Origin: Deltaproteobacteria bacterium
GTDB lineage: Bacteria; Myxococcota_A; UBA9160; UBA4427
DNA: 42,811 nt
Direction of reading: 5' to 3'
Assembly: GCA_031400655.1 (NCBI GenBank)
Contig: JANNQH010000073.1
Span: 1-42,811, forward strand
Shown here: piece by piece, positions 1 to 42,811 of the stretch
Layout: every line of letters starts with the position of its first letter
Numbering within the stretch: position 1 is the stretch's first letter
The notes under the pieces: model-generated
The model's input: the letters and a program-made list of their open reading frames with translations, nothing else
Database searches by the model: none
What the model was told of the DNA's origin: nothing
Position numbers and translations under genes: made by a program

Positions 1-141
1 GACCCGTCGTGGATCAAGTTCGCCGGGAAGCGCCCGACGTGCTCGCCGCTCTCGCGCTCGCTCGTGTCGCCGCGCGAGTCGCCGTAGCGGCCGCCGCGCA
101 TGTTCGGATTGCCTTCGACCTTGATCCGCTCCGAGCCGATC
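1..141. repeat. Terminal direct repeat (left copy), identical to 42671-42811
   Basis: gacccgtcgtggatcaagtt...gagccgatc recurs exactly at the window end; it lies inside a CDS, consistent with a circular-assembly overlap. Confidence 0.95.
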
Positions 142-1112
142 CGGCAAGCGTCGACGTTGATCGCTCCGGTCCCGTACTGCAGGACGTTCTCGGCGACGGT
201 TCCGGAGAAGGGCTTGCGCGCGACCGTCACGGGCTCGAGCGCTGGCTTGAGCGCGGTCCCCCAACCCTCCCAGGCGCGCGCCTCGTCGCTCGCGCCGCCC
301 GGCTTCGCCTGCCGGCCTGTGAAGCAACCGACCGTGTTTCCCGTGCCGCCGTGAAGCCCTCCGGTCGGCTTCTCGTAGAACTCGCGCTTCGACCAATTCG
401 CGCCGGGCGTTCCCTTGCGGCCGTTCAACTCGAAGAGGAGCCGGGTGATCTCCGAGGGGATCTCGTCCTCGCGCACCCCGAGGGCCTCGAGCAGGCGCGG
501 CACCTGCTCGAGGGTCGGGACCGCGGGCTGCGTCGCCGAGCTCGTCCAATGGCCGGCCATGCCGTTGTAGCCGAGAACGCGGTCGAGCTCGCCGTTCGAG
601 AGGCCGGCGGCGTCGCGCCGCTCGCGGAGCCATGCCGTCACATGCAGCACCTCTTCGCGGTCGTGCCGGGCCTTGTCGATTGCCTTCGACACGTCGAGCG
701 ACTTCGGGAACCCCTGGCCGTAGATCCACCCGATCGCGTCCCGGATCTCGAAGCCGGCGTCTTCGATGGCGCACACGAGCCTGTGGAACGTCCGCGTCCC
801 GCCGAAGGCGAGGAGGTGCGCGCCCGGCTTGAGCACGCGCAGGACTTCGCGCCACGTCTCCGCACGGAAGGCAACGTCGCCGCCGTCCCAGGCCTTGCCC
901 ATGAAACCGGTAGTGATCCGCGAGCGCCCCGCCGGCGAGTGGAGGTTTTCGGACGCGGCGCCGCTTCCGCCGCGCTTGCCCGTCGTGAGGTGATAGGGCG
1001 GATCGCACACGACCGCGTCGATCGAGTTCGGCGGGAAGGTGCGCAGGACCTCGAGGCAATCGCCGGCGTGGATCGTCACGCCGGCGTGCTCGTAAAAGGG
1101 CTCGCCGCTCAC
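1..1112 (-). CDS. Phage N6-adenine/N4-cytosine DNA methyltransferase, 5' part (continues across the junction to 42253; ~509 aa in total)
   Basis: My translation from GTG at 1112: MSGEPFYEHAGVTIHAGDCLEVLRTFPPNSIDAVVCDPPYHL...VLKPGAHLLAFGGTRTFHRL...WIYGQGFPKS (DPPY motif IV); in frame with ORF 42253-42771 after circularisation. Confidence 0.9.
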   Translation of the reverse strand, partial: MSGEPFYEHAGVTIHAGDCLEVLRTFPPNSIDAVVCDPPYHLTTGKRGGSGAASENLHSPAGRSRITTGFMGKAWDGGDVAFRAETWREVLRVLKPGAHLLAFGGTRTFHRLVCAIEDAGFEIRDAIGWIYGQGFPKSLDVSKAIDKARHDREEVLHVTAWLRERRDAAGLSNGELDRVLGYNGMAGHWTSSATQPAVPTLEQVPRLLEALGVREDEIPSEITRLLFELNGRKGTPGANWSKREFYEKPTGGLHGGTGNTVGCFTGRQAKPGGASDEARAWEGWGTALKPALEPVTVARKPFSGTVAENVLQYGTGAINVDACRIGSERIKVEGNPNMRGGRYGDSRGDTSERESGEHVGRFPANLIHDG

Positions 1113-1387
1113 GGGGAGAGATCGCGCAGAGCGCCGCTCGGGAACGGGTTGAGGTCGGCCCCGTACAGAGCGTTCGTCAAGCCCTGCCCGTAGAGGCGAA
1201 AGTCCTCGACGTGACCGAACCCGAGCGTCTCGACGAAAGTCCCGTAGCTTCCGAGCTCTGGGTCGTGCGCATTCTCCGCGAGGGCGCGGAGAACTAGACG
1301 GGCAACGGCGATCTTGGTTCGCTCGTCGACCTGCTCGAGAATGAATGCGTCACTCTCGAGGGCGCGCTTCCAAAACTCGCGGCTCAA
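1109..1387 (-). CDS. Hypothetical protein (92 aa, MSREFWKRALESDAF...)
   Basis: C-terminal part of listed ORF 1109-2128; TTG start overlaps the upstream TGA, GGAGG RBS upstream, stop overlaps the MTase GTG. Confidence 0.65.
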   Translation of the reverse strand: MSREFWKRALESDAFILEQVDERTKIAVARLVLRALAENAHDPELGSYGTFVETLGFGHVEDFRLYGQGLTNALYGADLNPFPSGALRDLSP

Positions 1388-2409
1388 GTCCCGCCCTCCG
1401 CGCCGCTCTCTCTCTTGGCGTTCTCGAAGGGCGCGCCGGCAAAATACTTGCCCGGATTGAATCGAGGTCCGGTCCAACTGTGCTGGTCGGAAACGAGGTC
1501 GAACTTCTCGGCGACGAGGTCCTCGAGGTCGAAGCCGACTTTCGCGAGCGCGAGGTCGAGGTAGATCACGACGTCCGCGGCCTCGCGCCCGAGCTCGAGC
1601 AGGAGGTCGATATCGTGCTCGTCGTCGCGGACGAGCTTCTTCGCGACGTTCGCGAACTCGCCGGCCTCGCCGCACATTGCGCCGGCCCACTCGAGCACGT
1701 TCCAGCGCGCGCACGGAACGAACTTCGGGATCTCGCTCTGCCGGCGCACGTTCAAGGCGCGCAACCGGCGCAGGAACGAGGCCCCCTCCTCGAGATCCTT
1801 GATCCGCGCGAGGAGCGCGGCCTCGCGCGCGACGACTTGATTCTCGAGGTAGGAGCCCTGGTCGTTCACAAGTTGCTGGAGCTCGTCGATCAACTTGCGC
1901 GACCGCGAGAGCAGTGTCTCGCCTTCTGCAACGCGCGCGGCGAGCGCCGCCTTCTCGTCGATTGCCGGGCTCACGCTCCCAGAGCCCTCGCACGCTTGGC
2001 AATTCGGCCGCGCGTCGGACGCCTCTCGATCGCGTCCGTCGCCGAGGCACCTCGAGCAAAGCAGGCGCCCGAGCTTCGGCGCTTCGAGCATGGCTTCGAG
2101 GCGGGTTCTCGTGAGAAGGATCCCGCACTCGCCGTAGTTGCCGACGAGCACGGGCGTGTCGGCGTCCATCGCGTACTTCCCGCCCTTGTAACCGTCGAAC
2201 GTCGCGCCAAGCGCCGCGCGCGCCGCCGCGAGAGATGCTCCGGCTGAGCGGCCGATCGCGAGCGAGAAGGCGAGTTCGGAATAGTCGCCGCGGTCACTGT
2301 GCGGCGTCGTGAAACCGAGCGGCAGGATTCGGGCTTCGTCCTCCAACTGGAGAGCGGCGATCAATTTCCCGAGCGTGACGACCCCTTCCTCGAAGCTATT
2401 GATCCCCAC
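1384..2409 (-). CDS. Multidomain protein: phage N-terminal domain + CxxC/CxxC Zn finger + coiled coil + C-terminal MazG-like NTP pyrophosphatase
   Basis: GEAGEFANVAKK...ELGREAADVVIYLDLAL...DLEDLVAEKF is the MazG-type ExxE...ExxD pattern; CSRC and CQAC motifs; GTG start directly after the parB stop. Confidence 0.75.
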   Translation of the reverse strand: MGINSFEEGVVTLGKLIAALQLEDEARILPLGFTTPHSDRGDYSELAFSLAIGRSAGASLAAARAALGATFDGYKGGKYAMDADTPVLVGNYGECGILLTRTRLEAMLEAPKLGRLLCSRCLGDGRDREASDARPNCQACEGSGSVSPAIDEKAALAARVAEGETLLSRSRKLIDELQQLVNDQGSYLENQVVAREAALLARIKDLEEGASFLRRLRALNVRRQSEIPKFVPCARWNVLEWAGAMCGEAGEFANVAKKLVRDDEHDIDLLLELGREAADVVIYLDLALAKVGFDLEDLVAEKFDLVSDQHSWTGPRFNPGKYFAGAPFENAKRESGAEGGT

Positions 2410-2410
2410 G

Positions 2411-4333
2411 TTACACCGCCTTCGCGGCGAGCTCGCCGCGGGGTGTCGACTTGCCGCGCGGGCGCCCACGCTTCTTCGGTGCGGCGTCGCGGCGTGCCTG
2501 CTCGAGCGCGCGCTCGAGTCGATCGAGTTCCGTCGCGGCTTCCGCCTTCGGCCTGGCCGACTCTTCCGTCGCGGCCTTCTTCTTTGCGCGACCCTTCTTC
2601 TTCGCCGGCGCTCCGGAGGCGAGCTCCTCGATCGCCCAGGACTTCGGCTCTGGAATCTCCTTCTCCGCGGCCTTGCACAACTTCGCGAACTCGTCGGGAA
2701 TGCCGAGCCCGTCGAACCCGAAGATCGCCGCGGCCTCGCCGTGGCAACGTTCGGCGTCGAAGATCGCGTGGTTATTCCCGAGCACGCGCTCGAACTCGAC
2801 AAAGAGGTTCTGCAGAACCTCCTCGAGGCGAGTGGAGCTCCGCAGGAACTCGAGGCGCGCCTTCGCGAAGTCGGGCCGCTTGCCGCGCGGTTCGTTCTCC
2901 GGCGGCGGCGGACAACCCCAAGCGGCGACGAACCCGAGCAGAGTCTCGGGCGAGGCCTTCACGCGATCGAGGAGCGCGCGCTCCGCGGTTCTGCCGCCCG
3001 AGTCCTTGCGTTCCGCGAGGAGCCTTCCCTCGAAGCCCTCGAGGAACTTGCGCGCGCCGACGACGACCGCGTGCTTCCGCCGCACGTCGAGCGCGGCGCG
3101 GCGATCCTCGAGCGACTTCTTCTTCCCTTTCGTCGACGCTGCCTTCGGCCTGCCCGAGCTCGACGCGCGCGCCTTCACCCATTGCACCTTGCCGACGCCG
3201 GCGCCGTCGACGACGAGCGCAGGCACCGCGCCGGGAGAACCCTTCTTCACCTCGTCGAACTCGTGCATCGCGCGGACCGTCGGCGCCGTTGCGTTCGACT
3301 TCTCGTGCTCGAGCGCGGCGCTCCCGCTGAGTCCGGCATCGGCGGCGATCTCGCCCGCGGTCCACCAGTCGGCGTCGCGATGCTCACGCTCCTGGAGCCT
3401 CGGCCCGCGCATGAGGACGAGCTCGTCGCCGTGCTTCGCCTTCGCGCGCGCGATCGCGAGCTCGCGCCATGCGGCGAGTTTGCCGGCGAAGCACGCGGCG
3501 TCTAGGCACCTCGAGTCCTTGAGCGCGCCGGCCTTCACGTCCTCGAAGAGTCCCGGCCGAGCGGCCGTGTGCTTCGTGCACGCCGCGCAGGAGCCGGCCC
3601 TCGGGACGAGCTCGGCGTCCTCGAGATCCCACGGCGCGGCGCCGAGCGAGGCGAGGCGCTCGCGCACGAGCGCGCGAAGTTGAGCGCGGTTCGCGATCAC
3701 GTTCCCGCCCTTCGCGGTCGAATCGACGAGAGCGTCCTGGTCCTTGTCCTCGAGGAGAGCCAAGTCCTCGAGCCACGAACTCGGCCAGTCGGCGAACGGG
3801 CCGCCGGCCTTGCGCGCCGCGACGGCGCCCTTCGAGAGCTTCGAGAGGTTCGCGCGCCGCACGACCCAGGCCGGCGGTTTGCCGAGGTCCGCGGCGACGC
3901 CCTCGATCGTCTGGCCGGGACGGGCGAGGAGCTCCTGCACGACTGCCGACTCGCGAAGCGGGTCGAGGTCCTCGCGCTGGCGGTTCTCGACGATCGCGAC
4001 CTCGCGGGCGATCGCGCCGACGTCCCGCTGATCCTTGAACTCGAGGACGTTCGCCGGCGCGGAGCTCTGGCCCAGGAGTTCGAGCGCGGCGACGCGCCGG
4101 AAGCCGGCCAGGAGCCAGAACCCGCCGGCCTCGTTTTCCGGCGTCGGAGTGACGACGATCGGGTGAAGGAGCCCGAAGCGTCCGATCGTGTCGGCGAGGC
4201 CTCGCACGTCCTCAGGCCGGATCTTGGCGCGCGGGTTCGACCAAGGGGGCGGCCGGAGATCGGCGAGCGACACGGTCGCGGCACGCGAGCTTCGAAGCGG
4301 GGAGGGGAGGTCGGGCGGAGTGGCGTTCTTCAT
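2411..4333 (-). CDS. parB: ParB/RepB/Spo0J-family protein with HTH and Cys-rich domain
   Basis: NPR...GLLHPIVV...LLAGFRRVAA...ENRQREDL ParB/Srx motifs, HTH (TIEGVAADLGKPPAWV), CAAC...CLDAAC. Confidence 0.85.
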   Translation of the reverse strand: MKNATPPDLPSPLRSSRAATVSLADLRPPPWSNPRAKIRPEDVRGLADTIGRFGLLHPIVVTPTPENEAGGFWLLAGFRRVAALELLGQSSAPANVLEFKDQRDVGAIAREVAIVENRQREDLDPLRESAVVQELLARPGQTIEGVAADLGKPPAWVVRRANLSKLSKGAVAARKAGGPFADWPSSWLEDLALLEDKDQDALVDSTAKGGNVIANRAQLRALVRERLASLGAAPWDLEDAELVPRAGSCAACTKHTAARPGLFEDVKAGALKDSRCLDAACFAGKLAAWRELAIARAKAKHGDELVLMRGPRLQEREHRDADWWTAGEIAADAGLSGSAALEHEKSNATAPTVRAMHEFDEVKKGSPGAVPALVVDGAGVGKVQWVKARASSSGRPKAASTKGKKKSLEDRRAALDVRRKHAVVVGARKFLEGFEGRLLAERKDSGGRTAERALLDRVKASPETLLGFVAAWGCPPPPENEPRGKRPDFAKARLEFLRSSTRLEEVLQNLFVEFERVLGNNHAIFDAERCHGEAAAIFGFDGLGIPDEFAKLCKAAEKEIPEPKSWAIEELASGAPAKKKGRAKKKAATEESARPKAEAATELDRLERALEQARRDAAPKKRGRPRGKSTPRGELAAKAV

Positions 4334-4463
4334 GGGCTGGGAGGGTGAGGGTTGGCGGAACGGGTGAAGGGTTGAATCCCTGGGCCGCGGCCGCGCGAGG
4401 AGCTCGTCGGAGGACTGCTAGGAACCTCCGCGCGCGCTCGCCGCCGCGACCCAGGGGAAACGG

Positions 4464-4757
4464 TCACAACGGCGGGCGCAGAGCGTCGACGCGCCGGCGG
4501 CGAAGCCGACAATCGTGCGTGTCGGCGTGCTCCATCATCCGGCGGACGAGGGCGTCGCGGTCGGCGCGCGCGGACTTCGCGGCAAGGTCGGCGGCCTCCT
4601 CGAGCGCGGCGCCGATCATTTTCGCGAGTGAGGACGGCCCCCAGCCTCCGAGCTCGCGCAGGCCGCGGCGGATCTCGAGGCGCTCGCCGACCTCGGCGCC
4701 GCCGTTCGTGAGGAGGTCGTCGATTAGCTTCCGGGCGATTCGCTCGCGGTCGTTCAC
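4464..4757 (-). CDS. Hypothetical protein (97 aa, MNDRERIARKLIDDLL...)
   Basis: GTGA-coupled to the upstream J-domain gene; natural amino-acid composition. Confidence 0.6.
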   Translation of the reverse strand: MNDRERIARKLIDDLLTNGGAEVGERLEIRRGLRELGGWGPSSLAKMIGAALEEAADLAAKSARADRDALVRRMMEHADTHDCRLRRRRVDALRPPL

Positions 4758-5404
4758 GACGCACCCCGCACCGCCGCGGCCGCCGGCGCGAACGCGACCT
4801 TCGCCTCCGCGATCGCCGTCGCGGCCTCCCGGAAGCGCTCCGCGTTGCCGCCGGGAATGTCGGGATGGTGCTCGCGCGCGATCGCCCGGTAGCGCTCTTG
4901 CGCCTGCTCGAGCGAGACCTCGTGGTCGAATCCGAGCCGGAACCACCATGGAGTCTGGAACGTCTCGCCGCGCGCGGGGAGCGCGAGGTAGCCGGCGAAG
5001 GCTTGGCGCAGGTTGCCGACGCCCCAGCGCTCCTGCGCGCGCATGGCCTCGACGTGTTTCGCGATCGCGTAGAGGTTCCACTCCGGCGTCTCCCAACGGT
5101 CGCACGCGAGCACGGTCGGCGCCGGGTCGTTCGTTCCGTCGGAAAGGCGGAAGTAGACCGCGACGCCCGGGTCCGCGGGCCGCGCTTGATTCGAGTAGGG
5201 AAGCCCGTCGCGGCGGAGTTCGACGTTCGAGGAGACGACGACGTTCCAATCGCCGACGCCGAGGAGCTTGAGCTCGCGATAGATCGCCGCGAGGCAGTCT
5301 TGCATCGATCGCGGCTTGAAGAGCGGACGGCCGCGGGTTTGCGCGCGCGGCCAAGTGGCCGGCCAGGAGAGAGGGAACTTCGTGACGCCGTCGAGTGTCT
5401 TCAT
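4754..5404 (-). CDS. Phage protein with C-terminal DnaJ J-domain
   Basis: ATG at 5404 (MKTLDGVTKFPLSWPATWPR); DPGVAVYF...LACDRW core; YRAIAREHHPDIPGG J-domain with intact HPD. Confidence 0.85.
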   Translation of the reverse strand: MKTLDGVTKFPLSWPATWPRAQTRGRPLFKPRSMQDCLAAIYRELKLLGVGDWNVVVSSNVELRRDGLPYSNQARPADPGVAVYFRLSDGTNDPAPTVLACDRWETPEWNLYAIAKHVEAMRAQERWGVGNLRQAFAGYLALPARGETFQTPWWFRLGFDHEVSLEQAQERYRAIAREHHPDIPGGNAERFREAATAIAEAKVAFAPAAAAVRGAS

Positions 5405-5466
5405 GGGTTGGCCGGAAGGGTGGGGCGAGAGGGTGCGCGCGCCGGAGCTCGTCCGGCGCGCTCGGT

Positions 5467-5829
5467 TCAGGCGACGATCGGCTCGAGCACGACCACGTCG
5501 CGGACGTGATCGTCGTTCACACACACGGCGACGCCGGCGCGCGCGCGCGGCTCGGAGACTCCTCCACCCGCCGGAGGGTTGTGAGGGTCGATCGTCAAGC
5601 GCCAGAGCGTTCGACGTGGCTCGGCACTCCAGACCGTGTCCGGCCAGTGAACGCAAAGGCCGAGGCGGAGTCCGACCTGTTGGAGCTCGGCCGCGTCCAA
5701 CTGCGCCGGCCAGACGTAGATCTCGCCCGGAGCTTCGCGACGGCGCGGCGCGCTCCAGCACTCGAGCTTGAAGTGCCGGCGCGCCTCGCGCGCTCCGACG
5801 CGCGCCGCTTCGAAGAGTTCTCGGATCAT
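5467..5829 (-). CDS. Hypothetical protein
   Basis: 120-aa ORF, ATGA-coupled in the leftward operon. Confidence 0.6.
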   Translation of the reverse strand: MIRELFEAARVGAREARRHFKLECWSAPRRREAPGEIYVWPAQLDAAELQQVGLRLGLCVHWPDTVWSAEPRRTLWRLTIDPHNPPAGGGVSEPRARAGVAVCVNDDHVRDVVVLEPIVA

Positions 5830-6359
5830 TCGAGGTCCTCGTCGTCGTCACGGTCGAGGCCTTCTCCGGCGGCCGCGTCCTTGCCGGTCGCGCGCCGCTT
5901 CTTCTTGCGGCCCGGGCCGTCGAGTACCTTTCCGCCGGACTCCTTGAGAGCGTCGAACGCGCGCTCGACTTCCGGCACGCCCTTCGGCGGCGTCTTGCCC
6001 GGGAGCTTCGAGGTCGTGTCGAGCGCTTCGCTCTTCGACTTGTCCTTCTCCTGCCGGTCGCGCTCCTCTTCGGCCGCGATCTCGTCGAGGCTCTTGTAGT
6101 TCTTGATCTCGCCGGTCTTCGTGTCGATCACGAGCACGCCCGGGAACACCTCGCCCGGCGCGCCGGCGTCGGCCATGCGCTCGAGGTCGGCGATCGCGGC
6201 CTCGAGGCACGACTTCGCGTGCTTGACCTTGCCTTTCAGGTCGCCGTGCACCTCGCGCAATCGGCGGATGTATTCGCGTTGCAACGCGCTCGCGGCGACG
6301 CGCTCGGCGTCGGTCGCCTTCTTCGGTTTCGGATCCTTCTCCTTCGTCGCGGTCTTCAT
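5826..6359 (-). CDS. Hypothetical Lys/Glu-rich protein (MKTATKEKDPKPKK...)
   Basis: ATG at 6359 after AAGGA; C-terminal part of listed ORF 5826-6692. Confidence 0.65.
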   Translation of the reverse strand: MKTATKEKDPKPKKATDAERVAASALQREYIRRLREVHGDLKGKVKHAKSCLEAAIADLERMADAGAPGEVFPGVLVIDTKTGEIKNYKSLDEIAAEEERDRQEKDKSKSEALDTTSKLPGKTPPKGVPEVERAFDALKESGGKVLDGPGRKKKRRATGKDAAAGEGLDRDDDEDLE

Positions 6360-6438
6360 CGTTCGAGTTCCTTCGGGTTGTGTGAGAGGGCGCGGGACTT
6401 CGCGCGGCGCCGCGCCCGTGGGCGGCCGCGCTCGTGAT

Positions 6439-6843
6439 TCACTGCTCGCGGAGAACCTTCGAGCGCCAGAGCGTCTTCGGTCCGCGGTTCGACGAGTTCG
6501 CGGGAGCGTAGCCGGCGTGCTCGACGATCCCGTCCTGGCACGCGGCGCGCATGATCGAACCCCACGCGCGCTTGTCGACGCCCTCGGGCGCGGCGAGCGA
6601 GACGCGCACGTCCTCGGCGAGGAACGTCTCGTGGTTCGCCGCGTAAACGCGCACCGCGGCGAGCGCGGCCGGCCACCAAAGCGGCGCGACACGCTGCGCG
6701 CGATCGCCGCTTCGCGCGATGCCGACCTCGCGGCGCAAGCTCGCGAGCTCGTCGAGGGTTTCCTTCGGGAGCGGCGGCGCCTTCGACTTCGCCCACTCCG
6801 GGAGCGGCTTGTCGAAGAGTCCGCGGCCTTCGTCGCGCTTCAT
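6439..6843 (-). CDS. Hypothetical phage protein, possible winged-helix
   Basis: 134-aa ORF, FLAEDVR...RAWGSIMRAA...GIV...WRS; coupled to neighbours. Confidence 0.65.
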   Translation of the reverse strand: MKRDEGRGLFDKPLPEWAKSKAPPLPKETLDELASLRREVGIARSGDRAQRVAPLWWPAALAAVRVYAANHETFLAEDVRVSLAAPEGVDKRAWGSIMRAACQDGIVEHAGYAPANSSNRGPKTLWRSKVLREQ

Positions 6844-7115
6844 AGAAGCCTCCCGGCCGGCAGGAGTCCGGCGCGATCGCGGGCCTCGCGCCAGTCGAGC
6901 GCTGCGCGAGCGCGCGCGAGCAGGTCCTCGAGGTCGCCGCTCGACTCCTCGAAAATCAGCGTCACTCCGGCGTCGGTCGCGATGCGCATTCCGACGCGCG
7001 CCGTCGTCGGCGTCACGTCGAGGTTGACGCTCGCGCGCCGAGCGATGATCGAAGCCAAGTCGTCGACGATCTTCTGGGCCTTGCCCACGTCGACCGAGAA
7101 CTCCGACGAGCTCAC
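6840..7115 (-). CDS. Hypothetical protein
   Basis: 91-aa ORF with 4-nt overlaps at both ends. Confidence 0.6.
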   Translation of the reverse strand: MSSSEFSVDVGKAQKIVDDLASIIARRASVNLDVTPTTARVGMRIATDAGVTLIFEESSGDLEDLLARARAALDWREARDRAGLLPAGRLL

Positions 7116-7483
7116 GGCTTCACCGCCGAATCGAGAACGCCGAGCTTCTCGACGACTTCAACCGCGTGCACAAGCGAGAAGCACGCGCGCTCGAACAGTT
7201 TGAAGTGCTCGACGGTCTGCGGGTTCGAGAGATCCGCGCTCTTGAGCAACTCGGCCAAATTCCGCGCGGCGCGCGCGACCGTGAAAAGCCCGGCCCATGC
7301 GTTCCAGGTCTCGACGCTCGTCGGCTCTTCAGGACGAGACCCAGGGCAGAAGAAGCGCGGGCAGGTCAGGAGCTTCGGACCCGCGGCGCGAACGGTCCAC
7401 TTCGGAACCGAACGGCAGAACGGGCAGGGAAGCGGGTCGCCTCTCTCCGGCGCGGGCGACGTCGACGTCTCTTCGGGTTGCAC
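7112..7483 (-). CDS. Zn-ribbon protein, possibly Lar restriction-alleviation-like
   Basis: LPCPFC...CPRFFC...TWN pattern; strong GGAGGT RBS; first gene of the leftward operon. Confidence 0.5.
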   Translation of the reverse strand: MQPEETSTSPAPERGDPLPCPFCRSVPKWTVRAAGPKLLTCPRFFCPGSRPEEPTSVETWNAWAGLFTVARAARNLAELLKSADLSNPQTVEHFKLFERACFSLVHAVEVVEKLGVLDSAVKP

Positions 7484-7548
7484 TTTGGACCTCCTAGCAA
7501 AGTCCCCGGCGCACTACGCGCCGGCGCGAGCTCGTCACCCGCGACCGG

Positions 7549-7578
7549 ACGCTACATCGGCCGGAGGGTTTACTTCAA
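7549..7578 (-). promoter_or_regulatory. Candidate sigma70-type promoter for the leftward early operon
   Basis: Minus strand TTGAAG (7578-7573) - N18 - TAGCGT (7554-7549). Confidence 0.5.
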
Positions 7579-7622
7579 GAGAGCGAAAGTGGTTTCCTCG
7601 GAATTCTTTTCGGGCGATCCGG

Positions 7623-7654
7623 TTCTCCGCAGGCTGTGGAGAACCTGTGGAAAA
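7623..7654. promoter_or_regulatory. DnaA-box-like cluster, candidate replication origin
   Basis: TTCTCCGCA (7623-7631), TGTGGAGAA (7635-7643), TGTGGAAAA (7646-7654; reverse complement TTTTCCACA matches consensus TTWTNCACA). Confidence 0.55.
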
Positions 7655-7805
7655 CTCCGGGAAGTCGCCCGGAACTTGCACTCCTCTGCATTGAAGGAGA
7701 AGGGAGAACAAGACTGCCGGCGTCCCGGCCTCGAGCTCTGGAGGCAGGCGCGAGCTCGAGCGGTTGCCGCCGGCGCGCCCTTGAACCGCCTACCTGCCTC
7801 CAGGT

Positions 7806-7846
7806 AGAAACGGCCCCCGTCGCGCTTCTCACGCGACGAGGGCCTT
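7806..7846 (-). terminator. Intrinsic terminator-like hairpin, antisense to the putative rep
   Basis: Minus strand GGCCCTCGTCGCG-loop-CGCGACGGGGGCC followed by GTTTCT; the single mismatch is a G-U wobble only on the minus strand. Confidence 0.45.
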
Positions 7847-7867
7847 AGTGCCCGAAGGAAGTCCGCT

Positions 7868-8809
7868 TTGAGTCAGTTTCCCCCGAGTCGCCGATCATTG
7901 TCGGCGCTCGCTTCCGAGCGATCAAGTCCTCTCGACGCGCTCTCTCGCCGCTCGGTCCTGCTCGCCGGCCTCGTCGAGTCCGCCTCGCGCCGTCGGGACG
8001 TGCGCGAACTCCGCGCCCGGATCGTCCTGCTCCTGCTCAACCTGCGCTGCCCCTTGCACGCTCGCCCCACGCGCTCTTGGTACGTTCCCGGCGCCGTGGC
8101 ACGCCTCGGCGCCGAGGGCCTCCTGCGGGCTTGGGAGGGCTTCTTCGGCGAGGAGGCGCCTTGCCTGCGCTCCATGCGCTCGCACCTTGGGATGCTGGAG
8201 CAGAGCGGAATCCTTAGAAGGAGCCCCGGCGACTGGATTCCTGGATTCAGGGACGCGGCGCACCCCGAGCGCCGTCCGCGCTGGCCCGATACCTTCCACG
8301 TCCTCGACGGAGAGGCCGCGACCGAGTTCTGGGCGGGACCTGGCGGCCGGCTCCTCGAGCTCCATCCCGAGGCGCGCCACTCCCCGGACGCTTGGCGCAA
8401 GCTCTTCGGCCGTTGGCGGGAGGGCGGCCTGCAGGACGTGTTCTCTTTCGAGGCTCCCACGCTGCCCGAGCCGGCGCGGCGCGCGGCCGCGGGTTCCGAC
8501 GAGGCCCAGGAGACCCGCGCTCGCGGCGTGGCTCTGGCGCGCGGCTTGAAGCGCGCGGCGGGCCCGCTCGAGGTTCTCTCGGCGCTCGCTGGCGCCGGCG
8601 TGACCTTGAAGGGCGGCCTCGGGTTCAAGGCCGCGGGCGCCTGGCCTCGGTTGCGCGCGGTCGGCGCCTTGCTCGCTCGCGCGCTTTGCCGCGGCGATCG
8701 CGTGCGCAACCCCTCGGCTTGGGTTGCGCGAGTCTTCGAGGACGCGGCGCCAAAGGAGCTCGAGCAGGCGCGCGGGTGGATCGGCGACGAGATCGCGCGC
8801 TCGCCATGA
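7868..8809 (+). CDS. Putative replication initiator / winged-helix DNA-binding protein
   Basis: 313 aa; wHTH-like CLRSMRSHLGMLEQSGILRR; C-terminal VRNPSAWV motif reminiscent of phage/plasmid Rep C-termini; directly downstream of DnaA-like boxes. Confidence 0.45.
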   Translation: MSQFPPSRRSLSALASERSSPLDALSRRSVLLAGLVESASRRRDVRELRARIVLLLLNLRCPLHARPTRSWYVPGAVARLGAEGLLRAWEGFFGEEAPCLRSMRSHLGMLEQSGILRRSPGDWIPGFRDAAHPERRPRWPDTFHVLDGEAATEFWAGPGGRLLELHPEARHSPDAWRKLFGRWREGGLQDVFSFEAPTLPEPARRAAAGSDEAQETRARGVALARGLKRAAGPLEVLSALAGAGVTLKGGLGFKAAGAWPRLRAVGALLARALCRGDRVRNPSAWVARVFEDAAPKELEQARGWIGDEIARSP

Positions 8810-9105
8810 TCACCGACGGGTTCGAGGCCGCGGCGATCCGCCGGCGTGTCTGGCTCGGGTTGTGGGAGACCTCGTGGAGGATCACGTTCGGGCCGAGTGC
8901 GACGCTCGAGGAGGACCGTGCGCACCACGCCGCAATCGAGGCCCATTCGAACTACGTCGCGGCCGGCCTGCACTTGAAGGCCGGCAAGCTCGACGGCGCG
9001 CGATGCGGGCTCACCTGCGCGCGCAAGCTCTGGACTCCCGAGCTCGAAGCCGAGGGGGGTTTTACTTCAAGAGCGGGACGGGCAGGCTCTCGGACGCGCC
9101 GATAG
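8806..9105 (+). CDS. Hypothetical protein (99 aa, MITDGFEAAAIRRRVW...)
   Basis: ATGA overlap with the upstream gene. Confidence 0.55.
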   Translation: MITDGFEAAAIRRRVWLGLWETSWRITFGPSATLEEDRAHHAAIEAHSNYVAAGLHLKAGKLDGARCGLTCARKLWTPELEAEGGFTSRAGRAGSRTRR

Positions 9106-9133
9106 TGCCGCTTCCGGCTGGCGCCTCTCCAAC

Positions 9134-9577
9134 ATGGCGAACTTCGTCTACACACACGCGAAGCACTTGTTCTTGACCGGCGCGCTCAACCTGTCCTCGG
9201 CGGACGTGCGGGTCGCGCTCGTAATGACGAACACGACCGCCGACACCGAGAAGGACGTGTCGACGATCTCGGCCTTCACGACGCTCGACGAGTACGACGG
9301 CGCGAACTACACCTCGGGCGGCGCGGCGCTCGCCGGCGAGTCCGTCGCGCAAGACGACGCGAACGACCGCTCGGAGTTCGACGCGACCGACCTCACCTTC
9401 TCGGCGCTCGGCGTCGGCGCGCGCCAGTGCCAGGGGGCGATCGTCTACGCCTTCGTCACCAACTTCGGCGCGAGCATCCCGATCGCGTGGATCGACACCG
9501 GCGGATTCCCCTTCACCGGGAACGGCTCGAACGTGACGATCCAATGGAACGCCGAGGGCATCGTCCAGGCGACGTAG
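9134..9577 (+). CDS. Small beta-rich virion structural protein (fibre/spike subunit type)
   Basis: 147 aa; LNLSSADVRVALV...YTSGG...FDATDLTF...NGSNVTIQWNAEGI, a pattern I recognise from phage virion proteins that precede long repeat proteins. Confidence 0.65.
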   Translation: MANFVYTHAKHLFLTGALNLSSADVRVALVMTNTTADTEKDVSTISAFTTLDEYDGANYTSGGAALAGESVAQDDANDRSEFDATDLTFSALGVGARQCQGAIVYAFVTNFGASIPIAWIDTGGFPFTGNGSNVTIQWNAEGIVQAT

Positions 9578-9745
9578 ACTTCTACACCGAAGAAGGGCCG
9601 CCTGGCGCGCGCGCGCCTCGCGAACTCCAGCCCCGGAGGGCCCGAAGAAGGAAAGGGGAGGAGCTCTCAACGGTGCGGGACCACGAGCGGGGACTACTCG
9701 AGGTGCATCCAGCCGTACTGACCTTCTCCCCGGCTACCTGAGCTC

Positions 9746-12076
9746 ATGGTCTCGCGCGGCAAGTTCACGAGCTCCGGGTCGACGCCGATCTCGCCGGCGG
9801 TTTCTGGCTCTTGGGAGCGCACCGCGGGGAACTTCTTTCGCGCGCCGCTCAACGTCTCGGGGACCAACCTCAACACGACGCGGACGAGCTTCGTCGACGT
9901 GCACGGGAACGACCTCGGCACGGACGATTGCGTCCTCGCGCAGTTCGTCTCCCCCGAACCGCTCAACGTCGACCAGACGATCACGGGAACGTTCTCGCTC
10001 GTCGTCGGCGGCTTCTCCGCGACATCGATCGACAATCTCTGGCTCGCCGTAATCGCGCGAGTCATCAAGCCCGACGGGACCGAGCGCGGCGTCCTGCTCG
10101 TGCAAACAACCGACTCGGGTGCGCTCAAGTACGGCACGACCGATCGGACTCGTATCTGGTCGGCGCTCTCGGTCACTTCGGTCGCGGCGCTCGCCGGCGA
10201 TTACATCGTCGTCGAGGTTGGCTCGCACTCAGCCGTCGCCGGCGTCGGCGCGCAAGTCACGATGTGGTTCGGCGATCCGACGGGAGCGTCGGACTCCGCG
10301 CTCACCGCCGGGCTTGCCACGACCAACGTCCACTGGTGCGAGTTCTCCCAGACGCTCACGTTCGGAGTTCCGATCCCGCCGATCACGCCGAGCGCCGCCG
10401 CGGCGCCGATCGTCGCTCCGAGCCCGTCGCTCGCGTTGCTCCTCACGCTCACGCCGAGCGCGGCTAGCTCTCCGGCGGCGGCGCCAAGTCCGACGCTCGC
10501 GTTCGGCACCGCGACGCTCACGCCGAGCGCGGCAAGTTCTGCGGCCACGGCGCCAAGTCCGACGCTCGCCTTCGGGACCGCGACGCTCACGCCGTCGGCG
10601 GCGAGCTCGGCCGCGATCGCGCCTTCGGTTGCGCTGGCGCTCGAACTCGTGCTCACGCCGACGCCCGCGACGTGGAGCGCGGCCGCGCCGTCGGCGTCGC
10701 TCGCGATGCTCCTCACGCTCAACCCGACGCCTGCGCCAAGCCCGATCGACGCGCCCTTCGTCGCGCTCGCGATGCTCCTCGAGCTCGCGCCGACGGCGGC
10801 GAGCTCGGCCGCGATCGCGCCTTCGGTTGCGCTGGCGTTCGAGCTGGTGCTCACGCCGACGCCGGCGACGTGGAGCGCGACCGCGCCCGCGTGCACTCTC
10901 GCGCTCGTCCTCACGCTCGCGCCATCGCCGGCCGTCGTGGCGCTTGTCGCTCCGAGCGTCGCCGGAAATTTTGACCTCACCCCGCAGGCGGCGAGCACCT
11001 CGCTCGAGGTGCCTGCGGTCTCGCGGGTCCTGCTCCTCGCGCCGGCCGTCTCGAGCACGGTTCTCGAGGCGCCGTCGACGTCGCTCGCGATGCTCTTGAC
11101 GCTCCCGGCGAATCCCGCGGACGTCCGGATCATCGCGCGACAACCGGCGCTCTTCCTCGAGCTCGTGCTGACGCCAGAGGCGGCGACGTTCTCGCTCCTC
11201 GCTCCCGACGCGGACGCCGACGCGCCGCTCACGCTCACGCCGGCGAGCGCGAGCACGCCGCTCGACGTTCCGGCCGTGTCGCTCCTGCGCGAGCTCGTGC
11301 TCACGCCGGCGGCCGCTCAGGCGCCGCTCGTCGCGCCCGCGGTCGACGCGCTCCTCGTGCTCACGCCGTCGCCGGCGACGTTCCAGGTCGCGGCGCCGAA
11401 TGGAGCGCTCGCACTCGAGCTCTTCATCGTGCTCGCGGGCCGCGGCGGCGCCGTGCCGTTCCTGCTCACCGCGCCGAACGTCGTCACCGTGCTCGAGGTC
11501 CTGCTCGGCCAGGCCGGCCAGCCCGTGCCGGGAACGGTTCTCGTCGCGCCGCCCGTCTCGCTCTCGTTCGAGATCCGGCTCACGCCAGACCCGGCGGCGG
11601 TCGTGCTCGTCGCTCCGCCCGCTGGCTCGACTGGGGCGCTCACGCTCTCGCCGGATCCGGCCGTGGTGGACCTAGAGGCGCCGAGCGTCTCATTCGGCGG
11701 CGATCTCGTCCTGACGCCCGACCCGGTCCCGCTTGCGGCCCTCGCGCCTGCGGTCCTGATCTTCCCGCCCGTGCTCCTGCCGTCGCGCACGCCCTCGCCG
11801 GCGACGTTCTCACTCGTCGCCCTGCCCGTGCTCGTGACGATGCCCGGGATCTCCCAGAACGTCCTCGGCTCCGGGCCCGGCGTCGTGCTCTTGATCTCGC
11901 CGACGGTCTCCCTGCTCTTCTGGACGAGCACCGCGCGACCCTCGAGGACGCTCGACACGCGGCGCGCGCAGGCGCTCGGGCTCGATCGAGCGCTCGCGCA
12001 GGCGCCCGGCGGAACCCGGCTCGCGCGCACGCTCTCGCTCGACCGCTGGCCTCCAGTGACCGGCCCGGGCCCTTGA
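9746..12076 (+). CDS. Repeat-containing fibre/scaffold protein: N-terminal beta-sandwich domain + ~22 tandem 20-24-aa repeats
   Basis: 776 aa; repeats of the form L(T/V)LTPxPAxxxxxAPxVxL from ~aa 212 to 725; N-terminus SPEPLNVDQTITGTF...PDG resembles a CocE/PepX C-terminal jelly roll. Confidence 0.75.
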   Translation: MVSRGKFTSSGSTPISPAVSGSWERTAGNFFRAPLNVSGTNLNTTRTSFVDVHGNDLGTDDCVLAQFVSPEPLNVDQTITGTFSLVVGGFSATSIDNLWLAVIARVIKPDGTERGVLLVQTTDSGALKYGTTDRTRIWSALSVTSVAALAGDYIVVEVGSHSAVAGVGAQVTMWFGDPTGASDSALTAGLATTNVHWCEFSQTLTFGVPIPPITPSAAAAPIVAPSPSLALLLTLTPSAASSPAAAPSPTLAFGTATLTPSAASSAATAPSPTLAFGTATLTPSAASSAAIAPSVALALELVLTPTPATWSAAAPSASLAMLLTLNPTPAPSPIDAPFVALAMLLELAPTAASSAAIAPSVALAFELVLTPTPATWSATAPACTLALVLTLAPSPAVVALVAPSVAGNFDLTPQAASTSLEVPAVSRVLLLAPAVSSTVLEAPSTSLAMLLTLPANPADVRIIARQPALFLELVLTPEAATFSLLAPDADADAPLTLTPASASTPLDVPAVSLLRELVLTPAAAQAPLVAPAVDALLVLTPSPATFQVAAPNGALALELFIVLAGRGGAVPFLLTAPNVVTVLEVLLGQAGQPVPGTVLVAPPVSLSFEIRLTPDPAAVVLVAPPAGSTGALTLSPDPAVVDLEAPSVSFGGDLVLTPDPVPLAALAPAVLIFPPVLLPSRTPSPATFSLVALPVLVTMPGISQNVLGSGPGVVLLISPTVSLLFWTSTARPSRTLDTRRAQALGLDRALAQAPGGTRLARTLSLDRWPPVTGPGP
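10380..11915 (+). repeat. Degenerate tandem coding repeats (~60-72 bp units)
   Basis: e.g. acgctcacgccgagcgcggc...gcgccaagtccgacgctcgc recurring; near-identical blocks at ~10600-10680 and ~10795-10880. Confidence 0.85.
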
Positions 12077-12110
12077 GTCCTCCGCGGCCGTTCTCCATGC
12101 TCGGGCGACC

Positions 12111-12611
12111 TTGAAGGCCCTCCGCCAATACGACGCCGGCGTGGTCTTGAAGATCCCGCTCCGGGATCAAGACGACGAGATCATCGACCTCGACGGAACC
12201 GAGACGGCCTGGTTCCTGCTCGAGGCGCCGTCCGGTCACCGCAAGCGCTTCGCCGCGACCGTCGACGAGACGACCGAGACGATCGAGTACACGACCGAGA
12301 CGCTCACCTTCGACGAGTGGGGAACCTGGCGCCTGCAGGCCGAGGTCATCGGAACCGGCTACCACGTCCGGACCGCCGTCCTCCTGCTCGAGGTGCAATC
12401 GAACCTCGACGCCCCCAGGCTCGTGCTCCGGCCCGATCCCGCCATGCTCGTGCTCCGCGCCGTCTTCCCGTCGCTCGACTACGTCGAGTCCGAGCTCGTC
12501 TTCGGCGTCGAAATGGCCGACGGTTCCTTCGGCGTCGTCGAGCTCGACGACGGCAAACTCCCCGTGCTCCTCTACGACGGCACGACCGCGCTCGTCGAAG
12601 TTTTCCAATGA
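12111..12611 (+). CDS. BppU-N-like Ig-fold adaptor protein carrying one fibre repeat
   Basis: D.GVVLKIPLRDQDDEIIDLDG...PSG...IEY...GTWRLQAEV pattern, followed by LVLRPDPAMLVLRAVFPSL. Confidence 0.6.
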   Translation: MKALRQYDAGVVLKIPLRDQDDEIIDLDGTETAWFLLEAPSGHRKRFAATVDETTETIEYTTETLTFDEWGTWRLQAEVIGTGYHVRTAVLLLEVQSNLDAPRLVLRPDPAMLVLRAVFPSLDYVESELVFGVEMADGSFGVVELDDGKLPVLLYDGTTALVEVFQ

Positions 12612-13258
12612 GTCAAGCGAAGCCCCTCGTCACCCGTCCGGTTCCCGGAAGCGCCGTCGACAAGATCGTTCGCGAGGGTCTGTGGACCGCGCCGCAGGAC
12701 TGGCGAGCGGGGACTCGCGTCCTCACGAACGAGACGCCGACGAGCGCGCTCGACTGGCGCTCCGCCGGCGGCGACGCGACGCCGGTCGACCTTCCGAGCG
12801 CGGCGCTCGACTGGCCGCTGTTGCGCCGGACCGGCCTCGTCGTATGGGACGTGATCGCCGACTTCGCCTCGACGCTGGCGACGCCCGAGACCTTCAACTG
12901 GGAGCTTCGCGCGGAGAACGCGGCGCTCTCGACGCCGTTCGTGATCGTCCAAACAATGCCCTCGGTCGTGTGGGGCGCCAACTGCAACCTGCTCTTCGAG
13001 GCGAAGCTCCGCGTGTGCGCGGCCGCGAACGCGGCGCCGCGATTCATCGTCGAGACGCGAACTCGGATTATCGACTTCGTGACGGGTGTCGCGGGCATGG
13101 ACGAAACGAACTACGGCTATCCGCTCGGCATCGACGCGCGCACCGCTCGCGAGCTCTCGTGGCGCTTCACCAAGGGCGGCGCAGGCGGGAAAATCATCAC
13201 GTTCCAGGGGATCGGTTGTTATCAACCGCTCGCGACAACCGGAGGCTGGGCTCAATGA
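12608..13258 (+). CDS. Hypothetical beta-rich protein (216 aa, MSQAKPLVTRP...)
   Basis: ATGA-coupled on both sides within the 9134-14339 operon. Confidence 0.7.
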   Translation: MSQAKPLVTRPVPGSAVDKIVREGLWTAPQDWRAGTRVLTNETPTSALDWRSAGGDATPVDLPSAALDWPLLRRTGLVVWDVIADFASTLATPETFNWELRAENAALSTPFVIVQTMPSVVWGANCNLLFEAKLRVCAAANAAPRFIVETRTRIIDFVTGVAGMDETNYGYPLGIDARTARELSWRFTKGGAGGKIITFQGIGCYQPLATTGGWAQ

Positions 13259-14271
13259 CGACCGTAGTTCCGACCTTCTCCGACCAAGTTTCAGGGGAAG
13301 AGCTCTGGTGTCGATTCGACTATTACCAGAACCCGACGCCCGTACTCAACAGCGCCGGCGCGCGCGCGAACCCGTGCCTCTTCTTCGGCCACACCGGCGG
13401 CGGAACGCTTCAAGATCACCGCGCGGCGCGCGACAGTGGCGACACGCTCTTCTGGCACCTCTTCCGCTGGCTCCTCCAGAATCAAGGCGCGCAGAACTCG
13501 GAGGCGCTCGTCGGCCCGGCCTTGCATTGGGACCTGTGCGGATACACGAGCGGCCAGCGCAAGCACAAGAACACAATCCGGCGAACGCGCGCGATCTATA
13601 CCCCGGAGTCGATTCTCGACTGGTTGCGGATCGTCGCGCAGATCAAGGCGCGGCACGCGATCTACGGGTTCGACCCGGACAAGTGCGGCCACCTCGGCGA
13701 GTCCTATCGGGCGATGATCTCGCAACTCGCTCTGCTCGGCTGGCCGCCGGCACTTGCCGGCGCGCAGGACTCGACCTTCCGGTTCAATATCTTCGCGCAA
13801 GGCCCGATCGACTTGCGCACGTTTTCTGGCGTCGACTTCTTTCACTACTCGCGACACGGCGAGATCACCGGCGTCCGCGCCGACGCCGGCGACTCGAACG
13901 GCGGAACCGGAGGCCTCGAGTGGGACCTCGTTCCGACTTGGATCAAGAACCGGCTTTCGATCCGTTGGTATTACGAGCAGGGTCTCGTCGGCGGACACGT
14001 TCCGACCTACATCGCCTTCCCGCTCGCCGGCGACGGCGTGCAACCGCTCGGCAACGCCTTGCACGTCGGGAGCGATCCGCACGACTCGAGCCAGGCCGCA
14101 CTGCTCGCGGCGGCGATGGCGGCCGCGGATTGCGCGCACGAGGTCGAGGTCCTGCTCGGCGCGCCCTACGCCTCCCTGATCAACGCGCAATATCCGAGCG
14201 AGCCGACCGACCCTGTTGTCCTCGCGCAGTTCAACCGCTTCGCCGACTTCATGGCGCCGTTCGGCGTCTAG
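13255..14271 (+). CDS. Alpha/beta-hydrolase-fold (esterase-like) protein, 338 aa
   Basis: FFGHTGGG (HGGG-like oxyanion motif), YGFDPDKCGHLGESYRA (HSL-like nucleophile elbow), late DPHDS histidine. Confidence 0.6.
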   Translation: MTTVVPTFSDQVSGEELWCRFDYYQNPTPVLNSAGARANPCLFFGHTGGGTLQDHRAARDSGDTLFWHLFRWLLQNQGAQNSEALVGPALHWDLCGYTSGQRKHKNTIRRTRAIYTPESILDWLRIVAQIKARHAIYGFDPDKCGHLGESYRAMISQLALLGWPPALAGAQDSTFRFNIFAQGPIDLRTFSGVDFFHYSRHGEITGVRADAGDSNGGTGGLEWDLVPTWIKNRLSIRWYYEQGLVGGHVPTYIAFPLAGDGVQPLGNALHVGSDPHDSSQAALLAAAMAAADCAHEVEVLLGAPYASLINAQYPSEPTDPVVLAQFNRFADFMAPFGV

Positions 14272-14273
14272 CT

Positions 14274-14339
14274 ATGTACGTCGAGATCACCAAACTCGAC
14301 GGGACGATCGTCCGCTGGGTGGCGGTTCCGCGTCCCTGA
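14274..14339 (+). CDS. Micro-ORF, 21 aa (MYVEITKLDGTIVRWVAVPRP)
   Basis: Fills the gap between two genes (2 nt after a TAG, 4 nt before the next ATG) with typical codon usage. Confidence 0.45.
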   Translation: MYVEITKLDGTIVRWVAVPRP

Positions 14340-14343
14340 TTCG

Positions 14344-14982
14344 ATGACCGGCCCGATCAAGGTCGAGGCCGACCTCCGCGGGTTCAACGCTTGGGCCGCG
14401 GCCGCGGTCGGGCGTCAGGTCCCGTATGCGACCAAGAAGGCGCTCGACTCGGTCGCGTTCGAGGCGCGCGACGCAGTGCGGGCCGGATTGCATCCGCCGC
14501 GCTTCGAGATCCGCTCGACCTGGGTCGCGAAGGGGATCACGGTCGTAAAGGCGCGCAAGGAGGACTATCCGAACGCGACCGCGGTCGTCGGATCTCGCGA
14601 CGAGTTCATGGTCCAGCAAGAGACCGGCGGCGAGAAGGCTCCGAAGTACACCGGCAAGCTCGCAATCCCGACGCGCGCAGGACAGAAGCTCAAGGAGGTC
14701 CGGCGCACGGCGTCGGGCAAGATCCCCAAGCGCGGCCGGCCGAAACCGTTGATCGCGGCGGGAAAGGCCTTCATCGACAAGGCGACCGACGAGGTCCGCT
14801 TGCGCCAAGAGTCCGCGAGTGGGCCCGGTCGCGCGCCGCCGATCTTCTTCCTTCGCGAGAAGGCGCACCTGAAGCCACGGTTCGAGTTCCGCGAGACCGT
14901 CGAGGGCGTCGTCGCGCGCCGCTACGGGGTGATCTTCCGAGAGCAACTCGAGCGCGCGCTCAAGCCACGCGGCGCGAAGTAG
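14344..14982 (+). CDS. Phage neck/tail-completion protein (lambda gpZ-like)
   Basis: Basic 212-aa protein, QVPYATKKALDSVAFEAR...KPRFEF...FREQLERAL. Confidence 0.6.
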   Translation: MTGPIKVEADLRGFNAWAAAAVGRQVPYATKKALDSVAFEARDAVRAGLHPPRFEIRSTWVAKGITVVKARKEDYPNATAVVGSRDEFMVQQETGGEKAPKYTGKLAIPTRAGQKLKEVRRTASGKIPKRGRPKPLIAAGKAFIDKATDEVRLRQESASGPGRAPPIFFLREKAHLKPRFEFRETVEGVVARRYGVIFREQLERALKPRGAK

Positions 14983-14994
14983 CGCCGCGCACTC

Positions 14995-15330
14995 GTGCGC
15001 CTTGCCGAATTAGAACCGCGATGGCTCCTCGACGGCGTGCGCCGCGTCGGTATTGCGTTCCTCTGCCCGTGCGCGAAGTGCAAGGGCGCCGGAGTCACCA
15101 TCGCCGTTCGATTCGCGAACCCTATCGGCGGAGGCCCCGCCACACCAAACCGCGAGGAGCTCATCGGCAATAACAACGGTCACCGATGGAGCGCGGCCGG
15201 CTCCGAGCTCGAGGATCTCACCATTACGCCCTCCATCGACTGCACGAAAGACCTGAAAGGTCTCACGCTGCCGGAAGCGCAGCAACACTGGCACGGGTTC
15301 GTCACGCTCGGCGAGTGCGGCCCCGGCTGA
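14995..15330 (+). CDS. DUF6527-like metal-binding protein
   Basis: FLCPC...LTITPSI...HWHGFVT pattern. Confidence 0.55.
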   Translation: MRLAELEPRWLLDGVRRVGIAFLCPCAKCKGAGVTIAVRFANPIGGGPATPNREELIGNNNGHRWSAAGSELEDLTITPSIDCTKDLKGLTLPEAQQHWHGFVTLGECGPG

Positions 15331-15334
15331 CCAG

Positions 15335-15388
15335 GTAATACGAAACGCTGCGCGGCCTCTTGCGCGGCCCGCAGGATGACCGTATTAC
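15335..15388 (+). promoter_or_regulatory. Candidate promoter with inverted operator half-sites
   Basis: GTAATACG (15335-15342) and CGTATTAC (15381-15388); TTGCGC-N17-TATTAC. Confidence 0.4.
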
Positions 15389-15449
15389 GTTCTACATGGG
15401 AACGCGCTTCGCGGTCCCTACCGGCCGACAGGAACAAAACGGGGGATCT

Positions 15450-15866
15450 ATGAAACCGCTTGAGTGGGATAAGTACGGACTCGCGAGCTACGAGGCGCTT
15501 ATCGAGTCGATGGAGGTCGAGACCGTGATTCAGGTCGACGACGAGAACTATTCCGGCGACACCCGCGTGTTGCTCAAGAAGGGCGACCGCTACGGGCTCC
15601 TGTTCTTCGGATGGGGTTCGTGCTCTGGCTGCGACGCCCTCCAGGAGTGCGCAACCGTCGAGGAGGCGACCAAGTTGCGCGACGAGCTCTGGGAAAGCGT
15701 CGAATGGTTCGAGGACAAGGAGGCGCTCGGGCGGCGAATCGCAACCGGCGAGTGGCAACTCAAATACTCCTGGGGTTCCGAGCTTGTCGACTTCTTGAAC
15801 CGCGTCGCCGAGTTCTGCGGAATCGAACAGCGCTTCCCGCGTGAGAACGTGGAGAAGGCACCGTGA
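15450..15866 (+). CDS. Hypothetical acidic protein with GWGSCSGCD motif
   Basis: ATG at 15450 after GGGGGA; 138 aa. Confidence 0.7.
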   Translation: MKPLEWDKYGLASYEALIESMEVETVIQVDDENYSGDTRVLLKKGDRYGLLFFGWGSCSGCDALQECATVEEATKLRDELWESVEWFEDKEALGRRIATGEWQLKYSWGSELVDFLNRVAEFCGIEQRFPRENVEKAP

Positions 15867-16204
15867 AGCCCTCCGAACTCTCGCCCCTCGTCGGCCGCAA
15901 GGTCGAGGCGATCTTCAACGGCCAGCGCACCGCGATTGTCCGCAGGGTGGCGGGCGGCGAAATGCTCTCGCTCCAGTTCGCGCACGAGCGCCGCCCTCGC
16001 CTCCTCGGAATCGAGTTCGTCGTCGGCGTGCACTGGCGCGGACGCCGGCGCACCGTTGCCGAGTATCTCGACGCACGCACGCGCGAATCCTCGAGACGAA
16101 AGGGCGAGGCCGAGAGCCAGGCGCGCCAGTTCGTCAAGAATGCCAGGCGGCGCAAGGCCGCGAGCTCGACCCCCTCAACCCAAGAGCAGGGGCCTCTCCC
16201 GTGA
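15863..16204 (+). CDS. Hypothetical basic protein
   Basis: 113 aa, GTGA-coupled at both ends. Confidence 0.6.
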   Translation: MKPSELSPLVGRKVEAIFNGQRTAIVRRVAGGEMLSLQFAHERRPRLLGIEFVVGVHWRGRRRTVAEYLDARTRESSRRKGEAESQARQFVKNARRRKAASSTPSTQEQGPLP

Positions 16205-16380
16205 AAACAAAATCCGAAAAGTCAGAAGCCCGTCAAGTTGTCCCGATCCGCTTCCGCCGGGACGAGCTCGCGCTCTTGAAGCGGGCCGCCAAGCGAAAGC
16301 AAAACACGCCCTACACGACGCTCGCCCGCGAGATCGTCGTCGCCGCGGTCACGAGGAGCGAGAAGCGCGCTCGAGCGTAG
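16201..16380 (+). CDS. Ribbon-helix-helix DNA-binding protein (CopG/BrnA-like), 59 aa
   Basis: VVPIRFRRDELALLKRAAKRKQNTPYTTLAREIV beta-alpha-alpha pattern. Confidence 0.65.
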   Translation: MKTKSEKSEARQVVPIRFRRDELALLKRAAKRKQNTPYTTLAREIVVAAVTRSEKRARA

Positions 16381-16489
16381 AGACTTGCTCGGAAGAGACG
16401 AGCGCCGTCGACCCCGGCCAGGGATCGGCGGCGCTCGAACTTTCCAACCCACACTGGCGAGGAACACCCTCGGCCACCCGAGGGGAACA

Positions 16490-16828
16490 CTACCTTCTCG
16501 TCGGAAGCGGCGCACTCAAGGCGAGCGCCGTCGCAAGTAGCGCGGTCGCCGACGGCGTGCGAAGCGCGCGCTCCTTCTCGGGCGGCGGCGGATGGAGGAT
16601 CCGGCTCGCGACGCCCTGCGCGACCTGCATCAACGGGAGGCAGCACTTCTTCGCCTTCTTGCCGGAACCGCACGCGCACGGCCCGTTGCGGGCGATCTTG
16701 ACCCGGCAATCGGGCGCAGCGTGCGAGCCTCCGCAATCCCAACGGGAAGCGCTGTCGGCCTTCACTCCGGAGCGAGTGCAACGCTCGCCCTTCCAGGTCA
16801 TCTGCTCGCACTGCGGATTGTCGCTCAC
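16490..16828 (-). CDS. SEC-C motif Zn-binding protein
   Basis: KIARNGPCACGSGKKAKKCC matches the SEC-C motif; extra N-terminal Cys/His residues. Confidence 0.7.
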   Translation of the reverse strand: MSDNPQCEQMTWKGERCTRSGVKADSASRWDCGGSHAAPDCRVKIARNGPCACGSGKKAKKCCLPLMQVAQGVASRILHPPPPEKERALRTPSATALLATALALSAPLPTRR

Positions 16829-17136
16829 GCCGAGGCCTTCGCTTTCGACTCGACGAGGATCTCCGAGGTCTTGAGGCCGAGCACGGCGCAGAGCGCCGCG
16901 AGAGATTCATCCGAGGGCGAGTGTTTTCCCTTCTCCCAGAGGTAGATCGTCGAGCCCGTGACGTTCACGCCGAGCGCACGCATGCGAGCCTCGACCTGTC
17001 CGCGCGAGAGCCGGAGCTCCTCACGCTTCGCACGGATCACGGCAGGACGGATCGGCAGGTTCGGCGGGCGACCGCCGACGTTCTTCGGAGGCGCGACCGT
17101 CTTCCGCTTCTTCGTGCTCTTGGGAGGTTTGCTCAT
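16825..17136 (-). CDS. XRE-family HTH transcriptional regulator (likely leaderless)
   Basis: IRAKREELRLSRGQVE...TIYLWEKGKHSPSDESLAALCAVLG; ATG at 17136 lies 7 nt downstream of TAGGTT. Confidence 0.85.
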   Translation of the reverse strand: MSKPPKSTKKRKTVAPPKNVGGRPPNLPIRPAVIRAKREELRLSRGQVEARMRALGVNVTGSTIYLWEKGKHSPSDESLAALCAVLGLKTSEILVESKAKASA

Positions 17137-17302
17137 GCGCGCGAACCTATGCAACCGCGAGGCGCAGTTCGAGGGGTTGCTCGTTTCAACGCGCGGGCGG
17201 AGGCAACGCGCGCAGCGCTCACGCGGCGCAGGCGACGAGACGCGCGCGGCGCGGCGCGCGCGCAGGCCCTCCCAGGAGCCCTGCCGAGGGGGTGGGGGTG
17301 CT

Positions 17303-17410
17303 GGGTCCTTCCCCGCCCCCGGGCCGGTCGGGTGACGCGGACCCACGTCTTTCTACCCCCAGGGGGGTGGGAACCGGGTTCCCACCTCGTTAGCTTCTAG
17401 ACGGGAACCT
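17303..17410 (+). other. Candidate cos packaging site (cosQ/cosN/cosB-like)
   Basis: GGGTCCT (identical to lambda cosQ) at 17303-17309; GGGTGACGCGGACCC dyad at 17330-17344; perfect inverted repeat GGTGGGAACC-G-GGTTCCCACC at 17366-17386; third GGGAACC at 17403; upstream of terS. Confidence 0.55.
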
Positions 17411-17445
17411 CCTCCGCGCCGCTCTCCGAGCACCTGCCTCCCGCC

Positions 17446-17700
17446 ATGACCGACAAGCCCGAACGCTCCGAAGAAGTCCGCCGCCGCTACTCGCTCACGC
17501 TCGAGGTCGAGGCCGAGGATCTCGACACGCTGCGCGCTTGCGCGGCGCGCGCCGCGTCGCGCCTCGAGCGCGGCGCCGAGGTCTGGGACGAGGCCGGCGA
17601 CACCCACGCGGGCCGCTTGAAAGTGACGAGCGCGAGCGAGGCCGCCGCCAAGCGCGCGAACGAGAAGCTCCCGCTCGACCGCACCCGCCGCGGGGAGTAG
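17446..17700 (+). CDS. Hypothetical protein
   Basis: 84-aa ORF with typical codon usage preceding terS. Confidence 0.6.
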   Translation: MTDKPERSEEVRRRYSLTLEVEAEDLDTLRACAARAASRLERGAEVWDEAGDTHAGRLKVTSASEAAAKRANEKLPLDRTRRGE

Positions 17701-17709
17701 AGGTCGCGC

Positions 17710-18447
17710 ATGGAGCGCAAGCTCCTCGGGATTCGAGCCTACGCGCGCCACCGCGGCGTCTCGCCGGCTGCGGTTCGCAAGGCACGCGATACCGGCCGGA
17801 TCGCCGCGGCGTTCGTCAAGTCGGGCGGCCGGAAGAAGTTGATCGACGTCGAGGTCGCCGATCGGCTCTGGGACGCGAACACCGATGCCGCGCAGCAACG
17901 CCCGGAGGCCGCCGCCGGTTCCGCTTCTTCGACCTCATCCGAGACGGCAAAACCGGAACACCCTCCCGCCGCACCGCCGTCCGCGGCACCGTCCGGGCCG
18001 TCCGCGGAAGAAATCCGCTCACCGTCCGCGGATTCTTCCACGCCGGCGTCGACCGCGCCGAACGGCCGCAAGGGCCCGACCGTCAAGCCCGGGCAGGACC
18101 TCTTCGGCGAAACGTTGCCGCCGAAGCTCGAGGCCGCGGCCGCGGCGGAGGGGAAGGACGAGAAGAAGGGCCCGAGCTTCCTCGACGTGCGCACGACGAG
18201 CGAGACCTGGAAGGGCGAACTCATGCGCCTGCGCTACATGCAAACTGCCGGAGAACTCGTGAGCGCCGCGCGCGCGCGCGAGCTCTTCTTTCGGTTCGCT
18301 CGCAACGCGCGCGACAAGATCCTCGCGATCCCGGTTCGCGTCTCGCACGACTTCGCCGCGGAAGAGGATCCGATCAAGGTCGAGCGTCGACTGAAGAAGG
18401 AGCTCGAGCGCGCGCTCGAGTCGCTCGCCAGTGACCTTGACCTCTGA
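17710..18447 (+). CDS. terS: Terminase small subunit (Nu1-like)
   Basis: N-terminal wHTH GIRAYARHRGVSPAAVRKA; C-terminal GELV...RDKILAIP; overlaps terL. Confidence 0.85.
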   Translation: MERKLLGIRAYARHRGVSPAAVRKARDTGRIAAAFVKSGGRKKLIDVEVADRLWDANTDAAQQRPEAAAGSASSTSSETAKPEHPPAAPPSAAPSGPSAEEIRSPSADSSTPASTAPNGRKGPTVKPGQDLFGETLPPKLEAAAAAEGKDEKKGPSFLDVRTTSETWKGELMRLRYMQTAGELVSAARARELFFRFARNARDKILAIPVRVSHDFAAEEDPIKVERRLKKELERALESLASDLDL

Positions 18448-20416
18448 CCTCGCACCCGACTCGGCGCTCTTCGTCGCCGGCGAAGCGTCGCTCGCGCAGG
18501 CTTTCCGCGACGGCCTTCGTCCCGACGAGGAGCTCTCGCTCTCGGAGTGGGCCGACCGATATCGCGAGCTCCCGAAGACGAGCCCGGAGCCGGGACGCTG
18601 GCACACCGACCGCGCGCCGTACTTGCGCGAGCCGATGGACGCGCTCTCGCCGGGTTCCGAAGTGAACGAGGTCGCGCTTCAATTCGCGGCGCAACTTGGG
18701 AAGACCGAGATCCTCCTCAACTTCCTCGGGCAGATTGCGCACCAAGCGCCGGGCCCGACGATGCTCGTCTGGCCGACCGACAAGGTCTGCAAGAAGAACT
18801 CGCGCCTCCGCGTCGAACCGCTCTTCGACGATTGCGAGGTGCTGCGCGGGAAGCTCAAGGACAAGAACGTCCGCGACGGCGGGAACAACCGACTCGAGAA
18901 GACCTTTCCCGGCGGCGTGCTGATTATCTGCGGCGCGAACTCCGGGAGCGACCTGCGCTCGGTCCCGTGCAAGTACGTCCTCATGGACGAGATCGACGGC
19001 TATCCGCTCGACGTCGACGGCGAGGGCGATCCGATCTCACTCGTCGAAGCGCGGACCGCGAACTTCCACGGCTACAAGCTCCTGAAGTGTTCGACGCCGA
19101 CGTTCGAGGGGACGAGTCGAATCGAGCAGGAGGTGAAGAAGGGCGACTGCCGCCGCTACGAGGTGCCGTGTCCGCATTGCGAGCACTACCAATTCCTCGA
19201 GTGGAAGAACCTTCGATGGGAGGACGGCAAACCGAAGACCGCGGCCTATGCCTGCTCGCACTGCGGGACGCTGATCGAAGAGCGCTTCAAGCCCGGCATG
19301 CTCGAGCTCGGCCGTTGGGTTGCGACCAACCCGAACGCGACGCCCGGAGTCCGGAGCTACTTGCTCAACCGACTCTATGCGCCGCTCGGCTGGAGCTCGT
19401 GGGCGCAGTGCGCGCGCAAGTGGATCGAGAGCGAGCACGACAAGGAGAAGCGGCGCGCCTTCGTGAACCTCGTCCTCGGCGAGACCTGGCGCGACGGCGG
19501 CGTCGTGCCGAATTGGGAGCGGCTCTGGAATCGGCAAGAGGACTACCGCGAGGGAACGGTCCCGCGCCGCGGGCTCGTGCTCACCGCCGGCGTCGACGTC
19601 CAGAAGGACCGAATCGAGGTCGAGGTCGTCGCTTGGGGACGCGGGCTCGAATCGTGGTCCGTCGACTACGCGGTTCTCGCCGGGCTCGTGCTCGAGGACG
19701 AGGTCTGGGGCGAACTCGATCGATTGCTCGCGCGCCAGTACGCGCACGAGGGCGGGAACCTGCCGATCCGGATGCTCGCGATTGATACCGGCTACGAGTC
19801 GAACAAGGTCTACGGGTGGGTTCGAAAGCACTCGCCGCACCAAGTCGTCGCGGTCAACGGCGCGCGCACGAACCTCCCGCTCATCGTCGCGCAACCGACG
19901 GCGGTCGAAGTGACCGAGGGCGGGAAGAAGCGCCGGCGCGGCGTCAAGGTCTGGCCGATCGGAACGGGCCTGATCAAGACCCAGGTCTATTCGTTCCTCG
20001 AGCAGGAACTCCCCGGCGGCGAGGGGAAGCTCCCGCCGCCGGGCTTCATGCACTTCCCCAAGCGGGACGAGGAGTGGTTCCGACAACTCACGGCCGAGGC
20101 TTTTCGGACGCGCTCGATCGGCGGACACCGGCGGCGCTCGCATTCCTATTGGGAGAAGACCCGCGAGCGGAACGAGGCCCTCGACTGCCGGGTCTACGCC
20201 CGCGCGGCGGCCGCGATCGCCGGCGTCGACCGCTACGAGGAGCGGCACTGGCGCGAGATCGAGGACGCCCTCGGTCTTGCGGCGGCTCCGGCCACTCCGC
20301 AGGATGGCCCGGGAACAAGGCCCGAGCCGGAGCGGAGACCCGAGAGCGCGCAACCCGCGCCGCCCTCGGACACGCCGCGGCCGAGCGGCTTCCTATCGCG
20401 ATGGCGTACACGCTAG
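18431..20416 (+). CDS. terL: Terminase large subunit, lambda GpA family
   Basis: LSEWAD...PYLREPMD...AAQLGKTE (Walker A), DEIDGYP, STPT, LTAGVDVQ, RNEALDCRVYA. Confidence 0.97.
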   Translation: MTLTSDLAPDSALFVAGEASLAQAFRDGLRPDEELSLSEWADRYRELPKTSPEPGRWHTDRAPYLREPMDALSPGSEVNEVALQFAAQLGKTEILLNFLGQIAHQAPGPTMLVWPTDKVCKKNSRLRVEPLFDDCEVLRGKLKDKNVRDGGNNRLEKTFPGGVLIICGANSGSDLRSVPCKYVLMDEIDGYPLDVDGEGDPISLVEARTANFHGYKLLKCSTPTFEGTSRIEQEVKKGDCRRYEVPCPHCEHYQFLEWKNLRWEDGKPKTAAYACSHCGTLIEERFKPGMLELGRWVATNPNATPGVRSYLLNRLYAPLGWSSWAQCARKWIESEHDKEKRRAFVNLVLGETWRDGGVVPNWERLWNRQEDYREGTVPRRGLVLTAGVDVQKDRIEVEVVAWGRGLESWSVDYAVLAGLVLEDEVWGELDRLLARQYAHEGGNLPIRMLAIDTGYESNKVYGWVRKHSPHQVVAVNGARTNLPLIVAQPTAVEVTEGGKKRRRGVKVWPIGTGLIKTQVYSFLEQELPGGEGKLPPPGFMHFPKRDEEWFRQLTAEAFRTRSIGGHRRRSHSYWEKTRERNEALDCRVYARAAAAIAGVDRYEERHWREIEDALGLAAAPATPQDGPGTRPEPERRPESAQPAPPSDTPRPSGFLSRWRTR

Positions 20417-20604
20417 CCGACCTCACCGCCCTCGAGGACGCACTGAAGACCGGCGCTCGCCGCGTGAAGTTCGCCGACCGCGAGGTCGAGTTCCGCTCGC
20501 TCACGGAGCTCCGCGGGATCATCGAAGGCCTGCGCCGCCAACTCGGCCTCTCCGACGGCGGGCTGAAAGTTTCCTACGTCAAGACGCGCAAGGACCTCGA
20601 CTAG
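20401..20604 (+). CDS. gpW-like head-tail joining protein
   Basis: MAYTLADLTALEDALKTGARRVKFADREVEFRSLTEL; lies between terL and portal. Confidence 0.85.
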   Translation: MAYTLADLTALEDALKTGARRVKFADREVEFRSLTELRGIIEGLRRQLGLSDGGLKVSYVKTRKDLD

Positions 20605-22098
20605 GTGAAGCTCTCTCGATTGATCGACTCGGTCGTCGAGCTCGTCTCCCCTGCAGCCGGCCTTCGTCGCGCGCGGGCGCGCGCCGCGGTCGAGACGATC
20701 CTCCGCCACTACGAGGGCGCCTCGCACTCGCGCCGCACTGCGGGTTGGATTGCTCCCTCGACGAGCCAGAACGCCGCGAGCTACGGGAAGCTCCAAGTCC
20801 TGCGCGATCGCTCGCGCGACATCATCCGGAACAACCCCTGGGCGACGAACGCTTGCGAGCTCTACGAGTCGGAGATCGTCGGGACCGGGATCGTTCCGAC
20901 CTTCGTGCACAAGGACAAGAAGGTCGTGCTCGCGGCGACCGAGCTCTGGAAAGCGCATTGCGGAACGACCGCGATCGACGCGGACGGCGCCGGCGATATC
21001 TACGCGCTCCAAGCGCTCATGGTGCGCACGATCTTCGAGTCGGGCGAGGTGATCGTCCGCCGTCGGCGTCGCCGCTTGAGCGACGGCCTCCCGCTCCCCT
21101 TCCAGCTCGAGCTCCTCGAGACCGATCACCTTGACGAGTGGCGCGACACGCTGCGGCTCCCCAACGGCGGAAAAATCTCGGCCGGGATTCAACTCACGCC
21201 GCTCGGCGCGCGCGAAGGCTACTGGCTCTATCCCGAGCATCCGGGCGAACTCGCGTGGGTGGCGCAGACTTCGACGCTCGTTCCCGCGAGCGAGGTGCTC
21301 CACGCCTACCGGCGCAAGCGCGCGAAGCAACTCCGCGGGATCCCGGGCCTCGCGGCCGTGCTCGCGAAGCTCCGCGACCTCGACGAGTACGAGGACGCCG
21401 AGCTCCTCGGGAAGAAGATCGCGGCGTGCCTCACGGCCTTCATTACCGACCCCGCCGAGGGCGAGATGCCGACGACCGGCGTCCAACAGAAGAACGTCCT
21501 CCCGGAGTCGCTCGAGCCGGGCGCGCTCGTCAACCTGCCGGGCGGGAAGTCGATCACCTTCTCGACGCCGCCGATCTCGCAAGGCTATCCGGACTTCGTT
21601 CGCGCGAACCTGCGCGCGATCGCCGCCGGCGTCGGCGTGACCTACGAGGCGCTCACCGGCGACTGGTCCAACGTCAACTATTCGAGCGCGCGAATGGGCT
21701 TCATCCAGAACGCCCGCGCGGTCGACCGCTTCCGCTGGAACGTCGTCGTCACCCAGGCCCTCAACCCGATCGCCGCCTGGTTCGTGCTCGCGGCCGTGCT
21801 CGCCGGCGAGCTCCCCGACGAGCCGCTCGGCGTGCTCTGGACTCCGCCGAGGCGCGCGATGCTCGACCCGTCGAAGGAGGTCCCGGCTCGCCGCGACGCC
21901 GTCCGGGCCGGCTTCTCTTCGCCGTCGGAGATCCTGCGCGAGGACGGCCAGGATCCCGACCAAGTCTGGACCGAGGCCGCCGCCGACTTCGAGAAGTTGC
22001 GCGCCCTCGGGCTCCACGTCGAGAGCGATCCGTCGGTTCCGATGCGCGGCGGACCGGCGCCTGTCGGCGACGCTTCGACCGACGCCCCCAAGCCCTAG
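20605..22098 (+). CDS. Portal protein, lambda gpB family
   Basis: YEGAS...LRDRSRDIIRNNP...QLRGIP...YEALTGDWSNVNYSSAR...DPSKE. Confidence 0.97.
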   Translation: MKLSRLIDSVVELVSPAAGLRRARARAAVETILRHYEGASHSRRTAGWIAPSTSQNAASYGKLQVLRDRSRDIIRNNPWATNACELYESEIVGTGIVPTFVHKDKKVVLAATELWKAHCGTTAIDADGAGDIYALQALMVRTIFESGEVIVRRRRRRLSDGLPLPFQLELLETDHLDEWRDTLRLPNGGKISAGIQLTPLGAREGYWLYPEHPGELAWVAQTSTLVPASEVLHAYRRKRAKQLRGIPGLAAVLAKLRDLDEYEDAELLGKKIAACLTAFITDPAEGEMPTTGVQQKNVLPESLEPGALVNLPGGKSITFSTPPISQGYPDFVRANLRAIAAGVGVTYEALTGDWSNVNYSSARMGFIQNARAVDRFRWNVVVTQALNPIAAWFVLAAVLAGELPDEPLGVLWTPPRRAMLDPSKEVPARRDAVRAGFSSPSEILREDGQDPDQVWTEAAADFEKLRALGLHVESDPSVPMRGGPAPVGDASTDAPKP

Positions 22099-22113
22099 GG
22101 GGGTTTCCTACTA

Positions 22114-22150
22114 TTGCACGCCGCCCCTTGGGACGGTCATCCTCGCGGGC
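22114..22150 (+). promoter_or_regulatory. Leaderless-type promoter of the protease-capsid gene
   Basis: TTGCAC-N18-CATCCT-N7-GTG. Confidence 0.55.
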
Positions 22151-24223
22151 GTGCTGAAGACCCGCGATCTCAAGGTTCGCCCTCGGGAGTGGACCGGGCG
22201 GATCCGCTCCGAGAGCTTCGACGAGTCGAAGGGGACGTTCGACGTCGTCGTCACGACCGGCGAGGCGATCCTTCGAAACGACTACATGCTCTGGGACGGG
22301 CCGTACTACGAGGAGCTCGGCCTGAAAGAGGGCGAGGTCCGCCTCGCGCGCTTGAACTCTGGGCGCCTCAACCTGCTCGACAATCACGGCTACGCGAACG
22401 GCGCCGATTGGGGCCCGTCGAAGTATCAGACCGGAAACGTTGTCGGCGTCGCGCTCGCAAACCGCGCTCGCGTCGAGAAGATCGCCGGCGCCGACGCGCT
22501 TCTCTCGACGTTCCAGGTTTCGCGCCGCGACGAGCTCGCCGGACTTCGAACCGACCTGAAGGACGGCGTCGTCGCGCAGTGCTCGCCCGGCTACCGCGTC
22601 TATCTCTACGAGATGACGATAGCGCCGCTAGACGGCACGCCGCCGACGTTCCGCGCGGTCGATTGGGAGCCGACCGAAGTCTCGCTCACCGCAGTTCCGG
22701 CGGAGGAGGGCGCGCACGTTCGCACCTCCGCGCAATCCGAAAACCCGTGCCGCGTGATAGATCGGCGGCCAGACACCCAACAGCGCACCATGAAACGAAA
22801 AGTCAAGAACGCGGCCGGAGTCGAAGTCGAAGTCGAAGTTCCCGAGACGGAAGGCGACGGCACGCGCACCGCGGTCGAGACGCCGCCGGCACCGGTCGCC
22901 GCTCCCGCGGCTCCGAGCGACGCCGAACGCGCGGCCGCGAGCGCGCAGGGTGCGACGAGCGAGCGCGCGCGCGCGGAAGAGATCCGCACGCTCACGCGCA
23001 CCGCAAAACTCCCCGCCGAGTTCGGCGACAACCTCGTGAAGACCGGCACGCCGATCGAGAAGGCGCGCGCCGCGATCGTCGAGGAGTGGGCGAAGCAAGG
23101 AGCACCGGCCACGCCGGCGACGCCTTCCGACACGACGCGCGCGGAAGTGCGCGAAGTCGGGAACGAACTCGACGCGATGCAAGTCGCGCTGATCCATCGC
23201 GGCGCTCCGCACCTAGTCCCGGTCGACAAGCTCACGCCGCAGGCGCGCTCGTTCGTGCAGTTCTCCTTGCTCGACCTGGCTCGTCACCTGCTCGAGAAGC
23301 GCGGCGAGCGCACGCGCGGGATGGATCGCTCGAAGATCGTCGAGCGCTCGCTCATGGCGGCGAGCGAGTTCCCCGAGCTCCTCGCGAACACGGCGAGCAA
23401 GTCGCTCCGCGATCAATACGAGATCATGCCGAACACCTGGCAAGCGTGGTGCCGTCGCGGCACGCTGCCGGACTTCAAGATCATGAGTCGTGTCGGGCTC
23501 TCGGGCGCGCCGACGCTCGAGGAGGTTCCGGAGACCGGCGCGATCAAGCGCGGCGCGCTCTCGGAAATGGCCGAGAAGTACCGCCTGAAGACCTACGGGA
23601 AGATCGTCCCGATCTCGCGTCAGGCGATCATCAACGACGATCTTTCCGGGTTCACGCGAATCCCGGCCGCGTTCGCCGTCTCGGCGTCGACGCTGATCGA
23701 GGACCTCGTCTATTCAATCCTCACGACCAACGCGGCGATGGCCGACACGGTCGCGCTCTTCCACGCGACGCACAAGAACCTGAGCTCGGGCGCCGGCTCG
23801 GCGCTCGCACTCGCGGGCCTCGGCGCGGCGCGCACGCTGCTTCGCAATCAAACCGGCCAGGACGGGAAGTACCTGAACCTGAACGCGGCCTACATCATCG
23901 TCCCGGCGGCGCTCGAGACGACGGCCGAACAACTGACGCTGCCCTTCGGCGCGGTCGTCGCGACGAACATCAACCCCTGGGCCGGTCGCCTGAAACACAT
24001 CACGCAACCGCGCCTCGACGTGGCCTCGGCCATCATCTGGTTCGCGGTCATCGACCCGGCCTTCGGCGACACGATCGAAGTGGGCTTCCTCGAAGGACAG
24101 AGCGGGCCGCGAATCGAATCGCGCACCGGCTTCGACGTGGAAGGCCTCGAGATCAAGTGCGCGCTCGACGTCGGCGCGAAGGCGATCGACTGGCGCGGAA
24201 TGGTCAAGAGCGCCGGCGCCTAG
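22151..24223 (+). CDS. Fused prohead protease / major capsid protein
   Basis: Protease motifs LLDNH...SPGYRV...WEPTEVSLTAVPA; linker; capsid part DFK...TYGKIVPISRQAIINDDL...AIDWRGMVK. Confidence 0.93.
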   Translation: MLKTRDLKVRPREWTGRIRSESFDESKGTFDVVVTTGEAILRNDYMLWDGPYYEELGLKEGEVRLARLNSGRLNLLDNHGYANGADWGPSKYQTGNVVGVALANRARVEKIAGADALLSTFQVSRRDELAGLRTDLKDGVVAQCSPGYRVYLYEMTIAPLDGTPPTFRAVDWEPTEVSLTAVPAEEGAHVRTSAQSENPCRVIDRRPDTQQRTMKRKVKNAAGVEVEVEVPETEGDGTRTAVETPPAPVAAPAAPSDAERAAASAQGATSERARAEEIRTLTRTAKLPAEFGDNLVKTGTPIEKARAAIVEEWAKQGAPATPATPSDTTRAEVREVGNELDAMQVALIHRGAPHLVPVDKLTPQARSFVQFSLLDLARHLLEKRGERTRGMDRSKIVERSLMAASEFPELLANTASKSLRDQYEIMPNTWQAWCRRGTLPDFKIMSRVGLSGAPTLEEVPETGAIKRGALSEMAEKYRLKTYGKIVPISRQAIINDDLSGFTRIPAAFAVSASTLIEDLVYSILTTNAAMADTVALFHATHKNLSSGAGSALALAGLGAARTLLRNQTGQDGKYLNLNAAYIIVPAALETTAEQLTLPFGAVVATNINPWAGRLKHITQPRLDVASAIIWFAVIDPAFGDTIEVGFLEGQSGPRIESRTGFDVEGLEIKCALDVGAKAIDWRGMVKSAGA

Positions 24224-24327
24224 GCCGACGCCCCTCAAGAAATTCTCACCCGTGAAAGGGCGGAGAATCGGCCGGGAGCGCAAAGGCTCCCGGCCCCTTC
24301 CGCCCGCGAACCCAAGGAAAAGCAGTC

Positions 24328-24663
24328 ATGGCATCGAACTACGTCGGACCGAAATCGCCGATCACCATTCCCGCGCCCGCGGCCGTCATCGCCGGGCAGG
24401 CGATCCTCGTCGGGACGATTGTCGGAATCTGCGGCGCGGCCGCCGGCTCCGGCGACCAACTCGCGCTCGAGGTCGAGGGACAATTCACCGTCCCGAAGGT
24501 CTCGGCGCAGGTTTGGACCGCCGGCGCGAAGCTCTACTGGGACGATACGGCCAAGCTCTTCACGACCGTCTCGACCTCGAACACGCTCTGCGGCTTCGCC
24601 GGGCTCGCGGCCGCGAACCCGAGTTCGACCGGTCTCGTCTGCCTCACCGGACAGGTCGCGTAG
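24328..24663 (+). CDS. DUF2190 family capsid cement/decoration protein
   Basis: NYV...G...EGQFTVPK...GAKLYWD; follows the capsid gene; AAGGA RBS. Confidence 0.85.
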   Translation: MASNYVGPKSPITIPAPAAVIAGQAILVGTIVGICGAAAGSGDQLALEVEGQFTVPKVSAQVWTAGAKLYWDDTAKLFTTVSTSNTLCGFAGLAAANPSSTGLVCLTGQVA

Positions 24664-24671
24664 ACCCGGGC

Positions 24672-24998
24672 ATGGGGTGGCCGGAGATCCTCGACACTTG
24701 TAACCGGATCGTCCGAAGTCCTGGAGTCTTCGGCGAGACGGTCACCTATCGGCCGAGGGTGGGATCTCCGGTCACGATCACCGCGGCCTTCTCGGAGGAA
24801 TACGAGGAGGTCGCGTCGGACTCGAACCTGACCGTGGTTTCGGCGCGCCCGAACGTGCTCCTGCGGCTCGCCGATCTCGCCCTCGAACCCGTCGAAGGCG
24901 ATCGGCTCGACTGCCGCGGCCAGGCCTGGGCCGTCGAGGAGTCGCGCACTGACGGGACCGGGACCTCCCGCGTCTTCCTGCGCAAGGTCGCGCCATGA
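24672..24998 (+). CDS. Head-tail joining protein (gpFII-like)
   Basis: FGETVTY...P..GDRL...DGTG; position. Confidence 0.7.
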   Translation: MGWPEILDTCNRIVRSPGVFGETVTYRPRVGSPVTITAAFSEEYEEVASDSNLTVVSARPNVLLRLADLALEPVEGDRLDCRGQAWAVEESRTDGTGTSRVFLRKVAP

Positions 24999-25600
24999 GT
25001 TCCACGCCGGAACCGCGGGAAGAGCCCGAGCGGCGCGATCGCCGCGAGATCCGCGCCGCCGTCGTCGAACGCCTGCGCGGCTTGCACCTGGACTTCGGGC
25101 AACGGGTCTACCAGAACCGGATCCGCCCGCTCTGGCCGAAGGGCCTGCCCACGGTCGTTATCTACACCCTGCGCGAGGAGGTCGAGGTCGCGAACGTCGC
25201 CCCGCGCCAATACGAGCGCACGCTCGAGCTCGTCGTCGAGCTCTGCGCCAAGCTCCCGGCGCCGGCGGACGGCTCGCTCGACGTGGTCCAGACCGGCGAC
25301 GGGCTCGACGACCTGCTCGACGGGCTCGCGCGCGAGGTCGAGGAGCGGCTTGAGCGGGATCAAACCCTGGGCGGCCTCGTTCAAGACCTCCAGCACAAGC
25401 GCTTCGAGTTCGAGCCCGTCGACAACGGCGAAGAGCGCTTCGCTTTCGCGCGCCTCTTCGAGTCGATCACTTACTACACGCCGGCGCCCGAGCGCCCCGA
25501 AGCGGGATTCGACCCGCTCCGGAGTGTAGAGTCGAGCCTCCAAGTGGGCGGGCCCGACGGCCTCGAAGTCCGCGACCGAACCGTCCTCAATCCAACGTGA
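24995..25600 (+). CDS. Tail terminator / tail completion protein
   Basis: REIRAAVVERL...RVYQNR...LP.VVIYT...DDLLDGLAREVEERL; position before the sheath. Confidence 0.7.
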   Translation: MSSTPEPREEPERRDRREIRAAVVERLRGLHLDFGQRVYQNRIRPLWPKGLPTVVIYTLREEVEVANVAPRQYERTLELVVELCAKLPAPADGSLDVVQTGDGLDDLLDGLAREVEERLERDQTLGGLVQDLQHKRFEFEPVDNGEERFAFARLFESITYYTPAPERPEAGFDPLRSVESSLQVGGPDGLEVRDRTVLNPT

Positions 25601-25803
25601 ACACCTCGCCTTCCTTCCGCGTCAAGATCCCCGCCGGCGTCCTTCTTCGGGACCCGGAGAGCGGGCGGATCGTCACGACCGGCGAGTCGGTTCCGCGCGA
25701 CAACTTCTGGGCGCGGCGCCTCGCCGCCGGCGAAGTCACTGAGCTCGAGGACGAGCCCGAGGCCGCACCCGAAACCGACCGAACCGTCTCCCTGGAGAAC
25801 TAG
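25597..25803 (+). CDS. DUF2635 family (Mu gp38-like) protein
   Basis: PAGVLLRDP...GESVPRDNFWARRLAAGEV. Confidence 0.8.
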   Translation: MNTSPSFRVKIPAGVLLRDPESGRIVTTGESVPRDNFWARRLAAGEVTELEDEPEAAPETDRTVSLEN

Positions 25804-25805
25804 CC

Positions 25806-27263
25806 ATGCCGATCGACTTCGCCGAAATCTCGAGCACGACCCGGACGCCGTTCGTTTTCGTCGAGTTCGACGCCTCGCGCGCGGCGACGGGAGTCCAGGC
25901 GCAACCCTACAAGGTGCTCCTGGTTGGGCAACGCCTCACGACCGGCACCGTCGCGGCAAACATTCCGACGCGAATCCAGAACGCCGACCAAGCCGCGCTC
26001 TACTTCGGCATCGGGTCGCAACTCGCCGGCATGGCGAAAGCGCACTTCGCTAACAACAGCTCGACGGAGACCTGGGCGCTCGGCGTCACCAATCCCGCGG
26101 GAGCTTCCGCGACCGGGACGATCACCTTCGCCGGCACCGCGACCGAAGCCGGCACCGTCGCGTGTTACGTCCAAGGCCGGCGCTACGCGCTCGCCTGCCC
26201 GATCGGCACGACCGCGGCCGCGCTCGCGACGGCGCTCGTCGCCGCGCTCGAGACCTCGCTCATGGTGACGGGCGCCGCCGTCGGCGGCGTCGTTACCTTC
26301 ACCTCGCGCCACGTCGGAGTGATCGGAAACGATGTCGACCTCCGCGTCTCGTACCAGGACGGCGAGCGAGTGCCGTCCGGGATCACCGCAACGGCGGCCG
26401 CGATGTCGGGAGGCTCGGGCGACGTGACGCTCTCGACGCCGCTCGGGCAAATCGGGGATCAATGGTTCAACGTGATCGTGGTCCCCTTCACCGACGCGAC
26501 GAACCTCACGACGCTCGAGACCGAGCTCGCCTCGCGCGCGAGCGCTGCGCGCCATATCGGCGCGGTCGGCGTGTCCGCGGCAACCGGCGCTCTCGCGACG
26601 CTGGCGACGCTTGGCAACACGCGCAACGCGCCGCGCTCGTCGATCATCGGAACGAACCTCTCGCCGACGCCGCCCTGGGAGTTCGCCGCGGCGCAAGGTG
26701 CCGTGATCGCCAAGTACGCGGCGATCGATCCCGCGCGCCCGTTCCAGACCTTGCCGCTCGTCGGCGTGCTCGCGCCGCTCGCGAAGGACCGCTGGACGCA
26801 GGCCGAGCGCAACTCGCTCCTGTTCTCCGGGATCTCGACGTTCACGGTCGCGGCGGACGGGACCGTTCAAATCGAGCGGCCGATCTCGACCTACAAGACG
26901 AACCCGGCCGGCGGATCCGATCCGGCATGGCTCGACTTGAACACGCCCCTGACGCTCGACTTCCTGCGCTTCGACTACACGAACCTCGTGACGACGCGCT
27001 ACGCGCGCCACAAGCTCGCGAACGACGGAACGAACTTCGGCGCCGGCCAGGCGATCGTGACGCCGTCGCTCATGCGCGCCGAGCTCGTCGCGCGCTTCCG
27101 CGCATGGGAAGAGCTCGGCCTCGTCGAGGACTTCGAGCAGTTCAAGCAGGACCTGATCGTCGAGCGCAACCGCCAGGACTCCTCGCGGCTCGACGTCCTC
27201 ATGCCGCCGAACCTCGTCAACGGTCTCCGCGTCTTGGGGACGAAAATCGCCTTCATCCTGTAG
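25806..27263 (+). CDS. Tail sheath protein (Mu gpL-like)
   Basis: PFVFVEFD...FGIGSQLA.M...DPARPFQTL...ERNSLLFSGIST...RHKLANDG. Confidence 0.95.
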   Translation: MPIDFAEISSTTRTPFVFVEFDASRAATGVQAQPYKVLLVGQRLTTGTVAANIPTRIQNADQAALYFGIGSQLAGMAKAHFANNSSTETWALGVTNPAGASATGTITFAGTATEAGTVACYVQGRRYALACPIGTTAAALATALVAALETSLMVTGAAVGGVVTFTSRHVGVIGNDVDLRVSYQDGERVPSGITATAAAMSGGSGDVTLSTPLGQIGDQWFNVIVVPFTDATNLTTLETELASRASAARHIGAVGVSAATGALATLATLGNTRNAPRSSIIGTNLSPTPPWEFAAAQGAVIAKYAAIDPARPFQTLPLVGVLAPLAKDRWTQAERNSLLFSGISTFTVAADGTVQIERPISTYKTNPAGGSDPAWLDLNTPLTLDFLRFDYTNLVTTRYARHKLANDGTNFGAGQAIVTPSLMRAELVARFRAWEELGLVEDFEQFKQDLIVERNRQDSSRLDVLMPPNLVNGLRVLGTKIAFIL

Positions 27264-27304
27264 CGCCGCTCACGCGCGGACTCTGACCAGCAAGGACTTC
27301 GAAC

Positions 27305-27670
27305 ATGCCGAGCAAGAACCTCCGGGGAGGCCTCCTCTCCCTGAAAATGAATGGCGAGATCCTCGACGCGCTCGGGAACTTCGACTACTGCCTCGCGACT
27401 CCAAAGCGCGAGGCCGTCGTCGGAGCGGATCGCGTGCACGGGTTCTCCGAGACGCCGCAGGTCCCCTACATCGAGGGCGAGATCACCGATCGCAAGGACC
27501 TCGATCTCCGCGCGCTCTTCAACGCGACGAGCGTCACCGTGACGCTCGAGCTTCGAAGCGGGAAGACCGTCGTGCTCCGCGAAGGCTGGTACGCCGGCGA
27601 GGCGAAGGTCTCGACCGAGAAGGGAACGGTCTCGGTCCGCTTCGAGGGGATCTCCTGCGAGGAGCTCTAG
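27305..27670 (+). CDS. Tail tube protein (Mu gpM-like)
   Basis: REAVVGADRVHGFSETP.VPYIEG...VRFEG. Confidence 0.9.
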   Translation: MPSKNLRGGLLSLKMNGEILDALGNFDYCLATPKREAVVGADRVHGFSETPQVPYIEGEITDRKDLDLRALFNATSVTVTLELRSGKTVVLREGWYAGEAKVSTEKGTVSVRFEGISCEEL

Positions 27671-27673
27671 GCC

Positions 27674-27979
27674 TTGGCGCAGCAAGTCCCCAAGCGAAAG
27701 CACCGGGTCGTCAAGCTCGACTCGCCGATCGAGGTCGGCTCCGAGTCGATTGATACGGTCTACGTCATGCGGCCGCGCGCGGGCGACATGCGCCTCTATC
27801 CGGCGCCCGGGACGGCGAAGACCGTCGGCGATTATCACCCCTTCTGGGCGAAGCTCTGCGGTCTCACCGTGACCGAGTTCGAGCTCCTCGAGGCCGAGGA
27901 CTACCAACGGTGCATGGAGGCCGCCGAGGAACTCGTCTCGGAGTTCCCTCGGACTGGCTTGAGTGCCTCGGGTGGATAG
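27674..27979 (+). CDS. Tail assembly chaperone (Mu gp41 / P2 gpE-like)
   Basis: KLDSPI...RPRAGDM...LCGL...L.AEDY; between tube and tape measure. Confidence 0.8.
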   Translation: MAQQVPKRKHRVVKLDSPIEVGSESIDTVYVMRPRAGDMRLYPAPGTAKTVGDYHPFWAKLCGLTVTEFELLEAEDYQRCMEAAEELVSEFPRTGLSASGG

Positions 27980-28110
27980 CCCGGGTCCTGCACTTCGGCC
28001 GCTCTGATCTCTACAAGCTCGACGCGGACGAGCTCGCGCGCTGGCTCGAAATCGCGCGCACCCTGCTCGAGCGCGAATCCGCCGCGGCGCGCGGCCCAAC
28101 CGAAGAGTAG
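27947..28110 (+). CDS. -1 frameshift extension of the tail assembly chaperone (gpE'/GT-like)
   Basis: -1 frame reads PSDWLECLGWIARVLHFGRSDLYKLDADELARW (GpE'-like HF/W...EL..W); start coordinate is approximate. Confidence 0.65.
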
Positions 28111-28131
28111 GATCCGACCGAGGAGGCTCCC

Positions 28132-29727
28132 GTGATCAAGTTCCCGCTTTCCGTCGTCATTGCCGCGGTCGACAAGTGGACCGCCCCGCTCGCGAAAATG
28201 CAGGCGAAGGTGAACAAGACCTTCGCGCCCCTGCGCGAGCTCGGAACGAAACTCCACGCGCTCGGCGAGGCCTCGGGCCTGCGCAAGCTCGGGAGCGCAT
28301 TCGCCGAGGTCGGCTCGGCAATCGGGAACGTGATCCGCACGATCGCGCGCTTCGCGCTCGTCGTCGGAGGTGCCATCGCGGGCGCGATCGCCGCGGTCTA
28401 CTCGCTCGTCCTCGGCACCGCGCGCGCCGGCGACCAAGCGCTCGAGACTGCGCGGAAGATCGGGATAGGAGTCGAGGCCTACCAAGAGCTCGCGTATGCC
28501 GCGAAGCTCTCGGGCGTCGACCAGGCGACGCTCACGAGCACGCTCTCGAAGCTCTCGCGGAATATGGGCCTGGTGGCGCTCGGCAATCGCGCGGCCGCGC
28601 AAGGGTTCCGCCGGCTCGGCGTCGACGTGCTCGACTCGAACAAGAAGCTCCGCCCGGTCGAGGACGTGCTCGCCGACGTGGCCGACGCTTTGAACAAGCT
28701 CGACGATCCGCTGAAGCGCAACGCAATCGGCGCGATGATCTTCGGCAAGTCGACGGCCGAGCTCAACACGCTCCTGAAGGACGGCTCGAAGGGCCTGCGC
28801 GACGCGGCGAAAGAAGCGCGCCGGCTCGGCGTCGTGCTCTCGCAAGACGCGGCCGAGGCCTCCGACGAGTTCATGGACGCGCAGGAACGGGTGAAGTCCG
28901 CGCTCGCCGGCGTGCGCAATACGATCGGCGTCGCGTTGATCCCCGCCCTCACCAAGCTCGCCGAGAAGTTGACCGCGTTCCTCACCGCGCACCGCGAAGA
29001 GATCAAGTCCTGGGCGGAGCGCTTCGCGAAGGGACTCCCGGAGCGGCTCGACAAGCTCGGCCGGCAGTTCTCGGAGATCGTCGAGGACTTGCGTCCGCTC
29101 GTGCGCGCGATCGGCAGGCTCATCGAACGCTTCGGCGCCGTGAAGGTCGCGATCGCGGCGCTCTCGGCGGTTCTCGTGATCTCGCTCGTCCCGGCCGTCT
29201 TCTCGACGATCGCGGCGCTCGCGACGCTCTCGACGGCGCTCGTCTCTACTCCTGCAGGGTGGGTCGTGCTCGCCTTTGCGGCGTGCGCGCTCGCCGGCGC
29301 GGCGTTCGCCTACGTCGTCATCAAGATCGGGCAACATTGGGAAGAGCTCTGGATCGCGATCCGCCTCTACCTCGCGGTCGGGAAAGCCCTGCTCGTCAAC
29401 TGGGTGAACGACCTCGCGGACTCGATCGTCTCGCCGTTCCGAACCGCCTTCGCGTGGCTCGAGGACAAGTTCCGCGGCCTCGAGTCGATGCTGCCCGACT
29501 GGCTTCGCGATTCGCTCGGGCTCTCGGTCAAGGTCGCGAGCTCTGGAGCCCTCGGTCCGCCGGCCGCGGGCGCGATCGCCGCGAGCTCGGGCGGAAAGCC
29601 CGGCGGACAATCGAGCCTGAAGGTCGAGTTCGTCAACGCCCCGAAGGGGACGCGCGTCTCCGAGGCCTCGAGCGGAGGTCCGGACATCGACCTCTCGCTC
29701 GGCTACTCGCTCGCGGGAGGAAACTAG
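28132..29727 (+). CDS. Tape measure protein
   Basis: 531 aa, Ala/Leu-rich helical with hydrophobic segments; position; GGAGG RBS. Confidence 0.9.
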   Translation: MIKFPLSVVIAAVDKWTAPLAKMQAKVNKTFAPLRELGTKLHALGEASGLRKLGSAFAEVGSAIGNVIRTIARFALVVGGAIAGAIAAVYSLVLGTARAGDQALETARKIGIGVEAYQELAYAAKLSGVDQATLTSTLSKLSRNMGLVALGNRAAAQGFRRLGVDVLDSNKKLRPVEDVLADVADALNKLDDPLKRNAIGAMIFGKSTAELNTLLKDGSKGLRDAAKEARRLGVVLSQDAAEASDEFMDAQERVKSALAGVRNTIGVALIPALTKLAEKLTAFLTAHREEIKSWAERFAKGLPERLDKLGRQFSEIVEDLRPLVRAIGRLIERFGAVKVAIAALSAVLVISLVPAVFSTIAALATLSTALVSTPAGWVVLAFAACALAGAAFAYVVIKIGQHWEELWIAIRLYLAVGKALLVNWVNDLADSIVSPFRTAFAWLEDKFRGLESMLPDWLRDSLGLSVKVASSGALGPPAAGAIAASSGGKPGGQSSLKVEFVNAPKGTRVSEASSGGPDIDLSLGYSLAGGN

Positions 29728-29731
29728 GGCC

Positions 29732-30922
29732 GTGGCCGACTGGCGCGCACGCCTGCGGCCGGCGAGCTTCCGCGGCGTGCCGTTCTTCGTCGAGGCCGCG
29801 GAACGCGACGGCGGCCGTCTGACGGTCTTGCACGAGTTCCCGGGCCGGACGAACCCGGTCGTCGAAGACCTCGGCTCCGCGCCGCGCGCGCACTCAGTCG
29901 ACGCCTACCTCGTCGGCGACGACTTCATGGAAGCGCGCGACCGCCTGCTCGCCGCGCTCGAGGAGGCCGGGCCCGGGATCCTCGTCCATCCCTACTTCGG
30001 AACCCTCGAGGTCACGGTCTCAGGCTCGGTTCGCCTGCGCCACTCCACGCGCGAGGGCCGGATCGTTCGCCTCGGGATCCTCTTCGTCCAAACCGACTCG
30101 ACGCTCACCGTCGCCGAAGCGCGGAACGAACCTGCAGAAGCCGAGGAGGCCGCGGCCGCGCAGGTAATCGCGTCGAGCGCCGCGTTCGAGGCCGCGGTCG
30201 ACGTCGACGGCGTTCCCGATTGGACGCTCGAAAGTCTGACCGACGAGATCAATCGGGCCGTGGACGAGTTCCGCCGGTTCGACTTCTCCTTCGGTTTGCT
30301 CGACAAGGTCGCGGCGTTCACGGACCTTGTTGACGCGCTCGGGTCTGGACTCGTCGAGCTCGTGCGACTCGGGGACTTCCCGACTCGCGTGCACGACGTG
30401 TTCGCCGCGCTCGAGGACGCCGTCGCCTCGAAGGTCGACGCGCTCGACGCCTATCTCACCTTCGGCGCTTTCCGAGGAACCGGGATCGGCTACCTCTCGG
30501 AGACGGGCAAGATCGCCGACGCGAACGCCGCGGCCGTCGAGCACCTCTTCCGCGAGCTCGCGATCGCGGAGGCCGTTCGCGTCGCGGCGTCGATCGAGTG
30601 GGACTCGCTCGAGGACGCGCTCGTCGCGCGCGGGAAGATTCTCGCCGAGATCAACTCGCTCTCGGAGACCGCCGGCGACCTCTCCTATTACGCGCTCGCG
30701 AGCCTGCGCGCAAAACTCTACGCCGCGGTCCCGCCGGAAGATCAAGCGCTCCCGCGACTTGCGACCGTGACGCTTCAAGCGACGAGCTCGACCGTGCTCC
30801 TCGCGTGGCGCTTGTTCCAGAACCTTGCGCGCGAGGAAGAGATCGTTACTCGCAACCGTCCGCCCTGGCCGGGCTTCCTCGTGGCGAGTTCGCCGCTCGA
30901 GGTCCTCGTCGATCCCGCGTAG
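29732..30922 (+). CDS. DNA circularisation protein (Mu gpN-like)
   Basis: WRARLRPASFRGVPF...HEFP...EDLG...GILVHPYFG. Confidence 0.92.
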   Translation: MADWRARLRPASFRGVPFFVEAAERDGGRLTVLHEFPGRTNPVVEDLGSAPRAHSVDAYLVGDDFMEARDRLLAALEEAGPGILVHPYFGTLEVTVSGSVRLRHSTREGRIVRLGILFVQTDSTLTVAEARNEPAEAEEAAAAQVIASSAAFEAAVDVDGVPDWTLESLTDEINRAVDEFRRFDFSFGLLDKVAAFTDLVDALGSGLVELVRLGDFPTRVHDVFAALEDAVASKVDALDAYLTFGAFRGTGIGYLSETGKIADANAAAVEHLFRELAIAEAVRVAASIEWDSLEDALVARGKILAEINSLSETAGDLSYYALASLRAKLYAAVPPEDQALPRLATVTLQATSSTVLLAWRLFQNLAREEEIVTRNRPPWPGFLVASSPLEVLVDPA

Positions 30923-32008
30923 ATGGCGCTCGAAGAGGTCAAGCTCACCGTCGAGGGCCGGGCCTACACGGGCTGGAAGTCGATTGTCCTCACGCGCTCG
31001 ATTGAAGCGCTCTGCGGCTCGTTCCGGCTCGAGGTCGTCGACGACGTGCGCAACCTCGGCAAGAAGTCGCGGTTCCCGGTCCCCGAGGGCGCGGCGTGTC
31101 AGGTCAACGTCGGGCGCGACCTGTACCTCTCCGGTTTCGTCGACTCGATCGAGGCCGCCTTCGGACCGCGCGAGCACCGCGTAACCGTCGAGGGACGCGA
31201 CAAGGCCGCGGACTTCGTCGACTGCTCGCCCGTCGACCTGCCGCTTGAGTTCTACGATCTCTCGCTCTTCGAGCTCGCCGTCGAGCTCGCGACGCCGTTC
31301 GGTCTCGGCGTCGTGTCGACGGAAGAGGACGAGGGAGAAAACTTCGAGCGCTTCTCCCTTCAAGTCGGCGAGAGCGCGCACGAGGCGCTCGAGCGCGCCT
31401 GCCGCCTGCGCGGGTTTCTCCAGCAATCGAACGCGACCGGCGCGCTCTTCTTGACGCGCGCGGGCCTCGAGCGCTCCTCGCGCGCGATCGTCCAAGGCGA
31501 GGACCTGCTCGTCTCCGCGACGTTGCGCCTCGACCAATCGGGCCGCTTCCATCGCTACGTCGCGCGCGGCCAGGCGCCCGGCTCCGACACGTCAAGCGGC
31601 GCCGGTTGCGCCGAGGCGATCGCGGAGGCGATCGACCCGATCCCGCGTAAGACGCGAACGCTCGCGATCGTTCCCGAAGGCAACGTCGACGACGAGGGAG
31701 CGAAGCTCCGCGTCACCTGGGAGGCGAACGTCCGCGCCGCGCGCGCGCAGCAACTCACCGTGAAGGTCCGCGGGTGGCGCGAGCTCGAGGGCGGCTTCTT
31801 GTGGAAACCGAACCGGCTCGTCTCGGTCGAGATCCCGACTCTTCGCGTGAGCGGGGACTGGCTCATCGCCGGCGTTCAACTCGCGCGCAGCGTCGACGGC
31901 GGCACGACGAGCGAGCTCGGCCTCGTGCGCCCCGACGCTTACTTGCCCGAACCGCCGCGGCCCGACCTCGAGGTCGAGTTCGGCGCGGACTTGGAGGAAG
32001 CCGAGTGA
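30923..32008 (+). CDS. Baseplate hub protein (Mu gp44/gpP-like)
   Basis: YTGWKSI...RSIE...GRDKAADFVDCS...GWR...LWKPN. Confidence 0.92.
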   Translation: MALEEVKLTVEGRAYTGWKSIVLTRSIEALCGSFRLEVVDDVRNLGKKSRFPVPEGAACQVNVGRDLYLSGFVDSIEAAFGPREHRVTVEGRDKAADFVDCSPVDLPLEFYDLSLFELAVELATPFGLGVVSTEEDEGENFERFSLQVGESAHEALERACRLRGFLQQSNATGALFLTRAGLERSSRAIVQGEDLLVSATLRLDQSGRFHRYVARGQAPGSDTSSGAGCAEAIAEAIDPIPRKTRTLAIVPEGNVDDEGAKLRVTWEANVRAARAQQLTVKVRGWRELEGGFLWKPNRLVSVEIPTLRVSGDWLIAGVQLARSVDGGTTSELGLVRPDAYLPEPPRPDLEVEFGADLEEAE

Positions 32009-32559
32009 AGCTCTCCGATCTCGAGCGCTTCATCCGCCCGCTGCGCCGCAAGGTCTCGGGCCTCTTCGTGCGCGGCGTCTGGCGCCTCGGCTACGGCGGC
32101 GAGGGGATGCGCCGCGGCCAGGTCACCGGACTCGCCGGCGAAGTGCGCGACGGCGTCGAGGCGCCAGACCAGTACGGGTTCACGAGCGAACCGCACCCGG
32201 GAGCCGAGCAGTTCCTCGCCCGGATCGGCGGCAACCCAGACCACGGGATTGTCCTCGTCGTCGCCGACCGCCGCTATCGGATCAAGACCCTCGCCGTTGG
32301 GGAGGTCGCGATGTACGACGACCAGGGGAGCTCGGTCGTCTTCAAGCGCGGAGGGTTGATCGAGATCGTCTCCGCCGGCGGGCTCGTCAAGGTCACCGGC
32401 GACCTCGAGGTCTCGGGCAACGTCAAGGCTTCCGGCGACGTCGAGGACGCACTCGGCACCCTGGCCGACCTGCGCACCAAGTACAACGCGCACACGCACG
32501 TCGAGAACGGCACCGGCGGCGGCGTCACCAATCCGCCCGCGGGACCGTTCCAGGCCTGA
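32005..32559 (+). CDS. Baseplate spike (Mu gp45/gpV-like)
   Basis: YGFTS.P...DRRYR...GEVAMYDDQG...YNAHTH (HxH iron-binding tip). Confidence 0.92.
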   Translation: MKLSDLERFIRPLRRKVSGLFVRGVWRLGYGGEGMRRGQVTGLAGEVRDGVEAPDQYGFTSEPHPGAEQFLARIGGNPDHGIVLVVADRRYRIKTLAVGEVAMYDDQGSSVVFKRGGLIEIVSAGGLVKVTGDLEVSGNVKASGDVEDALGTLADLRTKYNAHTHVENGTGGGVTNPPAGPFQA

Positions 32560-32583
32560 GCCTCGGAGCGTAGGCTCGTCCCC
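32548..32583 (+). promoter_or_regulatory. Leaderless-type promoter of gp46
   Basis: TTCCAG-N17-TAGGCT-N7-GTG. Confidence 0.5.
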
Positions 32584-33054
32584 GTGGACTTGAAGCTCTC
32601 CTGGGGCCCGGCCGGATCGGACCTCGTCGTCGAGAAGGGCGACCTCGCCGCGGACCGCGGGCTCGTGACGGCCGTCCTCCTCTCCCTGTACTCCGACGCG
32701 CTCGCGCCCGAGGAGAGCGCGCTCCCCCTGCTCGAGCAGGATCGCCGCGGTTATTGGGCCGAGGCCGCGGGCGATCCCTACGGCTCGCTCCTGTGGCTTC
32801 TCATGCGCGAGAAGGCGACGGCCGAGAGTGCCGCGCGCGCGCAGGACTACGCCCGCGCGGCGCTCTCCTGGCTCGAACGGCAGGGGATCGCGAAGACGGT
32901 CGAAGCGCAAGCCGAGTACCGCTCGGGCGGCGTGCTTTTCCTCGACGTCAAGATCACGCGCGGCACCGCGCGCCGTTGGGCGAGCTTGTGGGACGCGGTC
33001 CTCGAGCTCCGCCTCTCGCTCACCGGGTCGCTCTTGCAAGTGACCCTGACCTGA
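32584..33054 (+). CDS. Baseplate wedge protein (Mu gp46-like)
   Basis: LVTAVLLSL...RGYWA...GSLLWLL.REK...ALSWL. Confidence 0.92.
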   Translation: MDLKLSWGPAGSDLVVEKGDLAADRGLVTAVLLSLYSDALAPEESALPLLEQDRRGYWAEAAGDPYGSLLWLLMREKATAESAARAQDYARAALSWLERQGIAKTVEAQAEYRSGGVLFLDVKITRGTARRWASLWDAVLELRLSLTGSLLQVTLT

Positions 33055-33069
33055 CGCAGGCTCTCGCGG
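33034..33069 (+). promoter_or_regulatory. Leaderless-type promoter of gp47
   Basis: TTGCAA-N17-CAGGCT-N7-GTG. Confidence 0.55.
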
Positions 33070-34125
33070 GTGACGTTCCAGCGCCCGAGCCTCGCCGAGC
33101 TCCGCGCGCGGGTGAGCTCCGATCTCGCCTCGCGCCTCGGTCTTTCGGGCCTGCTCCCGCGCTCGATTCTGCTCGCGCTCGCGAACGCCGACGCCGCGGC
33201 CGTGCACCTGCTCCACGGCCACCTCGAGTACCTCGCGCGCCAGCAATTCCCGCAGACCTCAGACCGTGAGGGGATCGTCAACTGGGCCGACCTGCGCGGG
33301 CTCTCGCGCAAGGCCGCGACCTTCGCGAGCGGGACCGCGGACTTCGTCGGCCAGGTCTCGGCGACGATCCCTGACGCGACGCAACTCACGCGCGACGACG
33401 GGACCAAGTTCAAGACGATCGGCGCGGCCGCGATCGGCGCCGGCGGGAGCGTGTCGGTTCCGCTTCGCGCACTCGACGCCGGCGAGATCGGCAACTCCGA
33501 CGCCGGGATCGAGCTTCGCCTCTCGAGCGCGCTCGCCGGCGTGCAATCGACCGCGGTCGTCGAAGCGCCGGGCATCGCCGGCGGCGTCGACGCGGAGAGC
33601 GACGAGAGCTTGCGCGATCGCACGCTCGCCGCGTGGCGCACGCCGGTCCGCGGCGGAGCGCAAGCCGACTACGTCACCTGGGCGCTCGAGGTCGCGGGCG
33701 TGACGCGCGCATGGTGCACGCCGAACGTGGTCGGCGTCGGAACGGTAGGGCTTGGGTTCGTCGTCGATGACGCGGCCTATGGTCCGATCCCCAACGCGGG
33801 CGACATAGCGCTCGTGCTCGCGTACTTGCAAGAGCGCCGGCCAGTCACCGCGCAACTCTTCGTGTACGCGCCGATTCCGCTCCCGCTCGATCTCACGATG
33901 ACGCTCGTTCCAAATACCGCGACCGTGCAGGCCGCGGTCGAGGCGAGCATCCGCGACCTTCTGCGCCGCGTGGCCGAGCCGGGCGGGACGTTGCTCCTCT
34001 CGAACATTCAGGAGGCGATCTCACTCGCGACCGGCGAGACCGATCACACGCTCACGTCGCCAGTCGCGGACGTTGTCGCCGGCGCGGGAGAGCTCCTCGT
34101 TCCGGGGAGCTTCACCTACCTGTAG
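33070..34125 (+). CDS. Baseplate J-like protein (Mu gp47)
   Basis: FQRPSL...GGVDAESDESLR.R...GGAQADY..WALEVAGVTRAW. Confidence 0.95.
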   Translation: MTFQRPSLAELRARVSSDLASRLGLSGLLPRSILLALANADAAAVHLLHGHLEYLARQQFPQTSDREGIVNWADLRGLSRKAATFASGTADFVGQVSATIPDATQLTRDDGTKFKTIGAAAIGAGGSVSVPLRALDAGEIGNSDAGIELRLSSALAGVQSTAVVEAPGIAGGVDAESDESLRDRTLAAWRTPVRGGAQADYVTWALEVAGVTRAWCTPNVVGVGTVGLGFVVDDAAYGPIPNAGDIALVLAYLQERRPVTAQLFVYAPIPLPLDLTMTLVPNTATVQAAVEASIRDLLRRVAEPGGTLLLSNIQEAISLATGETDHTLTSPVADVVAGAGELLVPGSFTYL

Positions 34126-34135
34126 GGTTTCCCTC

Positions 34136-34864
34136 GTGGCGGAACCCGATCCCTCAAGCGGCACGACCGCGCAAGAGTTCGACTACGCGGCCCAGCTCGC
34201 CGCGCACTTGCCGCCTGGCCTCGCGTGGCCTCACGCGCCGGGCTCGAACTTCGAGAAGCTCCTGCTCGGTCTCGCCGGCGAGAAGGCTCGCGTGCACCTG
34301 CGCGCGCTCGACCTCGCGCGCGAGATCGACCCGCGCACCTCGACCGAACTCCTCGACGAGTGGGAGCGCTTCCTCGCCCTTCCGGACGAGTGCACGGGAC
34401 TGCAGACGGATATCACGAGCCGGCGCGCGGCCGTGCTCGCTGTGCTCCTCGAGACCGGCGGCCAGACGCCCGCGTATCTCATCGCGCTCGCGGCTTACTA
34501 CGGGTTCGAGATCACGATCGAGGAGCACCTCCCCTTCCTCGCGGGGAACTCAGTCGCCGGCGACGACCTCGAGAACCCGGGCGACCCGTTCCTCGCCGGC
34601 CTCAACACGGCGGGCGAAGCGCTCGGACTTTGGACGGCCTGGAGCTTCTATTTCGACGTGATCTCCCCGGACGTGACGGTCCACTATTTCACCGCCGGTT
34701 CGTCGGCCGGCGAGGCCCTGCGGACCTGGGGAAACGAACTCCTCGAGTGCATCATCCGGCGCGCGAAACCGGCGCACACGGAGGCCCGCTTCGTTTACCT
34801 CTTGACCTTGAACCCCGACCCGGCGACCGTCACCCTTACGGCGCCACAAGTCACGCTGGTCTAA
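34136..34864 (+). CDS. Baseplate wedge protein (Mu gp48/YmfQ, DUF2313) with an appended fibre repeat
   Basis: LPPGLAW...ELLDEWER..LPD.C...LECIIRRAKPAHT, then extra C-terminal LLTLNPDPATVTLTAPQVTLV; GTG at 34136 lies 7 nt after TAGGGT. Confidence 0.9.
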   Translation: MAEPDPSSGTTAQEFDYAAQLAAHLPPGLAWPHAPGSNFEKLLLGLAGEKARVHLRALDLAREIDPRTSTELLDEWERFLALPDECTGLQTDITSRRAAVLAVLLETGGQTPAYLIALAAYYGFEITIEEHLPFLAGNSVAGDDLENPGDPFLAGLNTAGEALGLWTAWSFYFDVISPDVTVHYFTAGSSAGEALRTWGNELLECIIRRAKPAHTEARFVYLLTLNPDPATVTLTAPQVTLV

Positions 34865-34873
34865 GGGCCCCCC

Positions 34874-36079
34874 ATGTTCCGCACAAACTCACCCGGCTCG
34901 ACGGTCGACGGTCACTTCACGAACGGCAACCCCGCTACGGGAACGCCCGCGACGGTCGTCGACGCGCCCTGGCTCAACATGGTCCAGGACGAGCTCGAGA
35001 ACGTGCTCGTCGCCGCGGGGATCGCGCCCAACCAGGCGAACTCCGGCCAACTTCTCGCCTCGATCCAGGCGCTCCTCGGCCTCGTCCCGGGCAACCGAAA
35101 CGCGCTGATCAATTCGGACTTCATCGTCTCGCAACGTGGCGCGATCTCGAACGTCGGCAATACCTACGGCACGGGTCCCGGTCGCTACACCGTCGATCGG
35201 TGGTTCCAAGGCGCCGACGTTGGCGCAGGCACGGGCGCCGCTTCCACGCAACGCGGAACCTTCTCGGTCGGGCAAACCGCGGTCCCGGGTGACCCGCTGT
35301 ACTTCCTCCACCATCAGCAAACCGCGGCGAGTTCCGCCGGCGCGCCGACGATCCTCCAGAAGATCGAGAGCGTCCGCGGGTGGACGAACAAGACGGCGAC
35401 CTTCCAGGTCTGGCTCAAGGCCGCGAGCGCGATCTCGGTCACCGCGCGAGTGACGCAGAACTTCGGCACCGGCGGAAGCCCCTCGTCTCCGGTCGTCGCC
35501 GGGAGCGCCGTCTTCGCGGTCACGACCTCGTGGCAACTCTTCACCGTGACCGTAACGCTCGCCTCGATTGCGGGGAAGACGCTCGGCACCGCGGGGAACG
35601 ACCACCTGCTCGTCGAGCTCGTGCTCCCCAACGCCGCGACCTTCACGCTCGACGTTGCTCGCCCGCAATTCGAAGCCGGATCGCAGGCCTCTTCGTTCGA
35701 ACCACGCCCGCTCGCCGACGAGATCGCGCTTTGCCGTCGGTATTACGAGAAGAGCTACGAGCTCACGACCGACCCTGCGACCGACACTCAACTCGGCGCG
35801 ACGCGCTTCTATGTCCAGACCGGGAGCGCGCAACCGCTCTGCATGGCAGACGTCGAGACGCGCTTTCTCGTCGAGAAGCGCGCGATCCCCGCGATCACTT
35901 GGTACGGCTTCCTCACGTTCAATCAAGCCGGCCAACTCTGGAGCGGCGCCGGCGGCTTCACCGTGACCGGCACCAACAGCCCGAGCAAGCGCTGCACGGG
36001 ACACCCGTCGGTCACGTCGGGCGCCACCGCTTCGAACACCGTCGCCGGCGGACATTGGACCGCGGAAGCCGAGCTCTAG
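34874..36079 (+). CDS. Tail fibre protein (Mu gp49-like N-terminus)
   Basis: FTNGNP.TG.PATVV.A.WLN.VQ.EL attachment domain; NALINSDF...DRW...EIALCRRYYE distal domain. Confidence 0.85.
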   Translation: MFRTNSPGSTVDGHFTNGNPATGTPATVVDAPWLNMVQDELENVLVAAGIAPNQANSGQLLASIQALLGLVPGNRNALINSDFIVSQRGAISNVGNTYGTGPGRYTVDRWFQGADVGAGTGAASTQRGTFSVGQTAVPGDPLYFLHHQQTAASSAGAPTILQKIESVRGWTNKTATFQVWLKAASAISVTARVTQNFGTGGSPSSPVVAGSAVFAVTTSWQLFTVTVTLASIAGKTLGTAGNDHLLVELVLPNAATFTLDVARPQFEAGSQASSFEPRPLADEIALCRRYYEKSYELTTDPATDTQLGATRFYVQTGSAQPLCMADVETRFLVEKRAIPAITWYGFLTFNQAGQLWSGAGGFTVTGTNSPSKRCTGHPSVTSGATASNTVAGGHWTAEAEL

Positions 36080-36100
36080 TTCTCAAGCAAGGAAACGAAA

Positions 36101-36622
36101 ATGGCTTACACCTACGCTTACACCGGAGTCGGAAGTCCCTCGACGGTCCTGCGCTCCGACGGCTCCGAGTTCCCGCAAGACCCGGGGAACGTGATCTACC
36201 AGGAGTGGCTCGCGTTCACGGCCGGCGGCGGTTCGACGACCGCGGCGCCGACGGTCACGCTCGCGGCGCGCAAGCTCGCGGCGCAAGCGTACTTGCGCGA
36301 TCGCGCCGCCGACCTGCGCCTCACGGCGCTCGGGTCTCGACAGGCCGACTCGGTCTTCCAAGCGCTGCGCTTCCGCGAGGCGCAGGATTGCGAGGCCGAC
36401 GGATCGCCAACCGAGGGCGAGTATCCCCTGCTCGCCGCCGAGATCGGCTCGAACGGCGCGAACCTCGACGAGGTGCACGACAACGTGCTCGCCGAGCTCG
36501 CGACTCTCAAGACCGACCTTGTCGCAATCGAGGAAGTCCGGATCGGAGCGCACGACGACGTGGAGGGCGCGGCCGACGCGGTCGATATCGACGCGATCCT
36601 CGCGGCGGTCGTCTGGCCGTAG
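36101..36622 (+). CDS. Tail fibre assembly/chaperone protein
   Basis: P.DPGN..YQEWL...YPLLAAE...WP C-terminus; follows the fibre gene. Confidence 0.7.
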   Translation: MAYTYAYTGVGSPSTVLRSDGSEFPQDPGNVIYQEWLAFTAGGGSTTAAPTVTLAARKLAAQAYLRDRAADLRLTALGSRQADSVFQALRFREAQDCEADGSPTEGEYPLLAAEIGSNGANLDEVHDNVLAELATLKTDLVAIEEVRIGAHDDVEGAADAVDIDAILAAVVWP

Positions 36623-36680
36623 TCGCCGGCCCGTAAGTCTGGCGCGACGAGCGGCGTAGATCCCGCCGGGTCGAAAGGGG

Positions 36681-36716
36681 TTGAAGCGCCGCGGCGCAGA
36701 GCGCAGGCTCGCCGGC
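36681..36716 (+). promoter_or_regulatory. Leaderless-type promoter of the signal-peptide gene
   Basis: TTGAAG-N17-CAGGCT-N7-ATG. Confidence 0.55.
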
Positions 36717-38318
36717 ATGAAGACTCCCTACACCCTCACGACGTTCCTCGCCGCCGCCTTCGCTCTCTTCTTCGGACCTCTCGCCGGCCTAGCAATCGCG
36801 CAGGGTCCCGCGCTGCCCGACGGGCTCGCGCAGGATCCGCGCATGACCTGGCGCCCGACGCTCAATCCGACCGCGACGGTCGAGATTGACGCCCTCGGCA
36901 CCGTCACCAACTGGCGAAGCGGCTCGGCCGTCGCCGTGCCGCTCAACGGGCGAGCGCCGATCGCGGTCGCGGTCGAGCAACTCCAAAACAACGCCGGCGA
37001 GTGGATCGGCTTCTTCGGCAACCAGGGCTCGGTCAAGATCGGAGCCAGGGTCGACAAGGACGAGACCGCGCGCGCGAGCGGGTATCAGGGAATCTCGGTC
37101 GTCGGGCTCGACACCGATCCGCACTCGAGCGAGGGCTCGGTCCTCTCGGGCTTCGCCCTGGCGCAGTACATCGGCCACAACCGCGACGTCGCGTTCCTGA
37201 ATCTGACGATCGACTCGTGGACGAACCGACCGTGCACAACCGCGGCGCACGCGAACCCGACCTTCGGGAACCTGTACCTCGAGCGGATCAAGGTGCTCTC
37301 CATCGGGCGCGACCAGCAAGGACTCACCGCGAAGGGCGGCGCGCTGACGACTTGGGTCGCGCGTCTTGAAGGTCACGTTCGATCGCACTTCCTCGACGTG
37401 AAGATGGTCGGCGGCGTCGTCGAGGGCGACGGCATCGCCGGCACGGTCGAGCACGGCGTCTATCAGAACGGGCCGCCCGGCGATTCGGAGTTCGTCGACT
37501 GCTCCTTCCACGGGTGCGCGATCTCGGCGCTCTACTTCGTGACGCGCTACATGGATCGGATTGATCTCGGCTCGAGTTACGGAGAGCGCTTCGGCTTTGG
37601 GAAGCTCTACGTCGAGGACCTCGAGGCGATCGACTGCGGAAGGAACGGGAGCTTCGCCTTCAACGTCTGCGGCGGCGTGCTCGACGTGACGCTGAAGAAC
37701 TACCACTACCGCGTCAACCGCGACACGGGCTCGCCGACGCCGCCGAAGTGGGCCGGCGGAGCGTGCCAGTTCTACACCGATCACAAGGCCTACGAGCTCG
37801 ACACGAGCGCGGGAATGCCGACGGGCTCGAACGCCGTTCCGAAAGCGCTCGGCTACTCGCTCGCGACGCACACGAGCCTCCCAATGTCCGACGGCGTGCA
37901 AGCGCTCGTCGACTCTGGCGCGCTGCCCTGGGACGGCTACGGCTCGGGGCGCTCGCTCACCGTGATCGGAGGGAGGTTTGAGGTCGCGAACTTGACGCCC
38001 CCGCTTTTCAGCCTGCGCGACGTGAGGCTCGTCTCCTTCGTCCAATCCGACGCCGACGCGGACTCGTTCCAGGTCTCCGGCCTGGGCGGCGGGAAGGTGA
38101 TCGGTTTCGCCGGGTCGGGGATCTCGGCGCAGTGCGGGCCGGCGCAGAACCCGGCCTATCCGCCGGGCAAGGTCCCGCCGACGCTCGGCGCGGGCTGGAA
38201 TCAACAGGCCCGCTTCCTCTCGCGCAAACCGCCCTCGACTTGGATCGGCGGGAAAGTCAACATCGGCGCGACAACCGTCTCGCCGGCGGACCTCGACACC
38301 TGGGCGTGGAAACCCTGA
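36717..38318 (+). CDS. Signal-peptide-bearing exported protein, possible right-handed beta-helix
   Basis: MKTPYTLTTFLAAAFALFFGPLAGLAIA-QG Sec signal; DVAFLNLTI, NLYLERIKV, EHGVY, SEFVDCSFHGC, DVTLKNY beta-helix-like strands. Confidence 0.6.
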   Translation: MKTPYTLTTFLAAAFALFFGPLAGLAIAQGPALPDGLAQDPRMTWRPTLNPTATVEIDALGTVTNWRSGSAVAVPLNGRAPIAVAVEQLQNNAGEWIGFFGNQGSVKIGARVDKDETARASGYQGISVVGLDTDPHSSEGSVLSGFALAQYIGHNRDVAFLNLTIDSWTNRPCTTAAHANPTFGNLYLERIKVLSIGRDQQGLTAKGGALTTWVARLEGHVRSHFLDVKMVGGVVEGDGIAGTVEHGVYQNGPPGDSEFVDCSFHGCAISALYFVTRYMDRIDLGSSYGERFGFGKLYVEDLEAIDCGRNGSFAFNVCGGVLDVTLKNYHYRVNRDTGSPTPPKWAGGACQFYTDHKAYELDTSAGMPTGSNAVPKALGYSLATHTSLPMSDGVQALVDSGALPWDGYGSGRSLTVIGGRFEVANLTPPLFSLRDVRLVSFVQSDADADSFQVSGLGGGKVIGFAGSGISAQCGPAQNPAYPPGKVPPTLGAGWNQQARFLSRKPPSTWIGGKVNIGATTVSPADLDTWAWKP

Positions 38319-38331
38319 AAAGGAGACACTC

Positions 38332-38505
38332 ATGAACCTCGGCCTCGCGTACTGGATCGTCTTGTTCCTGTGGCTCCTGCTCGGCGCCGCTCCGATCTTC
38401 AAGAGCGGCGAGCGCTCGTGGTCGGGCATCGGCGGCGCGCTCTTCCCCTTCGTCGCGGCCGTGCTCATCGGATGGGCCGTCTTCGGGCCTCCGCTGCATC
38501 GGTAG
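38332..38505 (+). CDS. Small two-TM membrane protein (holin-like), 57 aa
   Basis: My translation MNLGLAYWIVLFLWLLLGAAPIFKSGERSWSGIGGALFPFVAAVLIGWAVFGPPLHR; AGGAG RBS; absent from the ORF track. Confidence 0.65.
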   Translation: MNLGLAYWIVLFLWLLLGAAPIFKSGERSWSGIGGALFPFVAAVLIGWAVFGPPLHR

Positions 38506-38541
38506 CGTGCTTCTTCCCTGGCTTCGAACTCGAACCTCTCC

Positions 38542-39069
38542 ATGAAAATCGAAAAGGCACTCGCGAGCCTCGTGCTCGCCTTCGTCGCGATCTTCTCGCT
38601 CCCGCACCTTCCAGGTTGCCAGTCGACGGGCGCCGCACTCGCGAACCTCGAAGCGCTCTCTGACGAGGACGCCGCGACGCTCGAGGCGCGCGCCGACCTG
38701 ATCACGAGGGTTCTCGCCGCGCGGCTCTTGAGCGATGCGCACCTCGACCCGCAGGTTCTCTCCGACGCCGCGCTCGCGCTCGAGCTCGCCGCCGGCGACC
38801 CGCTCGTCCTCGGCGGTCCGAACGTGCTTTCGAACGCGCTCGAGAAGGCCGGATTCACGAACCAGGAGGCGATCCTCTCGCTCCTGCTCGTCGAGGACTT
38901 CCTTCGCTCGCGCGTCTCCTGGGGGATGGCAGGGACGCCTCTCGGCCCGAGGGCCCGTCACCTCCTCGGCGTCGTCGCCGTCGCGCTGCGCGGCGCGGCA
39001 ACGGCCCTGGTGACCGAAGCCGAGAAGCGAGAAGCGGACAAGCTCCTCCCGGAGAAGGAACCTCGGTAG
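38542..39069 (+). CDS. Predicted lipoprotein
   Basis: Basic N-terminus, hydrophobic core, lipobox LPGC. Confidence 0.65.
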   Translation: MKIEKALASLVLAFVAIFSLPHLPGCQSTGAALANLEALSDEDAATLEARADLITRVLAARLLSDAHLDPQVLSDAALALELAAGDPLVLGGPNVLSNALEKAGFTNQEAILSLLLVEDFLRSRVSWGMAGTPLGPRARHLLGVVAVALRGAATALVTEAEKREADKLLPEKEPR

Positions 39070-39584
39070 TGGGGTCGGGCGCCTGGATCTTCCTCGCTTG
39101 GGCGACCGGCGGCTCCGCGGCTTTGGTCTTCGCGTTCTTCGCGGCGTGGAATGTTCCCCCCGCGAAGCAAGTTCCCCCGGATGCTCAGGGCTGGTCCACT
39201 TGGATCGAGCGCCTCGGCGTGCCCCTTGCGCTCCTCGTCGTCCTTACCTTCGCAATGTTTCGGCTCGCGAAGTGGGCGCGCCCGAAGGCCGACTCGCTAA
39301 TCGACGGGATGCTCTCGCGCGCGAACGCTCTTCCGGCCGTGATCGAGGCGCAGGTCCAACGCGATCGCGCCGAGGAGGCTCGCGACGCCAGCCTGATCGC
39401 CGCGGTCCAAAACCTTTCAACCTTGTGCGCACAACTCGCCGAGCGGGTGAACGCGCAAGCGAACCGAACGCAACTCGTCGTCGAACACGTTTCCACGCAG
39501 GTTGCCTCGCTGGATGCAATGCGGAGCGCGATCTCGCAACTCTCGAACAGCGTGCTCGAGCTCTCCCGTAACACGCCGAGGTAG
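39069..39584 (+). CDS. Membrane protein with two N-terminal TM segments and a coiled coil (holin/i-spanin-like)
   Basis: Two hydrophobic stretches followed by a heptad-rich helix. Confidence 0.55.
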   Translation: MGSGAWIFLAWATGGSAALVFAFFAAWNVPPAKQVPPDAQGWSTWIERLGVPLALLVVLTFAMFRLAKWARPKADSLIDGMLSRANALPAVIEAQVQRDRAEEARDASLIAAVQNLSTLCAQLAERVNAQANRTQLVVEHVSTQVASLDAMRSAISQLSNSVLELSRNTPR

Positions 39585-39587
39585 GAC

Positions 39588-40034
39588 ATGCCCCAATCGC
39601 GAGCTCGCAATCTTCCGACGCACCTCGTCGCCTTCGCGCTCGGGTTCCTCGCTTGGACGATGCTCCACTCCTGCGGCGTGACCGGACCCGACCTCGAGGC
39701 CTTTTCGAAGACGCAGGAGGCCTCGAACACTCGGATCTCCGCCGCGCTCGTGAAGCTCGGCGACGGCGTGATCTCGCCGGCGGAGGCGAAGGCCGTCGTC
39801 GACGACGCCGTGAAGACCAACGCCGCGGCGACGACCGCGACGATCAAGAAGCTCGAGGACCGGATCCTCTCGTGGTGGGACGTGGCGGTCACGGTTGCGC
39901 TCGGCTCGCTCACGGTCACCGGAACGGCGCTCGGAGTGCTCTCGCGTTGGCGCAACTCAACCCGCGAGACGCAAATAGAAGAGGCGATCGACCGGCGTCT
40001 CGCGCAATCGCGGCTCGCGCCGCCCGCGGCCTAG
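39588..40034 (+). CDS. Predicted lipoprotein with a C-terminal TM segment (u-spanin-like topology)
   Basis: LVAFALGFLAWTMLHSC signal/imperfect lipobox; WWDVAVTVALGSLTVTGTALGVL TM segment. Confidence 0.5.
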   Translation: MPQSRARNLPTHLVAFALGFLAWTMLHSCGVTGPDLEAFSKTQEASNTRISAALVKLGDGVISPAEAKAVVDDAVKTNAAATTATIKKLEDRILSWWDVAVTVALGSLTVTGTALGVLSRWRNSTRETQIEEAIDRRLAQSRLAPPAA

Positions 40035-40345
40035 ACGAGAACCTCGACGCCGCAGGCCGGGCAGCGCACGGTCCACGCCTTCAAGACTTCACCGCAGGAC
40101 GGGCAAACGACCTTGAACGGCGAAACCGGCAGGTCTGGAGACTGCTCGACGGGAAGCGGCGCGCCCGTGTAGCGCCCGAGCTCGTCGACGTTGGCGAGCT
40201 CCGCCGGAAACGGCACATCGCGAGGTTCGCCGGGATCCTCGAGCTCCTCGCTCCGACCGTAGCGCCGCACCCCGAGGAAGATCGCGAGGCCCACGAGCAC
40301 GAAAAACACCGCGTAAGCGGCGACGATGACGAGCGCGGTCTGCAT
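40031..40345 (-). CDS. Membrane-anchored Zn-ribbon protein
   Basis: N-terminal TM segment; C-terminal CPSC...CPAC. Confidence 0.65.
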   Translation of the reverse strand: MQTALVIVAAYAVFFVLVGLAIFLGVRRYGRSEELEDPGEPRDVPFPAELANVDELGRYTGAPLPVEQSPDLPVSPFKVVCPSCGEVLKAWTVRCPACGVEVLV

Positions 40346-40359
40346 GGCAGGCTCCCGAA

Positions 40360-40875
40360 TTAGAGGCCGAAGGTTGCACGGATCGACGCGGCGGCGGAGA
40401 CGCGCTCTTGCGCGGCGCGGACGTAGAGCGGGTGGCGAGGTTGACCGTTCGCGCAGTAGCCGAGGCAATCGACCGAGCGCGCGCGAAAGAGGATCTCGGC
40501 GACGTGCGCGCGCACCGTCGGCGGCCGCGGACCGATGCAAGCGCCCCACGCGAGCACGACCGCGGCGCCTTGGCAGGCCGTCGCGATCCATTCGGCGTTC
40601 TCCGGTCCGACCGGGTCGGCGGCGTGCATCAAGTCGGCCGGGTTCGTCGCGCGAAGGGCGTAGAGGTTGACGACGGAGAGCGAGCCGAACGCCCACCCGC
40701 GCGCGAAGCCGATGCACCGGCGGATCGTCGGGTCGTCGACGTCGCCGTCCGCGGTCGACGGGTTGAGCATGACGAACGTTACCCCGTTCTCCGACGCTCC
40801 CCAGCGTCGATAGAGGGCGTAGCGGAACGGGCCGGAGATCAACGCGCGCCGCTCGATCGGGGAAGGGTTGCTCAT
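40360..40875 (-). CDS. DUF1643 family protein
   Basis: RYALYRRW...FVMLNPSTAD...DDPTIRRC..FA..W...NLYALRATNP...AWG...PRHPLY. Confidence 0.9.
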   Translation of the reverse strand: MSNPSPIERRALISGPFRYALYRRWGASENGVTFVMLNPSTADGDVDDPTIRRCIGFARGWAFGSLSVVNLYALRATNPADLMHAADPVGPENAEWIATACQGAAVVLAWGACIGPRPPTVRAHVAEILFRARSVDCLGYCANGQPRHPLYVRAAQERVSAAASIRATFGL

Positions 40876-41876
40876 GGGTTGGAGCGTCGCGCCTTGCCGC
40901 CGAGCGTGCTCCCCGCCGGCGTCGAGGTCAACCCTTGCGGGAACTCGCGGACGCGCAGGTCGGCCGGCCACTCGTCGGGATCTCCGCCCTTGCGGTCGCG
41001 AAGCATGATTCCCTCGTAGTCGTCGCCGGTCCGCCGGTCCTCGAAGAGACCGCGCGAGGAGAACGGCCATCGGTCGAGCTCGTCGACGGAGCACGTCGGA
41101 CGGGCGCCGACTTGTTTGACGAACACCGCGACGCCGGCCTCTCGGCACTGTGCGACCACAGAGCGGATGCCGTCGACGTAGCACGCTCGCGCGCCTGGCC
41201 CGCTCTCGCCGCCGACGATCACCCAGTCGGCGCGGATCCCGGGAGGGTAATGCTCGAGGCAGAGATCCGTCGGCTCGAGCATCGGCTCGACGCTCAAGAA
41301 GCGAACGGCCGCCGGAGTATTCGCGAGGGCCGGCCATCGCGAGTCGAGAGCGTCCTGGTTCTCCACGCTCACGCCGAGCCAGACGTTCGGAAGGGGAAAC
41401 GGCACGAGCGAGAGGCCTTCGAACTCGAGCGCGAATCCGAGCTCGCGCGCCGCGGCCTTCCACGGCGCCGCGGAGCGCGATCGCCACTTGAGGTAATCGC
41501 GCATGCGATCGGCGCGCTTCGTGAGCACCTGGAACGTATGCCGGTTCGCGAACGCCATGACCGCGAAGACGCGGTCGATCGCGTCGTCGTCGAGCTTCTC
41601 GTGGAAGAGGTCGCTCATCGAATTGACGAACACTCGCCGCGGCCGAGTCCACGAGAGCGGCGCGCGGAGCTTGTCCGGGACGAGCTCGAGCTTCCCGGTC
41701 CAGCGTGGACCGCTCGGCGTGCGCTTCACGAACCCGTGCGCATACTGCCCAGGATCGGAGAAGCGCGCGGCCTGCCGCTCGGCGTAGCAATTCACACAAC
41801 CTGGCGAGATCCGCGAGCACCCGCGGACCGGGTTCCAGGTCGCGTCGGTCCACTCGATCTTGCTCTTGGCGCTCAC
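40872..41876 (-). CDS. Phage Gp37/Gp68 (DUF5131) family, radical-SAM-like
   Basis: IEWTDATWNP..GCSRISPGCVNCYA...FVNSMSDLFH...LTKR...WVIVGGESG...FVKQ. Confidence 0.93.
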   Translation of the reverse strand: MSAKSKIEWTDATWNPVRGCSRISPGCVNCYAERQAARFSDPGQYAHGFVKRTPSGPRWTGKLELVPDKLRAPLSWTRPRRVFVNSMSDLFHEKLDDDAIDRVFAVMAFANRHTFQVLTKRADRMRDYLKWRSRSAAPWKAAARELGFALEFEGLSLVPFPLPNVWLGVSVENQDALDSRWPALANTPAAVRFLSVEPMLEPTDLCLEHYPPGIRADWVIVGGESGPGARACYVDGIRSVVAQCREAGVAVFVKQVGARPTCSVDELDRWPFSSRGLFEDRRTGDDYEGIMLRDRKGGDPDEWPADLRVREFPQGLTSTPAGSTLGGKARRSNP

Positions 41877-42256
41877 GGCCTGGCCGTCCACTCGATCGCC
41901 GGCTCATGGTGGCGCGCCTGCGGCGAGAGTTCGCCGGCGGCGTTCACGTCGAAGCAAGGGATCCCGAGGTAGTGCGCGACCGTGCGCTCCGCGCAGGAGC
42001 CGCGCGACTTGCGCCACCCGGGCAGGAACGCGACGCCCTCGCTCTCCATGACGCTCTCGAGGTCCCACCGAAAGAGAGCGTGGAAGTCCTCCGGCTCGTA
42101 GGCCTCGTTCAATTCGCCGAAGCCGTGCGCGCGAGCGTGCTCGACCGGGTTCGCGACAACATGACCGGCGGCGCGCAGTGCGGCCGCGGCCGAGTCGAAG
42201 GCCGGGTAATTGTTCAGGGGAAGTCCGCGGATCGGTCCGGCGAGGTAGAGCTTCAT
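41873..42256 (-). CDS. DUF4406 family (nucleoside 2-deoxyribosyltransferase-like fold)
   Basis: MKLYLAGPIRG...N.PAF...NP...LPGW..S.G...E. Confidence 0.85.
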   Translation of the reverse strand: MKLYLAGPIRGLPLNNYPAFDSAAAALRAAGHVVANPVEHARAHGFGELNEAYEPEDFHALFRWDLESVMESEGVAFLPGWRKSRGSCAERTVAHYLGIPCFDVNAAGELSPQARHHEPAIEWTARP

Positions 42257-42811
42257 TCAATCCCTTCGAAGTTGAGAACGTCCTGGGCGAGGCGCTTCGT
42301 CGCGATCCGGCAATAGGCCGGGTCGAGTTCAATCCCGACCGCGCGACACTGCTCGAGCTTCGCCGCGACGAGCGTCGAGCCAGAACCCGCGAACGGGTCG
42401 AGCACGATCGCGCCGGCGGGAGTGACGAGGCGCACGAGGTAGCGCATGAGGTCGAGCGGCTTGACGGTCGGATGCGTGTTCGAGTGTCCGCGGTCGGCGC
42501 GGTCGGCCTTCGCCGTGTAGAAAAAGCGCGCCGCGGATCCGCCGGCGTCGGCGTGTCCGAAGGTAACGTTCGGCCGCTCCTCTCCCTTCGCGACGCTCTC
42601 GAAGGCGCCGTTATTGCGCGGAGCGTCGGAGCCTGGCTCGGTCTCGGGGAAGAGTGCCAGGACCTCGTCGGACCCGTCGTGGATCAAGTTCGCCGGGAAG
42701 CGCCCGACGTGCTCGCCGCTCTCGCGCTCGCTCGTGTCGCCGCGCGAGTCGCCGTAGCGGCCGCCGCGCATGTTCGGATTGCCTTCGACCTTGATCCGCT
42801 CCGAGCCGATC
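42253..42811 (-). CDS. DNA methyltransferase, 3' part (joins 1-1112)
   Basis: GRFPAN...RFFYTAKA...HPTVKPLDLMRYLVRLVTP...VLDPFAGSGST (SAM-binding FxGxG). Confidence 0.9.
   Translation of the reverse strand, partial: IGSERIKVEGNPNMRGGRYGDSRGDTSERESGEHVGRFPANLIHDGSDEVLALFPETEPGSDAPRNNGAFESVAKGEERPNVTFGHADAGGSAARFFYTAKADRADRGHSNTHPTVKPLDLMRYLVRLVTPAGAIVLDPFAGSGSTLVAAKLEQCRAVGIELDPAYCRIATKRLAQDVLNFEGIE
42671..42811. repeat. Terminal direct repeat (right copy)
   Basis: Identical to 1-141. Confidence 0.95.

Follow-up and report, generated by a model that had tools for sequence, protein, structure and literature searches.

Cryo-EM reportedly gave the first view of a 'beads-on-a-string' fibre in 2023, that of phage GP4 (Zheng et al., J Mol Biol). 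Chain-like fibres in which bead dimers augment a rope are described for GP4, VP1, Bas63/Sf14 and A1002 in the parts of two published accounts on which we draw here (PMC13730344, PMC12609058). According to these, in Fiber I of the Ralstonia podophage GP4 a rope encoded by a gene of its own carries dimers of gp80, and the fibre is docked on the fibre-tail adaptor gp77 (8JOU; PMC13730344, PMC12609058). GP4 gp80 is PDB chain 8jou_a, and gp78 and gp79 of GP4 were not found in the PDB by sequence. In the Pseudomonas podophage A1002, dimers of gp40/gp41, beads of 147 and 171 aa, are described on the nozzle-rope protein gp39, where eleven tandem dimers each augment a beta-sheet with the rope and the rope N-terminus lies at the distal tip (PMC13730344, PMC12609058). 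The whisker-collar of Bas63/Sf14 is said in the same accounts to carry dimers on an extended segment, strung 'like beads on a string' (PMC13730344, PMC12609058). A further appendage, the tail wing of mycobacteriophage Bxb1 (9D93: gp30 base, gp31 arm, gp33 brush), is a non-essential accessory structure encoded after the main tail genes; its base combines FN3 with a D-Ala-D-Ala carboxypeptidase, and its brush is polyglycine.

Here we describe a six-gene cassette of an SfV-like temperate myophage. With a probability of about 0.8 its genes encode a chain-like ('beads-on-a-rope') fibre, an accessory appendage in which bead dimers sit on a rope of about 22 units. The sequence-only reading had proposed the cassette as an undescribed system; given the published fibres of GP4, VP1, Bas63/Sf14 and A1002, as far as the accounts used here describe them (PMC13730344, PMC12609058), it is a long example of a fibre type already known, not a new kind of system. 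Like GP4, the locus has a small bead, alike in fold, and a rope in a separate gene; the bead gene leads, and genes with repeats and a small gene for an adaptor, here a candidate, come after it. However, the podophage GP4 has five dimers in each fibre, whereas this is a myophage with about 22 units; the GP4 adaptor has 93 aa and the candidate adaptor here 166 aa; and GP4 gp80 was missed by the bead sequence profile. A1002, which gave no match in PDB searches and was compared by description only, uses about 24 rope residues per dimer (our estimate from the published domain ranges), near the 22-residue unit found here. As described, its rope is part of the nozzle and carries two bead proteins in 11 units, in contrast to the free-standing rope with a predicted lectin-like head, one bead gene and about 22 units seen here. 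Bas63/Sf14 share the bead fold and a contractile-tailed particle with our phage, but their rope is described as an N-terminal extension of an Ig-like neck collar with two dimers, unlike this locus, where a separate 776-aa protein of ~22 units is the predicted rope and is probably linked to the baseplate.

Organisation of the cassette

The phage is represented by the contig only. All six co-oriented genes of the sequence-only reading were recovered as ORFs on the + strand at 9134-14339 of the window, the whole 42,811-nt stretch that was analysed. The features are as follows.

9134..9577, + strand: bead, 147 aa, phrog_644 family (profile, fold and homologues)
9746-12076, + strand: rope protein, 776 aa, whole gene (head, repeats and C-terminal tail)
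9746..10375, + strand: rope N-terminal head, residues 1-210 (AF2, VIA)
10385..11821, + strand: predicted docking repeats of the rope, residues 214-692 (TRF, HMM, autocorrelation, complex model)
11822..12076, + strand: rope C-terminal tail, residues 693-776 (shared end motif)
12111..12611, + strand: candidate adaptor, 166 aa, TTG start (position after the rope, weak blastp)
12608..13258, + strand: 216-aa protein, overlapping the preceding stop by 4 nt (ORF)
13255..14271, + strand: predicted 338-aa alpha/beta hydrolase, carbohydrate-esterase-like (family profile, triad columns)
14274..14339, + strand: putative micro-ORF, 21 codons, ATG start (open frame), for which no homologue was found
34802..34861, + strand: lone rope-like unit, residues 244-263 of the wedge protein (gene 34073-34864; repeat HMM)

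Two junctions within the cassette show 4-nt overlaps. Third-position GC of the cassette genes (0.82-0.97) is like that of other genes of the phage, the bead gene having the highest value of the set compared (0.97; MCP 0.86, sheath 0.90, tube 0.89). As had been noted from the letters, the cassette stands apart from the head/tail cluster, which runs from TerS at 17710 to the fibre gene at 34874-36079, and a tail-fibre gene is present. The cassette lies outside the tail module, flanked by a repressor-like gene and by early genes of the opposite strand. Such a location would suit a lysogenic-conversion or secreted/surface module that is expressed from the prophage and is no part of the virion. We consider this very improbable: related phages hold the cassette in head or tail modules, all structural relatives of the bead at Z of at least 5 are virion components (phiKZ gp139, at Z 4.5, lies just under that line), and inspection of the N-terminus of the 147-aa protein by eye revealed no signal peptide.

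Predicted pairing of the bead with the rope

The bead matched the PHROG family phrog_644 (E 3e-16, residues 1-146 on profile positions 4-142 of 174), which is annotated as of unknown function, and 494 homologues of it were found. Its AF2 model reached a pLDDT of 95.8. When its profile was compared with the PDB, the match was Bxb1 gp31, the 'tail wing arm' (E 9.7e-6), which is the closest relative of the bead in both sequence and fold (9d93_Ra; VIA Z 10.5, 103/105 aligned, rmsd 2.3), although gp31, at 106 aa, is without the first ~30 residues of the bead. Structural comparison further retrieved GP4 gp80 (8jou_a; Z 8.8, 120/136 residues aligned, rmsd 2.9), the Sf14 neck/whisker chain 9c39_K (Z 7.1) and the Bas63 connector/whisker chain 9mt4_N (Z 5.8), with antibody-like background at Z 3.4 or less, far under these matches. 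The 147-aa protein, as modelled, has the fold of the bead/whisker subunits of chain-like phage fibres; since its sequence reaches only Bxb1 gp31, its kinship to the GP4, Bas63 and Sf14 beads is one of fold alone. A Bxb1-type tail wing was considered and rejected: the gp31-like arm alone had a counterpart, and relatives of gp30, gp32 and gp33 were absent from the window (tblastn E<=1, chance matches only).

The 776-aa protein had been credited with ~22 repeats, and three approaches detected repeats in it. Tandem Repeats Finder reported periods of 66-69 nt at 10424-10887; an HMM built from 19 hand-cut units detected 22 stretches in residues 214-692, 19 of them with an i-Evalue below 0.001; and autocorrelation gave 501 periodic residues with period 22, or about 22.8 units. 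The unit comprises ~22 residues with two short strands and the consensus L-T-P-x-P-A-x5-A-P-x-V-x-L-x3-L. Folded alone, residues 211-776 had a pLDDT below 50 (AF2). Since the alignment used for folding the rope had only 8 rows, a pLDDT this low speaks only weakly for the repeats being disordered.

We examined by complex prediction whether an interface forms between the 147-aa protein and the repeats, a check that the sequence-only reading had proposed. Two beads modelled with rope residues 281-324 (two repeats) gave an ipSAE of 0.88 in 3 runs, compared with 0.01 for the best of 3 controls; at least 95% of contacts were common to the runs, the pLDDT of the partner being 66-69. Rope residues 298-324 contacted both bead copies symmetrically in the predicted complex. 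In calibration, 58 of 80 solved complexes and 2 of 110 mismatched pairs attain the mark, which holds only roughly here. The test covers one rope fragment and its score the partner only, the bead-bead interface lying outside it; and because like complexes are already solved, the score may reflect likeness and not binding of this pair. The predicted complex supports binding of beads to rope units.

The gene-neighbourhood survey, likewise proposed earlier, pointed the same way. A rope-like neighbour, with ~22-residue periodicity and within 3 kb of the bead gene, was present in 37 of 53 related viral loci, some of which are near-duplicates and so not independent; in 8 of the 16 loci without one, the sequence breaks off less than 3 kb from the bead gene. 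A blind periodicity scan found 31 of 228 proteins periodic at 3 kb or less from a bead gene, as against 2 of 332 farther off, and a period of 22-23 recurs in 31 bead neighbours. Jackhmmer with the rope repeat region retrieved 38 proteins, nearly all adjoining a bead gene. Across loci the repeat region is conserved beside beads and the head varies; ropes of relatives have 6 to ~42 units.

These data also bear on the reading of the repeat region as a self-folding beta-solenoid fibre, for which the 147-aa protein would be merely a base adaptor or chaperone. Rope residues ~320-650 of the untrimmed AF2 model matched LRR and beta-helix/solenoid structures in VIA at Z 7-9 (rmsd 4-7 A), and single-site baseplate proteins, A511 gp105 (Z 6.0) for example, share the 147-aa fold. 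However, that region has a pLDDT of 23-44, in the high-confidence complex model a single unit spans a bead dimer, and both the conservation beside beads and the recurrent period argue against a solenoid, which we regard as highly improbable.

Three elements were demonstrated by computation: the bead fold, the tandem repeats and the linkage of the two genes. On the strength of the bead fold, the complex score and the gene linkage, the mechanism of the earlier proposal, a second appendage with numerous copies of the 147-aa protein on a repeat protein, its length to be set by the repeat number, appears essentially right, with one dimer per repeat. The proposed ratio of one subunit copy per repeat gave way to one dimer per ~22-27 residues. 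In the preferred beads-on-a-rope reading, the 776-aa protein would be the extended rope, and each ~22-residue unit would be clasped by one dimer of the abundant bead through beta-strand augmentation. The resulting filament could hold up to ~22 dimers (~44 beads), its length following the unit count.

Ends of the rope and the accompanying genes

The rope head (residues 1-210; AF2 block means 57-91) is modelled as an all-beta jelly roll of galactose-binding/CBM type. A wide VIA search matched it to 8yzn_A (Z 12.0), 6nff_A (Z 10.6), CBM15 1gny_A (Z 8.2) and CBM36 and CBM4-2 (Z 6.9). The sugar-binding domain expected on the appendage was found as a fold type in the rope's own N-terminal head. Heads of this type are joined to other repeat types or to enzymes in five further proteins (P0124-P0128). 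The head probably forms the distal, free end of the fibre, with the conserved C-terminal tail toward the virion. The end motif of that tail, ...LDRWPPxTGxG, is common to P0122 and P0123, both with the same head and rope, and by analogy with the rope polarity of A1002 and Bas63 the tail is a candidate virion anchor.

The 166-aa gene comes after the rope, as GP4 gp77 (8jou_D) comes after the GP4 bead cluster, and its product may be an adaptor. Blastp showed weak similarity to small proteins encoded after the ropes of L026 (3e-4), L038/39 (0.005) and L051 (0.056). The label 'BppU-like' given to it from the letters was not borne out: it had no match in Pfam (E<=1), PHROG or NCBIfam, Pfam at E<=1, including PF10651 BppU_N, was also empty for 3 homologues and 3 analogues, and Atlas gave only a weak lead, the cluster ranked 23rd (score 0.87), 13% of whose members have BppU_N. 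A rope-like stretch in the protein fell below scoring in the repeat HMM (E 0.3). The 216-aa protein had no match among families, phages, viral contigs or the PDB, and Atlas returned only unnamed viral clusters, at 0.89.

The alpha/beta-hydrolase label of the 338-aa gene holds at family level, and by sequence the gene appears to belong to a carbohydrate-esterase-like family of that fold. There were 48 representatives at E<=0.001; the family profile matched esterase 4zrs_A (2.2e-10) and acetyl xylan esterase 6xyc_A (8e-6) in the PDB; and PF20434 BD-FAE was found in 11 of 32 members, the window's own protein having no Pfam match. Alignment columns show Ser150, Asp186, His276 and HTGGG to be kept, with a nucleophile elbow of GESYR, not GxSxG.

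It is quite possible, at somewhat under even odds, that bead and rope alone make up the appendage and that the other three genes, for the 166-aa protein, the 216-aa protein and the esterase, have no part in it and simply ride on the shared transcript. No homologue of the three was detected in the 53 bead loci (tblastn E 1e-4), in cultured phages or in IMG/VR, none of the three proteins has a scoring rope unit in the repeat HMM, and the esterase family gave no context, with only weak partial matches in 7 of 400 same-phylum genomes. Their tight packing with 4-nt overlaps nevertheless speaks against this, as do the weakly similar small proteins after ropes in the loci named above and the small adaptor gene in the same cluster of GP4. 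Virion-borne esterases are moreover described in other phages, among them phi24B gp84 (see also PMC11654681). In the preferred reading, the co-transcribed esterase and 216-aa protein perhaps act on the same surface glycan.

Possible anchoring of the proposed fibre and its meaning

When the repeat HMM was run over the 48 proteins of the window, the only match outside the rope was the baseplate wedge protein (E 1.5e-6, residues 246-262). The rope HMM of the related locus L017 likewise matched the C-terminal end of that locus's wedge homologue (E 0.0027 among 27 proteins), and tails resembling the wedge unit occur also in L038 and L040. In all 40 listed wedge homologues from cultured phages (of 43 records), the alignment ends at query residue 230-243. 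On the other hand, the analysis revealed no Ig-like collar. The terminal unit of the wedge protein is thus a possible docking site for a bead dimer, and the baseplate would be the most likely anchor of the fibre.

The same beads-on-a-rope assembly could instead be mounted at the neck, as a whisker/collar like those of Bas63 and Sf14, or on the capsid. The solved myophage examples in the accounts used here are all neck whiskers (PMC13730344, PMC12609058), bead homologues lie just after portal/capsid genes in L033, L028, L018, L049 and the satellite phage MiniFlayer, and rope-head homologues of Streptomyces phage Wakanda lie between its capsid and head-tail adaptor genes. We consider such a mount unlikely. 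In the closest myophage relatives (L017, L038/39 and L040) the genes for the baseplate and tail fibre come immediately before the cassette; the wedge proteins here and in L017 end in a unit like that of their own phage's rope; and among the 48 window proteins the repeat HMM revealed no collar-like protein with a rope extension.

The locus adds three things to the known chain-like fibres: an SfV-like temperate myophage as host particle; ~22 units, double the number in the longest fibre solved so far; and a possible anchor in the single rope unit with which a baseplate wedge protein ends. We put forward, as a tentative and rather doubtful idea, that rope units serve as portable address tags and bead dimers as their universal connector, the wedge unit tying a lectin-headed fibre of ~22 dimers to the baseplate. 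If so, other virion proteins or enzymes bearing a unit could dock likewise, and bead and tag would form a general, exchangeable docking code for phage appendages, in which the unit count sets fibre length.

Phage genome and the stand-alone cassette

The window, one whole 42,811-bp contig out of 969 contigs in the assembly, has a GC content of 64-74%. By PHROG scans the phage is tailed; its head is of lambda type and its contractile tail of Mu/SfV type. Methylase, ParB-like and repressor-like genes are carried on the opposite strand. The six co-oriented ORFs of the proposed appendage cassette were all present, with close packing and a third-position GC of coding type. The terminase genes follow 3.4 kb downstream of the cassette, and an opposite-strand gene block separates the cassette from the tail module. 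Therefore, 'stand-alone', as the sequence-only reading had called it, is a fair label.

Features of the cassette (co-oriented ORFs) and of the head and tail genes assigned by PHROG (single coordinates as given by the scan)
9134-9577, 147-aa bead protein
9746-12076, 776-aa rope protein
12111-12611, 166-aa protein
12608-13258, 216-aa protein
13255-14271, 338-aa protein
14274-14339, micro-ORF
17710, small terminase
18431, large terminase
20605, portal
22151, fused protease-capsid protein
24328, gpD-like decoration protein
25806, sheath
27305, tube
28132, tape measure
29732-34864, baseplate genes
34874-36079, tail fibre

Two ORFs run off the window ends on the minus strand (1-1112 and 42253-42811). 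Both match the DNA-methyltransferase profile phrog_67 and cover consecutive parts of it (positions 117-291 and 267-350), so that the contig has the look of a phage genome that is complete and circularly permuted.

Searches of the five cassette proteins against Pfam, NCBIfam and PHROGs gave nothing beyond phrog_644 for the bead, and blastn of the cassette DNA gave no match in cultured phages. Between the bead and rope genes, neither an attenuator nor a terminator found support: the 174-nt fold had a z of -0.43 and no terminator-like site was found there. The PHROG to which a DUF6441 protein (14344-14982) is assigned bears the name 'minor tail protein'. In phages ZRG1 and AcaML1, homologues of this protein have non-structural genes around them and precede the ParB, methylase and terminase genes, and hence the name looks doubtful. 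For the same reason the protein was set aside as a seventh cassette member, despite a homologue kept downstream of the bead cassette in one fetched viral locus (L016).

The 166-aa protein has three close homologues and shows weak similarity to small proteins encoded after the ropes in loci L026, L038/39 and L051. It had been labelled 'BppU-like', but no family match was found in Pfam, NCBIfam or PHROGs, and a weak Atlas lead is what backs the label. Its position is like that of the 93-aa adaptor gp77 (8jou_D) in the GP4 cluster, and by this analogy it is a plausible candidate adaptor. The 216-aa protein gave no match in phages, IMG/VR, PDB or families, and no named cluster in the Atlas. PDB sequence searches with both proteins returned chance-level matches only. 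Neither these two nor the 338-aa protein had a match in phages by tblastn or in IMG/VR scans.

The 338-aa protein has 48 representatives at E<=0.001. Its family profile matched esterase 4zrs_A in PDB (2.2e-10) and acetyl xylan/carbohydrate esterases (about 8e-6), and Pfam BD-FAE matches 11 of 32 family members, although the window's own protein matches no Pfam. Ser150, Asp186, His276 and the HTGGG motif are kept. The nucleophile elbow (residues 148-152) is GESYR in this protein but GxSxG in 90% or more of the family, so the activity of this predicted esterase may be altered. Among 400 genomes of the host phylum, the family gave only weak partial matches, in 7, and no context was gained. The micro-ORF is an open frame with no further support. 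Nothing in the analysis places the 166-, 216- and 338-aa proteins or the micro-ORF on the fibre.

Bead, rope and their predicted complex

The bead matched phrog_644, a family of unknown function, with E 3e-16 and had 494 homologues in a large protein collection, all without a name. Its AF2 model reached a pLDDT of 95.8 from an alignment of 47 rows. The family profile found a single match among PDB sequences, the Bxb1 gp31 'tail wing arm' (E 9.7e-6). A Foldseek search of PDB was weak, with no match at E<=0.001 (best E 0.016), and the fold relatives were found by a second look with VIA.

Fold relatives of the 147-aa bead (VIA)
9d93_Ra, Z 10.5, Bxb1 gp31 (103/105 residues aligned, rmsd 2.3)
8jou_a, Z 8.8, GP4 gp80, identity confirmed (120/136 residues aligned)
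9c39_K, Z 7.1, Sf14 neck chain
9h4p_BD, Z 6.5, HFTV1 tail protein domain
6hhk_C, Z 6.0, A511 gp105
9mt4_N, Z 5.8, Bas63 connector chain
antibody-like rows, Z 3.4 or less

By its modelled fold, the 147-aa protein is the bead of a chain-like fibre. The same fold also occurs in BFVD as one domain in structural proteins of about 500 aa from flagellotropic phages, J7FA76 (Agrobacterium phage 7-7-1) and A0A2L0V0N6 (Atu_ph07), with TM 0.74-0.75 over the bead.

The 776-aa protein has the behaviour of a rope. At the DNA level Tandem Repeats Finder detected periods of 66-69 nt at 10424-10887, and in the protein sequence the units can be delimited by eye, starting at residue 213. An HMM built from 19 units recovered 22 stretches over residues 214-692 (19 with i-Evalue <0.001 and 3 degenerate), and autocorrelation revealed 501 periodic residues with a period of 22. 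The earlier count of about 22 repeats was thus correct. When the rope was folded whole by AF2 with an 8-row alignment, residues 1-210 formed an all-beta domain (block means 57-91) and residues 211-776 stayed below pLDDT 50 throughout. The repeat part matched solenoids with Z 7-9, to which little weight is given since the coordinates were untrimmed and of low confidence.

Fold comparison showed likeness of the rope head to galactose-binding and CBM-type jelly rolls, namely 8yzn_A (Z 12.0), the PepX C-domain 6nff_A (Z 10.6), CBM15 (Z 8.2), and CBM36 and CBM4-2 (Z 6.9). A jackhmmer search seeded with the head domain found no relative in the 53 bead loci. The homologous proteins P0122 and P0123 are ropes that share both this head and the C-terminal end motif; the head was also found joined to repeats of other types and to enzyme-like proteins. 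In P0125, P0126 and P0128, the same jelly-roll head is fused to repeats of about 20-22 residues that are Gly/Ala/Thr-rich and not Pro/Ala/Leu-rich. With one head on quite different repeats, several rope 'flavours' may share it.

Multimer prediction of the 147-aa protein with the repeats, a check proposed by the sequence-only reading, gave a clear separation. Two bead copies with rope residues 281-324 had an ipSAE of 0.87-0.88 in three runs, as against 0.00-0.01 in three controls. Contact agreement between runs was 95% or more and the partner pLDDT was 66-69. In the model, rope residues 298-324 make contact with each of the two bead copies, at its N-terminal segment and at its last strands, which would place one bead dimer on roughly each rope unit. 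A1002 has about the same spacing, as estimated from residue ranges in PMC13730344. Because the predictor can pass by memory of solved look-alikes, the score is taken as support for the likeness of bead and rope to known systems and for their compatibility, short of proof. Taken with the bead fold and the gene linkage, the complex model supports in substance the mechanism put forward earlier, that of a repeat scaffold loaded with many copies of a small subunit.

Known relatives and spread of the cassette

The claim that this is an undescribed system did not hold, since beads-on-a-rope fibres are known from GP4, A1002 and Bas63/Sf14. PMC13730344 calls fibres of this type 'chain-like fibers' and describes those of A1002, in which dimers of gp40 (147 aa) and gp41, 11 in number, are placed in tandem on the nozzle-rope protein gp39, where each dimer and the rope form an augmented beta-sheet and the rope N-terminus lies at the distal tip. 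In the whiskers of Bas63/Sf14, two dimers per collar wrap the N-terminal 'rope domain' of the Ig-like collar as 'beads on a string', and the authors hold the whiskers homologous to GP4 Fiber I (PMC12609058). The cassette is a new, long member of this kind of fibre, carried by a temperate SfV-like myophage.

GP4 gp79 (L060:8548-9525, minus strand; 325 aa) is encoded directly after the bead gp80 and is rich in Gly-x-Gly strand-like repeats of about 20 residues. It is absent from PDB by sequence and is a possible rope of GP4. In Bxb1, the wing is built of a base (gp30), an arm (gp31) and a brush (gp33), and gene 30 is dispensable (PMC12646305). The last ~45 residues of gp30, the 'tail wing base' (L071:6031-7521), include a Pro-Asp-Pro-Ala... 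stretch that looks rope-unit-like by eye, and gp31 may be held in a bead-on-strand way.

The linkage of bead and rope was assessed in 53 fetched viral loci, in each of which the bead homologue has an identity of 30-66%. Started from the repeat region, jackhmmer found 38 proteins, nearly all of them encoded at a distance of one or two genes from the bead gene. A blind periodicity scan of 617 proteins of 140 aa or more placed 33 above all 111 shuffled controls, with a period of mostly 22-23. Periodic proteins made up 31/228 within 3 kb of the bead as against 2/332 farther off (Fisher p 5e-11, which overstates the linkage because the loci are not independent). The gene-neighbourhood survey suggested earlier thus placed a rope-like gene beside the bead in 37 of 53 loci; 8 of the 16 others are truncated within 3 kb of their bead gene. 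By estimate the ropes have between ~6 and ~42 units, so that ~22 in the window is high and not the highest.

The genes that precede the cassette include portal, capsid, Dit and RecT genes, and it was also found between lysins; by these varied contexts it behaves as a mobile module. In the satellite phage MiniFlayer (L001, genes 6-8) the capsid gene is followed by a bead homologue, and this by the gene for a 1376-aa protein. In Gordonia phage Gibbles (L002, genes 36-37) another lies between lysin A and lysin B, beside a 'minor tail protein'. Both are 33% identical to the bead and annotated 'hypothetical'. Right after the bead gene, L038:10447-11781 and L040:10444-11772 encode proteins of ~443 aa (phrog_19870, unknown function). 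They start like a signal peptide and have a Cys-x-Ala-x-Arg stretch, which we take to be a candidate sulfatase signature. Enzyme genes seem to travel with bead cassettes.

A rope-like tag on the baseplate

When the repeat HMM was run against each of the 48 window proteins, a single match lay outside the rope, at the C terminus of the baseplate wedge protein (phrog_203; 34073-34864) with E 1.5e-6. Its final 20 residues (34802-34861) form a complete rope-like unit. Among the relatives, the closest myophages (L017, L038/39, L040) have their bead gene where the baseplate module ends, ~1 kb downstream of the gene for the tail fibre. The window's repeat HMM was too narrow for other loci, matching one rope and one tag there, and therefore a locus-specific HMM was built for L017. 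This ranked the L017 wedge homologue, which also has a unit at its end, first of 27 (E 0.0027). The wedge homologues of L038 and L040 have similar tails by eye. Between the tail fibre and bead genes, L017:8762-9427 encodes a 221-aa protein with two rope-like units at its end, one of which is matched by the window's repeat HMM (E 0.0014 among 1110 proteins).

Of the 43 records of wedge homologues in cultured phages, the 40 that were listed all have alignments that end at query residue 230-243, and none of the 43 is among the 7 phage records with a bead homologue. In 400 genomes of the host phylum, 9 had wedge homologues with 13 matches; these end at residue 243 or earlier, the exception being a weak one that reaches 258 with an internal stop. 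No bead match was found in these 9 genomes. This pattern across phages suggests the tag as a putative site at which a bead dimer docks on the baseplate; how a docked dimer would tie the rope to the baseplate is something we infer. By this idea, rope units may act as addresses for docking.

The beads-on-a-rope fibre, a recent discovery, is thus a widespread, mobile two-gene cassette (494 bead homologues, 53 viral loci) in head, neck, tail and lysis contexts. It extends to temperate SfV-like myophages, and its ropes by far exceed any solved one in length. Family phrog_644 and many 'hypothetical' repeat proteins thereby gain a testable role. For annotation, Pro/Ala-rich 22-residue repeats beside a gene of ~145 aa should be read as ropes and not as low-complexity noise. 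With its single bead and single rope, and with the 20-residue tag that a baseplate protein carries, the cassette offers a simple system for asking whether unit number governs fibre length.

Follow-up and report, generated by a model that had tools for sequence, protein, structure and literature searches.

The window analysed here (the whole stretch of 42,811 nucleotides) is a complete circular genome of ~42.7 kb from a contractile-tailed phage, and belongs to a genome assembly of 68% G+C in which A/P/L/V/T peptides are abundant. Two of its regions are considered (Table 1). The first encodes a 147-aa protein, a 776-aa protein with a tandem repeat array, and a 166-aa protein; the second encodes the baseplate wedge protein gp48, whose gene is flanked by those for Baseplate_J and a tail fibre, as is usual for PF10076 wedge proteins.

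Table 1. Features of the two regions, with positions in the window, strand and supporting evidence.
Feature	Position	Strand	Evidence
147-aa phrog_644 protein, proposed to bind the rope as a dimeric fibre subunit	9134..9577	+	phrog_644 E 3e-16
776-aa putative "rope" protein: N-terminal domain, tandem candidate docking units, conserved C-terminal end	9746..12076	+	GC3, homologues
N-terminal beta-rich domain (residues 1-208)	9746..10369	+	family joined to many different repeat arrays
Repeat array (residues 214-692): 17-21 tandem units, ~22 aa each	10385..11821	+	HMM matches, tandem repeats of 66-69 nt
Conserved C-terminal end	11939..12073	+	invariant columns, alignment with P0006 and P0007
166-aa protein, probably with one degenerate unit	12111..12611	+	unit profile, homologues
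Weak PDPA-type unit copy (probable) in the 166-aa protein	12420..12476	+	profile score, homologues
Baseplate J wedge protein (context)	33070..34125	+	PF04865 E 3e-64
Baseplate wedge protein gp48 (BW3/Tri2, PF10076), 242 aa	34136..34864	+	PF10076, phrog_203, PDB 9ki1
gp48 C-terminal 21-aa tail, single rope unit by sequence	34799..34861	+	22.2 bits, best outside match genome-wide
Main tail fibre (context; rival partner for the gp48 tail)	34874..36079	+	phrog_4492 E 9e-62

The 776-aa protein is read as a real coding frame because its GC3 is 0.89; neither a Pfam nor a PHROG family was found for it, and an AlphaFold2 monomer model was uninformative (mean pLDDT 34). It consists of an N-terminal domain (~205 aa), a repeat array and a conserved C-terminal end (RLARxxxLDRWPPxTGPG), the last being a possible virion anchor, and its homologues P0006 and P0007 are built alike. 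The array units follow the consensus LxLxLTPxPAxxxxxAPxxxLA with a period of 22 aa and score 11-30 bits with their own profile (17 matches above 10 bits, 21 in total). The N-terminal domain recurs elsewhere (8 proteins, 28 IMG/VR loci and 10 metagenome loci), and in Streptomyces phage Wakanda, as well as in MW202601, it stands without an array between capsid and adaptor genes. The term "scaffold" of the first-pass annotation fits the repeats less well than the "rope" of a chain-like fibre. Like published ropes, the array is an extended polypeptide with tandem sites, which here would be docking sites for dimers.

Matches of gp48 to PF10076 (E 1.7e-27, covering profile positions 2-149 of 150) and to phrog_203 (E 1.4e-59) both stop at Y221 (in 242-aa numbering), and the remaining 21 codons form the tail and run directly into the stop. 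With a profile HMM built on 15 of the array units, this tail (matched at 34799-34858) scored 22.2 bits, within the range of the units themselves, whereas the second-best match outside the array reached 6.4 bits in a six-frame scan of the window (580 ORF pieces, 78,427 aa) and 12.0 bits in one of the genome (5.1 Mb, 77,054 pieces, 9,319,593 aa). The likeness noticed in the first-pass annotation between the units and the last 21 residues of gp48, which it expected a repeat HMM to lift above background, is thus borne out. The score fell to 17.6 bits when the most similar unit was removed from the profile and to 14.6 bits when the three PDPA units were removed as well; as an isolated peptide the tail scored 27.0, a value that 0/5000 composition-matched shuffles attained (best shuffle, 17.3). 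Its best counterpart in the array is identical at 12 of 21 residues. At the DNA level, 18-36 of 63 nt are identical between tail and units and most third codon positions differ, so that the tail is not a recent copy (identity is only about 50%) and the likeness is maintained at the protein level.

Among the 120 gp48 homologues listed, 83 end no more than 6 residues past the KPAHT..F.Y motif, as the first-pass annotation had stated for this family, and its view of the tail as an addition follows from these 83 having no extension at all. The other 37 carry short C-terminal extensions of several types, and the tail type of the window's gp48 is present in 4 of the 120. Homologous tails (P0014, P0015 and P0089) scored 3.8-7.6 bits in context with the window's unit profile, and the window's tail scored -0.9 and 0.2 bits against the arrays of P0006 and P0007, respectively. 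Judged by these sequence scores, the gp48 tail is a true single copy of the rope unit, and it fits the array of its own phage far better than homologous tails do. A comparable case is the IMG/VR record G003, in which a 156-aa protein carries units of its own phage's array (24.6, 22.8 and 18.6 bits); overall, unit sharing between proteins was found in 2 of the 19 phages scanned (13 of them partial contigs, with 10 further loci left out).

A second single copy had been claimed inside the 166-aa protein, and there the result is mixed: a unit-like segment is present, but it is weak, scoring 4.2 bits in context with the full profile, which is the genome's background level. The score depends on the PDPA-type units, being 0.6 bits without them and 11.4 bits against the last three of them alone; in isolation the segment scored 9.8 bits, which 0/5000 shuffles reached (best 9.5). 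A motif defined post hoc, after the data had been seen ([LIVMF]x[LIVMF]xP[DE]PAxxx[LIVMF]), has 10 matches in the six frames of the genome; of the 4 on the phage contig, two lie in rope units, one in the gp48 tail and one in the segment at issue. Two of three homologues of the 166-aa protein keep a more canonical unit (P0134, 8.5 bits; P0135, 11.2 bits), and the protein probably carries a degenerate rope unit. The label "BppU-like" that it had been given is not upheld: the protein itself matched no Pfam family at E<=0.01 and no PHROG, and four members of its family matched no Pfam family at E<=1, the BppU N-terminal domain included.

The candidate partner of the units is the 147-aa protein, which belongs to a very large family (7577 clusters at E<=1e-3). 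Tandem duplications make up 24 of its 150 best-scoring members, which fits a dimer as the working unit. A Pfam search with six members returned no family at E<=10, and a PDB search with the family profile gave a sole match, the Bxb1 gp31 "tail wing arm" (9d93, E 2.7e-5 and 5e-6), the GP4 structure 8JOU being absent from the results. Direct hhalign comparisons gave probabilities of 0.07 for a 122-row family profile against GP4 gp80 and 0.10 against the P2 gpH adaptor; the ESM Atlas links the protein to PF23140 with a feature score of 0.85, which is treated as a lead only. The AlphaFold2 monomer model was unusable (mean pLDDT 43). The complex of two copies with gp48 residues 205-242, modelled beside three controls, gave ipSAE values of 0.92, 0.90 and 0.92 against 0.05 for the best control, with a partner pLDDT of 70-71 and at least 96% of contacts agreeing between runs; among 80 solved complexes 58 attained this mark, and among 110 mismatched pairs 2 did, which is only roughly valid here. 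The modelled interface is gp48 residues 220-242, i.e., the tail. In the listed contacts of lowest error, gp48 residues 225-232 are met by copy 1 and residues 233-236 by copy 2, and the N- and C-terminal strands that engage the tail are for the most part the same in the two copies. The 147-aa dimer is thus modelled as binding the gp48 tail, in line with the first-pass annotation's choice of partner, and the model suggests that each rope unit would clamp one dimer.

We consider it fairly probable that the whole is explained by a chain-like fibre of rope and 147-aa dimers, one unit of which was acquired by gp48. The 776-aa protein would be the rope, each of its 17-21 units (strand, PxPA, strand, AP) would take up one 147-aa dimer by adding its strands to the dimer's sheet, and gp48 would have gained one such unit as its C-terminal tail. 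With one unit per gp48, one dimer would therefore sit on each of the six wedges, beside a main tail fibre docked as usual; in addition, a degenerate copy probably sits in the 166-aa protein. That the rope units bind dimers, in what stoichiometry and where in the virion, is what we infer. The first-pass annotation had proposed a portable, strand-donating ligand that links the operon at 9-15 kb to the baseplate; the core of that idea fits the evidence, with the binding itself predicted by the model. Where the rope is attached is a separate matter. Genes next to N-domain-repeat genes in other phages are phrog_644 in 5 of 8 ORFs tested and phrog_240 ("head protein") in 2 of 8; the pair of N-domain and phrog_644 occurs in phages without gp48 (gp48 in 0 of 5 records) and adjoins capsid genes in four contexts. 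The gene neighbourhoods of the rope's relatives hence suggest a place at the head or neck, and the rope may be a head/neck appendage rather than a baseplate one.

Other readings of the tail have been weighed against the same data. In the available part of a preprint, P2 gpI is proposed to run its C-terminal region from R153 between two gpH chains; like the gp48 tail, this region comes right after the KPA motif. The gp48 tail might likewise be a rope on which the main tail fibre docks, the fibre gene being directly 3' of gp48; the tail's likeness to the array would then reflect a common strand-PxP-strand design, not a common partner. We hold this improbable. The PF10076 core of gp48 is intact, also where Mu has its internal fibre docking loop, and the main fibre has an N-terminus from widespread families (its first ~80 aa resemble the N-termini of many tail fibres). 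Most gp48 relatives are tail-less (the 83 of 120 listed, counted without regard to the type of the neighbouring fibre). The specificity of the tail for its own phage's array and the separation of the dimer model from its control also speak against a fibre rope.

Somewhat less probable still is that units pair with one another across chains in a common beta structure, so that the gp48 tail and the units of the 776-aa protein tether the rope to the wedge. Like-with-like pairing would explain why the tail is closer to its own array than related tails are, and G003 offers a further case of units common to two proteins; but self-association is supported by no test, the AlphaFold2 model of the 776-aa monomer was uninformative, the modelled 147-aa dimer uses the gp48 tail fully, and in the available excerpts on published rope fibres the partners of ropes are dimers, not the rope itself. 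That the likeness of the tail is chance, composition or a recent functionless DNA copy is extremely improbable and, for gp48, is refuted by the genome scan, the shuffles and the DNA identity. The G+C-rich genome and the background-level score of the segment in the 166-aa protein could be cited in its favour, but nothing else in the genome approaches the tail's score, no shuffle attains it, DNA only about 50% identical cannot be a recent copy, and the tail type is conserved among listed homologues.

If the rope-and-dimer model holds, a single 21-residue peptide suffices to equip a virion protein of choice with a fibre dimer, being used about 20 times on the rope and once per baseplate wedge, and the pair would make a compact natural tag-and-clamp system for decorating phage particles. 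Rope-and-dimer fibres, so far those of a few podophages and the Felixounavirus neck, would extend to a Mu-like myophage baseplate and take in an uncharacterised protein family of very large size, and the model would account for gp48 C-termini as a hot spot of short extensions. A more tentative and, on balance, rather unlikely generalisation is that the phrog_644 family as a whole consists of rope-binding dimers and the N-domain proteins, which carry many unrelated arrays of 18-24-aa units, are ropes co-evolving with them in a widespread docking code of tailed phages. Any structural protein could then be linked to the virion through a single acquired unit or dimer domain, with gp48 (at either end), small adaptor proteins and enzymes (e.g., the beta-helix fusion P0254) as candidates, and the unit would be a natural 21-residue tag for cargo on phage particles.

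Donor-strand complementation in chaperone-usher pili offers an analogy of mechanism only, as Pfam and PHROG scans of the genes examined found no pilin, chaperone or usher family. The closest solved relative of the window's gp48 is Mu gp48 (BW3; PDB 9ki1, E 1e-13), one peptide of which docks a fibre oligomer to the wedge according to the available part of its report (PMC11915804); there, unlike here, an internal loop (133-155) is involved and the protein ends 5 residues past KPAHxxxxFVY, without a tail. P2 gpI shares both the wedge family and a C-terminal extension after the KPA motif, and, as far as the accessible text goes, its proposed place as a rope between two gpH adaptor domains (bioRxiv 10.64898/2026.09.14.750843), which rests on a low-resolution map and predictions, follows the same logic as the single peptide modelled here between two copies of the 147-aa protein. 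In that partial account, however, the P2 rope is not repeated elsewhere and its partner is the main fibre's N-terminal domain, whereas the window's tail repeats a unit found ~20 times in the array of another protein and has a free-standing 147-aa protein as its modelled partner. Bxb1 gp31, the one solved protein that the 147-aa family resembles significantly in sequence, has 106 aa, matches only over the C-terminal part, and is described in excerpt as a dispensable tail appendage part dependent on gp30 (PMC12646305).

Rope fibres themselves provide the nearest parallels. In the myophages Bas63 and Sf14 (Felixounavirus), the available description has whisker dimers of ~140-170-aa proteins docking by sheet augmentation on a rope-like N-terminal extension of the collar protein, two per subunit, from genes that adjoin head genes (PMC12609058). 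The phrog_644 and N-domain pair of L008 and L011 lies in a similar place near head genes, but the window's rope is C-terminal to a different domain and has a copy on gp48. In A1002, GP4 and VP1, again from a partial account (PMC13730344), dimers of small fibre proteins (140-171 aa, against 147 aa here, where the dimer comes from a model) occupy tandem rope sites by sheet augmentation; GP4 gp80 dimers with their rope are solved as PDB 8JOU, and the 147-aa family has no detectable sequence likeness to gp80 (PF23140). In A1002 the gp39 rope offers 11 sites to gp40/gp41 dimers and is capped by an Ig-like domain, much as the N-domain caps one end of the rope here. These three are podophages with 5-11 sites, whereas the window's phage is contractile-tailed, has about 20 units and carries an extra single unit on a baseplate wedge protein. 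The rope-and-dimer mechanism itself is thus already known, and what we describe here on gp48 is read as a variant of it.

The 776-aa "rope" protein consists of a ~205-residue beta-rich N-terminal domain (hereafter the N-domain) followed by tandem 22-aa units, which are visible in the DNA as 66–69-nt repeats. A profile built from 15 of these units matched the rope protein's own sequence 21 times (17 matches at 11–30 bits), and its best match outside that protein was the last 21 residues of the baseplate wedge protein gp48 (the "tail"), which scored 22.2 bits against 6.4 for the runner-up in the six-frame translation of the window. The tail was again the best outside match genome-wide (six frames, 9.3 million residues; runner-up 12.0 bits), and all 5000 shuffled versions of its sequence scored lower. 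With the most similar unit removed from the profile the tail still scored 17.6 bits, and with that unit and all three of the array's last units (the "PDPA units") removed, 14.6 bits. The first-pass annotation had likened the tail to the repeat units and suggested a profile scan of this kind; with the tail above background in both the window and the genome translations, the observation that it is a genuine unit is, as a matter of sequence, secure. Recent DNA duplication as the source of the tail is ruled out—tail and units agree at 18–36 of 63 nucleotides, and third codon positions mostly differ—so the likeness is held at the protein level rather than left by a recent copy.

The tail is also an addition to gp48, as had been proposed on the grounds that such proteins usually end just past a KPAHT...Y motif. 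Among 120 homologues listed of 281 found, 83 stop at most six residues past KPAHT..F.Y, which bears this out; the remaining 37 carry longer C-terminal extensions of several types, and the window's type occurs in four of the 120, i.e., the window's own protein and three homologues (P0014, P0015, and P0089). The tails of these three scored 3.8–7.6 bits in context against the window's unit profile, and no match to the window's gp48 tail came from the arrays of P0006 and P0007, the closest homologues of the rope protein; the window's tail thus tracks the array of its own phage. A back-translated DNA pattern of KPAHT plus tail had no match in viral, genome, or metagenome contig collections, none of the gp48 relatives that searches with the window's gp48, P0015, and P0089 retrieved from IMG/VR (4, 1, and 5 loci, respectively) had a unit-type tail, and no gp48 was detected in 40 related genomes at E ≤ 1e-5.

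Several further features of gp48 proteins were seen. Their C-termini (P0013–P0132) form a hot spot with recurrent types (..AADRLxFVANYxIPEDL, WD-rich tails, and DxAPDPxxWFDFTLP), and these other extensions may be peptides that dock different partners. Residues 1–95 of P0015 comprise an N-terminal extension that resembles about three further units (weak by the window's profile, at 2.1–7.7 bits) and is followed by a proline run; it starts with an RVSQ motif, as found in the arrays of loci L027, L028, and L034. Within the window's gp48, residues 99–129 (~34430–34522; GGQTPAYLIALAAYYGF) showed weak, recurring similarity to TAL effector repeats (PDB 3ugm, E 5.7e-6), which we regard as a coincidental likeness between helical repeats.

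What the tail might bind was addressed by a complex model that paired the 147-aa protein, a fibre candidate, in two copies (122-row alignment: 121 of the 150 best relatives, with the 24 tandem forms and 5 sequences of unusual length set aside) with gp48 residues 205–242 (partner alignment: the four tail-bearing proteins). Three runs gave ipSAE scores of 0.92, 0.90, and 0.92, whereas the best of three controls reached 0.05; partner pLDDT was 70–71, and contacts agreed between runs at 96% or more. In calibration, 58 of 80 solved complexes and 2 of 110 mismatched pairs attained the mark; these counts are only a rough guide here because the alignments were ours and one chain was present twice. The modeled gp48 interface is residues 220–242, i.e., the tail, with the lowest-error contacts joining copy 1 to residues 225–232 and copy 2 to residues 233–236, and the strands that engage the tail, at the N- and C-termini, are largely the same in both copies. 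This predicted pattern would match one strand-PxPA-strand unit per dimer. The structure prediction, which had been put forward earlier as a check, therefore has two 147-aa copies clamping the tail, and as a model it supports—short of demonstration—binding of the 147-aa dimer to the gp48 tail. The best-supported reading, and one we judge somewhat likelier to be right than wrong, is that the tail serves the 147-aa protein as a portable docking peptide.

For the second docking copy that the first-pass annotation had placed in the 166-aa protein, the evidence is weak. In context, the segment at 12420–12476 scored no better than background (4.2 bits) against the unit profile; against the three PDPA-type units alone it scored 11.4 bits (0.6 when those units were removed), and it came out ahead of all 5000 shuffles, if narrowly (9.8 versus a best of 9.5). 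Of this protein's three homologues, one lacks half of the unit; the other two have it in more canonical form (8.5 and 11.2 bits). The segment is thus probably a degenerate unit. No support was found for the "BppU-like" label given to its protein.

The window is the entire contig C73 of a 5.1-Mb assembly of 969 contigs and has an identical 141-nt direct repeat at its two ends (1–141 and 42671–42811); together these indicate a complete circular phage genome of ~42.67 kb, here binned with a bacterial assembly. The operon with the 147-, 776-, and 166-aa genes sits upstream of the terminase; it also takes in a 216-aa gene, a 335-aa gene, and the "minor tail protein" gene (14344–14982). A long ORF at 12682–14271 was rejected as a single gene, as codon-position G+C shows two, and neither the 216-aa nor the 335-aa gene (12608–14271) has a PHROG family.

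Coordinates and annotation of the phage features discussed
Feature	Position	Strand	Annotation or basis
147-aa protein	9134–9577		phrog_644
776-aa protein	9746–12076		coding frame, GC3 0.89
166-aa protein	12111–12611		
216-aa gene	12608–13258		codon-position G+C; start overlaps stop of 166-aa gene
335-aa gene	~13264–14271		codon-position G+C
"Minor tail protein"	14344–14982		DUF6441/phrog_1924
Terminase subunits, portal, protease-capsid fusion		+	
Tail terminator		+	
Two baseplate hub proteins and wedge subunit		+	
Baseplate_J	33070–34125	+	
gp48	34136–34864	+	PF10076
gp48 tail	34799–34861	+	
Tail fibre	34874–36079	+	

The N-domain belongs to a family whose members either stand alone at ~225–250 aa or are joined to very different tandem arrays, which in different phages are unrelated and mostly have 18–24-aa periods (L007–L034, L052–L061, and P0006–P0012; e.g., LTPSLFTDGDTF.., RVSQVVxE.., and GAGTAQLTLSGSAAG..). 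In Streptomyces phage Wakanda, MW202601, and IMG/VR loci L008 and L011, the N-domain gene is flanked by the major capsid gene on one side and the head-tail adaptor region on the other, and eight ~145-aa ORFs adjoining N-domain genes comprise five phrog_644 members, two of phrog_240 ("head protein"), and one without a match. Five phage records carrying the N-domain and ~145-aa gene pair lack gp48 altogether, so the pair is an independent module, and most of its surroundings suggest an appendage of the head or neck. An N-domain alignment search of genome contigs returned no match. The conserved C-terminal RLARxxxLDRWPPxTGPG of the 776-aa protein is a candidate anchor of the rope on the virion; the AlphaFold2 prediction of this protein (mean pLDDT 34, 3-row alignment) was too low for fold comparison.

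Sharing of units beyond the array was sought in other phages with repeat profiles for 18 other N-domain array proteins, 5 run against whole contigs and 13 against part of the contig; 10 of the 28 loci, mostly without a clear array, were left out. In G003, the IMG/VR record behind L027, a 156-aa tail-region protein carries units of its own phage's array at 24.6, 22.8, and 18.6 bits, so that G003 provides the second instance of unit sharing. The protein (22577–23044) has 3–4 units (PxTGELTIEGxQ), and the array itself lies in a double N-domain protein (27473–30484). For the remaining 17 array proteins, the best match outside the array was at most 7.6 bits, with 13 of the 18 scans on partial contigs.

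The 147-aa family is very large, with 7577 clusters passing E ≤ 1e-3 and 2362 of them passing E ≤ 1e-10, and 24 of the best 150 relatives are tandem duplications (~280–320 aa). One relative (P0254, 884 aa) carries the domain at its C-terminus and, judged by eye only, resembles a beta-helix. Homologues also stand among virion genes in the Streptomyces satellite phage MiniFlayer (OQ357865, 5237–5611; E 1e-8) and in Pseudomonas podophages of the F116 type (NC_006552 F116, 33550–33957). The sole solved relative by sequence is Bxb1 gp31, a "tail wing arm"; the accessible portions of the literature on Bxb1, Claus, and A-1(L) do not describe the way in which gp31-like proteins are attached. AlphaFold2 of the 147-aa protein gave a pLDDT of 43 (6-row alignment), too low for fold comparison, and a search of the ESM Atlas offered a weak lead (0.85) to gp80, the fibre I protein of GP4.

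This lead points to established rope systems. In GP4, VP1, and A1002, according to the accessible text of PMC13730344, proteins of 140–171 aa sit as dimers in tandem on a "rope," each dimer making an augmented beta-sheet with it (11 sites on A1002 gp39; five dimers in GP4). In the myophage Bas63, the neck collar protein bears a rope-like extension that holds whisker dimers in the same manner (PMC12609058, in part), and in Mu an internal loop of gp48 docks the fibre trimer (PMC11915804, in part). Profile comparison by hhalign found no sequence likeness between the 147-aa family and either GP4 gp80 or the P2 gpH N-terminus, which it resembles in architecture while being unrelated by sequence. 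Beside gp80, Ralstonia phage GP4 (L063) encodes a Gly-rich 325-aa protein with a ~20-aa period (37948–38925); it resembles the array of the N-domain protein P0010 (BLASTP E 3e-4; biased composition), has no sequence match in the PDB, and may be GP4's rope. For P2, the available part of a preprint proposes that the gpI C-terminal region from R153 is a rope between two gpH adaptor domains, and in our own alignment this region follows the KPA motif, the same place as the window's gp48 tail. If read as a docking peptide, the tail with its predicted 147-aa dimer would be a new variation on the established rope-and-dimer fibres, not a system of a new class.
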